A DNA stretch of 64,000 bases from contig NIVC01000762.1 of NCBI GenBank assembly GCA_002269645.1, positions 186,001 to 250,000 of the forward strand, given 5' to 3'. The DNA is from Macrostomum lignano (taxonomy: Eukaryota). Numbering within the stretch: the first letter of the stretch is position 1; the number at the start of each line of letters is the position of its first letter. This document shows, piece after piece, positions 1 to 64,000 of this stretch. The notes beneath the pieces are model-generated. The model made no database searches and was not told where the DNA came from. It saw nothing but the letters and a program-made list of their open reading frames with translations. The position numbers were made by a program, and so were the translations under genes.

Positions 1-240
1 AAGCTTTTGTCCAACTGAGAAAATGAGACAGCCAACTCTGATCGTCCACTTTCATTGCACTAGGTTTTGTGATTTTTTCAAATTAACAAGAAACAGGAAC
101 TCGCCATAAGTATCTATGCGGAACTACATGTAGATCTATTGAGCTCAGTGGCTCACGGCAATACTGCTCTCGCACATCCTACCCATCCAACATGGGAGCA
201 TCAGCGCTAGAGTACTAGACTCAGGCCTGACTATCGTGGG

Positions 241-733
241 TTACTTCTCTGCCTGGTCCGGTTCGATCTTGATCACCAGCACCAGATAGTAGAGCCAGTA
301 GAAGCAGTTGTAGAGCAGGAAACAAGCTGGGAACAAAAATCGACTGTAGGCGTCAATGTCGGAGTCGGGTGCGGGCACCGGCGATGAGGCTGGTACGCCT
401 TTGGCCATGCCTCCTCCGTCCTCGATGCTGACCGCCAGAAGGTCTTCAAGCTCCTCTGGGAAGCCGGGATATCCGCCGCCTCCCATCATCTGGTGGTGAT
501 GCGCGTTGACTCCGCCAGTTGTTCCCGTTGTCTGCGGCAACTGCAGCGGCGGGCCGCGGATGACAGCCAGCCGTTGCAGTTCGGAGCGAACCACGCAGCG
601 AATCTCCTGCTGCCAGTTCTCGATTTTTGTGCGACGAGCTCGAAAGGAAGCGACAGCGAATTCGATTAGAGCTCCGATGACGAACATGATGCTTGCGATG
701 ATCCAGATGTCTATGGCTTTGATGTAGGCCACT
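241..733 (-). CDS. Terminal exon of a Cys-loop ligand-gated chloride channel subunit (TM3, intracellular loop, TM4)
   Basis: Encodes VAYIKAIDIW...LIEFAVA (TM3) and DIDAYSRFLFPACFLLYNCFYWLYY (TM4). Acceptor cacgcag|A at 735-734; phase 2 restores LPR-VAYIK. Confidence 0.92.
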
Positions 734-859
734 CTGCGTGTGGGTGGGTGGGAGACCATGTCAAGGATGCTAAATACTTCATGTAGATACATATTTCCTT
801 AAAAAACCTAATTAAGCACTAATTCCTTTCCTCTGCTAGTTGAAGCTTGAAGGGTTTTT

Positions 860-1121
860 GTAGCCTGTAGTTTTTTGAAAGTCGGGGGTTCGATTCCGGG
901 TCGCACTGGAACAATTTTGTTCTCCAGCAAGACATCTAACTCTGCATTGCTTCAGTTCACCCAGCTGTAAAATGGGTGCCAGCATTAGCTGGGATGATTG
1001 AGGGTGTGTGACGACGGCCCCCAGTCCTTGGACTGAACAGCCGTACGCAGCCTTCAGATGCGCCGCGCAATAGCTGCGGCTGAGCTGTCGGTTGCACATC
1101 TGGCCCAATTGAGGGCAGGTG
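860..1121 (+). mobile_element. tRNA-derived SINE, family 1 (intronic)
   Basis: B-box GGTTCGATTCC at about 888-898, then a CORE-like segment (caagacatctaactctgcattgcttcagttcacccagctgtaaaatggg). Homologous copies at 30.6, 32.0 and 35.6-36.3 kb. Confidence 0.8.
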
Positions 1122-2494
1122 CTATCAGTTACTATTAATATCTGCAAGTCAGTTAGGAACTAATTGCTACGAGCATCTTGATTTGTCAGAACATCAACTG
1201 ACATCCAGCATTGTAAAAGAGGGCGTGGTCTGTATTTGTGTTGTATTCTCAGAAACCCAGTGTCATTCTAACGCTTAGTTTCGCAAGCATAAGATGAAGA
1301 GGTTTGAGACGTTTGCCCAAGATGATGACTTACTTTATTTACTTGAACAAATGTACTTCTTTCCCGTTGTCCGGAATTCCTTCAGCTTGCCTCTCACTTG
1401 GCACTTCAAAGACGCCAGGGCTGACACTCAACAGAAGAAGCTCTGGCCCGGGGATTGCGGATATGGAAACTCCTTGGGCAGGGTGCAGACTTCCGGGCAA
1501 AAGATAGGGATAGACTAACGGACTAGTGCAAGGTGTCCCTGCTTCTCCTCTCCATCATAGCTAGCCCATCCCCCTGAGATTCAGATGTATACCTAAGAGA
1601 TGTCAAATAATGACTAAATTATTCATTAGCAATGTTTTATTGGAAGATTGTTAACATTTTTTTATTCAATCAAGTCTACAATCCCAGATGAATTTCGATT
1701 CCCACAGAAGCTAACGAGAGCTGTGCTGCAGTAGATGTAGATAAGAACCCTGTCTGGGGTCTGAATCTGCATAAATTTATAAATATATTTGCATCCTTGA
1801 GTCTCTACAGCCTCTCTGTCCCCGCCAGTCTCTCTTATCTCCTACAAAGCACTTTCCGTCTGAGCAGTACAGAGTCTAAAAACCTGTTTGCCGAGCACAA
1901 GCTCTTTGCATCAGCCAGACAGTCCGCATATAAACTTTACTGTCCCCAAAGCCCCTAAGCGTAAGTCCCTCATATTTGAGCGAGTTGGCAAGTAAAACAT
2001 GTTCGAAATCTCATTTAGATTTTCCCAGCTGTAAAATACAGGCTGCACCCTCCTCTAACGAATTCCTTTAATCTATGAAGACCCGCAGAATCTCCAGGAA
2101 GCCAGGCTTCTACTCGGGTTGAAAACCTGTTTGAGCTGAGCAAGGCTAGATTTTAAGACCGAGATGAGAAGTCTGCAAATTAGAGTCTTGCAAAGCTACT
2201 TTGATCAGTGAGAGGCACGTCTGAGTCTTACTTTTTTGGGGATCTTTTTCAGCTCGGGAAATTTGCTGTCTCGTCTGCTTTTTTGCCTCTCAGTCCTCCA
2301 CTGAACTGATAAGAGCTGCTTAGCGGTAAATCGTCTTTCAAACTGCACCATTCTCCATCTCTCCCCTCCTCGTCCGCTGTCTCCGCGCTCTCTTTTCTTA
2401 TTAATCCGCCTTTCTCTTATCCTGTGAAATTATTTTTCCCCAATTCTCCTCGAGTCCCAGAGTTCCCGCAGAATCCCCAAGACCAGCGGCTGAC

Positions 2495-3458
2495 CTTGGC
2501 AGACTGGCCATTACGGTGGACGCCTGAGTCAGGATGCCCAGCAGAGTGAGCAGCCCCAGGGTCACCCTGGCTGGCACTGCCTCAATGCTGACCCAGAAGT
2601 TCAACCAGCTGACTGTGACGATGAGTATAGCGGGAATGTACGTGCCCGCCAGGTAGCTACTCAGCTGTCGCTCCAGTCTGAAGATGGCCATCAGGCAGGC
2701 GTAATTGCCAGTGCTGGTGGCGCTGCCTTCCGTGCAGTCCTTCACTTCAACGTATTTCGGCGTGTTGAACTCCGAGATCTGCATTTGGTCCATTTCTACG
2801 GCGCTTTTCAACTTGTCCCGTTTCCACTTGAACAGCAGATTGCGAGTTGTGTACCCGTAGCTGCCGATGTTCATGAAGCAAGTCTGCGTGTCCATTGGAA
2901 CGTCTGCAGTTGCATCTGGCAGGAGAACTTCATGGTGATTTTCTGCGAGTACAAAATGCTTCCGTCCGGGTCCACCCTGATCAGGTAGTTGGGCTGGGTC
3001 ATCTTGTGCAGGTAGCCCTCCTTGCCGTTGCGGAAAAACAGATCGGGTAACCAAAGGTGCTCCTTCTTAGCCGGGATTGCGATGGAGTCATTGTAGAAGC
3101 TGAACTCCCTCCTGGTGTCCCACTCCAGTCGGTGGTCCCGCCAGAATTGCCGCAGGTACATGTCGACGCTGAACTCCATATTGATGACGTCAACTTTGGT
3201 AATGCTGAGGATTTTCATGTTCACTTTGACTTCGGTTGGCGGCTCCACAGGTCGCTTAGAGCTGTCATACTCTGTCAGCGGCAGGTGGTGGGCCACGGGC
3301 CTCTGGTGCTTGTTGTAGTTCTCGAATATCGTGTCCACGATGCGATCGACAATGTTCGTGTAGTTGTCAGGCCTTCTTATGGCGCTCGCTGGCTGAAGCA
3401 GTTGGACGCTGAGTGAAACGAGTTGAAAGACCACAAGGCAGAGACTGCGGACTCGCAT
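2495..3458 (-). CDS. Cys-loop chloride channel large exon, copy 1 (signal peptide, ligand-binding domain, TM1-TM2), with a 1-bp frameshift at about 2897
   Basis: Motifs WLPDLFF, Cys-loop CQMQLQTF/PMDTQTC, loop-C DC..C pair, anion-type PAR motif. Donor AG|GTCAGC at 2494. TTCCAATG occurs where the paralog has TTCCCGATG. Restoring one base gives a 965-nt exon and a 485-aa protein with exon 241-733. Confidence 0.88.
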
Positions 3459-3885
3459 GGCTGATGGAGAGGCGATAAGAGAGGCGCACCGCGTGCTCCC
3501 TTCCAGTCTCCTTAGTCCTGCTTTTATACAAGCTTCTCCCGATCTGAGCTGCTCCTCGGGAATAATAGGAAAATCGGTGAGACAGGAGCCGAAAGCTGCC
3601 CCGTTACACGATCTTTCTTTTGCTTGTCTCGAAGTTGTGTTTCGCGGAGACAAGGTTGTTTGAGATCCTCACCTGAGGAGGAATAAAGCAGCCCCCTGCC
3701 CAGCGGTAAGGGTTGGCAGCAGCGGATTAGCTAATCCTGCAGTTCTTTGTACGCCGCTCGCTCGCCAGCGAAACTCGTGTGCAGTCGAATTCCAGCTCGA
3801 AGCATCAGCCGAGAGCCGTGTCGCTAATCTTTACCTCTGGCTACTCGACCTAGAGGCAGCCACGGAGAGTCCATCAGCCCGAGCA

Positions 3886-3901
3886 GCCAATCACGGCCAA
3901 T
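3886..3901. promoter_or_regulatory. Tandem CCAAT boxes, candidate promoter of Cys-loop copy 1
   Basis: ccaatcacggccaatc lies in a GC-rich region upstream of a plausible 5' UTR intron (donor CAG|GTGAG at 3672, acceptor tctccatcag at 3461, just before the ATG). Confidence 0.3.
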
Positions 3902-5243
3902 CGTGCAATGCGAGACGGGTGGGCTGTCGGGGACTGATTTGGCAAAGTCAGTTTTTCATCAAGCCGAGTAGCGGCAGCAGCAGGGGCGGGGCATGGCGGA
4001 CTCGGAAAGAAAGGCCGAGGAAAGAGAGAAACCTAATCCAGGGGGGGGGGGAGGGGATTTCAGAGGCCCCGCCACCCGAGGCCACACCCAATGGATGGAG
4101 TCCCATTCGGCCCGCAGTCCTAGATATAGATAGAAAATAAAAAGGCCAAAAACAACTCTGGCCAGCTAATTGCATCAGCAGAAAGGCTCTTTCAGAATCG
4201 CTTTACCGCGAAGCGTATCACACTAATGCTCAATAGTATTGTTGTACGGCAACTTACTAACATATATAAATGCTATGATGTGTGCAGTTAGATGCTAATA
4301 GATTGCAAATTCCAGTTAATTTGTCACAGATTTGTCTGATTAGTCATGCGAAGAAGCTAATTTCGATACAGTTTTTGATGCTGCCATCCTGTATCAATGC
4401 ACTGATACCAGAGCAATCTGGGTGATCTTCTATTGAACGCTTTCTAGCTTTCAAATCACAAGGCGTATGTCATTATAAATAGCAATTTTTAGATCCTCTT
4501 CAATAAAACTTTAGCCAGACTTAAACAAAAGCGAATTAACTGCTAACTGGGATTCAAGCAACAATGGCTATAATTAGACCTGCTGCACGGATCAGGTGAG
4601 TGCCCCCCCCCATAAAAAAATGCGATTAGTACGAGTTTCTAAATTTAGACCGTATGGGATTAAAGACTTTAGGGATGTATCGGAAAATCTGAAATCCCGA
4701 TCCTATCGTCTTAGTTATAATGCGATTTTTTTAGCGAGCAAGCAAAAATTAACTAAAAATGCTAAATAGTCTACTGACTAAGTAGACGCTACGGCATTTT
4801 AATCTTTATTTCCTTGCAAATCAATTACAACCGCAGTCTCAGTTTTAATTCAATTAGAAATATGATATTCCCTAAAAAGATTAATAATGAGCTTTCTTAA
4901 GCAGAAATTTTGAAATACTACTCATGAAATCTAATTGACTATAAGTGCTACTATTAGGCTGAAGTCGAAATTCGACCAAGTCCAGAATGGAGAAACTGGA
5001 TCTCAGAACAGTAGAGATGGGATTAGGCAAAATTTATGGATGAAATAAAGGCTGAAGGGTGAGGCTATGTAGGTACAATGTACTCAAGTTAGTAATGATG
5101 TAGAAGGATTCTCACTTTTTATGGTCTTACGGGCGTAATCAGCTTTGAGAAGTTGCATTGGAAATCCACGATGAGCTCAGATGCCTTAACCTCAGCAATA
5201 CTTTCTTTTTGAATGCCAATAGTTCTAGAAAACTCGCTAAATG

Positions 5244-5381
<138 letters not shown>

Positions 5382-5779
5382 AAGGACATCCCAATTTGAT
5401 TTAAGCGATAGAAAACCAGTTTCCAACTCCGCCTCATCACTCTGCTTAACTGTTGAAGATTTTAAGTCGCTTGAGAAAAGGCCTCCTCATGGGGGAATTA
5501 GTTGACTATTAACAGCCAGCACAGCCGATGCCCGAGCAGCAAGCCCGAATCCCTGCTGTTTCGACGGGAGCCTCCCAGGCTTCTGGGCAGGGACATTTCC
5601 AAGGGGATTTTGCTATCGCGTAAGGGCGCGGCTATAAAATTCTAAGTGGAAGCGGCTGCATCCGGCATATTTTTGATTCGAGGGCGGCCGCGGCTTGTCA
5701 GCCTCAAGCTACCCGCGGGAAGGATTTGCCTGGGCGGCCCAGTTTTTCTGGGATAGAAATATGTAAGCCTAAAATACAT

Positions 5780-6190
<411 letters not shown>

Positions 6191-7440
6191 TATTTCCATA
6201 GACATGCGAGACAGTCAGAGAGGCTCTGCTATTTAATAACTACCCAACTAGCACACAGCACAATCACAAGTAGCTAAAGACACATTCTTCATGCCCCGTA
6301 GACTCAAGAGATTACAGCTGTTCATTTTCCCCACCCCCATCCCACTGTAGCAGCGGCCTGAGCCCGCGAGCGACTGCTGGGGAGGGCGGGGGGCGGCCAG
6401 GTGAGCCACGCGGGATCAAGGAGAAAAAATTACCGACTTCCGGGGAATGGGGAGAATTTTTTCACCGTATTAACACCTGCTGTCGCTGTGCTGATCATCT
6501 TCCTCACCTTGCTAATCAGGGTCATTGCTGCCTCACTGTAGCTGCTGACTGCTCTGCTATCCGTTGCCGTCAGTCTTCCTCTCATCATTTGCACATCCAC
6601 GAAAAAATAATTTACTCCCCAGATGCTGTCCGTCATCAGCTTAGCGTGAGCTGACGAGCTGCGGGGGAAACTCTACCCGAGATTCTACCCGTCGAAATTC
6701 GAGCAAATTCATCTTTTTTGTTTATCTGCCTGGCATAACAGCGTTGTTAACAAGAGACTATTTGAAAACCCACCTACTCAGCTACTATCTACCTACTGGT
6801 AGTTGGCTATCTACCGATATGTTAACAACCCCATTCAATTCCTACAAAGAGCAGAAGCTACGGCACTGCAGCACTGCGCAACACGAGTTCCCCCCCGATC
6901 TCCGTTATGCCAGAAGCCCGACGAAGGCCTTCCAATGGCAAAGGAAAAAGTGCCTAAAAAACTGACCAACCCCATCGGCTCGGCTGGCTGAACCTCGAGG
7001 CCGAAAACTTTTTTAGCAAACAGAGAGAGGGGGGCTCTGCCAGTCTGCCCGCACTCTCTCACTCAATTGGTTTATTTGCTGCTCAGCAGAGCTGCGGCTG
7101 AGCTGTTCTCACACCTCCCGAGATCGGGACTCACTCTTCTTAACGGGCTCCACTTCAGCGGTCAGAAGCACCTTCAGCAGTCAGAGGGTGGGGTGGGGGG
7201 CTGTGTGCAGAGGTGAACGGAAACTCAACAGCTGCGGCGAATGCCATGATCCTCCCGGAATGAGCCGCTTCCCAAAATGATTTCCGAATCCTCAAAATGG
7301 CCAAGCAGCAGGGCATGTTTTGCTTCGACTATAATTTTTTTCCCGATTTTCACCCCAGCAGCCAGGCAGACGGGAAGTCGACTGGCTTGACGATAAAGTT
7401 GGAAGTTTAGAGTTGAAGAATATAGTTTAGGAGAGTTTCA

Positions 7441-7805
7441 GATGACAGATGGTGAGAGTGACAGATAATAACAGATGGTGAGAGTGACAGATATTAAGAT
7501 GGTGAGAGTGACAGATAATAACAGATGGTGAGAGTGACAGATATTAAGATGGTGAGAGTGACAGATAATAACAGATGGTGAGAGTGACAGATAATAACAG
7601 ATGGTGAGAGTGACAGATATTAACAGATGGTGAGAGTGACAGATAATAACAGATGGTGAGAGTGACAGATATTAAGATGGTGAGAGTGACAGATAATAAC
7701 AGATGGTGAGAGTGACAGATATTAACAGATGGTGAGAGTGACAGATATTAACAGATGGTGAGAGTGACAGATATTAACAGATGGTGAGAGTGACAGATAA
7801 AAGAT
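7441..7805. repeat. Minisatellite, 24-26 bp unit (acagatggtgagagtgacagataata)
   Basis: About 14 tandem units. Confidence 0.95.
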
Positions 7806-8344
7806 TATGAGAGTCACCGATAAGAGATGATTAGAGAGACAGATTGCAGCCGTCAGAAATTCATTACCACTTAAAGCTAAAAAATCAATGTATTTACAAA
7901 TACATTGGGAAAATTTGTGGACAAAGTGTCAAACTAGAAAACAGCATCTCGTGATGAGAGCAGCACGGGAATAGATAAGAGTGTTGAGCACGACATGAAT
8001 CAATATATTTTTAGACTTTTGACTAGAGCGTCGCTTGGTTAATACAAAAGGATGAAATCCCCGTTGAAGATGTAAACGCACATCTAGCGATAACAGAGCA
8101 TGGATGATAATTAAAGCAAGTCAGAATTATATGTTTTTTGTCTTTCTAGATGTTAAAGATGTTCCTTAAAGAGATCTTAGTAAACCTTGGCGCTATGTCA
8201 TCACAATCAAGAGCTTTTGCATCTGCTTTTTCAGCACCAAGGAAATTGAATGCCTTTCAAACTCATATCTTTAACTCACTCCCTGTCCGAATACGTCCTC
8301 GCCTAACACTGCCAACCAACCCTTTCCAAGCTGCGAGCTTAACG

Positions 8345-8700
8345 CCTCACTCCCTGCCATAAAACACCCCGAACAGACAACCCCCTCACTCCCTGCCATA
8401 AACAGCCCGAACAGCGACAACCCCCTCACTCCCTGCCATAAAACACCCCGAACAGCGACAACCCCCTCACTCCCTGCCATAAAACACCCCGAACAGCAAC
8501 AACCCCCTCACTCCCTGCCATAAAACACCCCGAACAGCGACAAACCCCTCACTCCCTGCCATAAAACACCCCGAACAGCAACAACCCCCTCACTCCCTGC
8601 CATAAAACACCCCAAAAGCAACAACCACCTCAATCCCTGTCCAGAAACACACCCCAACAGCAGAAGCCACCCCACTCCTTGCCATAAAACACCCCACCTT
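8345..8700. repeat. Minisatellite, about 41 bp unit (aaaacaccccgaacagcgacaaccccctcactccctgccat)
   Basis: About 8 units, degenerating toward the adjacent splice donor. Confidence 0.92.
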
Positions 8701-8744
8701 CCGAGACTGCCCACCCTAACTCCTGAAAAGATTGACAGACTCAC

Positions 8745-9709
8745 CTGGGCAGATTGTTAATAACCGACATGCCCTGGGTGAGTATGCCCAGCAAGGTGAG
8801 CACGCCCAGAGACACCCTGGCCGGTACAGCTTCCACGCTAATCCAGAAATTGAGCCAGCTAACTGTGACGATCAGAATGGCAGGTATGTAGGTACTGGAC
8901 AGGTAACTACCCAGCTGTCGTTCCAGCTTGAAGATCACTTTCAAGCAGGCGTAACTTCCGGTACTGGTTGCGCTACCTTTGGTGCAATCCAGCGCTTGAA
9001 TCTCCTTTTCGCGTGGCGTATTAAACTCTGAGATCTGCATTTCGCCCAGCTCAACGGGCACTTTGTTGCCATCCTTCTTCCACCGGAATAGCAGCTTGGA
9101 TGTGGTGTAACCGTAGCTGCCGATGTTCATATCGCAAATTTGCGTGTCCATCGGGAACGTCTGCAACTGCATCTGGCAGGCGAATTTGACTGTGACCTTC
9201 TGCGAATAGAGAATGTTCCCGCTGGGATCCACTCTGATCAGGTAGTTCGGCTGCGTCATCTCGTGCAGATAGCCCTGCTTGCCGTTCCGGAAGAACAGAT
9301 CCGGCAACCAGAGGTTGTCCTTCTTAGCTGGAATCGCGATGGAGTCATTGTAGAAGCTGTACTCCTTGTCGTCCCATCGAAGCCGGTCGTCCTGCCAGAA
9401 CTGTCGCAGGTACATGTCCAGCGTGAACTCCATGTTGATGACGTCAACTTTGTTGATGCTGAGGATCTTCATATTGACGTCAACGGCTGTTGGATCCTCT
9501 TCGATTTTGCCGTCCTTCGACTGTCGACTCATCGGCACTGGACGATGGTGCTTATTGTAGTTGCGGAAGATCGAGTCCACTATTCTGTCCACAATGTTTG
9601 TGTAGTTGTTCAACGACGGCTGGCGTGCGGAGGCCTGCAGCGGCAGCAGCAGCAGCAGCTGGTGCAGCACCAGGAGAAGCGACAGCACCTGCAGCTGCAG
9701 CACCTCCAT
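8745..9709 (-). CDS. Cys-loop chloride channel large exon, copy 2 (signal peptide, ligand-binding domain, TM1-TM2)
   Basis: Intact frame from ATG 9709 with a Leu-rich signal peptide, WLPDLFF, CQMQLQTFPMDTQIC and the PAR motif. Ends at consensus donor AG|GTGAGT (8744), the same position and phase as copy 1; 965 nt. Confidence 0.93.
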
Positions 9710-11902
9710 GTGCCAGTTGGGCAAGTTGCCGACTTTCTCTCTAATCCGAGAGTGCTGGTTTGGTTTGGTTGAAAACTTGCCAAGCCCAGAACGTCGCGTC
9801 GCAAAGAATACAGATCAGAACGTCAATTTGAAGGCTCTTCAGTTTGCAAGCCGATTCAAGGCCGCTGGTTGGCTGTGCGAGAGAGGGGTCAGCCTTTCAT
9901 GTCTGTTAATTGGGAATAGGAATCTGCCCGGTTCTGATTGGCTAGGAGTTGATTTTGGGAGTAAGGAAATGGCTGGAGTGGCCTAAGTATGATAAAGTAA
10001 CAGATAAATTACCCAGCAGCAAAGAGTTTTGCATACGTAAATGCTGAATACTTTTCTGGAGTCCATAATGAAGTGTAATTATTAAACAGACGCTGGTCAA
10101 AGCAAAAATCAATCAACTTATTAAAATATAAGCATCTTTTAACAGAAAAATACCCGTGTAACCAAATCAACATGGTAGTCTGGCCTCTATAAAGGCCTTT
10201 TAAAAACCCTATTAAACAATCTTAATTTCCCTAGAGGAAAACTTAGTGTCGCCAATGCAAGACATGACAAATCATGGCCCACTGCAATGTCCTCATATGC
10301 CCTGATGAGTCGCGATAATCTTGCTGACAAATAACGACCGATAAATTTCAGACTAACCGTGAACTTTTTTAAACTCCTAATTTAAAAGCCAGCCAGCGCC
10401 AGCAAAGATGCATCGCTTTCAACTTTGCCATTTTAAAGAACCAAGCTAACGAAAACGCAGTTAAAGTACGGTAAAGATAAGTGAACAGAGTATCGAGTTC
10501 CCCAATTAGACTGGCGAGAGGCGCAGACCCTGTTTTACAATTTTGTTTAAATTCGAAAACAAGGAAAGAGCATTTTACCGGTATGGCTGTTGCATGGACC
10601 CAACTTTAATGGCTACTGGCCAGAAGCCTGGCTAAACAAGACTGCAACATGCTCTGCCGTTTTTATGATCTAACGAGTATATTTATGACAGGGCCCAGAC
10701 GGCCTCTTCGTGTTTACCAAAATATCAAGAGAAAATACAAAAATCTGGTATACCGGTGCCTGGGAGCACCGGTACGCAAGGCAAACATCCTGGGGTTTTC
10801 TTCTTCTTCTAGAAAGTTCTTAAACTTCAGCGGTCAAGTCTGGACAAGTCTTGACAGTTGCCAAGCGAGTCAATGGGCCAACAGTCAGGCTAGCCAGCTG
10901 CCTCCAGTGCGCGTCATCATTCATGCGGCTCTCGGTGTTGCATCCACCAACCAGACTGCAAGCTGTCTGATATTAGCGCTGCCTGAGATATCTGCCACCA
11001 TCGGAGGCAGCGAACTGACAAGTCGTGAAAGGTAACACAACGCAGCAGAACTGAAGCAACAAGCCGGCTTTGGATAGAAGAAGAAAGTCGAGGTAAGAAT
11101 GGGAAAAAATTCTAGCCGAAGAAAAAAACGCCGCCAGTCATTGCTTCTATACTTTGCAGTTGTTAGTGTGTTGCTTTTTTGGGGTGTTTTTTCTTCAACT
11201 GCGGCATGACAGATTCTGGACAGGGAGCGGGGCACAGGCAGGCTGACGGATTCGAGGTTAATAAGAGACTTTCGCAGCGGGGAAAAGAGAGGAGGCGTCC
11301 TCAGCGACGCGACAGTCGTGAATAAGCTAACGACCTGAAGGAATCGAGAAGCTGGCTAAGCTGCACTGACATTGCAGGGCTTCCCTTGCGTGGCTCAGGA
11401 CTGCGGACTGGTTTTGGCCAGTCACCAGCTGCACGCTGCCCGCGACGCAGCTCCCTTCTCTTGTTTTCTCTTCTGCAAGAGATGAAGAAAGCAGATTTCG
11501 CCAGGAAAAATTTATAGTTAGCTAGCTGTTCTGCCGAAAGCTTCAAAAGTGAATACGCCATTTTTTTCAACATTCCACTAGATCAGTTTTTTGACCTCTG
11601 GCATTAAGTTATTGTTTATAATCTACTAGTGTAATCGAATTCCGCTGTTCTATTTCTGGGATTTAAAGATCGTGTCGAGTTTGAATATTTACGAAATCCA
11701 AGCCGATGCAGCGAGTTTCGATTTTCTGTCGCGATCAAATTTCAGCGCATCGACAAGGCAGGCCTCAGAAGGAATCGAACTTTTTTCAGAGTTCAATTTA
11801 GCGTGCTGATATTCATCTGGATAATTTCTTATTTGATGGTTCTAAGTGGATTCTTGTTATAAAAACCGCGTCTCTATGTGGGCAAGAAAAGAAAGTGCTC
11901 AG

Positions 11903-11906
<4 letters not shown>

Positions 11907-11956
<50 letters not shown>
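11907..11956. repeat. (GA)n microsatellite
   Basis: Directly visible. Confidence 0.95.
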
Positions 11957-11958
<2 letters not shown>

Positions 11959-12294
11959 GCAAGAAACAGAAAGAGACTGCCAGAGAAGGGCAAACAATGG
12001 CTTAAGAAGGGGTTGCAACTCGTTGGCATCCTTGAGGTATATAGAAGGCTAGACATTGAGGTTGTGCACTCTGTTTGCCATATAGGAGTCCTTCTTGACC
12101 TCAGAATTACAAACTTTGGTCTCTTAACCCCGTATGCTTCACCCCAATTTCTCTCTTTCTTACATGCAATCTTACAGTACTTTTAAAGAATGCAATTGTA
12201 GTTTAACAATCGAATATAATCCTAGAAATGCTACTAGAAATACATTTGTTAGAAAATGTGCTTGTGCATATGGTTCCGTCATAGACAATGTCCA

Positions 12295-13265
12295 TAACCA
12301 TAGACACAATCCGCCATTGTCTGACTCCAGAACCATAGACACAATCTGCCATTGTCTGACTCCAGAACCATAGACACAATCTGCCATTGTCTGACTCCAC
12401 AACCTTAGACACAATCTGCCATTGTCTGACTCCAGAACCATAGACACAATCTGCCATTGTCTGACTCCACAACCTTAGACACAATCTGCCATTTTCTGAC
12501 TCCAGAACCATAGACACAGTCTGCCGTTGTCTGATTCTAAAGCCATAGAGACAATCGGCTGTTGTCTGACTCTAGAACCATAGACACAATCTGCCATTGT
12601 CTGACTCCACAACCATAGACACAATCTGCCATTGTCTGACTCCACAACCATAGACACAATCTGCCATTGTCTGACTCCACAACCATAGACACAATCTGCC
12701 ATTGTCTGACTCCACAACCATAGACACAATCTGCCATTGTCTGACTCCACAACCATAGACACAATCTGCCATTGTCTGACTCCACAACCATAGACACAAT
12801 CTGCCATTGTCTGACTCCACAACCATAGACACAATCTGCCATTGTCTGACTCCACAACCATAGACACAATCTGCCATTGTCTGACTCCACAACCATAGAC
12901 ACAATCTGCCATTGTCTGACTCCACAACCATAGACACAATCTGCCATTGTCTGACTCCACAACCATAGACACAATCTGCCATTGTCTGACTCCACAACCA
13001 TAGACACAATCTGCCATTGTCTGACCCCACAACCATAGACACAATCTGCCATTGTTTAACTCCACAACCATAGACACAATCTGCCATTGTCTGACTCCAC
13101 AACCATAGACACAATCTGCCATTGTCTGACTCCACAACCAATACAGACACAATCTTCCATGTCTGACTCCAGAAACAGACACAATCTGCCGTTGTCTGAC
13201 TCCAGAACCATAGACACAATCTGCCATTGTCTGACTCCAAAACCATAGACAAAATCTGCCATTGT
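12295..13265. repeat. Minisatellite, 35 bp unit (aaccatagacacaatctgccattgtctgactccac)
   Basis: About 27 head-to-tail units, homogeneous in the centre and diverged at the edges. Confidence 0.97.
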
Positions 13266-13877
13266 GGAAGTCTATGACCATGCAATTTCATAGAATTCAT
13301 GGAGATATTGTGAAATATCGTCAGTTTGATGCTGCGAGCGTAAAAACGAAAAATGACTTTCTATATTTTGGTGATTAATTTTTCAATTGAGAATGGGTCT
13401 CTAGTGAAATTCACACAATTCAGAAATTTAGGATTCAGCTATTTCGCTGTCAACCGCTTCTTTCACTTTCGTTAGTCAGGCAACCGATGAAGAAAAACCG
13501 CTACAGAGAGCCCCCTCTGTTCGTGACAGACTGCAGAACCGGGCCAATTACTATTTTGTCGAGTTTTATATTTCAAACACAACATGCAGCCAGAATCCAG
13601 TTCGGCATGTCGAATATTCATTACTACAGTTGCTATATACCAAATGATGAGTTGCTTAAATTCTGTCTACACGTGACTTCAAGGCGAAATTATATTCAGA
13701 ATGAAACATATAGGCCTACTATTGGGAAATATTTACGCTTTGAATAATAAAGACAGTTGTAAGGTTTTATAAGGGGCACATGGACAGTGAGAAAGGAATT
13801 CTGTAGAGCACATATATAGACACTAAAATCTCGTTTGCAATGCCATCGTGGGAAGCCAACTTTTAATAATTGAAAGT

Positions 13878-13898
13878 CAGCCAGCCAGCCAGCCAGCC

Positions 13899-13948
<50 letters not shown>

Positions 13949-13950
13949 TC

Positions 13951-14019
<69 letters not shown>

Positions 14020-14042
14020 AACAGACAGACAGACAGACAATC

Positions 14043-14109
<67 letters not shown>

Positions 14110-14110
14110 T
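13878..14110. repeat. (CAGC)n-(CAGA)n compound microsatellite
   Basis: Directly visible. Confidence 0.97.
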
Positions 14111-17010
14111 ACAAACTCTGAATACGGACAGGCTTGGCGGAAAAGACACACAGGATGACAGTAATATCAAATAACTGCATATGACAAGGGACTTACAAAG
14201 GGTACCGCTGTATATAGAGACTCACAAAGATTCGATAGCATAGTATTTACAGAAGTGCGAGAGTCGTTGATTCAAAATATTGAAAACGAAGAACCATGGC
14301 TGCCCTGTGAGACACGGAGGCAGATTCTGAGGCAGAAGAAAAGCATCATCCAGCTGCATGTCTGCATGAGACGAACACAGAGTTTTCGCCTTCATCTAAC
14401 CGTCCCAGCAGCTATCGGATGCCCTTCGGGGACTCAAAAGGCAGGGCATGCAGAGCAGAACCAACCAACTATCTGGCAGCAGTCCAGAAGGGATTGAAGA
14501 CAATCGATATGCCTGTGCAGTCCCAGGCCAAGGAGTTCTGGAACTAAGAGTCTGGAATAGCAACTATAGGCGAGCAGAAAGGCGAATTGCTGTGCATGGT
14601 TACAATTTTTATTGTTGTGAATAAAATGTCAAAACTTTCCTAAATCTCAACAAAGAAAACACATGGGATTCTAAGCGATTCTTCCGAGAGCTAGTTTTGA
14701 TAGAAATCGGAGATTAACTCCGAAACAAGGAATTGTTTCATTGACGAATTTTATCTGATGGTGCAGCTTCAGCTTCAGTTTCTTAGTTCTAGAACTCCTT
14801 GGCAGATTTCTTCTTCCAACTGAAATCTCTTATGTAGCCAAGCCCGATAGCCTGTCTACTCCACCAGTCTTAATGGCAAGAGCGCGCAGTTTATGAGAGA
14901 ATTTTGAATATCAGCATGTGGCTGCTGCTGGTGGATGCTATAAATTGATAGATAGAAGTTTCTCTACTTGTCTCTATATTAGGCATTTAACAATCTCCCT
15001 TAGAAAGTATTGATTCGGTTTCGAAGAAAACTGAGTTGTAGATTTATCAAACCCTGCGACTTTGATAATTAATAAACTAGAAAATTTAATAAATACATGT
15101 ATTGATCAGAAACTATAAGCACTTCTCCCATGAGTGCCATTGCACTGAAAAAGTATAAGTCGCTTTCTGATCGAATACAATAAACACAAACAGTTCAATA
15201 TCCTATAGTAGTCCTTATTTTAGACAAGCGTTCGGTCTAAAAATAGTAAATATATTTCTTAAACTAGCTTTCATAAAAAAATTGATTCCATTTGGAAAAC
15301 ATATCGTAACTATTCTATAGTAGTATGAAGTAATTACTTAAAAAATTATTTGTTGTCAAAAGAGCCGATACACGACAAGATAATTATCTTTAACCAATAA
15401 TAAAACTTGTGATTGGTGACCATTAATAAACATTTGTTTCATGCTTTGCTTTTTTTAAATGCAAAAAGTGCGCAGCAGAACACAGAAAATTTACAGATTA
15501 TGCTTCGTTTTTCCTTTCTAATTGGTAGTTTAAATTAAAATTTGCGCGTAAGCTACTGTTTGGATGGAGAAAATGAATATAAGTAGTATGTCCCGTAGAC
15601 AATTTCAAACTGGATCAACAACATACACGGCTATTAGTAAATTTTTTTGCAAGGTCTGGTGTATATGTAGCTTGTAGTCTTGTTATTGCCATAGCAAGAC
15701 TCCTGTTTTTCTTTTATACTGTACTGTATGTATTGTAATAAAAGTTTTGGTTCGTTTCTGTATAAAGTACATGATACAAACTGAACTATAAATTTTCAAA
15801 GTTAAGCACATCTTATTTGCCTTTATTAAATCTCTTCAACCATCGAGTCTTTTTGGCGTCACCGGGATTAAGAGGCTGACATAACCTTAATACTGTACAT
15901 GTATCCTTTGAGATCTTCGTTGACACTTTGATTCTACTTATACAGTAGTATATACGGCATGTTTCCGATCTACTTCACTCTTTGAAAAATTCACCAAGTC
16001 TTGAAACACGCTTCTCAATATTCAGTTAAAAAACACTAGTCTCTGATCCTGACAAAATTTGCGTTTATTTATACTAATCTTTTGGTCCGTTTAAAACAAA
16101 AATACATATGCATATGTAAAGCATTTTACGGTAAAATAAACAGAAAACTCCAAATAAATATTTTGTATAATCATTACAACGTGCTTCGGCGTACTTTGAC
16201 CATTCTTAATTTTGTTGTCTAAGGTTGAACAGAACTTATAGCATAATCACATGCTCTCGTACCACGACATTTCATTGCCCGCAGTGCCAGCTTTTTGCGC
16301 CACACTCTATACTGCCTACTTATTAGTAGGTGAACTCTGACAGAAGCTGCGACTCCCCAGTTCTCCCCCAGTCGGAGAGCAACGCAGGGAGAGCAACGAC
16401 CTGCGCCTCCCCGAGGTGCCCTCTGGAGGACCGAAAGGCCCACGAAATGCAGGTCAGCAACGGGCCTTTCCCGAGGCCCACACCGCGGAGCTCGCCGACT
16501 CGTGCTCTCGAGAGTAGCAGAGGAACACAAAAACTCAAGAATATTCGTAAAATTCATAGGAAAGCGTGAGATCATTCGAAAATAAATATAATTTCAGAGA
16601 CAGATAAGGGCAGACAAAAATAGAATTTAACGAATTTAGGGCTACAAGGTGAGGCAAATGTGATTAAACTTACATCAGGATTAGTAGGAGGGTGGCGTAC
16701 TTTGACACAGAGGAACTCAATGAGGGACTAAAAAACCGGAGGAGAAATGCGAATATGGTATTTAGCGTCCTGCTGAGTTCTTTAAGCAAATAGAGATCAT
16801 ACCTATTTCTTAGAATATGGTTCTTCCCCAGATAACTGTTCAATTACGAGGCAAATGGAATTCCCACTCGTCAATATATAGTAAAATAAGAAATAAGAAG
16901 GCCAAAGTGCATTTGTGTCTAAAACTAATCATGGAACGTTATTCAACAAAAATAGAGAAAAAAACTACTAAGAACAATATAGTGAATCCGTAGAAAAAGA
17001 TAAATAATAC

Positions 17011-17402
17011 CAGGGTGTCCCATAAGTAACTCTACAACTTGTTTCGTGAATAACTCTGTGATTAATGCTTGGATCCCCACCAGATTTTAGCATAGGAAAA
17101 TATACAGAAAAGGGATCCTTCTGACACCAAAAGCATGTTCATACGTTAAAAAATACAGTCCGTTCAGGGTCCTTCGATGTGGCCACCGCCGTTTGTAAGG
17201 CAGGCCTTCAGCCGCCGCGGAAAGTCCAGCAGGGCTTTGGTAAGCGTCTCAGGCGAAATCTGGGCCTGATATGAACATGCTTTTGGTGTCAAAAAAATCC
17301 CTTTTCTATATATTTTTCTATGCTAAAATCTGGTTTGGATCCAAGCATTAGTCACAAAGTTATTAACGAAACAAGTTGTAAAGTTACTTATGGGACACCC
17401 TG
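17011..17402. mobile_element. Tc1/mariner-type MITE
   Basis: About 130-bp terminal inverted repeats starting CAGGGTGTCCCATAAG, flanked by TA (left side reads tac). Absent from the paralogous flank at about 22170-22200. Confidence 0.85.
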
Positions 17403-18145
17403 TATTTTTTTCTACTGCATGAAGTCTCGTCAGTGAGAATGCTAGCTCACTATAACAGAAAAGCAGGTTGAGAATTAAAAAAGGAACAACATGTTCTGGG
17501 TAAAAGTTTTTAAAGCCGAAAAGTCGGCCTAAATCAATATACTGAGTAAAACGCACCATAAATAATTTAAAATAAAAATAGGGCTCTCATTTAAAACAAA
17601 ATGTTTTATGAAAGTTGGCTTTACAACTCAGGAAGCATCAAAGTTAATAAAAGCGATGTGAATAATGTTCGTTCATGCACGTAGAAAAAAGAATAGAATA
17701 ACAAATAAATCATATTTCACTAATTTCAGCTCACATAAGGCATTTCTTATAAAAAGTTACAAAAGGACCGTTTGCTTGAAAATTCTATTTACAAATTTTT
17801 GTGCATGATCAATTGGAAGTTGTTGTTAGCTGGCCAAGCCAAAGGAACTCGCAGATCAAAAGGGAGAGTTTGGGTTAAAGCCCAAATGATTGGTTATTTG
17901 GGTTGCTGATGTCTTAGGCTACTTCAAGTAGATCATCGATAGTATATCTCCTAGATGGGCTTTCAGGATTGATATTTTTTCCCTGGGATACTAACAATAC
18001 AGGGTAAAAATCTAAACTCAGGGTCAAAATATAGCGATTTCTAAGAAAAATATTCAAAATATAAACGTTTATTAAACACCATGCATACGCACAGTAAATT
18101 AAAGTGTTAAAGTGATCAAAAGTATCTAGCTCGTAGTCGAAAAAA

Positions 18146-21100
18146 TTAATACATAAATTTGTGTGGGTGTGACGAAGAGCAAGTTACTCGCTTACAAGTA
18201 GGACAGGCGAATTTGCAACACTGTTTGCACCAGAGGTAGCCGTTGCTTGCCGGTCTCAATCCGTGCCCACAATCTCCAACCAACTGCAGACTTGAATTTT
18301 GCGGCAAATCGCGATGCAAATATTCACTGCGGAAATCACCTAGACGAAGACCGCCAGAAGCAACAGAAGAACCAGGATTGCCGGCCAACAATCGCAGGTG
18401 ATTAACAGCAGTTCTTCGGTCATCAACAGACCAGCTTTTTGATTTGCTTCCCCAGATGCGATCTTCCAACCACTTAGCATGTTCGGAGTAGTCAAGACTA
18501 CTTGAAAGAAAGCATCTATAACATGCCGGACAGTTTATGTCAAACTTGTCACGGCATCCATCGACTAGCTTACGAAAAACATAAGTGGAGAAGCAATCTT
18601 GGCACAGAGAACAAGAGCATGTCGGAGGATCAATCTTCTCAAATTGGTCTTTGTCTAGACGGCACTTCGAACAAGAAAATTTAGAAGCATCTTTGACAGC
18701 GGCAGATGGCTCAGGAAAGCGCTCCCGTTGCCTCCAGTCAGACAGCTTCTGGTCGAAGCGCTCAAGGATGGACGCCGATTCTGCATCACCGAGCTTTTGG
18801 CGAATTCGAAGCCGTGCATATTCATAATGTTCATTCTCGTTTCTTCTATCAATGAAGGGGCGCGAACAGAAGCAAATAAAGTCATTGAGAAAAAAATAAC
18901 TGCGTCCGATTGCTTTCCAAAAACAGTCCACGCATATTTTGCAGCCACAAACTTTTACTTCAAACGGATCAGTCTCCTCAACCTTGCGTCGGCATTTACA
19001 GCAAGTAAAAGAGACCGATGGTTTCGAATTTTCTGGTACAACTCCAGCCATTTCCCAGGCGCTACTTGAGAATTCAGCTGGCCTGGAAGAAATACTTTTT
19101 ACTTGGTCCGATGCAGCTCTGCAAGCTTGGTCATAGGAAAGGCCGTGATCCCTCATAAGTCCATCAACTCTATCGTCAATTTGATGTCGCTCAAAATCAA
19201 ATTCACCAGGTGACCTATTTCTTCTAACGCTCAAATGACTCTCCGGTTGGATTTCAAAATTGCAAACTTCACAAATAGTGGCAGTTAACTGATTTTTAAA
19301 AGTACATTTCGGACACTGACCAGCCTCTAAAGGTTCACCATTAGTACCCTCGTTCGGCACACTGCTCGTTGCAGACTGTACCTCAGTGTTTCTAGTAGCA
19401 GCTTCATTAACTGCAGAATCGCCGCTTCTATTATAATGAGCAGTTTCAGCTCCACAGAAAGGTCTGCTGTAATCATTAGCGACAGCTCCACCACTTGAAT
19501 ACTCAGAAGGCTGGGATCTTGCCGAAGAAGCACCTTGAATAGGAACAGCATCAAGCTGTTCATCACAACCATTACACCTTAATGAAAGCGAGTCATTCAG
19601 CAATGTGCATTTTACACACAGGACTTTGCCGGTAGAAGCCTTAATCTTCTCAACAACATCAGCAAGGCTGCTTGTCTTCGAGCACACTTGGCAAATAAGG
19701 CGATCATTTTTCGTCTTGTCAGAGTTACCGCTGAACTCGTTTATTGCAGTGCAATAAGCACATGTCCAAGGAATACCAGTCACCTGGCCGGGATTGTGAC
19801 TGCCGACGCTTAAGCCTTCATTTGTCTGGTCGACAGAAAAAACACGTTGAACCATTACTGGCTGGCCAGAATCGCGTTCTCTCGTTGGCTGGCCAGAATC
19901 GCGTTCTCTCGTTGGCTGGCCAGAATCGCGTTTTCTCGTTGGCTGACCAGAATCGCGTTCTCTCGTTGGCTGGCCAGAATCGCGTTCTCTCGTTGGCTGG
20001 CCAGAATCGCGTTCTCTCGTTGGCTGGCCAGAATCGCGTTCTCTCGTTGGCTGGCCAGAATCGCGTTCTCTCGTTGGCTGGCCAGAATCGCGCTTTTTCT
20101 TTGGCTTGTCAGAATTGCGTTTTCGCGATGGCTGACCAGAATCGCGTTCTCTCATTGGCTGGCCAGAATTGCGTTCTCTCATTGGCTGTCCAGAATCGCG
20201 TTCTCTCATTGGCTGGCCAGAATTGTGTTCTCTCATTGGCTGACCAGAATCGCGTTCTCTCATTGGCAGACCAGAATCGCGTTCTCTCGTTGGCTGGCCA
20301 GAATCGCGTTCTCTCGTTGGCTGGCCAGAATCGCGTTCTCTCGTTGGCTGGCCAGAATCGCGCTTTTTCTTTGGCTTGTCAGAATTGCGTTTTCGCGATG
20401 GCTGACCAGAATCGCGTTCTCTCATTGGCTGGCCAGAATTGCGTTCTCTCATTGGCTGTCCAGAATCGCGTTCTCTCATTGGCTGGCCAGAATTGTGTTC
20501 TCTCATTGGCTGACCAGAATCGCGTTCTCTCATTGGCAGACCAGAATTGCGTTCTCTCATTGGCTGACCGGAAGGTTCAATGTACATCTCACAAACAGAG
20601 GCAGTTAATGGATTTTCTAAAGTACATCTCGGGCTCTGACCGGCTTCTAAAGTACCACCATCAGTACCTCCATTCAGTCCATTGCTCGTTGCAGACTGTA
20701 CATCAGAAGTATCGTCCCACTCGTCCAGCAACTGAAGCATTCTGTTAGTCTCGTCAACTCCGATCTCAGACTCCAACTCGAGCACTTGAATCTTCATCAA
20801 CTCGCGAGCCTCAAAATCGCCAGTCCACGCCACTCCGCACACCTGACATTCCAAGCGGCTGGGCAGAGATCGCACGAAGCTGCCAAAACAAGCTGAGCAC
20901 AGCTCACAGCCGCAGCTACTCATGCTAGTCAGCTTCAGTTGTGGCATCTCATTGTTGCACTTGCTGCACCTGCATTTCAGCTTGCTAAGCAGCTCAGCAA
21001 TGTCAAAGCAGGCAAAATCGCTGTTCTGAATCGCATTGATGAGATCGGACTCGCTGAACTCTTTGAACTCGACCAGATCTTTGAGCTGGTAGAATCGCTC

Positions 21101-21295
21101 AGCCACGACTGGGTCGCAGCGGTCCAATGCAGAGGGCAGCTTCAGCTCCACAACCTTGTGATTCAAGTCTCCGTGATGCAGCTGGTAACACAGTCTGCAC
21201 ATGAAGCCGTAACGACACTCGGCATCGATGCACTTGAAGCTGCCAATGTTGCGGAAGCAGATGTGGCACAGACTTGGGCCTGCTCGAGCGGCCAT
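18146..21295 (-). CDS. HOIP-related zinc-finger protein A (1049 aa): variant B-box, helical segment, RING-like, 10-aa repeats, NZFs, two more RING-like domains, no RING2
   Basis: Single ORF with CxxC/NZF motifs (WTCAYCTAIN, CVKCTLLN, CPKCTFKN). The pre-RING segment FKEFSESDL is shared with cluster paralogs. Acceptor cttcag 6 nt before the ATG. Confidence 0.85.
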   Translation of the reverse strand: MAARAGPSLCHICFRNIGSFKCIDAECRYGFMCRLCYQLHHGDLNHKVVELKLPSALDRCDPVVAERFYQLKDLVEFKEFSESDLINAIQNSDFACFDIAELLSKLKCRCSKCNNEMPQLKLTSMSSCGCELCSACFGSFVRSLPSRLECQVCGVAWTGDFEARELMKIQVLELESEIGVDETNRMLQLLDEWDDTSDVQSATSNGLNGGTDGGTLEAGQSPRCTLENPLTASVCEMYIEPSGQPMRERNSGLPMRERDSGQPMREHNSGQPMRERDSGQPMRERNSGQPMRERDSGQPSRKRNSDKPKKKRDSGQPTRERDSGQPTRERDSGQPTRERDSGLPMRERDSGQPMREHNSGQPMRERDSGQPMRERNSGQPMRERDSGQPSRKRNSDKPKKKRDSGQPTRERDSGQPTRERDSGQPTRERDSGQPTRERDSGQPTRERDSGQPTRKRDSGQPTRERDSGQPTRERDSGQPVMVQRVFSVDQTNEGLSVGSHNPGQVTGIPWTCAYCTAINEFSGNSDKTKNDRLICQVCSKTSSLADVVEKIKASTGKVLCVKCTLLNDSLSLRCNGCDEQLDAVPIQGASSARSQPSEYSSGGAVANDYSRPFCGAETAHYNRSGDSAVNEAATRNTEVQSATSSVPNEGTNGEPLEAGQCPKCTFKNQLTATICEVCNFEIQPESHLSVRRNRSPGEFDFERHQIDDRVDGLMRDHGLSYDQACRAASDQVKSISSRPAEFSSSAWEMAGVVPENSKPSVSFTCCKCRRKVEETDPFEVKVCGCKICVDCFWKAIGRSYFFLNDFICFCSRPFIDRRNENEHYEYARLRIRQKLGDAESASILERFDQKLSDWRQRERFPEPSAAVKDASKFSCSKCRLDKDQFEKIDPPTCSCSLCQDCFSTYVFRKLVDGCRDKFDINCPACYRCFLSSSLDYSEHAKWLEDRIWGSKSKSWSVDDRRTAVNHLRLLAGNPGSSVASGGLRLGDFRSEYLHRDLPQNSSLQLVGDCGHGLRPASNGYLWCKQCCKFACPTCKRVTCSSSHPHKFMY
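19856..20570 (-). repeat. Coding 30-bp repeat (RERDSGQPxR) with a higher-order block duplication
   Basis: About 24 units; the block containing the RKRNSDKPKKK variant occurs twice. Confidence 0.95.
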
Positions 21296-23189
21296 TCTGA
21301 GCTGAAGTGAGTTGAATAAAAATTAGAACATATATATTCAGACTGTTAATGATATAATACACTAGATGCCTACGACTCGACCTATTAGGGGAGCTGTGAG
21401 CTGGCTAGAAGAGCAGAATCAAACCGAAATGATACTGTCAGGACAGGTTGCTGTCCTTCTGTCCTGCCCAAAGTTGAACTCTCCCCCCCACTAGCTAGGC
21501 TGAACTGAACGATCCACTTTGGATCCGCAACATTTCTTTGCCCACAGTGCAAGCTTTTTGCGTCACACTCTATACTGTCTACTTATCAGTAGATGAACTC
21601 TGACGGAACTGCGACTCGCTCAGTTGGAGCTCCGACTCTTGCTTTCGAGAGTAGCAGAGGAACACAAGAACTCAATTAAGAGTACTCGTAAAAGTGATAG
21701 TAAAGAGCGCGATTATTTTGAAAATAGTATCTATTTTTTTCAGAGAAAGATCAGGGCAGACAAAAAAGAAATGACCAAATGTAGGGTTAAAAGGTGAGGC
21801 TGGTGTTATCAAAATTAAATCAGGCTAAGGAGATGGCGTGCTTTGGCGCTGAGGAACTCAATGAGGGACTCAAAAGCTAGATGAGAAATACAAAAAGGGC
21901 ACTTAGCGTTGAGCTGATATCGGTCCTCCCCAAGCTTAATGAACACTTTTATGAACAGATTTTTAGTGATGCAGGTACGAAAGATAACATACCTACTACT
22001 TAGAATATGGTACTTCCACAGAATTAATACGAGACAGATACAATTCCTACGCGTCAATATATTGTAAAATAAGAAGGCCGAAACGCTCGTGTCTAAAACA
22101 CATCATGGAACGTTTTTTAACAAAAATGGAAAAACTACTAAGAAAACTATAATGGATATAGGAAAACGATAAATAGTATCTTTTTTTCTGCGTCAAGTCT
22201 CGCCAGAAACAATGCGCACTGTAACAGAACACTATAGGCTTAGAATAAAAAAGGAACAATTCCTCTGGATAAACATATTCAAACAGCCGACAAGCAGGCA
22301 TCAATAAGTAATACAACACGTAACAGAATTATTTACTACAATATAACGCGCATCTCACATATTTAAAAAGATAAGTCTCATTTAACAATAAAGTGTTTAA
22401 TTAAAGTTGACCAACACTCAGGAAGCAACAAATTCAAACAACGATGCCAATAATATACGTAGAAATAAGAAAATAATAACAAACTAATCATATCTCAAAT
22501 TACTTTTGGAATTCATTATAGAAACTTGCGTTCGTTACAAAAGAACCGTTTGCTTGAAATTCTACGAGCGTATTTACAAAGTTTTCTTCAAGAAAAGTGG
22601 TTCATTTAGTGCAAACCATTTGCGCATGATCAATTGAAAGTTGTTGGTAGCTGGCCAAGCCAAAGGAAGTCGCAGATCAAAGGGAGAGTTTGGGCTAAAG
22701 CCATAGCTTAAAGTGAGGCTTTGATGCTAAAGCTCACATGAGGTGAGGTGGCTGGACAGCTGGCTTTCAGGTTGATGTTATTTGCTTTAAACTGTTTCCT
22801 TAGAATACTAACAATACAGGGTAAAAGCCTCCATGTAGCTAGTTTACTCAAAAAGTTTTTCTTTCTTTCTTTGTCGCTTTCCTAGAGGGGCGGGGCTGAT
22901 TACTACTCGTAGTTTTATGCTAATAAGCAACTCATTCTCCAGATTTGCATTCGCTCAACTTTTACCTTCTGTCTTCGCTTCAGCCTTTGAGCAGTGAATA
23001 AAGCCAGTTTAGGAACGATAAATTAAGTTATCAAAAGAATACGAATAACAGTCGAAATACAGCAATTTTTTATAAATGATAAAAAATAACACTGTTTACT
23101 GTGCCTATGCACAGCAAATAACTCGTATTCGTGGTGATCACAAGTTTCTAGTGGTCAATTTACAGTCATTGTTGTTACGAAATGTTATG

Positions 23190-25310
23190 TTAATGCATAC
23201 ATGTGTGTGGGTAAGAAAAAGTGTCAATTATTCGCTTGCAAGTAGAGCAGGCAAATTTGAAACATTGATTGCACCAGAGATAGCCATATTTTTCCTGCTC
23301 CAACCTGTGCCCACAATATCCAACCAACTGCAGACTTGAATTTTGCGGCAAATTGCGATGCACAGATTCACTGCGGAAATCACTTTCTTGACGATGACCA
23401 GAAGCAACAGAAGAACCAGGATTGCTGGCCAACAATCGCAGGCATTTAACAGCAATTTCTCGTTCACTAATAGATAAGTTTGTTGATTTGCTTGCCCAGA
23501 TGCAATCTTCCAACCATTTAGCATGTTTTGAGCAGTCAGACGTACTTGAAAGAAAGCATCTATAACATGCCGGACACTTTATTTTATACTTGTCACAGCA
23601 TCCATCAACCAGCTTACGAAAAACATCAGTGGAAAAGCAATCTTGGCACACGGAACAAGAGCATGTCGGAGGACCAATCTTGTCACATAAGTCTTTGTCT
23701 AGATGGCACTTCCGACAAAAAAATTTAGGAGCATATTTGACAGCGGCAGATGGATCAGAAAAGCCTTCCCGTTGCCTCCAGTCAGACAGCTTCTGTTCGA
23801 AGCGCTCAAGGATTGATGCCGATTCTGCATCACCGAGCTTTTGGCGAATTTGAAGCCGTGCGTTACTGTAATGCTCATTACGATCTCTTTTCTCTTTTAA
23901 CGCGCGTGAACAGAAGCAAAATAAGGCACCAAGACAAACACTACTGATTTCAATTGCTTTACAGAAGCATTTCATGCATATTTTGCAGCCGCAAATTTTT
24001 ACCTCAAAAGGATCAGTCTCTTTAACGTTACGTAGGCATTTACAGCAAGCAAAACAGACCGCTGGTTCGAAAGTCTCTGGCACAACTCCAGCAATTTCCT
24101 TGGCGCTACTTGAGAATTCAGTTGGCCTGACAGAAGTGTCATCTACTTGGTCCGATGCAGCTCTGCAAGCTTGCTCATAGGAAAGGCCATTTCCCATAAG
24201 TCTATAAACTCTATCGTCAATTCCATGTCGCTCACGATCAAATTCACCAGATGACCTATTCCTTACAACGCTCAAATGACTTGCCGGTTGGATTTCAGCA
24301 TCGCACATCTCACAAACAGTGGCAGTTAATCGGTTTTTAAAGGTACATTTCGGACACTGATCGTCTTCTAAGGTATCACCATCAGTACCACCATTCAGCA
24401 CACTGCTCGTTGCAGACTGCACATCAGTGTTTCTAGCAGCAGCTTCATGACCTGCAGAATCGCCGGTTCTATCATAATGAGCAGTTTCAGCTTTAAAGAA
24501 AGGTCTGCTGTAATCATTAGCGACAGCTCCACCACTTGAATACTCAGAAGGCTGGGATCTTGCCGAAGAAGCACCTTGAATAGGAACAGCAACAAGCGTT
24601 TTATCACAACCATCACATTTTACTGAATGTGAGTCGTTTAGCAATGTGCATTTTACACACAAGACTTTGCCAGTAAAAGCCTTGACGCTCTCTACAACAT
24701 CCGCGAGGCTGCTGGTCTTCGAGCACACTTGGCAGGTAAGGCGATCATTTTTTGTGGTGTCAGAGTTACAGTTGAAGTCATTTATAGCAGTGCAATGAGC
24801 ACATGTCCAAGGTATACCAGTCGCCTGGCCAGAATTATGACTGCCGACGCTTAAGTCTTCATTCCTCTTGTTGACAGGATTAACATGTTGACCTATGTTT
24901 GGCTGGTCAAAATCCCGTTCTCTCATTGGTTGGCCAGAATCGCGCTGTCTAATTGGCTTGTCAGAATTGCGTTCTTTCATTGGCTGGTCAAAATCGCGTT
25001 CTCTCATTGGCTGGCCAGAATCACGCTCTCTCATTGGCTGGCCAGAATCACGCTCTCTCATTGGCTGGCCAGGATCACGTTCTATCGTTGGAAAGTTAGA
25101 TTGACGCCCGTCACTCGATAGTACAGAGTTTAAACCTGTATGAGTTGCACTTTGCTGAATATCAATTCGGTGATGGTCTTTCCTGGCAGGATGTCCATGC
25201 CAAATGTTATCGCAGCTTAAGCACAGCCGCTTCCTACTGCAACTAGCAACGGAGCACTCTTTTTCCGCTGGGTCGTCGCCGCAAAATTGGCACGGCTCGG
25301 TTTCTGACAT
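23190..25310 (-). CDS. HOIP-related zinc-finger protein B (706 aa): HOIP-type B-box, short repeat, NZFs, two RING-like domains, no RING2
   Basis: CQFCGDDPA..C...LCLSCDNIWHGHP.R..H resembles the HOIP B-box. The rest is colinear with the C-terminal part of protein A, and the flanks are also duplicated. Confidence 0.85.
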   Translation of the reverse strand: MSETEPCQFCGDDPAEKECSVASCSRKRLCLSCDNIWHGHPARKDHHRIDIQQSATHTGLNSVLSSDGRQSNFPTIERDPGQPMRERDSGQPMRERDSGQPMRERDFDQPMKERNSDKPIRQRDSGQPMRERDFDQPNIGQHVNPVNKRNEDLSVGSHNSGQATGIPWTCAHCTAINDFNCNSDTTKNDRLTCQVCSKTSSLADVVESVKAFTGKVLCVKCTLLNDSHSVKCDGCDKTLVAVPIQGASSARSQPSEYSSGGAVANDYSRPFFKAETAHYDRTGDSAGHEAAARNTDVQSATSSVLNGGTDGDTLEDDQCPKCTFKNRLTATVCEMCDAEIQPASHLSVVRNRSSGEFDRERHGIDDRVYRLMGNGLSYEQACRAASDQVDDTSVRPTEFSSSAKEIAGVVPETFEPAVCFACCKCLRNVKETDPFEVKICGCKICMKCFCKAIEISSVCLGALFCFCSRALKEKRDRNEHYSNARLQIRQKLGDAESASILERFEQKLSDWRQREGFSDPSAAVKYAPKFFCRKCHLDKDLCDKIGPPTCSCSVCQDCFSTDVFRKLVDGCCDKYKIKCPACYRCFLSSTSDCSKHAKWLEDCIWASKSTNLSISEREIAVKCLRLLASNPGSSVASGHRQESDFRSESVHRNLPQNSSLQLVGYCGHRLEQEKYGYLWCNQCFKFACSTCKRIIDTFSYPHTCMH

Positions 25311-25552
25311 GCTTTGCAAGGTTTCATGAAGGTATTAACTTTTATTATAGAGGCTATGGTTTCTTAAGAAAAGCAACGAAAAAATGTTATTAACTGTACC
25401 ATGCATAGAGACTACTCCAGTGTATTTTATGACATCACTACTAGTACTCTGATGGAGATAGGCTAATTACCTAAATATATAAGACAAGCGTATAACTGGA
25501 ATGTTTCTGTTCTGACTATTAGTGCTTCTGGCAGTTAGTGTCAGAAGGCTTG

Positions 25553-25960
25553 CGATCAGATGCTAAGGCTCATGGGGAATCGCTCATAAGCCAAGGCTCA
25601 TGGGGAATCGCTCAGATGCTGAGGCTCATGGGCAATCGCTCAGATGCTAAGGCTCATGAGGGAATCGCTCAGATGCCAAGGCTCATAGGGAATCGCTCAG
25701 ATGCCAAGGCTGATGGGGAATCGCTCAAATGCTAAGGCTGATGGGGAATCGCTCAAATGCTAAGGCTCATGGCGGAATCGCTCAGATACCAAGGCTCATG
25801 GCGGAATCGCTCAGATACCAAGGCTCATGGGGGAATCGCTCAGATGCTAAGGCTCATGGGGAATCGCTCAGATGCTAAGGCTCATGGGGAATCGCTCAGA
25901 TATCAAGGCTCATGGGGAATCGCTCAGATTCTAAGGCTCATGAGCGAATCGCTCAGATGC
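25553..25960. repeat. Minisatellite, 28 bp unit (gatgctaaggctcatggggaatcgctca)
   Basis: About 14 units just upstream of gene B. Confidence 0.95.
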
Positions 25961-27371
25961 CAATTTAATTTAAATTAAATTGAAAAGAAACAAACGCAGT
26001 AACAATGCAGTCAATTCTAAAATACACGTTCTGGAATATCTGGTATATTTGATTTCAATCAGAGAAATAAATTACAGACAAATTTGTGAAATAAAATATT
26101 TAATTTGACACAATTACCGGTAGCTGATTGGCAGCAAGAAAAGGCAAGTTTGCCTGCTTAGCAACATGTGATAACAAGACAAGTACGTTAATGTTTTCAA
26201 CCATTTTGACCTTTTGTAATAGCCGAGTAAATATTCAATCACTGAAGCCAGCATATTAGGAACCTATAGTAATCATATAACATTATAAATAGTATATAAA
26301 CTAGCAATCTAGTACCCCCTTCGGGGCGCTCAAATGAGCAAGGAGCAAATATTCATGCAAATCTATTACAAACCAAATTTTATAAGAACCTATTCCTTTA
26401 TCAGTTTTATAAATCACCTTATTCTAGTTAAACTATCACAGACAAAGATGTTTGCTATAAATAATCTCTTTTTTTTCGAAAAAATAACAAAAACAGCAAA
26501 ATAAAGCCTTCACAAAGATAGCAGGCACCCCCCTAAAAAGTACGAGTATCCCCGAGAACTTTGACCAACAACCAAGTAAATTAATGCTCAAGATAGCAAT
26601 TGGAAGCAGAATAGCAATATCTCAAAGCTAAAATTATTAAAGCATTTTTCCTCATAATAAATCATTAAACATTGCATTACAAAGTACGTTACAACAACGA
26701 AACCATAGGAAATTATATCTGATTGAATAAGCATTGATGAAAGCCTAGCTAGATACTCGTAGTTAGATAATTGAGCAGCAAAAGAAAATAATAATAATAA
26801 CAAACTTTCGGCACGTGACGACAGCTAAAGCACAGACGGATAAGATTGGTATTGGAATTTCTCAACCTACTGAATTCGAAATGACATTACATGAAACTGA
26901 AAGAGTATGTACGTCAGCATTTAATATATCAACTGGATTATTTGATTAACTGGAAGCACTGACACTCATCGGGATCAAAATCAGAATAAAAAAGCCGGCT
27001 ATATTTCAGAGACGTCGTTAGTAGTGTAGCCAAGTGGCAAGTGTCAAATTTTACATAGAAGTAGCTTTGTTTCTAAGAAAAAAGACAGATTGAAAAGAGT
27101 TTGAATTATATATTTTATGTTTGTCTACTTCAGAGTAGTTGATTTATCAAATATTAAAACGTGAGCTCAAGAAATAACATTACTAAAAATGTAAATAGTT
27201 TCAAAGATCATTCGTGGTAGCAGGAATTTATGATAATGTAGAGAATAAAAAAGATTAAAGATACTTATGCTTGTTTAAGAACATATGTAGTTTAAAGAGT
27301 AAACGTGTTAGTACAGATATCCGCTCCCACATTACGCGCGTTCCCACTTACTCTTAGATTGTTTCAACAAC

Positions 27372-30300
27372 CTAAACCAACGTTTCTTTCTCTTTGCTAA
27401 CCCGCAGCGGTGGCACCATTTCTTTCAGCCGGTCGCGGTAAACTCTCACCACCTTCTCTTTCGCAGCAGAAGCAGGGTTGGAGGCTTTGACTTTTGGCAG
27501 GGCCAAACCAAACCTTTTAAACATCTCCAGCAGCTCATTCTCATTGGCAACATCTACCAAATCGAGCTTGTGCGCATTGATGAGCTGAATTATATACTCA
27601 CGGTAGTGCCTGTCACATATACCTGGCTTTTTATGAGTAACTTTTTCAGTGCAAGGATATACACCAATCAGATTTCGTTCCATCTTCAAATCAGGAAGCT
27701 CGCAAGCTTTGCCAACCTTTGAGCATGTTTCGTTCAATTTAACCTTATTTCTCCTCAGAAAATCAAGTAGAGTCGTCTGTTTTGCTTGCTTTAAGTTAAA
27801 GAAGCACTGGCGATGGTGGTGCACATGAAGTCCTTTAATCGAGCAGCCACCGTGAGCTCTCTTCTGAGGGCTTCGGCAAAATGGACAGAATGAATGTCCA
27901 CATCTGCAGTGAAACACAGGAACTCCAGATTTGGATACTCGCTGGTAGCAAAGACTGCAGTCTTTGTCTGGGCAAACCAATTCAGAAGTCAGAAGCTCCA
28001 TCATCTGATCGTACAGCTTTGCGTCAGTAGGCCAGAGACTTTGGTTCTGAGCAGCTATGTGCATTTTGTTATAATCTTTTTGATGAATACCTGCTGCATG
28101 AACCCGATAACTGTTGCAGTCCATCTGTTGGTGATCAGTCCAGAAGCCAGAGCATTTCTTGCAGACATCCTGATTGCAATGTTTGCAGTAACTTTGGAAC
28201 TGTTGAGTGCCCTTTTTCGGTAGACCACTATTTCCATGGGGACAATAACCATTCGAAGTGACAACTGGAACTGCCGGAGCATCTTTTGAAGATTTTGAGT
28301 TTTTCCCTTTCTTGCCTGGGGCTTCGACCACTACCCAACTTTCGTCACCATTTTTGTTTGAATTACCTCCGCGCCCGGAAGCTTCAAGGTGCGCCACTGC
28401 ATACTCCACAGTGTCAGAGCCAAGCACATCCGCCATTTCCACCAGCTGCAACATCATGAAATCCCGACTGTCCTCATCATCGCACACACAATGGCAGACA
28501 GGGCACTGAATTCTGCTGCTTTTCAGATCAAGAAGAAATTTCCGAAAACACTCTGGACACATCTGGCACTCGCATGCTGCCATGGCAACAAGTTTATGAC
28601 GCGGTAACTCATTCGAACAGCGGCTGCACTTGCGACGCAGTTGGCTCATCAGAGCATCGTCTTCGAACGCCAGGCCGCCACACGACTCAATCGCAATCGC
28701 AAGGTCCGATTCAGAAAACTCTTTAAACTTGGGCATGCTTTTGACAACCAGAATTCTCTCTGCTACCCAGTCTTCCACTCTGAGCTGCGAAGCCAGGTTT
28801 TGAGCTCTATCGGACCATTCAGTAAAGCCTGTGCTGGAATCGCTTCCAGCCGCTCCGACTGCATCACTGGCGGCTGCTGCGGCTGCGGAGGTCAGCATGG
28901 ACGCTGCAGCAACGGCTTCACTGCGAGCGACTGCGCCTCCTTTAGTGGCGCCGCCACTGAGTTCGGTAGTCTGTGAGCAAGCAGAGCAAATTGCAAGGCT
29001 ATTTTCTGGCTGCGATGGAGCCGGGTTTACCAGCGTGCAGTGCTTGCAGACCCAGTTGCCATCACTTTGAGAATTGTTTTCTTGGAAATTTTGAGAGGCT
29101 ACTTTTGACGGAATATTTGTTGCATGATGCTCATGTAGTTGCCGATTCTGTTCTTGCTGTTGCTCTCTCTGCTGCTGCTCTCTCTGCTGTTGCTCTCTCT
29201 GCTGCTGCTCTCTCTGCTGTTGCTCTCTTTGCTGTTGCTCTCTCTGCTGCTGCTCTCTCTGCTGTTGCTCTCTCTGCTGTTGCTCTCTCTGCTGTTGCTC
29301 TCTCAGCTGTCGCTCTCTCTGCTGTTGCTCTCTCTGCTGTTGCTCTCTCTGCTGTTGCTCTCTCTGCTGTTGCTCTCTCTGCTGTTGCTCTCTTTTCTGT
29401 TGCTCTCTCTGCTGTTGCTCTCTCTGCTGTTGCTCTCTCTGCTGTTGCTCTCTTTTCTGTTGCTCTCTCTGCTGTTGCTCTCTCTGCTGTTGCTCTCTCT
29501 GCTGCTGCTCTCTCTGCTGTTGCTCTCTCTGCTGCTGCTCTCTCTCTTGTTGCTCTTTCTCACGTAGCTCTCTTTGCTGCTGCTCTCTTTGGTGTTGCTC
29601 TCGCTGCGACAGCTCTTTCTGCCGTTCAACCTGTTGTGGATTTCTCCGCTGCTGCTGAACATTATTGAGATACTGTCTCTGCTGCTCAAAAAGATCATTT
29701 GCTTTATCTTGACCTTGAAATTGACCTTGCTGATTTTTTACGTCTAAAAATGAATTCTGGTGCGCATTCTTATTGCTTCCAAAAGCTAGGTCACTATCAT
29801 TAGTATCTGTACGGCCAACACTGTGAGCAGCATTGTCAGGCTTCTGGTGAGCCGGTGCCCGAGAATCGAATGTTCCGCTCGATCCTCTATCAGACTCGCT
29901 AGGCAAAACAGCTGACGAATAAGAAGCAGACTGAGAGGAACCACCAGCTACTGTCGGTTTAGCAACACCTGTGCCAGAATTTGACCGATTGTTGTTGCTA
30001 CCTGCAGGAGGACTGGCTTCCTTCAACTCAATCGGAGGTGTTCCGTCACTCTTGCCACAAATGCTGCATATCCTTCGCGTAGAATCTTCGTTGATGAAAG
30101 TGCAGAATTGGCACTGCCAGCCACCGCTGCTGCTAGAAGCGGGTGGCGGAAATGTTGGTTGAGGCGGTGGCGGTCGTTTCGGCGGCGGGCGGCCTGACTG
30201 GGGAGATCGCGGAGCGGCGACGGGCGCCGCTGAAGCACCAGCGGCCGGCCCGGGCTGGTAGGGTCTGACCTGGTGATTTTTCCGATTCGGATGGTTGTGC

Positions 30301-30407
30301 CAAATCTGGTCGCAGCTTTTGCACAGCAGATTCCGGCTGCAGCCGGCTGTTTCGCACTGCACTTCGGCTGGGTAATCGCCACAAAAGCTGCAGTCTACTG
30401 TAGCCAT
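27372..30407 (-). CDS. HOIP-like protein C (1011 aa): B-box, NZF, QQREQ repeat, NZF, RING1, degenerate IBR/RING2, LDD-like; predicted inactive
   Basis: B-box CSFCGDYPA..WHNHPNRKNH; NZF WQCQFCTFIN; LDD-like GLHVHHHRQC and CDRHYREYIIQLIN. RING2 reads SGVPVFHC instead of GGCMHF. Confidence 0.88.
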   Translation of the reverse strand: MATVDCSFCGDYPAEVQCETAGCSRNLLCKSCDQIWHNHPNRKNHQVRPYQPGPAAGASAAPVAAPRSPQSGRPPPKRPPPPQPTFPPPASSSSGGWQCQFCTFINEDSTRRICSICGKSDGTPPIELKEASPPAGSNNNRSNSGTGVAKPTVAGGSSQSASYSSAVLPSESDRGSSGTFDSRAPAHQKPDNAAHSVGRTDTNDSDLAFGSNKNAHQNSFLDVKNQQGQFQGQDKANDLFEQQRQYLNNVQQQRRNPQQVERQKELSQREQHQREQQQRELREKEQQEREQQQREQQQREQQQREQQQREQQQREQQKREQQQREQQQREQQQREQQKREQQQREQQQREQQQREQQQREQQQRERQLREQQQREQQQREQQQREQQQREQQQREQQQREQQQREQQQREQQQREQQQEQNRQLHEHHATNIPSKVASQNFQENNSQSDGNWVCKHCTLVNPAPSQPENSLAICSACSQTTELSGGATKGGAVARSEAVAAASMLTSAAAAAASDAVGAAGSDSSTGFTEWSDRAQNLASQLRVEDWVAERILVVKSMPKFKEFSESDLAIAIESCGGLAFEDDALMSQLRRKCSRCSNELPRHKLVAMAACECQMCPECFRKFLLDLKSSRIQCPVCHCVCDDEDSRDFMMLQLVEMADVLGSDTVEYAVAHLEASGRGGNSNKNGDESWVVVEAPGKKGKNSKSSKDAPAVPVVTSNGYCPHGNSGLPKKGTQQFQSYCKHCNQDVCKKCSGFWTDHQQMDCNSYRVHAAGIHQKDYNKMHIAAQNQSLWPTDAKLYDQMMELLTSELVCPDKDCSLCYQRVSKSGVPVFHCRCGHSFCPFCRSPQKRAHGGCSIKGLHVHHHRQCFFNLKQAKQTTLLDFLRRNKVKLNETCSKVGKACELPDLKMERNLIGVYPCTEKVTHKKPGICDRHYREYIIQLINAHKLDLVDVANENELLEMFKRFGLALPKVKASNPASAAKEKVVRVYRDRLKEMVPPLRVSKEKETLV

Positions 30408-30629
30408 ACTGCGCTCATGGGGAGTATTGACTGCTTGGTTAATATTTGATTGACCTAAAAAAAGTTGTCCTAAATAATCGGGACTCTGCTATCTAGAACC
30501 AGATGGAACTTCGTTCGAAAGTTGTAAACCGTGAGCCTTGAACTTTTTTTACTGTCGTTACTATTTGAAATTATTATAGAATCTCACAAAACAACACCTC
30601 AGAACAATAAAAAACTAATATTTGATTAA

Positions 30630-30932
30630 ACCTGCCCCAATTGGGCCAGATGTGCAACAGACAGCTCAGCCGCAGCTATTGCGCGGCGCATCTGAAGGCT
30701 GCGTACGGCTGTACAGTACAATGACCTGGGGGGTTACTCCACACACCCTCAATTACCCCCTAAATTACCCCAGCTAATGCTGGCACCCATTTTACAGCTG
30801 GGTGGACTGAAGCAATGCAGAGTTAAGTTTCTTGCTCAAGGACACAAATTCCCGCCCCCCCCCCGAGTAGGTCGAGAATCGAACCCCCGACCTTTATCTC
30901 GTGCGTCCGACGCTCTATAACCACTAGGCTAC
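30630..30932 (-). mobile_element. tRNA-derived SINE, family 1
   Basis: Reverse complement begins gtagcctagtgg (A box) ... ggttcgattc (B box); colinear with 860-1121. Confidence 0.85.
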
Positions 30933-31620
30933 AACCTTCATTGACGAATTTATTATTATGACCAAATAACGCGATACATATTTCTACTCTAATGCTTGTG
31001 CTATTATTAAGTGGAAGCTAAAAAACTACATTTAATGTTGCCTGTTGGAGTAAAACTATTAAAAATCTGAAAATCATTTCAAGCCAACATCCGTTTGGTA
31101 CACATAAGAATCTCATTAAATACGCACATTTATTTAACATATTCAGCACATTGATAGCAAACTATCGCAACAGGAAGCAAAAAGAAAGCGCGTTTTTTCA
31201 TCGATTGGCTAATACGTCCGCGAGTTATTTATTCAAAACCTCATGTGACATCTATTTGTACTTTTACCATAAGTATAGTATCATCAGTCTGTAACAGTCT
31301 ATTTTAAATCGGGTAGGGTTGCTCGCTTAACAACAATTGCTCGCTTATTGATATATTGCTGAAAAGTCAAAATCTTCTAAACGAATTGACAATCAAAAAA
31401 GTACAATCAAATATTGATTTCCTTTTTCAGGCTGTGATCAACGACCAGCTTTCATCACATCAGATCGAGTCCATTAGATGCAGTACAACAGAATCCTTAA
31501 AGACGATTCGAAGCCGCATCAGACGGCTGGTTTACAACTTTCTTCTTAGCCATCCGGAAATCTATGAAGAGGATTCAACATCTTCCGTGACAAATGAAGA
31601 ATCAACCAGTTGATCTGGCA

Positions 31621-31935
31621 TCAAGACGGAGTATCAGCTTTGCCGCACAGGCTCAGCAATAGCAATGCAAAGAGCAGAACTGCTGGACCATTAAAAATCC
31701 AAAATTCGATGTTAAAAAATCTGCGCGATGAAACTTCAGTGCTAGACGGAGTAATTGCAAGGCCAGACTGCTGCTGATGATAAGGTTCGGTCACGTGATT
31801 TTTACGATTGGGGTGTCCGTGCCAGAGCGAGTCGCAGCTGCGGCACAGAATGTTGCGACTGCAGGCGGGCGTACTGCAGTAGACTGCGGCTGGATTGTCG
31901 CCGCAGAAACTGCAGTCTACTATTGATGACGTCAT
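31621..31935 (-). CDS. Short B-box-only ORF D (104 aa) or gene fragment
   Basis: MTSSIVDCSFCGDNPAAVYCSTPACSRNILCRSCDSLWHGHPNRKNH is close to the N-terminus of C; the sequence after it is unrelated. Confidence 0.55.
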   Translation of the reverse strand: MTSSIVDCSFCGDNPAAVYCSTPACSRNILCRSCDSLWHGHPNRKNHVTEPYHQQQSGLAITPSSTEVSSRRFFNIEFWIFNGPAVLLFALLLLSLCGKADTPS

Positions 31936-32034
31936 GGAGAGCAAGTGGAACTGGGCGGCGAGAGTGGTCAGCATGAGAAAATATAAAATACTTTCTTCAA
32001 TAATAATAGCTCGTAATAAAAAAATGATAACACA

Positions 32035-32326
32035 TGCCTCAATTGGGCCAGATGTGCAACCGACAGGCGACAGCTCAGCCGCAGCTATTGCACCGCGCAT
32101 CTGAAGACTGCGTACGGCTGTTCAGTCTAAGGACTGGGGGGGGGGGTCGCCACACCCAACCCTCAATAACCCGAGCTAATGCTGGCACCCATTTTACACC
32201 TAGGTGAACTGAAGCAATGCAGAGTTAAGTGTCTTGCTCAATCAAGGACACAAATTGTTCCGAGTGGGTCGAGAATCGAATCCCCGACCTTCAAGTCATG
32301 AGCCCGACGCTTCAACCACTAGGCTG
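32035..32326 (-). mobile_element. tRNA-derived SINE, family 1
   Basis: Colinear with the other family-1 copies. Confidence 0.85.
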
Positions 32327-32359
32327 AAACCCCTTCCGGTAGGCTACACCCCCCCCCCC

Positions 32360-32735
32360 CTAGTAGGGGTCCAGCGCGGCGCTCTGATATTCCAGCGGCC
32401 CAGGCTCGATTCCAATTGCAGTCAGCAGTAATCTAAATTAATCTGGGACTAAATTGGAATCTCGGCTTGGCTCTGTTCGTGCAATTAACGCCCTTAAGGC
32501 CTAACCCCTATGTCACAGTAAATTGTGCATGCCTAACAATAAATAAAGTTAGGGCAGCTGTACACTCCTGTGTGAGTGTGTGCCTGTGCGTATGACTGTG
32601 TACATATCCGCGCGCTTGTGTGCCTGCTCAGGGGAGTCGGCGGAATGGGCAGCAATGCCTCTCGCCGGTTGTGTGACAATGTCGCTTAAAGTGCGCCAGG
32701 GTGCACACAGCCCCTGCCTGCCTCTAACTAAAAAG
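32360..32735 (+). mobile_element. Dispersed repeat family 2, probably a SINE
   Basis: Homologous in inverted orientation to 62878-63185. B-box-like ggctcgattcc near the 5' end; 3' end tgcctctaactaaaa. Confidence 0.7.
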
Positions 32736-33539
32736 TTAAAACTAAATTCATTAGTCATTTAGCTTTGGCTATTTGCTATCCTATCCATTCTTATCTGCTG
32801 CTCGACATTGGCTTTTAAAACGTATTGATCTAATAGATTATTACCTGAATTCCAGTACCAATAAACGATAACTAAAAAATAGTCTCATCAGCAACAACAA
32901 AAACTTCCTATATAAAAGCGATAGCTACTTACATAACTGTAAAACGATAACTAGAAAACACAGCCAATTGAAAGAACTGGCATTTTAAGCAGATAAAAAA
33001 AACGGAAAAGTTTATTTCTTCTTATAAAATTTGGCCTTTAGCTAGAGTAAAAAGACTTTTCGCACAAAAAAATACTAATAACTGCAATACTTTGCATTCA
33101 AAAAAGTTTTACTGGGATAAAATTTGCACAATGCAGTAAATTTAATATCCTGGCACTTCAAATTTGCAACAAAATACATGTACAGTAATAGTTCACAGAA
33201 AACCAAAAAAATGCCATTAGAATTATAAATTTGTCACCATCAGAGCGGTAAGAACACTCGAAATGATAAAATCGAGAATACGTTTAGCGTGTCTTTAAAG
33301 AACGTTTACGGATAATGTTTTCGGAAGTTAAAACCATATGAAAACACATAATTAAGCAGTATTCAGAAAATACAAAACCATCTGGTATATACGTAGTTGT
33401 AGTCGTACTTGTAATGTAGGTACACTCTTGATTGTGTGGCAACTATCAAAACTTATAAATGAGCAAAAGAAAGGCAAGGATATATAAGAAAAGAATCCGA
33501 TTGTCTTCGCTATTTAAACAGGCTTAGTCTCGATAAAAA

Positions 33540-35141
33540 TTAAGACCGAAGCGGAACTTGGCGCACGATCAGTGCACGCAAAGCTGTCGAATCTGTGGAA
33601 ATACTATTCTGAACCTCAATTTTATGCCTTCTGCAAGTTTCCTTCAACTGCTCAACGTCCATCACCTCAACTGGATCCAAGCGATTCTTGTTGATCAGCG
33701 ATACAAGGTACTCTTTGTAGTGCTTGCCGCACAGTTTTGCGTGACCCTCAACGGGTCTGCCGCAAGCTTCGTCAACCAGATTGCCACTCTCTTTCTGCTC
33801 CATCACATCGCAGGTGCCAGAAGCGGCGCCTTCTGCAGCCGTCTCGTACTGAACCCCGTGGTCGCTGAGCAGCTTCTGAAGACTTCGCACAGTAAAGTCT
33901 CTCAGGTAGAACAGACAGTCTCTCGGATGCTCGCAGACGAGACCTCGACCGTGCAGTCTTTTGAAAAAGCCGCCGCAACCTGAGCAAAACTCTGCCCGGC
34001 ACGGCGGCCGGCAGGTGAAGTGCATGCACCCGCCCTTCGCCAGAGCGTATTTGAACTTGCACTTCGGACACTCGATGCCGTTGTTTTCTAGAAACGCTGC
34101 CACTCCCTTCGCTTGGTAGTCCGGATCATTCTCCACCAGCCACTGCTGGAACTGCTCGCAGCTGATTTTCTCGTGCTGCTCTCGCCACTGCTTGCGGCAC
34201 TGCTTGCACGTGTACTTTGAGCACTGGTTGCACTGGAACTTCAGACCCCGCATCTGCTCACTCAGTACAACTCCATTTGGACAGTGGCTGCACCACCGGA
34301 AATTCGGGTCCCGCATCAGGTTCCAATCGCGAAGCCTCTGCTCGAGCATGTTGATCTTGTCAGCTTCGAACCTGATCTCAGCATGCTGAAAGCTTTTCAC
34401 CTGAATTAGCAGATACTCAAAATAGTTCTCCAGCTCCGCTTCGTTCTCAGAGTCCGGTGTGTTACAGATCGGACACTGAAGATGAGACACATGATCGTTG
34501 TTGTCCAGACTGGCGGTCACAAAGTTCCGGAAGCAGCTGAAGCACAACTTGCACTGGCAGGAGGCCATCTGAAGAACTTTGTGCCTGGGAAAGCTATCAA
34601 AACAGATGGGACACTCGTTCTTGAAGTACGCACTCACAAAGTCCACGTAGTCAAGCTGGTCTCCGCAACTGCGAACAGCTTCGGCCAAATCGTTTGGATC
34701 GAAATTCCGGAACTCTGGCTGTTCGCGAAGCTTAATAAAGTTAGCCGAGTGTTCCAGTTTAGTGAAACTGAATCTTAACATCAAGTCTATCATCTCTTCG
34801 TTATTTTCATTGTCCTCATCAACATCACTGAGTGACCGAGATGTTAAGCTTAGGAAGGACAGCTCAGACTGCAGCTGCTCTGATTCAGGCGGCGACTCTG
34901 ACACAAAAAGCAGCCAAGAACCGCAGGCGGAGCAATAGTGGCGGCTTCTTGGGTTGAGAAGAGTGCACCTGATGCACAGGTATTGACCAGTGCGCTGGTT
35001 TACATCAGTCACAATTTCCTTCAAGCCGTGACAGGATTCGCAAACTTTGCAGAAGATGCGTCCTTCGCTGACTGGCAGGCAGAAGGCGACAAACTCGTTG
35101 TTAAAAGTGCAAATCTTGCACTCCCAGTTGACGCAATCCAT
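33540..35141 (-). CDS. RNF31: HOIP/RNF31-like RBR E3 ligase E (533 aa): two NZFs, RING1-IBR-RING2-LDD, catalytic motif intact
   Basis: CPKCKFKYALAKGGCMHFTC, HPRDCLFYLRD and HYKEYLVSLIN..LDP closely match the HOIP RING2-LDD. No PUB domain or B-box recognised. Confidence 0.93.
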   Translation of the reverse strand: MDCVNWECKICTFNNEFVAFCLPVSEGRIFCKVCESCHGLKEIVTDVNQRTGQYLCIRCTLLNPRSRHYCSACGSWLLFVSESPPESEQLQSELSFLSLTSRSLSDVDEDNENNEEMIDLMLRFSFTKLEHSANFIKLREQPEFRNFDPNDLAEAVRSCGDQLDYVDFVSAYFKNECPICFDSFPRHKVLQMASCQCKLCFSCFRNFVTASLDNNDHVSHLQCPICNTPDSENEAELENYFEYLLIQVKSFQHAEIRFEADKINMLEQRLRDWNLMRDPNFRWCSHCPNGVVLSEQMRGLKFQCNQCSKYTCKQCRKQWREQHEKISCEQFQQWLVENDPDYQAKGVAAFLENNGIECPKCKFKYALAKGGCMHFTCRPPCRAEFCSGCGGFFKRLHGRGLVCEHPRDCLFYLRDFTVRSLQKLLSDHGVQYETAAEGAASGTCDVMEQKESGNLVDEACGRPVEGHAKLCGKHYKEYLVSLINKNRLDPVEVMDVEQLKETCRRHKIEVQNSISTDSTALRALIVRQVPLRS

Positions 35142-35562
35142 AGACGTAACAGCGTTTGAGCTGTCTTAAATCGCACAGGAAAGTGAGAAGTCAGATACAT
35201 AAACAGATGAATTTCACAGAGCAATGATAACGCAGAAAGATCATTTCTAAACTTTGTAAAAAACAATTTAAGTTCTAACAAGTTTAAATGATATTTCACA
35301 TATATTACGGTTAAAAAGTGATATTATTTTAAAGAGAAATTTCATTGAAATTGAAGACACTTATTGTATTAGCAGTCTATCAGTAGAATATTAACAAATA
35401 AATGTTTTGCTTGTTTTGTCTTCAACTGACAGCAATTAATTTGGTCACCCAATGAGTCATAGGTCTTTCACAGCTTCAGGCAGTGGAGAAGCTAAAGGAC
35501 TGCATGATACGCAGGTTATTACTCGTAATTCAAAAAAAATAATAACAGTAATTGATTAATCT

Positions 35563-36298
35563 CACCTGCCCCAATTGGGCCAGATGTGCAACCGGGTCTA
35601 TGAAATTTGCTTGCGAGAAGTTTGCTTGCAGAAATTATGCTTGCCGAGGTTTGTCAGCCAGTTTTCTTGTGGAAATCAGAACTACAAAGATTTATACTGT
35701 TACAGATCCCTATCTACCTATTCTAAATCTCTAATCATTCGATATACTAAATTCTTAGAATGAAACTCTATAAGCCTAGTTTGAAAAAGCTCAGTGTCAA
35801 GTCAGTTTACGTCGACGCTGATAAGAATCCACTTTCAAAGCATCTGTAGTAAGTAATAATTGACTGACCGACTTCAAAAGCAATCAAACAAGCAAGCAAA
35901 CAAGATGATTCGGCAAGTTAAAACCTTGCAATTGTGATTGCGAATTTCTAGGAAGCATACATCGAAATTCCACAAGCAAAGTTCGGCAAGCAAAGTTCGG
36001 CAAGCAAAATTCGGCAAGCAAAATTCCGCAAGCAAAGCTCGGCAAGCAAAATTCCTGCAAGCAAATGTCGTACTCCCGTGCAACCGACAGCTCAGCCGCA
36101 GCTATTGCGCGGCGTATCTGAAGGCTGCGTACGGCTGTTCAGTCCAAGGACTGGGGAGTCGCCACACACACCCTCAATTACCCCAGCTAATGCTGGCACC
36201 CATTTTACAGCTGGGTGAACAGGAACAGGTTCCAGTGGGATCGGGAATCGAGCCCCTGACCTTCAAGTCGTGAGTCCGACGCTCCAACCACTAGGCTA
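35563..36298 (-). mobile_element. tRNA-derived SINE, family 1, split by a MITE
   Basis: 35563-35593 and 36078-36298 join into one family-1 copy when the insert is removed. Confidence 0.85.
35594..36077. mobile_element. Non-autonomous DNA transposon (MITE) with an 8-bp target-site duplication
   Basis: GTGCAACC at 35586-35593 and 36078-36085. Termini GGG...CCC with imperfect inverted repeats and subterminal tttgcttgc arrays. Confidence 0.85.
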
Positions 36299-37851
36299 GG
36301 CAATTATTAACCCCAAACAAGAATAAGCCAGAAAGGATCCAGATGATTGTGCTAAAAAAGAATAATAATAAAAAAATCAACCACCTATGATGGACTGCTT
36401 ATCATACTGAACGTGCACACTAAAAGTGGTGTCTAACCTTGCTAAGGCAGACGGAGACCGTTTCCTGGTTTGTTTGCCTTCTTCAAACAACCACAGCCAC
36501 ATGCCGACCTCTCCCACCTCTCTCAGTGTACACAGACGTTTTCTGTATGGAAAATTTGTTCGGGTAATGGGAAAGATTTTACGGCTCAAATCTTTACTCG
36601 TCTACTTTTCTGAGAGGTCTAACTTGAATCTCTCATACATCAAATCTTCTGGGACTATTCTGCTGGACATAAGTTTTCGAAAGTAAACATAATAAGAAAG
36701 AAGAGCAATTACACCTAGCCAAGCTTTGGCAAAATAAAATGCTTTCCGTCTTACAATTGTGTTTTATTGTACACGCAATTACTCGCATAATATGAAATCC
36801 TCATGACCACAATATTTGACAAATTTAATTGAAACCTAAATTGAAATTGAAACAATAATTTTAAATAAGACAATCGACAATTAATAAAAATTAACCAGAC
36901 GAAAGCTTTAGAAACATTAAAAATAAATACAATATTGTGGCGCTGTTTGAAATAACAATCTTGACACGTTGGAAGTTAGTCGTTAGTTGATCACAAAATT
37001 ACGCTGGTATTATGCAAGGACACACTTAGGTTGAAGCAATTGTATCCGTCTTGTAACGAGACGCTTGATCGATATAAAATGATTAACCCAAGAAGGAAAA
37101 TCAAACGAAAACTTGTGGATAGACTTTGCAATATTGCATATGTAGTAGAAAATAGCTTCAGAGGTTGAGGCAAATTTGCTTTTACGCTACTGTTAGTAGT
37201 TTCCGTTCGAGAAAGTTTCAGTAGTAAGTTAGTCAGGGCTTTGTGGGAAGTAAAGTGAAGTCTGTCTTCAAAGTTACAACTTTGAAATTTAAGATACAGG
37301 GGAAGTTCAAGGCTGCACAAGAAGAGTCCTGCCTCAACAATCAGGAATCAGGCAAAAAAATACCTCAAAAGGAATTGGATTCCTGCCTTTGTAGTTTAAT
37401 CTCTCAATGGGCAATAGATATACAATTAAAACGCGTGCACCACGCATCACTCAAGGGGGATGATCTGAATAAATATAAAAATAATCATTAGCTTTACTAA
37501 AAATAAAGCAAAGTGGAGAAACTTTAAACTGGCAGGTGAGAAACCAGCTGTAAACTGTATGTAGTTTTTGCAAACGACGTTATCAATGTTTCGAATAAAA
37601 CTTTGAAATCGAGTATAGCACATTTTATGCACCTTAACTGCAGTATAAATATTTTACCTTGCAAAAGCCCAATGATGATATCTGCTAGTAAGCAACTAGC
37701 TCTTAGAATTGTACACAAAATGTAGCATAATTCGTAGCATAATCCAACAATAAAGTTAAAAATCGAATATATCATAGGAAGTCAATCTAACAATATATAA
37801 GGATATAAAACATGAGACAAACAATTCGAATTTTTTTAGTCAACAAATATA

Positions 37852-39750
37852 TCAATCCCAAATATCTAGACAGCTTTCAAAATCAACATCATAAGAGTTA
37901 AACATCGAATCCGAGCCACTGAAAGCGCCATCTGCACCCGATCCACCCTTCGAAGGTGTGGTTTTGCCGCACACTGTGCAAAGAACACGCGAACCATTGG
38001 AGACGCTGGGCGCAGTTGGAGACACGGCGGTGCAATGCGGGCAGGCAAAGTCAACTGAAGTTGAAATCTCCGACAATGTGGGTGACAAATCGCGACGATT
38101 GAAATTCAGCTTCGGTTTATTGTTTGACGAAAAAAAATCCAGTCGCATGGGACGCTGGGCGAGACCCGGGTTCAAAGATTTCGATGGTGCCACTAGAGGC
38201 GCAGATGTAGGTCGCTGCGCTTTGCCCACCTTACTGCTCATAGGGCCAGCCAGAAAGTCCGGCGCACCTACACGGTCCTTCTTCTTGTTGCCACGCATGG
38301 CGCTGGCCAGGGCCTCCTTGAGGTGCGACTCGCACAGACCCGCCTCGACCACCGGCCTCCCGCACTCCCCGTCCTCCAGACCGCCTCCAGACGTCTCCTT
38401 CTGCTCCTGGACGCTGCACCGACCTACAGCGCCCGCCACTCCGACAAGCTCCAGCTGAACGCCCCGCTCCAGCGCCGCCTGCCGAACCTTCTCCAACGGC
38501 CAGTCTCTGAACGTCTCCACGCACTCCGACCCGTGGTGGCAGTGGAGTCCCTTGTTCCCGCCGCAGCACTCCTGTCGAACAAACAGACTGCCGCAGTCGC
38601 TGCAGAACTCCGCCTTGCACTGCCTGCACGTCAGGTGAAGACAGCCGCCTCGAGACAGCTCGAACTGGAAGCCGCACTTTGGACACGAGCTGCCCCGACT
38701 CTCCAGGAACTGCGCCAGTCCGCGCTCGCTCAAGTCCGTCTGCTGACGCCACTCGCCGAACTGCTGGCAGCTCACGCCTCGGTGCCGCTCGTGCCACGCC
38801 TTGCCGCACTTCCTGCACGTCTCCTTGCCGCAGTGCGGGCACCGCACCTGCCTGTCGTGGTGCTCCGACACCTCGAAACCGTTCGAGCACCCGCTGCACC
38901 AGCAGAAGTTGTCCGTCAGCTTCAGTCGCCAGTCGCGCAGTCTCTCATCCAGCTTCTTCATCACTACGGGCTTCAGCTTGCCCGCCAGCAACCTCTGCAG
39001 CAGCGGAAAGTACTCGCACGACGTGTCCGTCAGAGCTCGGTCGTCCAGCTTGTCGCACACCGGACACGTCAGCACCGACACCGAGCTGTCGTGCATCAGG
39101 CGCACCTCGATCTGCTGGCACAGACAGTCGCTGCAGACCTCGCAGCCGCACAGGGGAACCTCGACCAGCTTCTTCTCGTCGATGCACACCGGGCACTCTT
39201 TGCTAGCAGTAGTTTCCGTTGGAGATGCTTTAGAGTTTCGAATAGAAATCGCTCTGAGCGGTCGAATTTGATCCCACTGCAGCACACCTTCAGTAGCCCT
39301 GTGAGTAGGGTAAAACGGCTCCAAACTCCTAGTGAAAATGTCATCCGCTTCTACAGCACCCGTGTCCTGCTCTTCTGCTAGGCGTCTTCGGAGACCCGAG
39401 GAGCTGCTTGTCTCGCTCATCCGTGTTTTTGAAAATCGCTGAAACATATCTCTGAAAGGTTCGGCTGCTGCATCCGTTTTGGGGTCTCGCAAGCTCCACG
39501 AATCACAGGCTGCATCGTCAAAACGTTGCCTGTGGTGCTGATTTTTACGAGACTTTGGCTTGGGTGCCCGTTCAAGATGCTGTGCTCTCTGCTGTCGCTG
39601 GTGCAGATCCAGAAGCTCCTCACAAGAGACTGACTTGGAACACACGCTGCAGATAATGCGAATTTTAGGATTGGAAGTGTCGCACGTAGCCGAGTTGATA
39701 AATGTGCAGTGCTGGCACTGCCACTCAATGTTTTGGCTAGCTGATGCCAT
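37852..39750 (-). CDS. RBR E3 ligase F (632 aa): NZF, RING1-IBR-RING2, truncated LDD, C-terminal zinc finger
   Basis: RING2 CPKCGFQFELSRGGCLHLTC keeps the catalytic Cys and His. FRDW and CESHLKEAL match the first part of the LDD. Start taken at MASASQ by comparison with paralogs. Confidence 0.9.
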   Translation of the reverse strand: MASASQNIEWQCQHCTFINSATCDTSNPKIRIICSVCSKSVSCEELLDLHQRQQRAQHLERAPKPKSRKNQHHRQRFDDAACDSWSLRDPKTDAAAEPFRDMFQRFSKTRMSETSSSSGLRRRLAEEQDTGAVEADDIFTRSLEPFYPTHRATEGVLQWDQIRPLRAISIRNSKASPTETTASKECPVCIDEKKLVEVPLCGCEVCSDCLCQQIEVRLMHDSSVSVLTCPVCDKLDDRALTDTSCEYFPLLQRLLAGKLKPVVMKKLDERLRDWRLKLTDNFCWCSGCSNGFEVSEHHDRQVRCPHCGKETCRKCGKAWHERHRGVSCQQFGEWRQQTDLSERGLAQFLESRGSSCPKCGFQFELSRGGCLHLTCRQCKAEFCSDCGSLFVRQECCGGNKGLHCHHGSECVETFRDWPLEKVRQAALERGVQLELVGVAGAVGRCSVQEQKETSGGGLEDGECGRPVVEAGLCESHLKEALASAMRGNKKKDRVGAPDFLAGPMSSKVGKAQRPTSAPLVAPSKSLNPGLAQRPMRLDFFSSNNKPKLNFNRRDLSPTLSEISTSVDFACPHCTAVSPTAPSVSNGSRVLCTVCGKTTPSKGGSGADGAFSGSDSMFNSYDVDFESCLDIWD

Positions 39751-41747
39751 GCGATTTGGTGCTGCAAGCTTGCAAACCTTTGCTGCAAGGAGTTTATTTA
39801 AACAAAATTTAGTCAACTTTGAACTAAAAGGATAATCAGTTTGAGAAAACAATGTTGGAAAGCTTGCAATATAAATTTTTAAAACTTAGGAGGAACTCAA
39901 GAATATCATAGTAATGTAATATAATATAGGTAAATAGTATCCTATACTACTCATGTTAGATATATATCATAAGAGCGATTAGATTATGTATATTTTGTCA
40001 ATAAACACCCGCCCCATATGCTCTTTTAGTAGTAAAAGTAGCGCTTTCAGCTGTTATCTAATTCAATAGAGAGTGGCATATCTAGTGACTTTAGCAGCTC
40101 GTAGTAGTACCAGTGGCCTCTACCATTAGCTAAATATTTTCGTTAACTTTACTATGTAAAACTTATAAAGAAAAAAACGATTTGAGACTTGCAATGCAAT
40201 GCGAAGGCAATTTAAATCTCAAAAGTATATTTTATAAAAATATTTTAAGCCATCTTGTTAAAAATACCGCTGTTGACTTAAAAAAATCAATTATTGTAGC
40301 AAAATATGAACTAGGATAAAAATAATTGGACAATAAATTTGATTGGCCTAATTTGGAAACTTTTAAGAAACGTATCAACAGTGAGCATACCGGTATACAG
40401 GTACACACTTAAGGTGGAAACTTATGAAGGCGAAGACATAATTCTAATTCTAGACAAATTGGATTTTGAAAAAAACTTTAAACAAATCAAGAATTTAATA
40501 CTAAAATCATTAAGGCTGATTAACATTATCATAGAATGAGCAATCAAGTCGCACTATCGATGTAAAAAGGAATGAAAGCTGCTGTAGGAGTTACGAGCGT
40601 AACCACACGAAATTGGACCTTTATTTGATTTGATGTCAGTGTAAACAACACTTTACCTCTTTTGACGAACACACTTAAGAAAACTTTATTTACTAGCAGT
40701 CGAAAAATAGTGTCACGAAAATTTCCTACAAACAACTGCGTGTAGTGACGATTGAAAGTTTTCAAAATACACTACAAATCGATTGAGCATCAATTGATTG
40801 CTTGTTTAAGCTAATTCATTTTACTGCCATTATTCATAGAACAAGCTTAAAATCAACTAATTGTCTACGCAGTAAATTGACTCAAATGTAATTAACTGTG
40901 TACCTGCAAATGTCATGCGACACAAAAAAGAAAGGACATCAAAACAACGAGAAACAAATACAAAATGGAAATATATAATAAAAATACTAAACGATGCTTT
41001 TTACACGTGCTTTCTTTGATTTCTTTCTAGCAAGCAGTTTCTGCCTACACTGCTCACTTTGGCAAGTGGCTTTTATCTACTTGTCGAAACTTGTCTCTGA
41101 CAATGCTCTTAGTGCTTGAGCAGCTAGAATGCATTGTGCGCTGAAACTTACAAGAAAATATTTTTTAATTAAGACAAAAATTCGGCCGCAAGTGACGCCC
41201 GCCCCTCGGCCCTCGCCCATACAGCGAAGACGGGGTGAAAGGCCCCTGGCTAGAGGAAGGGGCAGATAAAACGCACGCAAAGTACTCGTACACAGAGTGC
41301 ACAAAGCTGTCCCAGAGAGAGCAAAGTGACTCATAATAAAACACACATATGCTTTGCCTACGGTAGTGTAATCAAAACACTTCCTCGAGAAACCTACACC
41401 ACCACCTATCGATCAAAAAAGTAAGTGACAATGCGCTAGTATGCAAAATTAAAGTATACAAGGGCTATAAACAGAGAAAAAGTAAAAAACCATCAACGAT
41501 TCATCACTTGCATAAAATCAAAAAGAGTCAGAAGTTATTGAACATAGGAAACTTACAAAACTTCTCAAAAAAATCAGCAAAATACATGTTGTTTTAACAA
41601 AATTATGAAACATTTTAAAACAATAACTTGAACACATACTCGAAACGAGCATTTCAGATTTTGTAACATGGCAATTTAAAATCAAACGTTAAAGCCGCGA
41701 AGGAACGAATAGCTCGACTAACTGTTTTGTTCATCAACGTTCTACAT

Positions 41748-43472
41748 TTACACCAAAACTTCTTTCTCTTTGCTACCCAACAGCGGTGGCACCATTTTTT
41801 TTAGCCGGTCGCGGTAAACTCTCATCTTCTCTCTTGCAGCAAAAGCAGGGTTGGAGGCGTTGACTTTCGGCAGGGCCAAACCAAACCTTCTGAACATCTC
41901 CAGCAGCTCATTCTCACTGGCAACATCTACTAAATCAAGCGCGTTTGCATTGATGAGCTGAATTAGATACTCACGGTAGTGCCTGTCGCATATACCCGGC
42001 TTGTTATGAGAAACTTTTTCGGTACAAGGATATATACCAATCAACTTTCGTTCTATCTTCAAATCAGGAAGCTCACAAGCTTTGTTAACTTTTGAGCATG
42101 CTTCGCTTACTTTAATCTTATTTCTCCTCAACAAATCAAGTAGAGTCGTCTGTTTTACTTGCTTCAAATAAAAGTAGCACTGGCGCTGGTGGTGCACATG
42201 AATTCCTTTAATTTGGCAGCCTTCGTGAGGTCTCAACTGAGGGCTTCGACAAAATGGACAGAATGAATGCCCACATCTGCAGTGAAACACAGGAACTCCA
42301 GATTTGGACACTCGTTGGTAGCAAAGAATGCAGACTGGGCAAACCAAATCAAAAGTCAGAAGCTCCATCATCTGATCGTGCAGGTTTGCGTCAGTAGGCG
42401 AGAAGCCTTGCTTTTGAGCAGCTATGTGCATTTCGTTATAATCTCCTTTTTGTTGAATACCTGCTGCATAATCCCGATAACTGCTGCAGCCCATCCGATA
42501 GTGATCAACCCAGAACCCGAAGCATTTCTTGCAGGCATTCCGTTTGCAAACTTTGCAGTAACTTTCGCACTGCCGAGTGTCCATTTTCGGTAGTCCACCA
42601 TTCCTATGAGGACAATAACCATTCGAAGTGTTTAATGGAACTGTCGAGGCATCTTTAGAGGCTTTTGATTTTGTCCCTTTCTTTCCTGCGGCTTCGACCA
42701 CTTCCCAACCTTCGTCGCTATTTTTGCTTGAATTTTCTTCAAGGTGCACCACTGCATACTCCACAGTGTCAGAGCCAAGCAAATCCGCCATTTCCATCAG
42801 CTGCATCCTCATGAAATCCCGACTGTCTTCATCATCGCACACATCCTTGCAGACAGGGCACTGAATTCTGCTGCTTTTCAGCTCAAGAAGAAATTTCCGA
42901 AAACACTCTGGACACATTTGGCACTCGCATGCTGCCATGGCAACAAGTTTGTGACGCGGTAAATCATTCGAACAGCGGCTGCACTTGCGACGCAATTGGC
43001 TCAGCAGAGCATCGTCTTCGAACGCTAGGACACCACACGACTCAATCGCAACTGCAAGGTCTGATTCGGAAAACTCGTTAAACTTGGGCATGCTTTTGAC
43101 AGCCAGAACTCTCTCTGCTACCCAGTCTTCCACTCTGAGCTGCAAAGCCAGGTTTTGAGCTCTATCGGACCATTCGATAGAATCGCTTCCTGCTGCTCCG
43201 ACTGCAGCACTGGCGGCTGATGTGGCTGCGGAGGTCAGCATGGACGCAGCAGCAGCGGCTTCACTGCGAGCGACTGCGCCTCCTTTAGTGGTTCCACCAC
43301 TGAGTTCGGTAGTCTGTGCGCAAGCAGAGCAAATTCCAAGCCCAGTTTCTGGCTGCGATGGAGCCGGGTTCACCAGCGTGCAGTGATTGCAGACCCAGCT
43401 ACCGTTGCTTTGAGAATTGTTTTCTTGGAAATTTTGAGAGGTTACATTTGAAGGAACATTTGTTGCATGATG
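41748..43472 (-). CDS. Gene G, 3' part: NZF, RING1, inactive C-type RING2, LDD-like; open frame behind an in-frame TGA
   Basis: Same frame as 43473-45467 with no further lesion; colinear with the C-terminal half of C; RING2 reads SGVPVFHC. Confidence 0.65.
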   Translation of the reverse strand, partial: HHATNVPSNVTSQNFQENNSQSNGSWVCNHCTLVNPAPSQPETGLGICSACAQTTELSGGTTKGGAVARSEAAAAASMLTSAATSAASAAVGAAGSDSIEWSDRAQNLALQLRVEDWVAERVLAVKSMPKFNEFSESDLAVAIESCGVLAFEDDALLSQLRRKCSRCSNDLPRHKLVAMAACECQMCPECFRKFLLELKSSRIQCPVCKDVCDDEDSRDFMRMQLMEMADLLGSDTVEYAVVHLEENSSKNSDEGWEVVEAAGKKGTKSKASKDASTVPLNTSNGYCPHRNGGLPKMDTRQCESYCKVCKRNACKKCFGFWVDHYRMGCSSYRDYAAGIQQKGDYNEMHIAAQKQGFSPTDANLHDQMMELLTFDLVCPVCILCYQRVSKSGVPVFHCRCGHSFCPFCRSPQLRPHEGCQIKGIHVHHQRQCYFYLKQVKQTTLLDLLRRNKIKVSEACSKVNKACELPDLKIERKLIGIYPCTEKVSHNKPGICDRHYREYLIQLINANALDLVDVASENELLEMFRRFGLALPKVNASNPAFAAREKMRVYRDRLKKMVPPLLGSKEKEVLV

Positions 43473-45467
43473 TCAATGTAGTTGCCGATTCTGTTCTTTC
43501 TTCTGTTGCTCTCTCAGCTGTTGCTCTCTCTGCTGTTGCTCTCTCTGCTGTTGCTCTCTCTGCTGTTGCTCTCTCTGCTGTTGCTCTCTCTGCTGTTGCT
43601 CTCTCTGCTGTTGCTCTCTCTGCTGTTGCTCTCTCTGCTGTTGCTCTCTCTGCTGTTTCTCTCTCAGCTGTCGCTCTCTCAGCTGTTGCTCTCTCAGCTG
43701 TTGCTCTCTCTGCTGTTGCTCTCTCTGCTGTTGCTCTCTCTGCTGTTGCTCTCTCTGATGTTGCTCTCTCTGCTGTTTCTCTCTCAGCTGTCGCTCTCTC
43801 AGCTGTTGCTCTCTCTGCTGTTGCTCTCTCTGCTGTTGCTCTCTCTGCTGCTGCTCTCTCTGCTGCTGCTCTCTCTGCTGTTCAGCCCGCTGTGGATTCA
43901 TCTGCTGCTCAAAAAAATCATTTGCTTTATCTTGACCTTCAATTTTACCTCGCTGAGTCAAGAGCAAAAACAAATTCTGCTGCTCTCTCAGCGTCTTCTT
44001 GTTGCCATGCATGGCGCTGGCCAGGGCCTCCTTGAGGTGCGACTCGCACAGACCCGACTCGACCACCGGCCTCCCGCACTCCCCGTCCTCCAAACCGCCT
44101 CCTGACGTCTCCTTCTGCTCCTGGACGCTGCACCGACCTACAGCGCCCGCCACTCCGACAAGCTCCAGCTGAACGCCCCGCTCCAGCGCCGCCTGCCGAA
44201 CCTTCTCCAACGGCCAGTCTCTGAACGTCTCCACGCACTCCGACCCGTGGTGGCAGTGGAGTCCCTTGTTCCCGCCGCAGCACTCCTGTCGAACAAACAG
44301 ACTGCCGCAGTCGCTGCAGAACTCCGCCTTGCACTGCCTGCACGTCAGGTGAAGACAGCCGCCTCGAGACAGCTCGAACTGGAAGCCGCACTTTGGACAC
44401 GAGCTGCCCCGACTCTCCAGGAACTGCGCCAGTCCGCGCTCGCTCAAGTCCGTCTGCTGACGCCACTCGCCGAACTGCTGGCAGCTCACGCCTCGGTGCC
44501 GCTCGTGCCACGCCTTGCCGCACTTCCTGCACGTCTCCTTGCCGCAGTGCGGGCACCGCACCTGCCTGTCGTGGTGCTCCGACACCTCGAAACCGTTCGA
44601 GCACCCGCTGCACCAGCAGAAGTTGTCCGTCAGCTTCAGTCGCCAGTCGCGCAGTCTCTCATCCAGCTTCTTCATCACTGCGGGCTTCAGCTGGCCCGCC
44701 AGCAACCTCTGCAGCAGCGGAAAGTACTCGCACGACGTGTCCGTCAGAGCTCGGTCGTCCAGCTTGTCGCACACCGGACACGTCAGCACCGACACCGAGC
44801 TGTCGTGCATCAGGCGCACCTCGATCTGCTGGCACAGACAGTCGCTGCAGACCTCGCAGTCGCACAGGGGAACCTCGACCAGCTTCTTGTCGTCGATGCA
44901 CACTGGGCACTCTTTGCTAGCAGTAGTTTCCATTGGAGCTGCTTTAGAGTTTCGAATAGAAATAGCTCTGAGCGGTCGAATTTGATCCCACTGCAGCACA
45001 CCTTCAGTAGCCCTGTGAGTAGGGTAAAACGGCTTCGAACTCCTAGTGAAAATGTCATTCGCTTCTACAGCACCTGGGTCCCGCTCTTCGCCTATGCATC
45101 TTCGAAGACCCAATGTGCTGCTTGTCTCGCTCATCCGGGTCCTCGAAAATCGCTGAGACATACTAATGCTCAAAGGTTCGGCTGCTGCATCCGTTTCGGC
45201 GTCTCGCAAACTCCACGAAGCACGGGATTCATCGTCAAAGCTTTGCCTGTGCTGTTGGTTTTTACGAGGCTTTGGCTTGGGTGCCCGTTCAAGATGCTGT
45301 GCTCTCTGTTGTCGCTGGTGCAGATCCAGAAGCTCCTCACAAGAGACTGACTTGGAACACACGCTGCAGATAATGCGACTTTTAGGATTAGAAGTGTCGC
45401 ATACAGACGAGTTAATAAATGTGCAGTGCTGGCACTGCCACTCAATGTTTTCACTAGCTGATGCCAT
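43473..45467 (-). CDS. Gene G, 5' part (664 aa): NZF, intact F-type RBR, truncated LDD, QQREQ repeat
   Basis: RBR nearly identical to F; ends in TGA at 43473-43475. Confidence 0.88.
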   Translation of the reverse strand: MASASENIEWQCQHCTFINSSVCDTSNPKSRIICSVCSKSVSCEELLDLHQRQQRAQHLERAPKPKPRKNQQHRQSFDDESRASWSLRDAETDAAAEPLSISMSQRFSRTRMSETSSTLGLRRCIGEERDPGAVEANDIFTRSSKPFYPTHRATEGVLQWDQIRPLRAISIRNSKAAPMETTASKECPVCIDDKKLVEVPLCDCEVCSDCLCQQIEVRLMHDSSVSVLTCPVCDKLDDRALTDTSCEYFPLLQRLLAGQLKPAVMKKLDERLRDWRLKLTDNFCWCSGCSNGFEVSEHHDRQVRCPHCGKETCRKCGKAWHERHRGVSCQQFGEWRQQTDLSERGLAQFLESRGSSCPKCGFQFELSRGGCLHLTCRQCKAEFCSDCGSLFVRQECCGGNKGLHCHHGSECVETFRDWPLEKVRQAALERGVQLELVGVAGAVGRCSVQEQKETSGGGLEDGECGRPVVESGLCESHLKEALASAMHGNKKTLREQQNLFLLLTQRGKIEGQDKANDFFEQQMNPQRAEQQREQQQREQQQREQQQREQQQREQQLRERQLREKQQREQHQREQQQREQQQREQQQREQQLREQQLRERQLREKQQREQQQREQQQREQQQREQQQREQQQREQQQREQQQREQQQREQQLREQQKKEQNRQLH

Positions 45468-47615
45468 GCGAGTTGGTGCTGCAAGCCTGCAGGGATTTGC
45501 TGCAATGAGTTCAGTTAAACAAAATTTAGCTAAATTTGAATTAGAAGATCGTTAGTTCAAGAAAACAATGTTTGAAAGCTTGCAATATTAAAATTCTAAG
45601 GCTACGAGCTATGAGCTTCTCAAAAATATCATTGTAATATAATACATTAAATAGAACGATATAATATTCGACTCACTTTAGATATAGATCATACGATCAA
45701 TTAAATTAGATCAAACTCTATTAAAATGCATCCCATTTATTCTTTTCAGTAGCAAAATCGGCTTTTTCTGCATCCATCTATACGACTGGCAAATCTAGTG
45801 ATTTTAGCAGCTTTTTAAACCTACGGCTACTGCCGCTAACTAAATATTTTCATAAATTTTACTGTGTAAAACTTAAAAGGAAGTAAAACGACTTGGCACT
45901 TGCAAAAATATTCTAACAATGCGAAGACAATTAAAAGTCGAAATTGTATATTTTATAAATAAAAATTTGTATGATCAATTGTAAAAAATATAACCGTTGT
46001 CCAATTGAAAAATATTGCAGATTGTAGAAAAATATGAACTCTAAGGATGAAAAATCATTGGACAATAATTTTGATTGGCCTAGTTTGGCATTTTAAGAAA
46101 TGCACAAACAGTGAGCGTGTACATGTACCGGTACACACCCAACAACCTGTTAAAAGTTTCCATCCCGAAACAAGTGGTCAAATTTTCCCAGCTCTCAGTC
46201 CCAAGTGACGCAATCCACACTACGCCTGAGCGGTTCTCTTCTTAACTATGGGCGATGCAGTTTGCGCCACAAAGCCCAGCTGAGGCTGGTGAGGAGAGAG
46301 TGGAGTTATGGCTGGAGTTGGATTAAAACTGTCATTTGTTCACCATTGGATTGAAAAAATTAGAGTTGAATGAAAATCAGCCGATACTACTGGTATAAAG
46401 TATCGAAACTAATACGGTAAAGTTCGGCTTAGTCAGAGTACAAAACGGAAGCGTAGCACAAATAAATGGTTAGTATAACTTAAATTATAGTCTCAAATGG
46501 AAATAAAATCCAGATAAAATAAAAAAATTTGGATAATTTGAAACGATTTAAAATTGTGTCACGATAAAATGGCCCATACGGTAAAAATCTACTGTAAAAA
46601 ATTAAAATAATAAAATAAAAAATCAAAGACATTGTTTAGACTTAGCTCATGCAGATAATTTTCTAGTTCCAATGTTTCCTTGGATATCAAATAAATAACT
46701 AAAAAATTAAACATTGAAAAACCCATTCAAAGAAATATTTTGAGGATTTTTTCTTAGTTTAGTTTTCAGATTGTACACTCGTATAAGATTTTGACTCATT
46801 TGTTCCGTTAATACGGGTGTTAGGGTGTGAAAAAACAAGTTCAAAGTATTTGAAATTAAATATGTCTATTAGCGAAAATTTTTATTTTAACTAACTATTA
46901 AATCGATCCATTAACAGTAGAATTACAAAAGATACTACGTTTTTACTACCAAAAAACTTTTTATGCTGCGCTGAACGGAGCAACGCAGGCAACATGCATA
47001 CCTTGTTGCGAATTTCTTTATTTTCGCCGATCGAACCTCGACAGTGGGTAAACCTCAACTGCTGGACATCCTCAGCTAGTCTCTCAAAGCATTTCCGTCC
47101 ATAGTCACCTGATGTTACCTGTTGAAGGTCAAGAAGCTACGCCTGTGTGAAGGCATGTGACCAACGAAGTCAAAGCTGATGTAGACACGTGGCCGTCGTG
47201 CTAATAAAATTTGGAGGCTTGGAACGGCTGCACTGAGAAGCAGTGCTGATTGGCGCAGAGGGGAGCATTGAATACAATAGGGCTTAAGAGAAAAATCCAA
47301 TCTTCTAGCAGGATCGTCGAGTATCTCGACGGTCTGGAATGCTGGCGACTTGATTGTTGTTTAAAAAGTTGCGCAGCAAAAAGTTAGCCAGAAAACGATC
47401 TTTAATTTCGTTTTCCTGCGTTGCTCCGTTCCAGGGCAGCAAAAAATTGTCAGGGGGGATTCCCCTCTTGGTAGTTCGACGGACGGCAAAATGGCTCTGT
47501 ATTCCTACTGCTACGAGCGTAATTTGATACAGAGTAATCCTATTCATGAAAATGTCTGATTCGAAAATAGGGAACATCTCTAAAAAATATTAGAAGAGTG
47601 TACCGTCATGGTGAG

Positions 47616-50600
47616 TCACTTCACAAGTGGCTTCTGCTGAGCAATCAAAGCTCGCAGGGCAGCCACGTTGTTCTCGCCGACTCCTGAAAAGTCAATTCCT
47701 TCCCGTAGACAGGCTCCCCTGAGCTCGCCTTCGTCCATCACACTGACGGGATCCAGCTTTTGTTTGTTCACCAGCGATACAAGGTACTCAATGTAGTGCT
47801 TCTCGCACAGGTTCGCCTGGCCCGGTTTCACATCGACACCGCACGGCTCATCCTTCAAACCGTTTGCAACTTCCTTCTGCTCCATCACTTCGCATTTGTC
47901 AACTGGGTTCTCAGCTTCGCTCTCGAACTCCACCTTGTGTAAATTCAGCAGCCGCTGCAGCCGGTCCACTCCAAAGTCTCTAAGGTAAAAGAGACAGTCT
48001 CTCGGGTGTTTGCAACTCAGGCCTCTGCCGTGAATAATTGTATGCTCGCCGTCACAGTCTGCGCAGAATTTAAAGCGGCACATTCGGCAGGTAAAGTGCA
48101 GAGAACCACCCTTTGCTAAGGCGTACTGGAAGCGACAATTAGGACATTCAATGCCATTGGCTTGTAGAAAAAATCCAACACCTTTCTCCTGATATTCTGG
48201 ATCATTGTCCATCAGCCACTTCTCAAACTGGTCGCAGTCAATGCCTTCATGCTGATCTTTCCACGGCTTTTTGCACTCTTTGCAGGTAAAGGCCTCACAA
48301 TTAGGACATTGGAACTTTAAACCGATCATGATGTCTCCGAGAACCATTCCAAAGCCACAGCTGCTGCACCAGCGAAAGTTTGGATCTCGAAAAAGATTCC
48401 ACTCTGTGATCTTCTTCTCGACAAGATCAACAACGTTTTCATCAAATTTATATTCAGATTGTTTAAAGCCTTGTATCTGTTTGATCTGTGGCAGAAGAAT
48501 TCCGAAATGGCTTTCAAACTCCTCTATTTGATTTGCATTGGGTACTTGGCACATTGGGCAACAAAGATCTGTGACATGCCCGCCACCTGTCATAGCCGTT
48601 GCTACGAAGTTACGAAAGCACTCGTGGCACAACTCACACTGGCATGAAGCCATTGGTAATAACTTGTGCTTTGGAAACTTATCAAAACAGCAACTGCACT
48701 CGCACTGCAAGTAACTTTTCACGAAGTCAACATAATCGCACCTGTTATTGCTGCCCTTTGCAGCCTCTGCAAGGTCGTAAAGATCGCGGCCCTTAAACTC
48801 GCTGTTTTGCATAAGCTGAAAAAGTATTTTAGCATCGCTAATCTTTCTTAAGTCGAACTCTACCATCAGAGAGCGAAGGGAGGCCTCACTTTCATTCACT
48901 TTTTCATTTTCAGCTTGAATATTAGTTTTGAAATCACCGTCAAAAAGCTGTTTCTCTCTTTGCTTTTGCTCTCCCACACGTTGCTCTGTCCAACTGAGTT
49001 CGGTAGTCTGTGCGCAAGCAGAGCAAATTCCAAGCCTAGTTTCTGGCTGCGACGGAGCCGGGTTGACCAGCGTGCAGTGCTTGCAGACCCAGCTGCCATC
49101 ACGTTGAGATGTGTTTTTTTGGAAATTTGGAGAGGCTACTTTTGACGGAACATTTGTTGCATGATTTTCATGTAGTTGCCGATTCTGTTCTTTCTGCTGC
49201 TCTCTCAGCTGTCGCTCTCTCTCACGTTGCTCTCTCTGCTGGTGCTCTCTCTGGTGTTGCTCTCGCTCAAGTAGCTCTTTCTCGCGCTCTCTCTCCCATT
49301 GCTCTCTCTGCTGCTGCTGAAGGCTACTGAGATATTTTCTGTGCTGCTCATAAAGATCATTTGGCCTATCTTCACCTTCAAATTGACTCTGCACATTCAC
49401 ATCCAAAAAGAAATTCTCTTGCTGGTTCTGCTGCTGCTCTCTCAGCTTCTTCTTCTTGCCCCGCATGGCGCTGGCCAGGGCTTCCTTGAGGTGCGACTCG
49501 CACAGACCCGCCTCCATCACCGGCCTCCCGCACTCCGAGTCCTCCAGACCGCCTCCTGACGTCTCCTTCTGCTCCTGGACGCTGCACCGACCTCCAGCGC
49601 CCGCCACTCCGACAAGCTCCAGCTCAACGCCCCGATCCAGCGCCGTCTGCCGAACCTTCTCCAACGGCCAGTCTCTGAACGTCTCCACGCACTCCGACCC
49701 GTGGTGGCAGTGCAGTCCCTTGTTCCCGCCGCAGCACTCCTGTCGAACAAACAGACTGCCGCAGTCGCTGCAGAACTCTGCCTTGCACTGCCTGCACGTC
49801 AGGTGAAGACAGCCGCCTCGAGACAGCTCGAACTGGAAGCCGCACTTTGGACACGAGCTGCCCCGACTCTCCAGGAACTGCGCCAGTCCGCGCTCGCTCA
49901 AGTCCGTCTGCTGACGCCACTCGCCGAACTGCTGGCAGCTCACGCCTCGGTGCCGCTCGTGCCACGCCTTGCCGCACTTCCTGCACGTCTCCTTGCCGCA
50001 GTGCGGGCACCGCACCTGCCTGTCGTGGTGCTCCGACACCTCGAAACCGTTCGAGCACCCGCTGCACCAGCAGAAGTTGTCCGTCAGCTTCAGTCGCCAG
50101 TCGCGCAGTCTCTCATCCAGCTTCTTCATCACTGCGGGCTTCAGCTGGCCCGCCAGCAACCTCTGCAGCAGCGGAAACTCGCACGACGTGTCCGTCAGAG
50201 CTCGGTCGTCCAGCTTGTCGCACACCGGACACGTCAGCACCGACACCGAGCTGTCGTGCATCAGGCGCACCTCGATCTGCTGGCACAGACAGTCGCTGCA
50301 GACCTCGCAGCCGCACAGGGGAACCTCGACCAGCTTCTTGTCGTCGGTGCACACCGGGCACTCTTTGCTAACAGTAGTTTTCGTTGGAGCTGCTTTAGAG
50401 TTTCGAACAGAAATTGTTGTGAGTGACGATTTTTTAACTGGCCGATTTTGCTTATGATGCAGCATACCTCGAGTAGCACTTTGAGTAGGGTAAAACGGCT
50501 TCAAACTCCTAGTGAAAATGTCATCCGCTTCTACAGCGTCCGGGTCATGCTCTTCGCCTATGCGTCTTCGAAGACCCGAGGAGCTGCTTGTCTCGCTCAT

Positions 50601-50933
50601 CCGTGTCCTCGAAAGTCGCTGAAACATACCAATGCTGAAAGGTTCGGCTGCTGCATCCGTTTCGGGGTCTCGCAAACTCCACGAATCACGGACTGCATCG
50701 TGAGAACTTTGTTCATGGTGTTGATCTTTACGAAGCTTTGGCTTGGGTGCCCGTTCAAGATGCTGTGCTCTCTGCTGTCGCTGGTTCAGATCCAGAAGCT
50801 CCTGACAAGAGACTGACTTGGAACACACGCTGCAGATGATGCGGCTTTTAGGATTGGAAGTGTCGCACATTGCCGAGTTAATAAATGTGCAGTGCTGGCA
50901 TTGCCACTCAATGTTTTGACTAGCTGATGCCAT
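47616..50933 (-). CDS. Double-RBR protein H (1105 aa): NZF, intact RBR, QRE linker, NZF, second RBR-LDD with catalytic Cys to Ser
   Basis: First RING2 GGCLH; second RING2 ALAKGGSLHF (GGT GGT TCT CTG CAC, about 48098-48112), followed by an intact HPRDCLFYLRD LDD. Confidence 0.92.
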   Translation of the reverse strand: MASASQNIEWQCQHCTFINSAMCDTSNPKSRIICSVCSKSVSCQELLDLNQRQQRAQHLERAPKPKLRKDQHHEQSSHDAVRDSWSLRDPETDAAAEPFSIGMFQRLSRTRMSETSSSSGLRRRIGEEHDPDAVEADDIFTRSLKPFYPTQSATRGMLHHKQNRPVKKSSLTTISVRNSKAAPTKTTVSKECPVCTDDKKLVEVPLCGCEVCSDCLCQQIEVRLMHDSSVSVLTCPVCDKLDDRALTDTSCEFPLLQRLLAGQLKPAVMKKLDERLRDWRLKLTDNFCWCSGCSNGFEVSEHHDRQVRCPHCGKETCRKCGKAWHERHRGVSCQQFGEWRQQTDLSERGLAQFLESRGSSCPKCGFQFELSRGGCLHLTCRQCKAEFCSDCGSLFVRQECCGGNKGLHCHHGSECVETFRDWPLEKVRQTALDRGVELELVGVAGAGGRCSVQEQKETSGGGLEDSECGRPVMEAGLCESHLKEALASAMRGKKKKLREQQQNQQENFFLDVNVQSQFEGEDRPNDLYEQHRKYLSSLQQQQREQWEREREKELLEREQHQREHQQREQRERERQLREQQKEQNRQLHENHATNVPSKVASPNFQKNTSQRDGSWVCKHCTLVNPAPSQPETRLGICSACAQTTELSWTEQRVGEQKQREKQLFDGDFKTNIQAENEKVNESEASLRSLMVEFDLRKISDAKILFQLMQNSEFKGRDLYDLAEAAKGSNNRCDYVDFVKSYLQCECSCCFDKFPKHKLLPMASCQCELCHECFRNFVATAMTGGGHVTDLCCPMCQVPNANQIEEFESHFGILLPQIKQIQGFKQSEYKFDENVVDLVEKKITEWNLFRDPNFRWCSSCGFGMVLGDIMIGLKFQCPNCEAFTCKECKKPWKDQHEGIDCDQFEKWLMDNDPEYQEKGVGFFLQANGIECPNCRFQYALAKGGSLHFTCRMCRFKFCADCDGEHTIIHGRGLSCKHPRDCLFYLRDFGVDRLQRLLNLHKVEFESEAENPVDKCEVMEQKEVANGLKDEPCGVDVKPGQANLCEKHYIEYLVSLVNKQKLDPVSVMDEGELRGACLREGIDFSGVGENNVAALRALIAQQKPLVK

Positions 50934-51650
50934 GCGAGTTGGTGCTGCAAGCCTACAGGCCTTTGCTGCAATGAGTTCATTTAAACAAAATGTAGCTAAT
51001 TTAGAATTAAAAGGGTCATCAGCAAAAGAAAAATGTTGGAAAAAGTATTTAATTATGAATGTCTAAAATTAAGAGCAACTCAAAAATATCATTGCAATAT
51101 GATATAATCTAGCCATATAAGATCATACTCATTAAACGTACTTGTAGATACTATTAGATTATACATGAAGATACTTTTTAAGCTGAAAAAGCGCCGGATA
51201 TTTACTTTTTTCAGTAGCAAACTTAGCTTTTCCTGCTGCTATCTAATTCAATAGCGAGTGGCATATCTAGTGATTTTAGCAGCTTTAAGTAAGCGTGGCA
51301 ACTAGGCACTAGTTAAATATTTTAATAAATTTACTATATAGGTAAAACTTGAAAATAAGAAAAAATATCTAGGATTCGCAACGCAATGTGAAGACAATGG
51401 AAAGTCTCAATAGTATATTTAAAAAATGTTCAATTATAATAAAAACGTACACACAGTGAGTACGAGCTATATACCGGTAAACACTCAGCAACCTGTCAAA
51501 GATTCCATCCCGAAACCTGTGATACAGCTTATCAAATCTCAGCTTTAAGTGACGCAATCTACACTAAGCCCGAGCAGTTTTCGTCTGAACTTTGTGTGAA
51601 GCAGTTTGCGTCACAATTGGCCCCAGCTGAGGCTGGTGAGGAGAGATTGC

Positions 51651-52005
51651 GCTAGTTATGGCTAGTCTAGTCTAGTTATGGCTAGTCTAGTCTAGTTATG
51701 GCTAGTCTAGTCTAGTTATGGCTAGTCTAGTCTAGTTATGGCTAGTCTAGTCTAGTTATGGCTAGTCTAGTCTAGTTATGGCTAGTCTAGTCTAGTTATG
51801 GCTAGTCTAGTCTAGTTATGGCTAGTCTAGTCTAGTTATGGCTAGTCTAGTCTAGTTATGGCTAGTCTAGTCTAGTTATGGCTAGTCTAGTCTAGTTATG
51901 GCTAGTCTAGTCTAGTTATGGCTAGTCTAGTCTAGTTATGGCTAGTCTAGTCTAGTTATGGCTAGTCTAGTCTAGTTATGGCTAGTCTAGTCTAGTTATG
52001 GCTAG
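51651..52005. repeat. Homogeneous 20-bp tandem array (ctagttatggctagtctagt)
   Basis: About 17-18 essentially identical units. Confidence 0.98.
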
Positions 52006-53301
52006 ACTTGGATTAAAGCTGCTACTAATTGTTGACGGCTGGTTTCCGGGTGGAAACTTTAACATGCTGCTGGGTGTACTTTAGCGATTAAAGAGTTACT
52101 GGAGAAAACCTACTGTTATGAAAGCGAAGACAAAATACGGCTTGCCCAATTCTAGACAAAAGGCTTTTGAACAATCATACTTATAACAAAACAAAAAGTT
52201 AATACCAAAACCAATAAAAGCTGATTAACATTGCCATCGAAATCGATGTAAAAAGGAATCAATGCTGACTTAGAAGTTACCTCCTACTCGTAGTGCGAGT
52301 ACGAGTAGGTGTGACAAGTGCGAAATCGGACCTTTATTTGATTTGATGTCGGTGTGAACAATAATTTAAATCTTTTGACAAGCAAACTTAAAGATAAAAG
52401 CAATCGAAATATAGATTTAAATAAAGCAGTCGAAAAATCTTTTCACGAAAATTTCATACGAATTTCCTAAGCTTGTTAGTGACAATTGAATGTCTTCAAA
52501 ATACACTGCAAATCAATTAAGCATACAAGAATTTACTATTCAGTGTCTCCAGTTAAAAACATGAATTGATTGCTTGCTTAAGTTCATTCATTTTATTGCA
52601 ATATTTCATGAAACCAGCTTAAAATCGAACCTAATTGTTTCCGCAGTAATTGACTCAAATGTAATTAATTGTGCACCTGCAAATTTCGTGCTACACAAAA
52701 AGAAAGGACACTGAAACAACGAGAAATAAATTAAAAATGAAATACGAGTATATAATAAAAACTTAAACAATTCTTTTGACACGTGTAAGTCTGTACCGTC
52801 AAAAAGTCAGCTCGTCAAAAAGTTCCTCGATTTTTTCTAGCAAGCAGTTTCTGCCTACACTGCTCACTTTGGCAAGTGACTTTTATCTACTTGTCGAAAC
52901 TTGTCTCTGCCGATGCTCTTACTGCTTGAGCAGCTAGATGCATTGTGCGCTGAAACTTACAAGAAATAACTTTTGTCTTAAATTAAGACAGAAACTCGGC
53001 CGCAAGTGACGCCCGCCCCTCCCTCACAGAGCGAAGACAAAGCCCCTGGCTAGAGGAAGAGGCGAATAAAACGCACGCACAGTACACATAGGTGTCCCGG
53101 CGAAAGCAAAGTGACTCGTTCAATAAAAAACACACATGCTTTGCCTATGATAGTACCATCAAATACTTCCTCGAGAAACCACCTACATCACCACCTATCG
53201 ATCATGAGCATTTTTAGATTTTTTGTACAATGGCGATTTAAAAACAAACGCTAGAGCCGTGGAAGGAATGAACAGCTCGACTAACTTGCTCAATTTTACG
53301 T

Positions 53302-55134
53302 TTACACCATAGCTTCTTCGTCTTCGCTAAGTGGCAACATTTCCTTCAGCCGTTCGCGGTAAATACTCGTTTTTTCTCTCGCAGCAGAAGCAGGGTAGGA
53401 GGCTTTGACTTTTGGCAGGGCCAAACCAAACCTTCTGAACATCTCCAGCAACTCATTCTCACTGGCAACATCCACCAAATCGAGTTTGTTTGCATTGATG
53501 AGCTGAATTAGACACTCACGGTAGTGCCTGTCGCATATACCTGGGTTTTTATAAGTAACTTTTTCGGCACAAGGACAGACTTTCAGCTTTCCGTCCATCT
53601 TCAAATCGGGAAGCTCACAACCTTTGCCAAACTTTGAGCATACGTCGCTCACTTTGACCTTATTTCTCCTCAGCAAATCAAGTAGAGTCGTCTGTTTTAC
53701 ATGCTTCAAATTAAAGAAGCACTGGCGATAGTGGTGCACATGAAGTCCTTTAATTTGGCAGTCTTCGTGAGGTCCAATCTGACGGCTTTGACAAAATGGA
53801 CAGAATGAATTTCTGCAACTACAGTGAAACACAAAAACGCCAGACTTGGACACACGCTGATAGCAATGACTACATTTTGGGCAAACCAAATGAAAAGTCA
53901 GAAGCTTCATCATCTGATCGTACAGCCTTTTGTCAGTAGACGAGTGACCTTGGTTCTGAGCAGCTATGTGCATTTTGTTATAATATTTTTGATGAATACC
54001 TTCTGCATGCTTCCGATAACTGCCGCAGTCCATCCGATGGTGAACAACCCAGAAGCCGAAGCATTTCTTGCAGACATCCTGTTTGCAAAGTTTGCAGTGA
54101 CTGTCGGATTGTCAAGTGCCCATTTTCGGTAGTCCAATATTTCCATGGGGACAATAACCATTCGAAGTAACAACTGGAACTGTCGAGACATGTTTTGAAG
54201 ATTTTGAGTTTTTTTTCCTTTCCTGTCTGGGGCTTCGACCACTTCCCAACCTTCGTCGATATTTTGGCTTGAATTACCTCCAAGCACAAGGACTTCAAGG
54301 CGTGCCACTGCATACTCCACAGTGTCAGAGCCAAGCACATCCTCCATTTCCATCAGCTGCATCCTCATGAAATCCAGACTGTCTTCATCGTCGCACGCCA
54401 CCTGGCAGACAGGGCACTGAATTCTGCTGCTTTTCAGATCAACAAGGAATTTCTCAAAGCACTCTGGACACATTTGGCACTCGCAAGCTGCCATGGCAAC
54501 AAGTTTGTGACGTGGCAACTCATTCGAACAGCGGCTGCACTTTCGAAGCAGTTGGCTCATCAGACGATCAGAGCATCGTCTTCGAACGCCAGCCCGCCAC
54601 ACGACTCAATCGCCACTGCGAGGTCCGATTCGGAAAAAAAGTTTAAACTTGGGCATACTTTTGACAACCAAAACTCTCTCTGCTACCCAGTCTTCCACTC
54701 TGAGATGCAAAGCCAGGTTTTGAGCTCTATCGGACCATTCGATAGAATCGCTTCCTGCCGCTCCGACTGCAGCACGGCGGCTGCTGTGGCTGCGGAGGTC
54801 AGCATGGACGCTGCAGCAGCGGCTTCACTGCGAGCGACTGCGCCTCCTTTAGTGGTTCCACCACTGAGTTCGGTAGTCTGTGCGCAAGCAGAGCAAATCC
54901 CAAGCCCAGTTTCTGGCTGCGATGGAGCCGGGTTCACCAGCGTGCAGTGATTGCAGACCCACCTGCCGTTGCTTTGAGAATTGTTTTCTTGGAAATTTTG
55001 AGAGGTTACATTTGAAGGAACATTTGTTGCATGATGTCAATGTAGTTGCCGATTCTGTTCTTGCTGTTGCTCTCTCTGCTGCTGCTCTCTTTGCTGTTGC
55101 TCACTCTGCTGCTGCTCACTCTGCTGCTGCTCAC

Positions 55135-55169
<35 letters not shown>

Positions 55170-56170
55170 CTCTCTCGCGTTGTTCTCTCTGCTGTTGCTC
55201 TTGCTGCTTTTTCTCTCTCTCACGTTGCTCTCTCTGCTGTTGCTCTCTCAGCTGTTGCTCTCTCTGCTGTTGCTCTCTCAGCTGTTGCTCTCTCTGCTGT
55301 TGCTCTCTTTTCTGCTGCTCTCTCTGCTGTTGCTCTCTCTGCTGTTGCTCTCTCTGCTGTTGCTCTCTCTGCTGCTGCTCTCTCTGCTGCTGCTCTTTCT
55401 GCTGTTGCTCTCTCTGCTGTTGCTCTCTCTGCTGTTTCTCTCTCTGCTTTCGCTCTCTCTCACGTTGCTCTCTCTGCTGTTTCTCTCTCTGTTTTTGTTC
55501 TTTCTGCTGTTTCTCTCTCTGCTGTTGCTCTCTCTGCAGCTGTTTTTCTCTCTGCTATTGTTCTTTCTGCTGTTGCTCTCTCTGCTTTCGCTCTCTCTCA
55601 CGTTGCTCTCTCTGCTGTTTCTCTCTGTTTTTGTTCTTTCTGCTGTTTCTCTCTCTGCTGTTGCTCTCTCTGCAGCTGTTTCTCTCTCTGCTTTTGTTCT
55701 TTCTGCTGTTGCTCTCTCTGCTTTCGCTCTCTCTCACGTTGCTCTCTATGCTTTTGCTCTCTCTGCTGTTGCTCTCTCTGCTTTCGCTCTCCTTCGTTGG
55801 CGGAGCCGTCCGTCCATGCCGTGATCCCGATCTCCAGGGCCGCTCTGGCTTGTTCTTCTGCTGCTGCTCTCTGCAAAAAATCGCTTCCTGCCGCTCCGAC
55901 TGCAGCACTGGCGGCTGCTGTGGCTGCGGAGGTCAGCATGGACGCTGCAGCAGCGGCTTCACTGTGAACGACTGCGCCTCCTTTAGTGGCGCTACCACTG
56001 AGTTTGGTAATGTATGCGCAAGCAGAGCAAATTACAAGCCCAGTTTTTTGCTGCGATGGAGCCGGGTTCACCAACGTGCAGTGATTGCAGATCCAGCTGC
56101 CTTTGCTTTGAGAATTGTTTTCTTGGAAATTTTGAGAGGTTACATTTGAAGGAACATTTGTTGCATGATG
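53302..56170 (-). pseudogene. Gene I, 3' part: duplicated NZF/QRE units and a decayed C-type RING1-pseudoRBR-LDD
   Basis: Versus C and G: 2-bp loss at about 55620, TGA at 55037-55039, 1-bp loss at about 54775, 8-bp insertion at about 54560, extra A at about 54205, nonsense TGA at 54112-54114. Confidence 0.85.
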
Positions 56171-58264
56171 TCAATGTAGTTGCCGATTCTGTTCTTGCTG
56201 TTGCTCTCTCTGCTGCTGCTCTCTTTGCTGTTGCTCTCTCTGCTGCTGCTCTCTTTGCTGTTGCTCTCTCTGCTGTTGCTCTCTCTGCTGTTTCTCTCTC
56301 TGCTTTCGCTCTCTCTCACGTTGCTCTCTCTGCTGTTTCTCTCTCTGTTTTTGTTCTTTCTGCTGTTTCTCTCTCTGCTGTTGCTCTCTCTGCAGCTGTT
56401 TCTCTCTCTGCTTTTGTTCTTTCTGCTGTTGCTCTCTCTGCTTTCGCTCTCTCTCACGTTGCTCTCTATGCTTTTGCTCTCTCTGCTGTTGCTCTCTCTG
56501 CTTTCGCTCTCTCTGCTTTCGCTCTCCTTCGTTGGCGGAGCCGTCCGTCCATGCCGTGATCCCGATCTCCAGGGCCGCTCTGGCTTGTTCTTCTGCTGCT
56601 GCTCTCTGCAAAAAATCGCTTCCTGCCGCTCCGACTGCAGCACTGGCGGCTGCTGTGGCTGCGGAGGTCAGCATGGACGCTGCAGCAGCGGCTTCACTGT
56701 GAACGACTGTGCCTCCTTTAGTGGCGCTACCACTGAGTTTGGTAATGTATGCGCATGCAGAGCAAATTACAAGCCCAGTTTTTTGCTGCGATGGAGCCGG
56801 GTTCACCAACGTGCAGTGATTGCAGATCCAGCTGCCTTTGCTTTGAGAATTGTTTTCTTGGAAATTTTGAGAGGTTACATTTGAAGGAACATTCGTTGCA
56901 TGATCTCCATGTAGTTGCCGATTCTGTTCTTGCTGTTGCTCTCTCTGCTGCTGCTCTCTCTGCTGTTGCTCACTCTGCTGCTGCTCACTCTGCTGCTGCT
57001 CACTCTGCTGCTGCTCTCTCTGCTGTTGCTCTCTTTGCTGTTGCTCTCTCTGCTGCTGCTCTCTCTCACGTTGCTCTCTCTGCTGCTGCTCTCTTTGCTG
57101 TTGCTCTCTCTGCTGCTGCTCTCTTTGCTGTTGCTCACTCTGCTGCTTCTCTCTCTGCTGCTGCTCTCTCTGCTGCTGCTCTCTTTGCAGTTTCTCTCTC
57201 TGTTGCTGCTCTCTCTGCGGTTGCTCTCTCTGCTGTTGCTCTCTCAGCTGGTCTCTCAGCTGTTCTTCTCTCTCCTGTTGCTCTCTCAGCTGGTCTTTCA
57301 GCTGTTCTTCTCTCTCCTGTTGCTCTCTCAGCTGGTCTTTCAGCTGTTCTTCTCTCTCCTGTTGCTCTCTCAGCTGGTCTCTCAGCTGTTCTTCTCTCTC
57401 CTGTTGCTCTCTCAGCTGGTCTTTCAGCTGTTCTTCTCTCTCCTGTTGCTCTCTCAGCTGGTCTTTCAGCTGTTCTTCTCTCTCCTGTTGCTCTCTCAGC
57501 TGGTCTCTCAGCTGTTCTTCTCTCTCCTGTTGCTCTCTCAGCTGGTCTTTCAGCTGTTCTTCTCTCTCCTGTTGCTCTCTCAGCTGGTCTCTCAGCTGTT
57601 CTTCTCTCTCCTGTTGCTCTCTCAGCTGGTCTCTCAGCTGTTCTTCTCTCTCCTGTTCCTCTCTCTGGTGCTGGTCGCTCTGTTGCTGCTCCAACATCTG
57701 CAGCAGTCTCGCCGCCTCATCATTACCTAGCTGAGACTCCAGCTCGTACACAAGAATCATGGTCGTGTTTCGAGCTACATGGTCTCCAGACCAGGCCACT
57801 CCACACACCGGACACTCCAGCTGCCCTGGCATTCCGGACAGGAAGCTGCAGAAACAGCCACAGCACAGCTCGCACTCGCACGTCGCCATGTGAAACAGCT
57901 TGTGACGCGGCATCTGCTTTGAGCACTTGCAACACTGGCTTCTCAAGTGCGCTAACAGAGCTACCACATCATCGCAAGCCTTCCCACAAGACTGGATGGA
58001 GTCAATGAGGTCAGTATCGGAGAAGTCCTTGAACTCCCTAAGCTGCTTCACTTCCTGGAGTCGCTCGGTCAGCCAGGTGTCGCAGCGACGCTGGGCCTGA
58101 GGCGGCGGCGGCAGCACCTCGACTCGGTGATTCTCAACGCTGTGCCAGTTGGTGTGGCAGGACTCGCAGATCAGTTGGAAGCCGCAGCCGGCCTCCAGGC
58201 ACCGGATTGAGGCGCCTGGGCGGCCGCAGATGAGGCAGCGCTCGGCGAGCACTCGGTGAGCCAT
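56171..58264 (-). CDS. Gene I, 5' part (697 aa): variant B-box, helical segment, RING, 14-aa and QQREQ repeats, NZF
   Basis: N-terminus paralogous to protein A. TTTCAG acceptor at about 58305. Ends at the same TGA context as G. Confidence 0.75.
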   Translation of the reverse strand: MAHRVLAERCLICGRPGASIRCLEAGCGFQLICESCHTNWHSVENHRVEVLPPPPQAQRRCDTWLTERLQEVKQLREFKDFSDTDLIDSIQSCGKACDDVVALLAHLRSQCCKCSKQMPRHKLFHMATCECELCCGCFCSFLSGMPGQLECPVCGVAWSGDHVARNTTMILVYELESQLGNDEAARLLQMLEQQQSDQHQREEQEREEQLRDQLREQQEREEQLRDQLREQQEREEQLKDQLREQQEREEQLRDQLREQQEREEQLKDQLREQQEREEQLKDQLREQQEREEQLRDQLREQQEREEQLKDQLREQQEREEQLKDQLREQQEREEQLRDQLREQQQREQPQREQQQREKLQREQQQREQQQREKQQSEQQQREQQQREQQQREQQQREQREREQQQREQQQREQQQREQQQSEQQQSEQQQSEQQQREQQQREQQQEQNRQLHGDHATNVPSNVTSQNFQENNSQSKGSWICNHCTLVNPAPSQQKTGLVICSACAYITKLSGSATKGGTVVHSEAAAAASMLTSAATAAASAAVGAAGSDFLQRAAAEEQARAALEIGITAWTDGSANEGERKQRERKQREQQQREQKHREQRERERKQREQQQKEQKQREKQLQREQQQREKQQKEQKQREKQQREQRERERKQREKQQREQQQREQQQREQQQREQQQREQQQREQQQEQNRQLH

Positions 58265-59599
58265 GCGTTGCACAACCAAGTTTGCTTGTTGGTCAGGAGC
58301 GCTGCTGAAATTGAAAAAGGTTAGGAGCTTTGTACTCAATCGAGAGCAACTGTGGATTGACAAGTTTGAGTAATCTAGCTACGAGAGCATAAACTAAAGA
58401 GAAACAAAGTGATCTCTAGAGGGTTTTTTCGAGAAATATTCAGGTAGGGTGTTGATTTCTAGGCGATATGAAGAATTAATAAGTAAATAATAAATATTAA
58501 AGTCAATAAATATTTCAACGCATTTAGCACTTTGAGATGAATTGTCGAGTTTATTTGGCAACGAAAAAGAACAAAGTTTTGGTATTCCCACTGGGGAAAC
58601 CAAAGTCAGCTGTTTACCCTAAAGGCTAAGGAGCAATTTAAACCATCTGCAATACAAAATCATCTCATTCAGTATGATACGGTAAGTGCTGTAGTTGTAA
58701 ACCAGAAAAGTGCTAAAAAATCTACAAATGCCAATTAGACTACAAACTCACTAATCATTAAAGTTCTGCCTAAGCTCGCCTAGCCTCAACACCCAGCCCT
58801 AGCACAGTGGCGCAGGTCACGTCCTCCGTATTATCTGAGAGTTGCACTACTGTATTCGTGCCTGTCCATGCTTTTAACCTGTTAATGTGCATTGATTGTT
58901 TTCTACCTTTACCAAAACTATTGATTTTTCACGACCCTTTCATTACGATTTAGTTTTTTTAAAAACTGAGTTTTGATACCGCATCACACAGTGAACCATA
59001 ATTTGAAGTTGAGAAAAGAACAAAAACAAAAACGTTTCGTACCTTATAAATTAACACTTCAGCAAAACGCTTTAACAGCAAAACATTAAAATCTGGAGTA
59101 TCTTAATAATGAAAAACAAAGACTATATGGATACAGCACAGCTATCTTTGTCTTGAATCATACATTTAAATTTAAGGTAAATATCACGTTTATAAAATAT
59201 AATACCATTGTATAAAATCACAGAGAATATTTTGGTATATTCTGTGTTGAAAAACGGAATAATTGAACTTTTTGTTTACAAAAACAACTCAGCATTGAAT
59301 CACTCAAATTTGGTTGGAACAAATCCATCACATTTCTCAATGCAGTGTTGGAAGCCCTGTACTCGACAGGAGTTCTAGTCGAGTCCTGCGTAGACTGTAG
59401 GCCTTCCCTAGATTTCGATCTGAAAGGGTGAAGTTTTTCGCGCTAAGAAATATTGTCTTACTCTACATGACACAATTAAATAAAACTTCTATGGTGTAAT
59501 CTATTGTCCGCCCTACTCGTCAAGTTGCTATACAGCAACAATCAATGAAAATGCATAATCAAACAAAAGCTGAGGATACGACCAGCCAATAATAGGAAG

Positions 59600-60041
59600 C
59601 AGTGGTGTACACCGCAAAACACTGAAAAATGATTTTAACCCATTGTTCCACCAAGCAAGCAAGGCCCTGCTTGAACTCATCCGCAGGGACATCAGGGCGA
59701 TGACCATGGCCCTCTTGAGTAATGGTTGTTTTTCCAAGCACCGCTACCTCCAGAGAGCCCATTTTGCCTCTCCGGTGTTCAGAATGCGGACCACTTCATT
59801 TGTGAATGCCAAGCCTTTACTCAGGACAGGCTCACCAACTTCGGCCCAAACCCAGAGCTTTTTCACGTTTTCAGGACAGGAGAATCTCTGCCAGCTCGTC
59901 CGCTACCTAAGGGCTAGCGGGCGAGCGACCATCCACCTTCCGGACTCTCCGGAGGCGGGAACTGAAGCTCTAGGGCGACGACGCCTCCCCGCTGTATCCA
60001 GATGCCCGAAACCCCCCTGAAGCTAAGTCAAGTCAAGTAAG
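59600..60041 (+). mobile_element. Degenerate 3' end of a non-LTR retrotransposon
   Basis: Frameshifted fragments LIRRDIRAMTMALL..H / ADHFICECQAF..DRL..FG / LVRYLRASGR resemble the C-terminal zinc-finger region of LINE ORF2, followed by an (AAGTC)n-like tail. Confidence 0.55.
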
Positions 60042-60592
60042 ATACTATACCCTCTAATAGACCTGCTCAGAGATAGCTAACCGAACTACTCTGATTTTAA
60101 CATTTAAAGAATAAATCATCCCCCTCCATACACCAGACCGAACTACTGGTTCGCCCAGACAGCAGACCTTTAGAGCGATTTCAAAATCATCGAAAGCATC
60201 TTACTTGAAGCCTTCCCCTTGTATCAACATCTTACTTTGCAAGTTAACATCAATGTGATTAAAACCATTGATTACATCAGACTGTAGGTAAACCCCCCTT
60301 GCGTGATCGCATCAACAGGAAAAGTCAGTCAGTCGAATCCAACGCCTCGGTTTTTTGGTTCGAATACTCGTAATAGAAATAAAATCATAAACAGAGCCAC
60401 AGTAGTTAGAGTCCCAAACTCTAATCCAAACAAACAGAAACTCGAACTGCCATTCAGTTGAACCAATAAAAATTCACCTCAGTAAAGTTATCCAACTTGT
60501 TATTAAATAAAAAAAACAAATCTGCTTCGAGTCTCAATATCTTGTCTGAATAGACGATTTCAACTGAAACCTAACCAGTCATTGCAACAAAA

Positions 60593-60982
60593 CTAACCTG
60601 CATCCACGGCGCCATCAGTTGCTGCTTGATCGCGAACCTCCACCCTGTACGACCGGCCCATTGTTATATTGCCAAAGCCAAATTTTAACAGATGAACTCC
60701 CGGCATTTTCGGAGTAAAACTGCAGAGGTATTTCACTTTGCCTTCGGAGGCTTCAATTCTGAATCGAACTGGCACTTGAGCACCGTCACTTTCAACGCCT
60801 TCCGGTACGAGACGGAAAAATGGTTCACGTCTATCAACACCTTTGGTGTCCGTTAAAATAAACTTTGCCTCTTTGCCAACAGTGGCCACAGTCCAGTCCT
60901 TGCCACCGATGGACAGGTGGTTGCGTGGCTTTCTGCGGCTTCCAGGATTAGTCTTCTGACTGGAACCGGCGCCAGTAGCACC
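60593..60982 (-). CDS. Gene J exon 2: filamin-type Ig-like domain
   Basis: ATVGKEAKFIL...CSFTPKMPGVHLLKF...YRVEV fits the filamin repeat pattern. Acceptor tatccag|G at 60984-60983. Confidence 0.75.
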   Translation of the reverse strand, partial: GATGAGSSQKTNPGSRRKPRNHLSIGGKDWTVATVGKEAKFILTDTKGVDRREPFFRLVPEGVESDGAQVPVRFRIEASEGKVKYLCSFTPKMPGVHLLKFGFGNITMGRSYRVEVRDQAATDGAVDAG

Positions 60983-61068
60983 CTGGATAGGGGAATTTAT
61001 TCGTCAAGACGTTAGCGACATCTCTTTACTACGTGCAAAGACAAAATATACCTTCTAGAATAGCTTAC

Positions 61069-62178
61069 TGAGGTTTGCTTTCGCCTTGAAGATGCGACGT
61101 TAGCAACGCCTACACGGGGCTTCTTGTTGTCGCCACGCATGGCGCTGGCCAGGGCCTCTTTGAGGTGCGACTCGCACAGACCCGCCTCGACCACCGGCCT
61201 TCCGCACTTCCCGTCCTCCAGACCGCCTCCTGACGTCTCCTTCTGCTCCTGGACGCTGCACCGACCTCCAGCGCCCGCCACTCCGACAAGCTCCAGCTGA
61301 ACGCCCCGCTCCAGCGCCGTCTGCCGAACCTTCTCCAACGGCCAGTCTCTGAACGTCTCCACGCACTCCGACCCGTGGTGGCAGTGCAGTCCCTTGTTCC
61401 CGCCGCAGCACTCCTGTCGAACAAACAGACTGCCGCAGTCGCTGCAGAACTCCGCCTTGCACTGCCTGCACGTCAGGTGAAGACAGCCGCCTCGAGACAG
61501 CTCGAACTGGAAGCCGCACTTTGGACACGAGCTGCCCCGACTCTCCAGGAACTGCGCCAGTCCGCGCTCGCTCAAGTCCGTCTGCTGACGCCACTCGCCG
61601 AACTGCTGGCAGCTCACGCCTCGGTGCCGCTCGTGCCACGCCTTGCCGCACTTCCTGCACGTCTCCTTGCCGCAGTGCGGGCACCGCACCTGCCTGTCGT
61701 GGTGCTCCGACACCTCGAAACCGTTCGAGCACCCGCTGCACCAGCAGAAGTTGTCCGTCAGCTTCAGTCGCCAGTCGCGCAGTCTCTCATCCAGCTTCTT
61801 CATCACTGCGGGCTTCAGCTGGCCCGCCAGCAGCCTCCGAAGCAGCGGAAAGTACTCGCACGAAGTGTCCGTCAGAGCTCGGTCGTCCAGCTCGTCGCAC
61901 ACCGGACACGTCAGCACCGACACCGAGCTGTCGTTCATCAGGCGCACCTCGATCTGCTGGCACAGACAGTCGCTGCAGACCTCGCAGCCGCACAGGGGAA
62001 CTTCGACCAGCTTCTTCTCGTCGGTGCACACCGGGCACTCTGCTGATGTCTGCAGCTCTGAGAGGTCAGTGGACTTTCCGCACACTGAGCAGATCAGCCT
62101 TCTGTGCAGTTGGCGACCCTGTGCTCCATCATTGATGAAGGTACAGTGCGGACACTGCCACTGCGATCGGCGTGGCAT
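61069..62178 (-). CDS. Gene J exon 1: NZF, intact F-type RBR, truncated LDD (499 aa if spliced to exon 2)
   Basis: RBR nearly identical to F, G and H. Donor TCA|GTAAGC at 61068 gives an 86-nt phase-0 intron. TTTCAG acceptor about 20 nt before the ATG. Confidence 0.88.
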
Positions 62179-62877
62179 GTTAGATTGTTCAATCCAACTG
62201 AAATGAATTTTAAGAAACAATGACTAGCCATTTAGAATAGAACCGGGAGTTTTAAAGCTCCTAAGCCTTTTCATACTTACGCTAAGCTCAAACTTTGTCG
62301 CTAAAAGAAGTGGCTGTGCTTTGAAGTAAAAAAAAGAGCAAAGTAGAAGACTCTGAAATGTTGCTCGAAAAAATAACCGATATATTTTTAGACAAACAGG
62401 CACTTTTGTAATAACACATCAGCTGATAAATAGATCAGCACGAAGCGTGTAACACACAAAGTGTCAATATCATTCAAGCAGTTTTATCAGGACCAAAATG
62501 AAGGGTTAAATAACTAGAAATGAGCACATTGTGACAAATACGATTGCCTCCAGTCATTATACTGTAATTGAATTATAGTCAATCATGCCATTAACCAACT
62601 GCCATTATCATTTGCTAATATAGAAAACTTTAAGTATAATTATTGCATGGCTCAGTATGTCAACAGTACAACCAGCAACATTGAGACATCAACGCTGAGA
62701 CCAAAAAAGTGAAAAAGCAAATGATTAAAACGAAAATACTATAAATTTGCACACCTGCGACAAAGACAAAAAGTCGCACAAGTCTTCATGAAACATGAAA
62801 TGCTGCATCAGGTCTTCGATTTTGCACTAATAGCTGGTGAAAAACCACAAAAACTTTAGCATGATCCAAAGCAGCGT

Positions 62878-63185
62878 TTTAGTTAGAGGCAGCCAGGGGC
62901 TGCGTGCACCAGCTGGCGCACTTTAAGCGACATTGTCACACAACCGGCGAGAGGCATTACTGCCCATTCCGCCGACTCCCCTGAGCAGGCACACAAGCGC
63001 GCAGATACGTACGCAGTCATACGCACAGGCACATGTACACATGTACACTTCACTGTGCCTTGGGGGTTGGCACTCAAGGCCGTTAATTGCACAAGCAGAG
63101 CCAAGCCGAGATTCCAATTCAGCCCCAAATTAATGTGACTGCACTTGGAATCGAGCCTGGGCCACTGAGCTACGGGTCCCCTCTA
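62878..63185 (-). mobile_element. Dispersed repeat family 2, probably a SINE
   Basis: Inverted homolog of 32360-32735. Confidence 0.7.
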
Positions 63186-63690
63186 AAACAGCCAAGTTAC
63201 TAGGACTAGGGCAAACTGTTGTTACACTGACAAATAGAACGCTCTTTTTCCCCAAATATTAGCTAAATAATTCAATTAATATTTATATAAATTGCACGGC
63301 ACTAAATGAAGCGGTCGTTTTCTGCTTTTGCGGCTAATTTAGAGTTAAACTAAGTCATCTAACGCTTACTGACAACACATGATAAAAGCAGTAATCATTA
63401 TTTATTAGAAATGCTAGGCTGAGCATCAAACATAAATGTTTATTAAAAAATATAATAATTTGACTAAAATATATCGGAGTATTTGCATTCGTGTGGAGAC
63501 AATTTGATGAGATTGGAGAGAAAAAAATGCTAGCTTAAATACATTAGACTCCTTGAGAGATTGGTAAAAATCACTCTGCATTAGATATTAGATAAGGATA
63601 TTGAGTAATTAGAAGCTAAATACTTGCATAATACAATTGGAACAATTCAAAAGTATTTTATTCAACATTGCCGTCTACATTCTGTGCGAT

Positions 63691-64000
63691 TTAATTCTGT
63701 TGTTGATAGTGGTAAGATTTTAGATTCTGTTGAGTCGCATTTATTGGCTGAAACGGGCTCGTGAACTGCTGCATTCTTGAGTTCATGCTCTGCATTGGCG
63801 GTACTGGTGAGTTCATGCTCTGCATTGGCGGTACTGGTGAGTTCATGCTCTGCATTGGCGGTACTGGTGAGTTCATGCTCTGCATTGGCGGTACTGGTGA
63901 GTTCATGCTCTGCATTGGCGGTACTGGTGAGTTCATGCTCTGCATTGGCGGTACTGGTGAGTTCATGCTCTGCATTGGCTGCATTGGCTGCATTGAGTTC
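63691..64000 (-). repeat. 30-bp tandem repeat reading MQSMNSPVPP; possibly the 3' end of a gene running off the window
   Basis: About 6 perfect units in an open frame ending in TAA at 63691; no domain evidence. Confidence 0.6.

Follow-up and report, generated by a model that had tools for sequence, protein, structure and literature searches.

In the window, a stretch of 64,000 nucleotides from the genome of the flatworm Macrostomum lignano, a locus for a Cys-loop channel subunit consists of two large paralogous first exons, U and D, and one exon shared between them that encodes M3, the intracellular loop, M4 and the stop codon (Table 1). Exon U contains an ATG, a signal peptide, the whole extracellular domain, M1, M2 and the M2-M3 linker as far as LP + AG, and D, with an ATG of its own at 3458-3456 and its own signal peptide, is built in the same way. 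The reading frame of U ends in ...NNLP + AG followed by GTGAGT, and that of D in ...ASLP + AG followed by GTCAGC. Both donors read LPR/GT in phase 2, and on this, as on the separate start codons and signal peptides, an earlier note on this DNA was right, although the start of D that it implied is one base off. The two exons share about 70% protein identity (tblastn E 1e-119; 71% in a second comparison), far above chance. The note had called them paralogous exons of 965 nt, one of them needing a 1-bp correction; the paralogy and the length of U agree, and D, at 964 nt, does need that correction. Translation of U with the shared exon gives an open protein of 485 aa, and the intact D of contig C110, another copy of the locus, joined to the shared exon also gives 485 aa. 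The note had expected this length from either donor, which does not apply to the frameshifted D of the window.

Table 1. Position of the exons, splice sites and other features of the locus, in window coordinates.
Feature	Position	Strand	Remarks
Distal variable first exon U	9709..8745	minus	965 nt, open ORF, start ATGGAGGTG
U 5' splice donor, GT of AG/GTGAGT	8743..8744	minus	phase and consensus kept across paralogous U exons
U-D interval	3459..8744	minus	intronic for U transcripts; microsatellite and minisatellite arrays; short "tail" exons of older models
TATAAAA box, candidate core promoter of D	3522..3528	minus	some 70 nt 5' of the ATG of D; motif only
Proximal variable first exon D	3458..2495	minus	964 nt, content as U
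1-bp deletion frameshifting D	2898..2899	minus	TT-CCA here, TTTCCA in C110, TTCCCA in C691
D 5' splice donor, GT of AG/GTCAGC	2493..2494	minus	phase 2
Shared-exon acceptor ...cacgcag/	735-734	minus	
Shared constant exon: M3, intracellular loop, M4, stop	733..241	minus	TAA at 243-241

The earlier note had seen a single M3-M4 exon and proposed a tblastn search of 3.7-8.7 kb for a second one. This region was empty, and a search of all 64 kb (word size 2, E<=10) revealed no second M3-M4 exon, the best off-target match having an E of 0.18. A profile HMM with the filters off detected no M3-M4 relic between U and D in any copy or paralogue, only noise of 3-6 bits. The window contains no Ns.

In sequence searches the best matches of the protein were M. 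lignano entries, followed by flatworm GluCls that include SmGluCl-2 of Schistosoma mansoni, at 48-50% identity. In U joined to the shared exon, Pfam found the ligand-binding domain (PF02931, E 1.4e-49) and the transmembrane domain (PF02932, E 1.3e-28), in that order, and the sequence matches in PDB were GlyR, GABA-A and GluCl, the lowest E being 1.8e-74. The Cys-loop is C178-x13-C192 (CQMQLQTFPMDTQIC), both cysteines being invariant in an alignment of 28 sequences, and the likewise invariant C242 and C255 flank loop C as a second disulfide pair. The cytoplasmic end of M2 carries a PAR motif, PARVSLG in U and PARVTLG in D. An AF2 model with a mean pLDDT of 78.6 shows a beta-sandwich and four TM helices (266-289, 295-319, 331-380 and 447-478), and its top Foldseek matches are GABA-A and GlyR chains with a target-normalised TM-score of 0.72-0.86. 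Judged by these sequence features the protein belongs to the anion-selective branch with two Cys-loops (GlyR / GluCl / GABA-A-like). The flatworm "S-like" GluCls are recognised by a loop A Arg, aromatics in loops A, B and C, a loop C Thr, a loop D Arg and a loop E Ser (PMC4338433). The motifs DLFFRNGK, GSYGYT, TSTGxYAC, YLRQ and LYSQK occur in both U and D at each of the four paralogous loci compared here and align with SmGluCl-2, which places the predicted protein in the "S-like" clade.

The fixed differences between U and D are found elsewhere in the protein. They comprise the N-terminal alpha1-beta1 loop, which is longer in D, the pore position 2' (Ser in U, Thr in D) and six positions of the M2-M3 linker, which reads GMSVINNLPR in U and ASTVMASLPR in D; the two also differ in the loop F region. 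The earlier note spoke of swapping the ligand-binding and pore half; for ligand binding this is an overstatement, as U and D have the same glutamate-contact motifs. From the positions that do differ, the two subunits would be expected to diverge in gating, conductance, pharmacology or assembly rather than in their ligand.

The order U, D and a single M3-M4 exon is repeated on contigs C110 and C691, which gives three copies of the locus. On these three independent contigs the interval has the same order and spacing, at 96-99% nucleotide identity. The layout was found again at three paralogous loci of greater age, namely B (C647/C724/C975), C (C1142/C1215) and D (C1037/C4852/C1484), and together with the window's locus, A, these formed a comparison set of four paralogous loci with three copies each. 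All eight large exons begin with an ATG and a hydrophobic signal peptide. Locus B has three variable exons, the third being degenerate in the copy examined. Genome-wide, the close family has about 28 large exons and 14 M3-M4 exons, a ratio of 2:1, and there are no orphan M3-M4 exons. Exons broken at contig ends were observed on the related contigs C3883 and C1141.

In the window's copy, a base missing between 2899 and 2898 splits D into two frames. As assembled, this copy can therefore encode only the U isoform. The gap falls inside a short T/C run, at a site where C110 and C691 differ by T/C, and D is intact, with 965 nt, on both of these contigs. The missing base reflects either an error in the consensus or a null allele confined to this copy.

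Between loci, U-U pairs have a dN/dS of 0.07-0.25 and D-D pairs one of 0.13-0.35, with dS in the range 0.6-2.4 (D-D about 0.7-1.5); the values are approximate, as dS is near saturation. Those residues of M2 and the linker that are specific to U or to D are invariant at the amino acid level across the four loci despite synonymous changes. These ratios and residues point to purifying selection on both exon types, the type-specific residues included. The donor consensus is kept at the identical phase in all eight exons, next to intron sequence that cannot be aligned, and each of the four paralogous U donors has GT, a purine at +3 and G at +5. M3 and M4 are amino-acid identical across the four loci. 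In a tree of the exon ends, from partitions picked after inspection of the alignment, all U exons fall into one group (support 93/96), and a topology that pairs the exons by locus is rejected with a p-AU of 0.0005. The exon core shows extensive gene conversion between U and D at loci C and D, and such conversion homogenises the cores within loci.

The separate start codons and signal peptides suggest alternative promoters for U and D, and so does the TATA box of D, found in two of the four loci: TGTATAAAA occurs at position -70 of locus A and -51 of locus D, and loci B and C lack it. The D promoter is presumably located inside the U-D interval. A pre-mRNA begun at U would contain no acceptor ahead of D, so that splicing of the U donor to the only conserved acceptor would remove D along with the rest of an 8-kb intron. 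Transcription from a start just 5' of D would instead give the D isoform. One locus would in this way yield two subunits of 485 aa with an identical M3-loop-M4. It is probable that this is a GluCl gene of M. lignano in which either of two 5' coding exons can be joined to a shared 3' coding exon. The use of D, the separate promoters, the functional differences and the expression of the window's locus are steps that we infer.

The junction from U to the shared exon across D is documented in one place, the paralogous locus C, by an RNA-guided deposited model. This model, P0128 (PAA70662.1/PAA71747.1, BOX15_Mlig000841g2/g5, 474 aa), is the exact translation of the U and the M3-M4 exon of locus C. 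It omits exon D and spans introns of 6.9-13.9 kb. The annotation behind it was made from RNA-seq and de novo transcripts. The exact 485-aa product of the window's locus was not among the protein records that could be searched, and a database search found no D-type exon in the deposited protein models. One could then argue that only U is used, and that D is an unexpressed leftover of an old exon duplication which conversion from U has kept intact-looking. An annotated U with M3-M4 next to models lacking D would fit this explanation, as would the frameshift in the window and the extensive conversion of the cores at loci C and D. Conversion from U, however, cannot be the source of the residues specific to D, namely the longer N-terminal loop, the ASTVM linker and the Thr at 2', which are conserved in four loci with synonymous differences. 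The low dN/dS among D exons at their dS also speaks against a relic, and every intact D, including those in the other two copies of the window's locus, keeps its ATG, signal peptide, open frame and in-phase GT donor. The lack of D among the models is moreover what could be expected of a pipeline that dropped minor isoforms (isoform-frac 0.75). We consider it unlikely that D is such a leftover.

Several deposited models tell a different story about U. The UniProt and NCBI models P0001, P0126, P0127 and P0002 link U exons to short intronic exons and not to M3-M4, which could mean that D with the shared exon is the real gene and U an orphan partial duplicate, with truncated products ending in cryptic intronic exons. 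The tails seem to be a poor guide, though. The three models of the window's locus, A0A1I8J7E9, A0A1I8G849 and A0A1I8HTN2, have three different tails, all mapping into the U-D interval. The tail of P0001, the one from this locus that was tested, has no match in loci B-D, and the tail of P0002 is present in one of the three copies of locus C, where it is an out-of-frame read of the ORF of an inserted element. The ParaSite models begin at Met59 and are without the signal peptide. We regard the short-tail gene models as unreliable. Furthermore, P0128 does join U to M3-M4 in locus C, the M2 and M2-M3 linker of U are under strict selection, and the U donor is conserved in the four loci. It is very improbable that U is an orphan. 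That this early PacBio assembly of a repeat-rich neopolyploid genome, where C3883 and C1141 do end in broken exons, has lost or collapsed a second M3-M4 exon or mis-joined a duplicated exon is hardly credible given the same order and spacing on three independent contigs and at three diverged paralogous loci, the absence of orphan M3-M4 exons elsewhere and a window free of Ns.

We return, then, to two alternative first exons on one shared exon. The existing annotation of M. lignano mis-models these genes, giving them truncated tails and leaving out the D isoforms, and correct gene models are required ahead of any pharmacology or knock-down. This is of some practical weight, since M. lignano serves as a free-living model of the parasitic flatworms, and the GluCls of those parasites are candidate drug targets. 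The closest characterised relative is SmGluCl-2, at the identity given above over about 90% of the length. The SmGluCl subunits form glutamate-gated chloride channels that are insensitive to 1 uM ivermectin. Both the SmGluCl-2 clade and the M. lignano proteins have the PAR motif, the second cysteine pair at loop C, the loop A Arg (FFRNGK) and the aromatic/Thr/Arg/Ser agonist motif. The M. lignano genes differ in that an intron interrupts the M2-M3 linker and the first exon is duplicated.

The diversity of ligand-gated channels is usually credited to gene duplication or to small alternative internal exons. Insect pentameric channel genes have mutually exclusive internal exons (RDL exons 3 and 6, GluCl exon 3, nAChR alpha6), and GABRB3 has alternative first exons, 1 and 1a, that change the signal peptide only. 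The likeness to the present genes is that one gene gives several subunits through exon choice. The swaps in those genes involve short segments or the signal peptide only, while the unit in M. lignano is 321 codons, about two-thirds of the protein, and includes the pore helix. The nematode GABA receptor locus unc-49, the single classic example of a "modular" channel locus, is similar in that one locus makes several subunits from a shared block and alternative blocks, and avr-14 likewise joins a shared exon block to alternative ones. In unc-49 the 5' exons are shared and encode loops D, A, E and part of B, the alternating 3' blocks encode the rest of the binding site and M1-M4, and the choice is made by splicing and 3'-end selection from one promoter. 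The M. lignano locus is not of this type, which has a common N-terminus and alternative C-termini. Its polarity is the reverse: the 5' blocks alternate, the M3-M4 exon is unique and shared, and the choice would be made by the transcription start. Within the searchable literature we found no description of interchangeable first exons in this receptor family, and no report of a variable-exon/constant-exon arrangement in pentameric ligand-gated channels.

The arrangement also resembles the UGT1A locus and the clustered protocadherins, as the earlier note had proposed. In those clusters, tandem paralogous large 5' exons, each with a complete N-terminal module and its own start, are joined to one constant exon set. 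The donors reach over the downstream variable exons, and gene conversion among the variable exons spares the isoform-specific segments. In M. lignano, the tandem 5' exons with their own ATG and N-terminal module and the one M3-M4 exon are found in four loci, and there is strong support for a design in which two variable first exons stand before one constant exon. The likeness is one of design rather than of scale, as there are only two variable exons (three at locus B), against 9-60 in the UGT1A and protocadherin clusters. The constant part differs as well. In UGT1A and the protocadherins it is an autonomous cytoplasmic or cofactor domain, and in M. lignano it is a single exon for two membrane helices that have to pack against the variable M1-M2. 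Taken as a whole, the earlier interpretation is partly supported.

We have moderate confidence in a wider picture, in which the GluCl genes form a small family of variable-exon/constant-exon loci whose design has been kept through at least three rounds of locus duplication. The promoter would pick the extracellular and pore module, trafficking and anchoring would be shared, and gating and pore residues would differ, with heteromers being possible. Conversion within the locus would keep the binding core alike, and selection would maintain the N-terminal and linker segments. If this is true, modules can be joined at the M2/M3 boundary in vivo, and the identical M3 and M4 of four loci, serving eight different front halves, are a natural experiment on the co-evolution of subunit parts.

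The two large first exons and the single M3-M4 exon are real features of the locus, and the best explanation, and a rather probable one, is that they are alternative first exons spliced to one shared M3-M4 exon. This would be the protocadherin/UGT1A-style design proposed in an earlier note, where alternative promoters swap the ligand-binding and pore half onto one shared C-terminus. The gene structure is borne out by the open reading frames, the splice ends and the translations of 485 aa. The distal first exon, U, ends ...GMSVINNLP + AG followed by GTGAGT, and the proximal one, D, ends ...ASTVMASLP + AG followed by GTCAGC. A pyrimidine-rich tract and CAG lie directly 5' of the shared exon, whose first bases, (A)GTGGCCTAC, encode (R)VAY. 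When U is joined to the shared exon the product is an open protein of 485 aa, and an intact copy of D also gives 485 aa. The protein sequences encoded by U and D are about 70% identical.

Exons of the locus in the window
Feature	Position	Length	Strand	Content
Exon U	9709..8745	965 nt	minus	ATG and hydrophobic signal peptide (MEVLQLQVLSLLLVLHQLLLLLPLQASA), complete extracellular domain, M1, M2
Exon D	3458..2495	964 nt	minus	as exon U, with its own ATG and its own signal peptide
Shared exon	733..241		minus	M3, Gly/Pro-rich loop, M4, stop codon

The exon coordinates proposed earlier were confirmed, with the start of D as the only one that had to be corrected. In the window copy of D one base is missing between 2899 and 2898, which splits the exon into two frames. 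This site is a position that varies between T and C in the two other copies of the locus, on contigs C110 and C691, and it lies inside a short T/C run. Either the consensus is wrong here, or this copy carries a null allele.

The closest database matches are M. lignano proteins, followed by GluCl-like proteins of parasitic flatworms, with 48–50% identity to SmGluCl-2 in the database search. Both Pfam pLGIC domains were found in the spliced product, and it aligns with GlyR, GABA-A and GluCl structures. An AlphaFold2 model (mean pLDDT 78.6) combines a beta-sandwich with four TM helices; superposed on chains of GABA-A beta3 and GlyR, it reaches target-normalised TM-scores of 0.72–0.86. Its sequence contains the Cys-loop (C-x13-C), a disulfide pair in loop C, the anion motif PAR and an arginine in loop A, as well as the agonist motif of the lophotrochozoan 'S-like' GluCl clade described by Lynagh et al. 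(PMC4338433). By homology, it is predicted to be a subunit of a glutamate-gated chloride channel.

The earlier note had found no second M3-M4 exon between 3.7 and 8.7 kb. The tblastn search it proposed (word size 2, E<=10), to which we added an unfiltered profile HMM search (--max, E<=50, also run on six-frame translations of the copies and paralogues), gave no further M3-M4-like coding sequence above noise anywhere in the window. The note had also considered that such an exon was lost in assembly. A whole-genome search with the translations of the two exons found the same layout on further contigs and at paralogous loci. On C110 and C691 the exon order and spacing are as in the window, and D is intact on both. 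Three older paralogous loci were found, B (contigs C647/C724/C975), C (C1142/C1215) and D (C1037/C4852/C1484; not to be confused with exon D), each present about three times, which is consistent with the known neopolyploidy of M. lignano. All of these loci have a U-type exon upstream, a D-type exon downstream and exactly one M3-M4 exon, and at none of them did the HMM search show a remnant of another M3-M4 exon in the U-D interval. Genome-wide, the close family has about 28 large exons as compared to 14 M3-M4 exons, which leaves no stock of orphan M3-M4 exons in the rest of the genome. The repeated layout, the exon ratio and the lack of relics together rule out loss in assembly. The more distant pLGIC paralogues of this genome likewise have the intron after LPR, but with one large exon for each M3 exon. 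No intronless retrocopies recording splice junctions were found, and all close M3-M4 matches lie in open frames of 141–192 aa.

Some irregular copies were also observed. An additional, third large exon of much greater divergence (about 51% identity) is present between the U and D exons of locus B, on C647 (L035:6955-7700), C724 (~85.0-85.6 kb) and C975 (~40.7-41.5 kb). It still ends with LPR followed by GTAAGA. In the C647 copy the signal peptide and M2 are missing; in the C975 copy, which appears to retain M1-M2, the match continues through to LPR. This exon may be decaying, or it may be a third usable variable exon. On C1142 (L037 10294-13321, L038 16251-19299) D and M3-M4 occur twice in tandem with identical scores, in the order U, D, M3-M4, D, M3-M4, the product of a very recent local duplication or else of duplication in the assembly. 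A pseudogene-like relative on C889 (L048, 413982-418694) has a divergent large exon with four stop codons and an M3-M4 exon split by a frameshift; its M3 shares 98% identity with the M3 of the window locus.

The two exon types can be told apart at every locus. All U exons end with GMSVINNLP, AG and the donor gt, and have Ser at pore position 2', while all D exons end with ASTVM..LP, AG and gt, and have Thr at this position; a further consistent difference between the types lies in the loop that connects helix alpha1 to strand beta1. The type-specific residues are the same amino acids in the four loci, encoded by synonymously different codons. Between loci, dN/dS is 0.07–0.25 for U-U pairs and 0.13–0.35 for D-D pairs at a dS of 0.6–2.4, Nei-Gojobori estimates that are near saturation and thus approximate. 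The donors of all four U exons have kept GT, a purine at +3 and G at +5, and the intron sequence downstream cannot be aligned.

The middle of the exon, the binding-site core, has a different pattern. In loci C and D, the two exons are 95–100% identical in nucleotides over about 120 codons of it, and in locus B up to 99% over 30 codons, while the N-terminal loop beside the core is only 41–48% identical. A tree of the exon ends recovers the U exons as one clade (support 93/96, 99% of bootstrap trees), and a topology that pairs the exons by locus fails the AU test (p-AU 0.0005). In the tree of the core, U and D of a locus group together, and it is the U clade that the test rejects (p-AU 6.5e-6); both partitions were picked after the alignment had been seen. 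The whole-exon tree does not resolve loci C and D, because of intralocus gene conversion. On the simplest reading, the U/D duplication is older than the amplification into four loci, U and D exons have both remained functional ever since, and gene conversion within each locus keeps the core uniform, with selection preserving the ends that are specific to each isoform.

The deposited proteins PAA70662.1 and PAA71747.1 (BOX15_Mlig000841g2/g5, 474 aa), found in the 90%-identity cluster of one match, match at every residue the translation of exon U of locus C joined to the M3-M4 exon of that locus, in all three copies. Their junction passes over exon D, with introns of 6.9–13.9 kb that have GT...AG ends. 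Since the BOX15 annotation is based on RNA-seq alignments and a de novo transcriptome, and not on ab initio prediction, a junction between the distal and the constant exon is documented in a paralogue. For the window locus, a junction-spanning query of 211 aa gave no M. lignano protein with the shared exon. An exact look-up of the 485-aa product gave no record either, in a resource that likewise gave none for the deposited PAA70662.1/PAA71747.1 and PAA70668.1. No deposited protein using any D exon was found with D and the shared exon as query. The absence of D models is weak evidence, because the annotation pipeline dropped minor isoforms, and we infer that the D exons are used. Mlig000841 and Mlig026840 have no entry in the expression tables of the PMC5816591 supplement.

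Four older models could be taken to suggest truncated products. Three WormBase ParaSite-derived entries of the window locus (P0001, P0126 and P0127) start at Met59, and each ends in a short tail of its own that maps to the U-D interval; the P0001 tail, the only one of them compared with the other loci, has no counterpart there. PAA70668.1 (P0002) has exon U of locus C joined to an out-of-frame piece of the ORF of an insertion, in one copy only. For these reasons the four were rejected as evidence. The insertion itself, about 6–7 kb in the U-D interval of the locus C copy on C1215 (L041:7800-9000, plus orientation), has a long ORF that begins MADRDKLMHLSKVALQALCAHANISSRGNKADLV and has a CCCH-like motif, and is probably a mobile element.

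With alternative first exons, a transcript started at U would contain D as intronic sequence only, because D has no upstream acceptor, and the cap-proximal U donor would join the only conserved acceptor, at 734. Transcripts started just upstream of D would use the D donor. A TATAAAA box is located about 70 nt before the D ATG in the window, and 51 nt before the ATG at locus D. The two predicted subunits have all glutamate-contact motifs in common and an identical M3-loop-M4. They differ in the alpha1-beta1 loop, in the loop F region, at position 2' (Ser versus Thr), and at 15', 16', 17', 19', 20' and 21' of the M2-M3 linker (numbered from an alignment to GlyR alpha1). Such positions in pLGICs govern conductance, sensitivity to channel blockers and the coupling of binding to gating, and kinetic or pharmacological differences would therefore be expected rather than a different ligand.

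The U-D interval is densely filled with tandem repeats, at 5244-5381, 5780-6190, 7445-7823 and 8345-8695: (CTTA)34, (GATA)105, about 14 copies of a 26-nt unit and about 9 copies of a 41-nt unit, the final one of these arrays beginning about 50 nt past the U donor. The intron between D and the constant exon has a repeat of about 250 bp at 875-1130, with a perfect tRNA T-arm-like box (GGTTCGATTCC...) and copies at 30630-30850, 32022-32294 and 36078-36220. It is probably a tRNA-derived SINE; ARAGORN and Rfam made no calls on it, and the tRNA and Rfam scans of the window as a whole gave no matches. At 12475-13360 there is a minisatellite-like tandem repeat (unit ~...WSQTMADCVYGCGVRQWQIVSMVVESDNGRLCL...) with long open frames in several phases, which is probably not coding. 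On the minus strand, 18146-62223 holds at least eight long ORFs with few introns, arranged in tandem, for paralogous RBR-type E3 ubiquitin ligase-like proteins. RanBP2-like CxxC zinc-finger motifs were seen by eye in these ORFs, several have long (QQRE)n or (RDSGQPMRE)n repeats, and some look truncated or fused. One has IBR domains and the RBR C-terminal domain PF18091, a domain of HOIP/RNF31.

Among characterised proteins, the SmGluCls of schistosomes are nearest. The full-text literature searched, with incomplete coverage that leaves novelty unproven, gave nothing relevant on an equivalent Cys-loop receptor design or on the gene structure of M. lignano pLGICs. Within the pLGICs the nearest design is nematode unc-49, where the 5' part is shared and the 3' blocks are alternative, which is the opposite polarity to the M. 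lignano locus. Nearest overall are the UGT1A and protocadherin loci, which have variable first exons and constant exons. The M. lignano locus has their logic and their gene-conversion pattern, but at a minimal scale, with two or three variable exons.

Follow-up and report, generated by a model that had tools for sequence, protein, structure and literature searches.

Sequence analysis points to a lineage-specific, intronless tandem family of HOIP/RNF31-type genes with recombined modules in Macrostomum lignano

Introduction

HOIP (RNF31), the catalytic subunit of LUBAC in humans and other vertebrates, is encoded by one gene and carries a RING1-IBR-RING2 (RBR) region followed by the LDD, together with a B-box-like zinc finger, NZFs, a PUB domain that binds OTULIN and SPATA2, and a UBA domain for HOIL-1L/SHARPIN binding. 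The roles of its catalytic residues have been described (PMC6963773, PMC5090701), and Arg935 and Asp936 are known to present the acceptor ubiquitin (PMC5090701). The invertebrate orthologue LUBEL (CG11321) of Drosophila stems from a single very large gene, comprises B-box, NZF, and UBA, and lacks PUB; for linear-chain synthesis, its RBR-C fragment is sufficient and needs neither HOIL-1L nor SHARPIN (PMC5090701). A second RNF31-like ("lubel"-type) paralogue in fish, sharks, and amphibians combines RBR-LDD with another set of N-terminal domains and is a single, dispersed, and ancient extra copy. HOIP, described in the initial annotation as usually single-copy in well-studied animals, is thus not restricted to one copy in all animals. 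In the sponge Ephydatia muelleri, RING1-IBR units of the HOIP-family protein KAL5514972.1 (P0178) are repeated in a row ahead of a single RING2, with six stretches matched.

Here, we analyzed 64,000 nt (the window) of Macrostomum lignano contig NIVC01000762.1, to whose sequence the window is equal. Instead of the one vertebrate HOIP gene, we found about twelve HOIP/RNF31 paralogues, arranged head-to-tail and intronless. They share with human and vertebrate HOIP the RING1-IBR-RING2 region followed by the LDD (37-42% identity over RBR-LDD), B-box-like zinc fingers, and NZFs, and depart from it by variants with a cut LDD, with Cys-to-Ser or Cys-to-Val exchanges, or without RING2, and by long inserted low-complexity coils. 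A tandem family, dead paralogues, and a double-RBR protein have not been described for LUBEL, and the flatworm copies cluster with each other, apart from the "lubel"-type paralogue. The sponge protein, with 36% identity to the E-type copies introduced below, differs in that its repeats lie inside a single predicted protein, perhaps a tandem array that was joined by mistake, and form no distinct architectures.

Results

Extent of the array

The initial annotation had reported a same-strand array of about ten HOIP-like loci. All ten long ORFs were found on the minus strand between 18146 and 62220, with a HOIP origin for 10/10 (Table 1), and two of them represent a single fused gene, F, interrupted by one in-frame TGA. 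Beyond this count, we identified three HOIP-derived pieces, i.e., H, C', and the 3' tail of K. Past the window end, the array goes on with the remainder of K and then with the full-length HOIP gene L, which lies about 6 kb beyond the end and had been overlooked. The window contains neither Ns nor gaps, and D shows 100% identity to annotated M. lignano proteins. DNA divergence among the paralogues amounts to 2-30%, and the same array is present on two further contigs of the same assembly (NIVC01000110.1 and NIVC01000691.1) at 85-97% identity. The gap-free sequence, the divergent copies, and the two further contigs argue against an assembly artefact.

Table 1. Features of the array in window coordinates (positions beyond 64000 are window-equivalent).
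Feature	Position	Strand	Long ORF	Description
A	18146..21295	-	18146-21295	1049 aa, intact; A-type
Repeat in A	19859-20573			(SGQPMRERD)n, 27 bp unit
B	23190..25319	-	23190-25319	709 aa, intact; A-type paralogue of A, without A's N-terminal RING1 unit
C	27372..30407	-	27372-30407	1011 aa, intact, annotated; C-type
15-bp tandem array	29155..29607	-		encodes (REQQQ)n coil
C'	31621..32100	-		B-box-only fragment, 66% identity to C N-terminus
D	33540..35141	-	33540-35141	533 aa; minimal canonical HOIP: 2 NZFs, helical domain, RING1-IBR-RING2, complete LDD
E	37852..39852	-	37852-39852	ATG at 39750, 632 aa; NZF, linker, short RING1, IBR, RING2, cut LDD
F2	41748..43472	-	41748-43373	NZF and predicted dead C-type RBR-LDD, 574 open codons; in frame directly 3' of F1 TGA
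In-frame TGA	43473..43475	-		splits locus F
F1	43476..45467	-	43473-45467	664 aa; E-type ligase module, then (REQQQ)n coil
Repeat array	43495-43882
G	47616..50933	-	47616-50933	1105 aa, intact, unannotated; double-RBR protein
H	53302..55054	-		C-type copy: NZF, RING1, predicted dead RING2, LDD; at least 4 frame-shifting indels
I	55037..58363	-	56171-58363	ATG at 58264; ORF stops at TGA 56171
TGA, recurrence	55037-55039			flanks identical to those of the TGA in F
Repeat array	55062-55791
TGA, recurrence	56171-56173			flanks identical to those of the TGA in F
Repeat array	56196-56526
42-bp array	56940-57665
J	61012..62220	-	61012-62220	ATG at 62178; E-type module, own short N-terminus and tail
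K, 3' end	63691..64000	-		(MQSMNS)n tail; rest of K at 64001-66087
L	67783-71349			full-length HOIP gene

HOIP-family identity

In Pfam, the HOIP-specific LDD (PF18091) was found together with IBR/IBR_1 in D, E, G, and J, the LDD alone in F2, and IBR/IBR_1 without LDD in F1; A, B, the N-terminal part of C, and I stayed blank and were tied to other copies by tblastn (E 1e-22 to 1e-45). LDD matches above the gathering score reached 84 bits in D, 109 in the C-terminal half of G, 93 in L, and 40 in F2, those of E, J, and K (27-30 bits, also above the gathering score) being partial, and Pfam found no LDD in A, B, or I. Motif mapping revealed B-box, NZF, RING1, IBR, RING2, and LDD in combinations that differ from locus to locus, with NZF motifs in all loci and a B-box motif in A, B, C, C', and I; Pfam scores of the RanBP zinc finger (NZF) were weak, just under the cut-off, and Pfam support for the B-box (B-box/ZZ matches) was weak as well. 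A PUB domain was found neither in any window copy (Pfam) nor in the first 199 residues of L (Pfam and PDB sequences, E cut-off of 10); the lack of a recognizable PUB domain, noted before for the window copies, extends to full-length L and sets the flatworm copies apart from vertebrate HOIP, as does the lack of the UBA in most of them. The HOIP UBA (PF16678) was absent from the window copies (Pfam) and present only in L (29 bits), as in vertebrate HOIP, and in P0107, an unlinked protein of M. lignano.

A sequence search of the PDB matched HOIP at 4e-87 for D (5edv), 3e-53 for the E-type (5edv, J), and 2e-20 for the C-type (5edv; 1.7e-20 for C). Ariadne (ARIH) reached 1e-4 at best in the same search, and HOIL-1 matches were not obtained for the D-, E-, and C-type RBRs. 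Foldseek on predicted models returned HOIP at 3.7e-22 for J, with the HOIP RBR as the top fold match of its AF2 model, and at 2.4e-15 for C, the next family following at 1e-9 and 1e-3, respectively. All matches of a profile search (117/117) were named RNF31/lubel or, if unnamed, had the same HOIP-type Pfam domains. All flatworm copies were monophyletic in a distance tree (84% bootstrap). Long-branch attraction in this tree could inflate the clustering of the flatworm copies. An exhaustive search of 1.84 billion representatives revealed no E-type relative with >42% identity outside M. lignano. HOIP outranks the other RBR families (Ariadne, HOIL-1, Parkin, RNF216) by far in sequence and fold, and no RBR falls outside the HOIP clade, in agreement with the earlier HOIP-type assignment; the flatworm clade and the missing E-type relatives likewise corroborate the claim of a lineage-specific family. 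By sequence and predicted fold, the array genes belong to the HOIP clade. A, B, and I contain RING1 without the rest of the RBR, and their HOIP membership is deduced via paralogues only.

Copies with a retained active site

D lacks B-box, HOIP UBA, and PUB, and shares 39-42% identity with RNF31 of molluscs, fish, and mammals. As in vertebrate HOIP, the equivalents of Cys885/His887 and Arg935/Asp936 are present in D (motifs GGCMHF and FYLRD) and in L, which comprises B-box, two NZFs, UBA_HOIP, RBR, and LDD and whose zinc finger shares 46% identity with the mammalian HOIP finger. The catalytic Cys/His equivalents are also kept in K, which lies outside the window like L and is an older E-type relative (RBR 78% aa identity). 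Judged by the alignment, all residues known to be required for Met1-chain synthesis are in place in D and L. A difference to vertebrate HOIP is the absence of nine residues from D, L, and the C-terminal half of G, including the Cys equivalents of human C911 and C916 (zinc-finger insert before the LDD); Met1 specificity of these copies is therefore assumed. In analogy to the RBR-C fragment of Drosophila LUBEL in vitro, D is expected to be an autonomous, partner-independent linear-chain ligase, and LUBEL could serve as a model for the working of D and L.

The E-type copies (E, F1, the N-terminal half of G, and J) keep the catalytic Cys, His, and Arg-Asp; the last ~60 LDD residues are gone. In E, RING2 reads GGCLHL, FRDW is kept, and the LDD is truncated beyond the counterpart of human residue ~1012, the tail containing a C-terminal NZF. 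The RBR core of J shows 97-98% DNA identity to those of E, F1, and G. E-type copies are probably active RBR ligases of uncertain linkage specificity. In G, the E-type module (Cys codon 49809-49811) is followed by a short coil, an NZF, and an L-derived RBR-LDD copy with 89.6% aa identity to the RBR-LDD of L, in which Cys885 is replaced by Ser (TCT at 48102-48104 vs. TGT in L) and the Arg-Asp pair is kept.

Pseudo-ligases and RING1-only copies

In the C-type copies (C, F2, and H), the catalytic Cys is changed to Val, but RING2-LDD keeps its fold and zinc ligands. C is composed of B-box, NZF, (REQQQ)n coil, NZF, helical domain, RING1, degenerate IBR, RING2, and full-length LDD, with the substitutions Cys885 to Val, His887 to Val, and Arg935-Asp936 to Lys-Gln, the last of which is seen in the C-type as a whole; RING2-LDD of its AF2 model aligned to the HOIP core with a TM of 0.65-0.70. 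For the C-type, pN/pS is 0.2-0.3 in RING1 and the LDD helices and near 1 (1.0-1.1) in the linkers. With the active site destroyed and zinc ligands, RING1, and LDD helices conserved, these copies read as pseudo-ligases. F2 forms the C-type part of an E-type::C-type fusion gene with F1. H is, by its sequence, a pseudogene, although an LDD-only gene is annotated over its last 243 codons (53302-54033). C' aligns to C residues 2-51 (31777-31926) and to an ANCHR-like B-box (E 4e-4). Annotated genes exist for it here (112 aa) and at the matching site of NIVC01000691.1 (114 aa).

The A-type copies (A, B, and I) contain RING1, NZF, and B-box, and RING2 is absent. The order in A is a B-box-like zinc finger, a helical pre-RING1 domain with RING1, the (SGQPMRERD)n repeat, three NZFs, two more RING1-like units, and an IBR-like tail, without LDD. 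Over B-box/RING1, A shares 37% identity with C and 45% with I (E 1e-22 to 1e-45); its direct match to HOIP RING1 is weak. In the C-terminal part, B and A align over 542 residues with 72.7% aa identity. I comprises B-box, helical domain, RING1, a coil of 42-bp and 15-bp repeats, and NZF; downstream of its ORF follows a second tandem NZF-coil unit (55037-56170), stopped by the same TGA, and its equivalent on the sister contigs runs on into an intact C-type RBR-LDD. Catalytic residues in alignment and codons support the active, dead, and scaffold classes distinguished by the initial annotation.

Module shuffling

The TGA of F occurs in three copies (Table 1), and the equivalent codon is GGA/GGG in the fusion genes of the sister contigs and GAG/GAA in C and G. 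The 15-bp array in C, the 42-bp array, and the further arrays in F and I (Table 1) occupy the linker that connects the N- to the C-terminal modules and is the site of the module junctions. dS in the E-type RBR core is 0.015-0.045 vs. 0.16-0.18 in the adjoining N-terminal linker, and the N-terminus of E on NIVC01000691.1 resembles that of window F1 rather than window E. Furthermore, a fusion of the N-terminal part of I to a C-type module is intact on both sister contigs and rearranged in the window contig, A is frameshifted/split on a sister contig, and NIVC01000110.1 harbors nine genes vs. twelve here. A nine-gene core is retained on the fully traced sister contig, with which a five-gene part on the third contig agrees. 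Fusion junctions, duplication units, and sister-contig rearrangements bear out the module shuffling proposed earlier. That it is ongoing is indicated by the fusion points together with gene conversion and by copy numbers that differ between contigs.

Selection, decay, and transcription

Pairwise dN/dS ranged from 0.13 to 0.66, with no comparison >1. By class, values were 0.15 for D (between contigs), 0.13 for the N-terminus of I (vs. L003), 0.2-0.5 for the E-type (0.19-0.41 for E between contigs), 0.39-0.55 for the C-type (the same for F2 vs. other C-type copies), and 0.66 for A vs. B (dS 0.24). The description of the locus as fast-evolving is therefore true in part: dN/dS rises to 0.66, but never exceeds 1. 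For A/B, neutral evolution predicts about 19 nonsense changes, of which none was observed (probability 6e-9); for C/F2, the probability of zero such changes is 8e-6. Zinc ligands are invariant in 8/8 RBRs. Some of the array's diversity reflects decay, as seen in the pseudogene H and the premature TGA in F and I. Values of 0.5-0.66, one pseudogene, three nonsense codons, and the frameshifted sister of A are compatible with a partial loss of function.

GenBank gene models of this assembly derive from RNA-seq transcripts only and cover B/A, C, C', D, F1/E, the tail of H, J, K, and L. Annotated transcripts are absent for G, I, and F2, and several models are chimeric (e.g., B/A), probably by multi-mapping reads; the models are indirect evidence of transcription, which for the individual genes is therefore putative. 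Expression, biochemical, phenotype, or immune data on any copy were not found.

Discussion

We consider it likely that the tandem HOIP/RNF31 family of M. lignano is real, lineage-specific, and intronless, and that it has grown from L, with recombination of modules and specialization of classes. Sequence comparisons suggest that the array would have arisen from this full-length gene in several rounds. Old duplications, whose synonymous divergence is now saturated, would have produced the D-, E-, C-, and A-type modules; more recently, whole modules would have been recombined by gene conversion, segmental duplication, and unequal crossing-over (dS 0.02-0.3), at junctions within the linker where the (REQQQ)n repeat and the internal NZF are found. 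C- and A-type copies are expected to engage E2~ubiquitin and ubiquitin chains non-catalytically; via their coiled-coil repeats, they would regulate the active members, compete with them, or provide a scaffold for them.

That mis-assembly of repeats or haplotypes inflated a small number of real genes is very improbable: the assembly is known as redundant and the near-identity of the E-type RBR cores spans about 930 bp, but the window is gap-free, PacBio reads are far longer than the identical stretches, flanks, N-termini, and fusion partners differ among copies, and the gene order is repeated on two independent contigs. Alternatively, only L and perhaps D may be functional, the other copies being young duplicates or recombinants that drift to pseudogenes in a repeat-rich, recently polyploid genome. 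This would fit the frameshifts in H (at least four), the TGA in three copies, the split A on the sister contig, the unannotated G, I, and F2, a C-type catalytic position free among Val, Tyr, and Ser, dN/dS as high as 0.66, and 180 Mb of duplicated blocks in the assembly. We nevertheless regard it as unlikely, because ORFs of 533-1105 codons stayed open at dS 0.16-0.24 with none of the ~12-19 expected nonsense changes, every dN/dS is <1, constraint is confined to particular domains, and dead copies have invariant zinc ligands. Moreover, the D-, E-, and C-types are old by their saturated dS and still intact, and the nine-gene core recurs on the sister contig, in agreement with the five-gene part of the third.

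Quite unlikely, in our view, is an immune arms-race locus, in which conflict with pathogens drives diversification, dead and RING1-only copies being decoys for HOIP-targeting effectors and active copies diversified sensors or effectors. HOIP RING1 is a known bacterial effector target, and PDB 7v8g (HOIP RING1-IpaH1.4) is among the fold matches; architecture and copy number vary between sister contigs, derived types have higher dN/dS than D, pN/pS of linkers is near 1.0-1.1, and catalytically dead copies conserve their binding surfaces. However, gene-wide dN/dS never exceeds 1, the windows near 1 are disordered linkers for which relaxed constraint fits equally well, and recent duplication is abundant genome-wide in M. 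lignano. Reports on infection-time expression or on a link of linear ubiquitin to immunity in flatworms were not found.

Under the favored reading of a family grown from L, the array is a variation on the known HOIP/RNF31 family, in which apparently active, catalytically dead, and ligase-less versions are made from shuffled domains. The Ephydatia muelleri protein shows that HOIP-family modules can be amplified in other invertebrates as well.

Extent and Organization of the Array

The window is free of Ns and shows 100% identity to NIVC01000762.1, a contig of assembly GCA_002269645.1 (record position = window position + 186000). All HOIP-derived features lie on the minus strand, and the ORF of D is an exact or 99% match to M. 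lignano proteins in the annotation. To the right of the window follow K and then L, giving the gene order L-K-J-I-H-G-F-E-D-C-B-A (twelve genes), while two tandem Cys-loop neurotransmitter-gated ion-channel genes, sharing ~75% DNA identity over 850 bp, mark A as the left edge of the array. The same gene series was found in the same assembly on NIVC01000110.1 (contig 110) and NIVC01000691.1 (contig 691) at 85–97% DNA identity. Contig 110 carries nine genes in the order L-K-J-[I::C]-E-D-C-B-A, with A split by a frameshift. As the karyotype of M. lignano is partly duplicated and the assembly contains 180 Mb of duplicated blocks (PMC5730564), we regard the sister contigs as homeologous or allelic copies. 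They independently confirm the existence of the array.

The HOIP-derived features of the window sort into four module families. D-type modules comprise a helical pre-RING1 domain, RING1-IBR-RING2 (RBR), and a complete LDD (the domain that determines linear ubiquitin chains). E-type modules consist of an NZF, a short RING1, IBR, RING2, and an LDD ending at approximately human residue 1012 of 1072. C-type modules combine the helical domain and RING1 with a degenerate IBR, a dead RING2, and a full LDD. A-type modules contain a B-box-like zinc finger, the helical domain, RING1 units, and NZFs, and have neither RING2 nor LDD. In the full-length HOIP gene L, a B-box zinc finger, 46% identical to its counterpart in mammalian HOIP, is accompanied by two NZFs and the UBA pair of HOIP, an RBR whose motif reads GGCLHF, and an LDD scoring 93 bits; a sequence search of L gave no signal for a PUB domain. 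None of the genes A–L contains an intron, including the 1188-aa L (genome mean ~5 per gene), and these single uninterrupted ORFs hint that the founder could have been a retrocopy.

Features of the array and its surroundings (window positions unless stated; L004 is a locus on the same contig reaching past the window end, L007 a sister-contig locus)
Feature	Position	Strand	Description
Cys-loop channel genes	244-3668; 8744-9814	minus	Neur_chan_LBD, Neur_chan_memb; left flank
A	18146-21295	minus	A-type
B	23190-25319	minus	A-type
C	27372-30407	minus	C-type in C-terminal half
C'	31621-32100	minus	B-box-only fragment
D	33540-35141	minus	D-type
E	37852-39852	minus	E-type
F2	41748-43472	minus	C-type
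F1	43476-45467	minus	E-type
G, C-terminal half	47616-49115	minus	D-type
G, N-terminal half		minus	E-type
H	53302-55054	minus	C-type, broken
I, N-terminal part	ATG 58264	minus	A-type
J	61012-62220	minus	E-type
K, 3' tail	last 310 bases of window	minus	E-type relative
K	L004 10446-12842 (window-equivalent 63691-66087)		older E-type relative, long (MQSMNS)n tail
L	L004 5184-8750 (window-equivalent 67783-71349)		single-ORF full-length HOIP
LINE RT/RNase H ORF	L004 978-2720		upstream of L
In-frame TGA	43473-43475; 55037-55039; 56171-56173		coil/NZF junction
TCT (Ser) codon	48102-48104		catalytic position, G C-terminal half
GenBank model, F1 to E	45497-37852		chimera, 730 aa, BOX15_Mlig000845g2
GenBank model, B to A	25322-18146		chimera, 710 aa
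GenBank model, J' to E'	L007 10001-21167		chimera, 494 aa, BOX15_Mlig019423g2
Satellite	7445-7823		26 bp period
Satellite	8345-8695		41 bp period
Satellite	12291-13265		35 bp period
Satellite	25556-25963		28 bp period
Satellite	51652-52005		20 bp period, 17.7 copies, 100% perfect
Rejected ORFs	56749-58008; 38323-39381; 44247-45350	plus	antisense

Two of the non-coding satellite arrays sit between array genes, and the window gave no match to an Rfam family. The listed plus-strand ORFs and similar ones, which overlap the array genes, were dismissed as genes, being antisense readings of codon repeats and GC-rich coding sequence.

Assignment to the HOIP Family

The initial annotation had described the ligases of the array as HOIP-like, and this is supported. 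Pfam identified the LDD, which is specific to HOIP, in D, E, F2, G, and J, and beyond the window in K and L. Searched against PDB sequences, the RBRs matched HOIP (D-type 4e-87, E-type 3e-53, C-type 2e-20), with Ariadne reaching only ~1e-4 and HOIL-1 absent from the matches. AlphaFold models of one E-type and one C-type module (mean pLDDT ~74) likewise had HOIP as best fold match (3.7e-22 and 2.4e-15; next family 1e-9 and 1e-3, respectively), and the C-type RING2-LDD model could be superposed on the HOIP catalytic core with a TM of 0.65–0.70 over ~200 residues. A repeat-free profile built from the eight window RBRs retrieved 117 proteins, every one of them RNF31/lubel by name or, if unnamed, with the same HOIP-type Pfam domains; a whole-protein search with G was swamped by the low-complexity repeat (11 matches). 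Taken on their own, A, B, and I matched HOIP RING1 only weakly; their homology to C and among themselves is clear (E 1e-22 to 1e-45). In an exhaustive phmmer search of 1.84 billion representatives with the E-type RBR, nothing outside its own cluster exceeded 42% identity.

A phylogeny with HOIP references was computed by neighbour joining on 357 columns, with 200 bootstraps. In this tree, with HOIPs from sponge, Hydra, molluscs, an annelid, arthropods, an echinoderm, and vertebrates, all flatworm copies formed a single clade (84% bootstrap), with the subgroups D+G_C+L (97%; G_C being the C-terminal half of G), E-type+K (100%), and C+F2 (100%). E-value and fold rankings stand in for a tree rooted with HOIL-1, Ariadne, and Parkin. 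Elsewhere in the genome, M. lignano has at least one further HOIP-like gene with a HOIP UBA (UniProt A0A1I8H790), which shares 39% identity with D and branches in the tree as sister of the D/L group. It was rejected as an array member, as it is absent from every array locus retrieved.

Catalytic State of the Modules

In HOIP, His887 is a catalytic residue. So is Cys885 (PMC6963773), and the Arg935/Asp936 pair presents the acceptor ubiquitin (PMC5090701). We verified residue numbers on the human sequence; by this numbering, Arg935/Asp936 belong to the motif FYLRDW and not to HPRDC, so the E-type copies keep the equivalents of this pair.

Catalytic residues and LDD of the modules
Module	Cys885/His887	Arg935-Asp936	LDD
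D, L	kept	kept	complete
E, F1, G N-terminal half, J, K	kept	kept	without last ~60 residues
G C-terminal half	Cys to Ser	kept	complete
C, F2, H	Cys to Val, His to Val	Lys-Gln	complete
A, B, I	RING2 absent	absent	absent

The serine codon of G corresponds to TGT in L, which is 89.6% identical to the C-terminal half of G. On the sister contigs, the C orthologues carry Val at the C-type catalytic position and the two I::C fusion genes carry Tyr and Ser, which indicates that the position is free to vary. The zinc ligands of RING1, IBR, and RING2 are invariant in all eight RBRs. As D-, G_C-, and L-type copies share a nine-residue gap that takes in the equivalents of human C911/C916, linear specificity is assumed for them with this caveat.

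Module Shuffling, Gene Conversion, and Decay

Diversification by module shuffling, as put forward in the initial annotation, is substantiated by several recombinant genes. In F, an E-type module is followed by linker, NZF, and RBR from a C-type gene, and G is an F-like construct in which the C-type RBR has been swapped for a copy of the L RBR-LDD, resulting in a double-RBR gene. Upstream of E, both sister contigs carry an intact gene in which an I-type N-terminus is fused to a C-type RBR; its length is at least 1093 aa in L001, while L003 has 1114 aa and L007 1188 codons. E on contig 691 has an N-terminus matching window F1 and not window E. All module junctions fall within a linker holding 15-bp (REQQQ)n arrays and an internal NZF. 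E, F1, G, and J share an E-type RBR core at 96–98% identity (dS 0.015–0.045), whereas dS in the N-terminal linker of the same genes is 0.16–0.18; gene conversion is homogenizing the core.

Decay is visible as well. H differs from F2 by at least four frame-breaking indels. Furthermore, the codon after QNRQLH at the coil end varies: C and G have GAG or GAA, the first unit of I has GGA, and three sites with identical flanks have TGA, for which GGA or GGG stands in the equivalent fusion genes of the sister contigs. Given the identical flanks and the sense codons in paralogues and sister contigs, the TGA may represent one nonsense allele copied three times; a tolerated stop is less likely. The copied TGA is predicted to cut F after the E-type module and I after the first NZF-coil unit.

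Selection on the Array Genes

Between contigs, dN/dS was 0.15 for D, 0.13 for the I N-terminus, and 0.32–0.39 for E; values were higher for C-type pairs (0.39–0.55), A vs. B (0.66), and K vs. other E-types (~0.5). Between the window and L001 10001-11602 (NIVC01000110.1), identity is 100% over the coding sequence of D and only 97% over the surrounding 4.6 kb, suggesting that D is strongly constrained or was recently subject to gene conversion. Within C-type genes, pN/pS was 0.2–0.3 in the helical domain plus RING1 and in the C-terminal helices of the LDD, ~0.55 in the dead RING2, and ~1.0–1.1 in the two inter-domain linkers.

The resemblance to an immune arms-race locus suggested initially is neither supported nor contradicted. 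No dN/dS value exceeded 1, and in pairwise comparisons and sliding windows none was convincingly above it. A purely neutral graveyard is unlikely for the nine-gene core, since neutrality would predict ~19 nonsense substitutions for A/B and ~12 for C/F2, and none was observed. Neutral decay does probably account for H, and perhaps for the truncated parts of F and I. Taken with the domain-wise pN/pS and dN/dS values, the missing nonsense changes indicate that constraint on the derived copies is relaxed but real, and concentrated on their binding modules.

Annotation and Transcription

The array genes are deposited as "hypothetical protein". GenBank models exist for B/A (chimera), C, the B-box fragment, D, F1/E (chimera), the H tail, J, K, and L, and are lacking for G, I, and F2; the chimeric models jump between near-identical paralogues. 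Exact-sequence and cluster look-ups for RNA-derived proteins or contigs returned only genome-annotation proteins, and the gene identifiers were not found in M. lignano paper supplements or full-text literature, so the case for transcription comes from the GenBank models, which were built solely from RNA-seq-derived transcripts, excluding repeat-overlapping ones (PMC5730564). This evidence is indirect and clouded by multi-mapping.

Discussion

The structural and evolutionary description of the array is well supported. Regarding function, residue conservation and the known properties of HOIP and LUBEL suggest that D and L could be autonomous Met1 ligases and E-type proteins active RBRs, though the linkage they make is uncertain, and that C- and A-type proteins could bind E2~ubiquitin and ubiquitin without catalysis and serve as regulators or scaffolds. 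A more far-reaching reading, which we consider improbable, would make the array a toolkit: next to autonomous Met1 ligases D and L, thioester-forming E-type enzymes with their shortened LDD would make a different linkage or modify acceptors other than ubiquitin, non-catalytic RING1/NZF/LDD proteins (C-type, A-type, and the Cys885Ser copy in G) would act as traps for E2~ubiquitin or chains, and the diversity would be kept by conflict with pathogens or another fast-changing selective pressure. If true, this would make the array the first system of several linear-ubiquitin ligases to be known, and G the first natural double-RBR enzyme.

We found no paper on RNF31/HOIP in M. lignano or on a tandem HOIP family in any animal. 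In the sponge Ephydatia muelleri, a HOIP-family protein (KAL5514972.1) has a tandem RING1-IBR run before a single RING2 (six matched stretches), which reflects genuine amplification within the protein or else a tandem array that was wrongly joined; module amplification in the HOIP family is thus not unique to the flatworm. To our knowledge, no enzyme other than HOIP makes ubiquitin chains linked through Met1. Its gene is present once or twice in most animals that have been studied, compared to approximately twelve copies in M. lignano. These include natural counterparts of hand-built mutants, i.e., Cys885Ser, LDD-truncated, RING2-less, and N-terminally trimmed "constitutive" enzymes, and also a double-RBR-module protein. 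If expressed, they would constitute natural experiments on the role of the LDD tail and on the regulation of an active RBR by pseudo-ligases, and would open to study linear ubiquitination without PUB and mostly without the HOIL-1L/SHARPIN-binding UBA. As M. lignano is amenable to transgenesis and RNAi, such questions are testable. Should the copies be silent, the array would still be a clear case of domain shuffling among intronless genes via low-complexity repeats and gene conversion.

Follow-up and report, generated by a model that had tools for sequence, protein, structure and literature searches.

Introduction

HOIP (RNF31) in humans and LUBEL (CG11321) in Drosophila are ligases for Met1-linked ubiquitin chains in which a RING1-IBR-RING2 (RBR) unit is followed by the HOIP-exclusive LDD. 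HOIP is normally encoded by a single-copy gene and depends on partner proteins. Its isolated RBR-LDD region needs no partners to be active and linear-specific (PMC3463842).

Filamin-type Ig domains are found in other ubiquitin ligases. TRIM2, TRIM3, TRIM71/LIN-41 and TRIM45 carry a single such domain C-terminal to the catalytic part; these E3s have a RING-B-box-coiled-coil arrangement and no catalytic cysteine. HfnA of Dictyostelium, a HECT-filamin ligase (PMC5666861), represents an earlier recruitment of a filamin domain to a thioester-forming E3, and our literature search for HOIP or any other RBR protein with a filamin domain returned nothing relevant beyond it. Lineage-specific expansion of an RBR family has been described for ARI1 in Caenorhabditis (PMC6288150).

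Here we analyse a gene on the minus strand of a 64,000-nt window of contig NIVC01000762.1 from the flatworm Macrostomum lignano. It is probably a real, transcribed chimera, in which a "mini-HOIP", composed of an NZF-like finger, RING1-IBR-RING2 and an LDD of reduced length, is joined through a basic linker to a single divergent filamin-type Ig repeat, which is followed by a short tail. As in HOIP and LUBEL, RING1-IBR-RING2 precedes the LDD, and the NZF-type finger likewise lies N-terminal of the RBR. The flatworm protein differs from HOIP in having no PUB, no UBA and no long N-terminal region (about 525 aa, compared with 1072 aa for human HOIP), in its added C-terminal filamin-type Ig domain, and in belonging to a set of many tandem paralogues, where HOIP has a single-copy gene. 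With the TRIM proteins it has in common a single filamin-type domain C-terminal to the catalytic part, but it is an RBR ligase with a thioester step, and there is no sign that the two fusions share common descent. Like HfnA it combines a catalytic-cysteine ligase with a filamin domain; HfnA, however, has a HECT domain in place of the RBR, carries the filamin domain N-terminally and belongs to an unrelated lineage. The recent, clustered growth of one RBR subfamily in one lineage recalls the ARI1 expansion, although the subfamily here is HOIP-like rather than Ariadne, a homogenised cassette is combined with differing ends, and some copies have lost the catalytic Cys.

Organization of the Gene

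Coding exon 1 (62178..61069, minus strand, as for all features of this gene) begins with the ATG at 62178-62176, read from the sequence, and encodes 370 aa that comprise the NZF-like finger and the RING1-IBR-RING2-LDD region. Its last codon, TCA (61071-61069), is followed by the donor GTAAGC, with the GT at 61068-61067. Intron 1 (61068..60983, GTAAGC...CCAG) is 86 nt long, interrupts the frame in phase 0 and has a GC content of 38%; a branch-like CTAAC motif precedes its acceptor by about 27 nt. The acceptor reads CCCCTATCCAG|G, with the AG at 60984-60983 and the first base of exon 2 at 60982. The first-pass annotation had proposed exactly this intron, and the sequence, the GenBank protein PAA77153.1 and the UniProt entry A0A1I8HUB4 agree on it.

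Coding exon 2 (60982..60598) encodes a basic low-complexity linker and then the filamin-type Ig domain. The gene had earlier been taken to end at 60593, but PAA77153.1 splices past that TAG to a third exon ending at 59337. The donor of intron 2, G|GTTAGT, overlaps the TAG at 60593; in the deposited model this intron (60597..59420, GTTAGT...TTTCAG, phase 1) spans 1178 nt and leads to coding exon 3 (59419..59337), which supplies a 27-residue tail, (D)RNLGKAYSLRRTRLELLSSTGLPTLH, and the TGA at 59339..59337, in exact agreement with PAA77153.1. If intron 2 is retained, translation ends at the TAG (60595..60593). The filamin-type domain is present in either form. Conservation of the exon 3 tail extends to A0A1I8HUB4 and A0A1I8J8R7.

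Within intron 2, a fragment on the plus strand at about 59640-60020 resembles, by eye, the 3' end of a non-LTR retrotransposon (HFICECQAFTQDR motif).

The Catalytic Core

Residues 47-354 match the RBR-LDD of human RNF31/HOIP (structure 5EDV) with an E value of 6e-53, which bears out the first-pass assignment of the gene to the HOIP type of RBR ligase. RING1-IBR-RING2 aligns end-to-end with the HOIP RBR, including the catalytic cysteine of RING2. The IBR domain (aa 132-184; 61627..61785) is recognized by Pfam PF01485 with 38.4 bits, and RING2 (aa 215-254; 61417..61536) by PF22191 (IBR_1) with 42.3 bits, both above their cut-offs; RING2 was also delimited by alignment to 5EDV and 4LJP. Catalytic Cys232 (61485..61483) and His234 correspond to C885 and H887 of HOIP, in the context GGCLH versus GGCMH. 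The putative NZF/RanBP2-like zinc finger at the N-terminus (aa 7-35; 62074..62160) was recognized by eye from the pattern W-x-C-x2-C-T-F-x-N ... C-x2-C with a long second loop, and gives a partial match to PF00641 that is sub-threshold (13.5 bits against a cut-off of 27).

The LDD (aa 255-354; 61117..61416), delimited by PF18091 and by alignments, is truncated: PF18091 scores 29.7 bits (cut-off 23), covering only positions 26-71 of the 92 in the profile. The region retains Arg277 and Asp278, the equivalents of R935 and D936 through which HOIP engages the acceptor ubiquitin, as well as the Cys and His residues of the second finger. The roles of the HOIP catalytic and acceptor-ubiquitin residues have been described (PMC7246992). 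Compared with HOIP, the four-residue C911-C916 spacer is deleted, and the counterpart of residues 1018-1072, the last ~55 of the LDD, is absent; an equivalent of this segment is present in the window paralogues at 33543-35141 and 47619-48731. The loss of these ~55 residues makes linear-chain specificity, and even folding, uncertain, and the shortened LDD offers a natural test of which LDD parts linear specificity needs.

A Pfam search of the protein gave no match to PUB or UBA, and the NZF-like finger is the only one of its kind, so the protein is HOIP-like in its catalytic part only and is not a LUBAC-type HOIP orthologue. In HOIP itself, the N-terminal PUB, ZF/NZF and UBA regions serve to bind OTULIN/SPATA2 and HOIL-1L/SHARPIN. 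B-box, coiled-coil and NHL families gave no match either.

By analogy with HOIP, RING1 would bind ubiquitin-charged E2, ubiquitin would pass to Cys232 of RING2, and Arg277 and Asp278 of the LDD would hold the acceptor ubiquitin for chain extension. The chains would probably be Met1-linked if the shortened LDD still folds. Because the PUB and UBA regions are absent, we predict constitutive activity, like that of the isolated HOIP RBR-LDD.

The Tandem Array and the Homology Breakpoint

At least eight HOIP-like genes lie in tandem within the window; this array, with its common cassette and different ends, had escaped the earlier annotation. The catalytic cassette of our gene (61109..62041; aa 47 to ~356; GC3 0.82) is about 930 bp long, has sharp ends in DNA comparisons, and is 97.2-97.7% identical at the DNA level to 39199..38267, 44913..43991 and 50364..49445. 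Among the four genes that have this cassette in common, and in the window as a whole, only this one has a filamin tail; we found no second filamin-like segment or donor in the window. The cassette has likely been homogenised by gene conversion within a gene-specific frame.

DNA homology with the paralogues stops at 61109-61119, where GC3 falls from 0.82 to 0.39-0.46. The breakpoint (~61110) lies about 40 nt ahead of the intron 1 donor and leaves exon 1 with a unique 3' tail of ~14 codons (61069..61108). The 3' part of the gene, from these last ~14 codons through the intron and the filamin exon to the tail exon, is likely to have a different history, and the breakpoint supports the earlier description of the filamin-type domain as newly recruited.

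The same breakpoint, with its sharp change in composition, could mark a recent chimeric by-product without a selected function, generated when unequal crossing-over or gene conversion in a turbulent tandem array of a recently duplicated genome placed the cassette ahead of 3' exons from another gene. The product would be transcribed, but the filamin tail would then be useless and the gene drifting. Duplicated blocks make up 180-312 Mb of the M. lignano genome (PMC5730564), the LDD is truncated, and several neighbouring array genes have lost the catalytic Cys, so that the family evidently tolerates decay. The filamin exon is about twice as divergent in protein sequence between copies as exon 1. 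Word-indexed searches with the whole protein, with exon 2 and with a five-paralogue alignment found no relatives outside M. lignano. The dN/dS values among cassette copies (0.40-0.67, from few differences) can be read either way: they are high enough to suit such an origin, but they are moderately below 1. Against drift, at least three copies or alleles retain an undisrupted ORF together with both introns and the tail exon, and the filamin hallmark positions and the catalytic residues are all kept. We regard a functionless by-product as unlikely, although it has to be taken seriously; even a merely drifting chimera would be a clean case of exon capture at a tandem-array breakpoint.

More speculatively, the cluster could be a diversifying system, in which gene conversion keeps a ubiquitin-chain cassette near-identical while exchangeable recognition modules are attached at its N- and C-terminal sides. 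Such parts may include NZF fingers, the filamin Ig domain, repeats of the Q/E-rich and PMQSMNS kinds, and catalytically dead decoy copies. We consider this doubtful. If true, the flatworm would possess a set of HOIP-like ligases that act without partners and are each aimed differently, for instance in defence or reproduction, with the filamin-tailed gene as one specificity variant.

On our preferred reading of the gene as a real chimera, the array has a wider interest. To our knowledge, no enzyme other than HOIP is known to make Met1-linked ubiquitin chains, and a lineage whose HOIP-like genes are numerous, short and probably independent of partners would illustrate how domain shuffling can re-aim HOIP chemistry. 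RNAi and transgenesis exist for M. lignano.

The Filamin-Type Repeat

The filamin-type Ig repeat occupies aa 392-488 of the spliced protein (60629..60919). Pfam Filamin (PF00630) is the only family that matches exon 2, with 17.6 bits (E 0.007) for the exon alone and 14.5 bits for the whole protein, below the gathering cut-off of 26.9. The first-pass call of a filamin repeat would thus fail by Pfam alone, and it rests instead on more sensitive evidence. An exhaustive phmmer search of 1.84 billion proteins (E<=1e-3) gave 17 matches, 12 of which are verified filamin-repeat proteins; the other five are one paralogue fragment, one spurious match and three that were not checked. The spurious match, P0008 (E 8.5e-16), is a bacterial-type protein of 12 near-identical repeats that has only a GFGN-like stretch in common with the query and matches no Pfam family, an example of how summed scores on repeat proteins can mislead. 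The best score for a single repeat is just 21 bits, with residues 24-116 of the exon 2 query covered. The alignment is nevertheless end-to-end: the nearly invariant G, F, P and G hallmark positions are kept, as are the family motifs Y-x-C-x-[FY]-T-P-x2-P-G-x-H and G-[RS]-[SP]-[YF]-x-V-x-V. A profile comparison with hhalign gave a probability of 98.1% (E 9e-14) against a template set picked from the query's own matches.

Structure prediction was less straightforward. From the single sequence, exon 2 gave a poor model (pLDDT 43). An alignment-guided AF2 model reached a pLDDT of 81.5 and a pTM of 0.71, from an alignment seeded with filamin repeats. With this filamin-seeded model as query, the top eight Foldseek matches are all filamin-type domains (TM 0.6-0.7), and the best PDB matches are repeat 10 of FLNA and FLNB, the filamin domains of LIN-41 and TRIM3 (4umg, 6fq3, 7o0b), and repeat 24 of FLNA and FLNC. 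The filamin-seeded alignment and the choice of templates make the AF2 model and the hhalign result partly circular. Other Ig-like domains also appear among the Foldseek matches, and sequence matches in the PDB reach only E 0.012.

The exon aligns over its full length, with 20-30% identity, to single rod repeats of FLNA, FLNB, FLNC and invertebrate filamins. Abalone and amphioxus filamins contain the best individual matches, about 315 residues before the C-terminus, a position from which we infer repeat 22 of 24-repeat filamins. Unlike filamins, the flatworm protein has a single, isolated repeat and no CH actin-binding domains; the repeat also contains an extra mid-repeat insertion, RLVPEGVESDGA, and its last strand reads GRSY, not GSPF. 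No close donor gene for the repeat was found.

The sub-threshold Pfam score, the modest PDB sequence matches, the dependence of the model on a filamin-seeded alignment and the other Ig-like domains in the Foldseek list would also suit a generic Ig-like (E-set) beta-sandwich, or no domain at all, in which case the filamin label would be over-read. This is improbable, given that Filamin is the sole Pfam family to match, that the exhaustive search yields filamins almost exclusively, that the match is full-length with the family motifs, and that the leading structural neighbours are exclusively filamin-type. Sequence comparison supports exon 2 as a divergent filamin-type Ig repeat, homologous to filamin repeats, and the alignment-guided model would fit the seven-strand Ig-like beta-sandwich of that family.

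Such a domain would most likely serve as a targeting or self-association module, binding a beta-strand peptide of a partner or pairing as filamin repeat 24 does. The substrate- or cytoskeleton-binding role suggested for it in the first-pass annotation is conjectural. Its recruitment would extend the use of filamin domains to a third E3 class, after the RING (TRIM-NHL) and HECT (HfnA) ligases already known.

The Splice Junction and the Deposited Models

If the intron 1 donor is not used, exon 1 is read through to a stop 19 codons further on, at 61012. The exon 2 frame runs into a stop 8 codons before the acceptor, and no ATG precedes exon 2 residue 83, so that only splicing allows the N-terminal half of the domain to be translated. 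Near the junction, 44 GT/AG combinations are in frame and stop-free, and the proposed pair is by far the best in consensus.

PAA77153.1 (BOX15_Mlig017259g1, NCBI) is the product of exactly this locus and has the identical junction, RRKQTS|GATGAG. This junction recurs in A0A1I8HUB4, which comes from a second assembly, and A0A1I8H820 uses the same acceptor. The N-terminus of exon 1, MPRRSQWQCPHC, recurs in the UniProt gene model P0006 and, nearly identical, in P0003. The fused gene model is thus already public in GenBank and UniProt, with neither a filamin annotation nor literature; a search for expression data did not find Mlig017259 in the paper texts searched or in the supplements of PMC5816591. 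RNA-seq data (SRP082513, SRR2682326) and assembled transcripts, rather than ab initio prediction, underlie the Mlig_3_7 annotation, and the RNA-seq mapping permitted multi-mapping (PMC5730564), so that the transcript might stem from a near-identical copy. Copy-specific variants, for example Ile or Thr in KF[I/T]LTD, distinguish the present copy from its near-twin.

In M. lignano ~39% of genes are trans-spliced and ~7% of transcriptional units are multi-gene precursors (PMC5730564), the GenBank model is 5'-partial, P0006 visibly merges several genes of the array, and the alternative in-frame pairs are numerous, all of which would allow the join to be an annotation artefact, with the ligase ending at 61012 and exon 2 belonging to another transcript, such as a trans-spliced downstream gene of a polycistronic unit; this is very improbable, because the first Met of the closed exon 2 frame lies inside the domain, so that exon 2 cannot start a protein containing it, and because donor, acceptor and branch motif all come close to the consensus and the junction is common to models of two assemblies, with the acceptor in a third model.

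A possible 5' acceptor, TTTCAG (62197..62202, with the AG at 62199-62198), lies 19 nt upstream of the ATG. Judged from the sequence, it could be a cis or a spliced-leader trans-splice site, and splicing there would eliminate an out-of-frame upstream ATG at 62231.

Architecture of the filamin-tailed gene

The minus-strand gene with exon 1 at 62178..61069 and exon 2 at 60982..60598 is best read as genuine and chimeric: a homogenised HOIP-like catalytic cassette would sit in a gene-specific frame, the 3' end of which (linker, intron, filamin exon, tail exon) would have a history of its own. On the model of HOIP, ubiquitin would pass from an E2 to Cys232, and the LDD (the domain directly after RING2) would hold an acceptor ubiquitin for chain extension; on the model of filamins and TRIM-NHL proteins, the Ig repeat would bind a partner peptide or mediate pairing.

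Among RING ligases, filamin domains are known on TRIM-NHL proteins. A HECT ligase, HfnA, also carries one (PMC5666861). The literature search turned up no filamin domain described on an RBR ligase. A protein homologue search with the spliced protein returned no homologues outside Macrostomum lignano. The more interesting lead is the tandem array to which the gene belongs, with its constant cassette and variable ends.

The catalytic part and its shared cassette

Residues 47-354 align with the RBR-LDD crystal construct of human RNF31/HOIP (5EDV) at E 6e-53, and IBR, IBR_1 and the HOIP-specific PF18091 (the LDD family) pass the Pfam cut-offs, which bears out the first-pass annotation of the ligase as a HOIP-type RBR. 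Cys232 and His234 (GGCLH) are the counterparts of HOIP C885 and H887, and Arg277 and Asp278 (FRDW) those of R935 and D936 (4LJP chain numbering). In HOIP these are active-site and acceptor-ubiquitin residues, the mutation of which abolishes linear chain formation (PMC7246992). The LDD is found in HOIP exclusively, and the HOIP RBR-LDD on its own needs neither HOIL-1L nor SHARPIN for activity and linear specificity (PMC3463842). Unlike HOIP, however, this protein contains no PUB or UBA domain and a single, sub-threshold NZF-like finger (13.5 bits). It also lacks the C911-x4-C916 spacer, and the alignment stops at HOIP residue ~1017, so that nothing in it corresponds to the final ~55 LDD residues. 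A full-length LDD (PF18091 positions 1-92) is present in two of its paralogues in the window. Because of the missing PUB and UBA domains, the one finger and the shortened LDD, the protein is, judging from its sequence, HOIP-like in the catalytic part but not a LUBAC-type orthologue, and its chain specificity is uncertain.

The ~930-bp DNA segment coding for the RBR-LDD (62041..61109) recurs on the minus strand in three other genes of the window (39199..38267, 44913..43991 and 50364..49445). The four copies are 97.2-97.7% identical, with sharp ends and a GC3 of 0.82, whereas the flanking coding sequences are either unrelated or far more divergent; beyond the cassette, no DNA similarity links this gene to the other three. 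Past the cassette its GC3 falls to 0.39-0.46, both in the final 14 codons of exon 1 and in exons 2 and 3. This pattern looks like the product of gene conversion, possibly GC-biased. P0004, the paralogue encoded by the upstream neighbour, matches this protein at 45-55% identity in residues 1-160 and at 88-100% in residues 161-320, a mosaic typical of gene conversion. The dN/dS between cassette copies is 0.40-0.67, and the filamin exon is present once only within the window. A neutral, drifting chimera is a less likely reading that keeps appreciable weight.

Another paralogue, P0003 (BOX15_Mlig019423g2, on another contig), shares the N-terminus MPxxSQWQCPHC... with this gene (88-95% identical), and its C-terminal NZF tail is 97% identical to window gene 37855-39852, a sign of mosaic exchange among array members or of assembly collapse.

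The filamin-type exon

The downstream exon had been called filamin-like at first pass. In Pfam, Filamin was the sole family match to exon 2, at 17.6 bits (E 0.007), below the cut-off of 26.9. A PDB sequence search returned filamin-A (E 0.012). Exhaustive phmmer against 1.84 billion representatives gave 17 matches at E<=1e-3, 12 of them verified as filamin-repeat proteins by 5-23 Pfam repeats, CH domains or NCBI filamin names; one is a paralogue fragment and three are unchecked. The remaining match, P0008, was rejected as a spurious bacterial repeat protein. The top single-repeat match is modest (21 bits) and covers exon 2 residues 24-116. When aligned with filamin repeats by MAFFT, the exon keeps G, F, P and G at the positions that are almost invariant, and it also has the motifs Y-x-C-x-F-T-P-x2-P-G-x-H and G-R-S-Y-R-V-E-V. 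In hhalign, the three known exon copies matched 19 filamin repeats with 98.1% probability (E 9e-14).

The single-sequence AlphaFold model failed (pLDDT 43), while the alignment-guided model reached pLDDT 81.5 and pTM 0.71, its best PDB matches being FLNA/FLNB repeat 10, FLNA/FLNC repeat 24 and the filamin domains of LIN-41 and TRIM3 (TM 0.6-0.7). There is some circularity in both hhalign and this filamin-seeded model, since their template set and alignment were drawn from the query's own filamin matches. The missed Pfam threshold would suit a generic Ig-like domain, an improbable reading; on all the evidence together, exon 2 is very probably a divergent filamin-type Ig repeat.

The exon junction and the 3' end

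By sequence reading, exon 1 runs for 370 codons from the ATG at 62178 to a TCA ending at 61069, immediately followed by the donor GTAAGC. The 86-nt intron ends at 60983 with the pyrimidine-rich acceptor CCCCTATCCAG, has a branch-like CTAAC ~27 nt upstream of it, and is 38% GC against 51-64% in the flanking exons. Exon 2 continues in phase 0, open from 60982 through 129 codons. Unspliced, the exon 1 frame meets a stop after 19 further codons. The exon 2 frame is closed by a stop 8 codons upstream of the acceptor, and its first Met does not occur before residue 83, so the domain is translatable only via splicing.

An in-frame GT-AG pair is not in itself unusual at this locus, where 44 stop-free pairs lie near the junction; the proposed pair fits the consensus far better than any other. 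The phase 0 junction proposed at first pass recurs in PAA77153.1 (BOX15_Mlig017259g1, GenBank, 5'-partial; encoded by 62064..59337), which reads RRKQTS/GATGAG, and in A0A1I8HUB4 (UniProt, another assembly; 97% identical), and A0A1I8H820 (UniProt) has an acceptor identical to that of exon 2. The Mlig_3_7 annotation was built from RNA-seq (STAR, StringTie, TACO), a de novo transcriptome and TransDecoder, not ab initio (PMC5730564), and the junction thus has indirect RNA support. The pipeline permitted multi-mapping (PMC5730564). A mis-joined transcript is very unlikely. The fused model is already in GenBank and UniProt, without filamin annotation, and a literature search found no publications on the gene or protein.

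The gene had been taken to end at 60593. A TAG is indeed present there (60595..60593), but it overlaps a second donor, G/GTTAGT, and the deposited model splices past it, through intron 2 (60597..59420), to exon 3 (59419..59337), which encodes the tail DRNLGKAYSLRRTRLELLSSTGLPTLH, kept in two further copies. The filamin-type domain is whole whether intron 2 is spliced or retained. Within intron 2, a plus-strand ORF fragment (~59640-60020) with a HFICECQAFTQDR-type motif looks, by eye, like the C-terminus of ORF2 from a non-LTR retrotransposon.

The tandem array

At least eight HOIP-like RBR-LDD units lie in the window, all in minus-strand genes that are mostly intronless ORFs: 33543-35141, 37855-39852, 41751-43373, 43476-45467, two in 47619-50933, 53305-54033, exon 1 of the filamin-tailed gene (62178..61069) and the tail of P0004 (63691-64000), which runs off the window. 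The P0004 tail (829-aa protein) consists of long tandem PMQSMNS(M/PVP) peptide repeats that continue past the window end. ORF 47619-50933 (1105 codons) contains two complete RBR-LDD units separated by an NZF and a Q/E-rich spacer; the first carries the homogenised cassette and the second has a full LDD but a Cys-to-Ser change.

The RING2 catalytic Cys is replaced by Ser or Val in paralogues 47619-48731, 41751-43373, 53305-54033 and 27375-30407 (minus strand). Their RING2 motif is GGSLH in one of the four and SGVPV or SGVFV in three; the LDD is kept in all four, and Pfam matches it at full length in three. These paralogues may be pseudo-ligases or decoys.

More distant relatives occupy 18149-30407. 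Four long minus-strand ORFs (18149-21295, 23193-25319, 27375-30407 and 56174-58363) begin with a Cys/His finger that resembles a B-box, C-x2-C...C-x2-C-D-x2-WH-x-H, followed by RING1-like segments, NZF fingers and long REQQQ or RERDSGQP repeats. The one Pfam match among them is a sub-threshold RanBP finger in two; they look like remote members of this cluster. Between ligase genes, a repeated DNA block of ~0.7-1 kb (57621..56340 against 55791..54746, 43883..43181 and 29556..28838; 84-92% identical) is probably a Q/E-rich repeat-coding segment. Upstream of the filamin-tailed gene, the spacer 63167..62877 has a ~300-bp inverted copy at 32393..32733 (77% identical), which may be a dispersed repeat.
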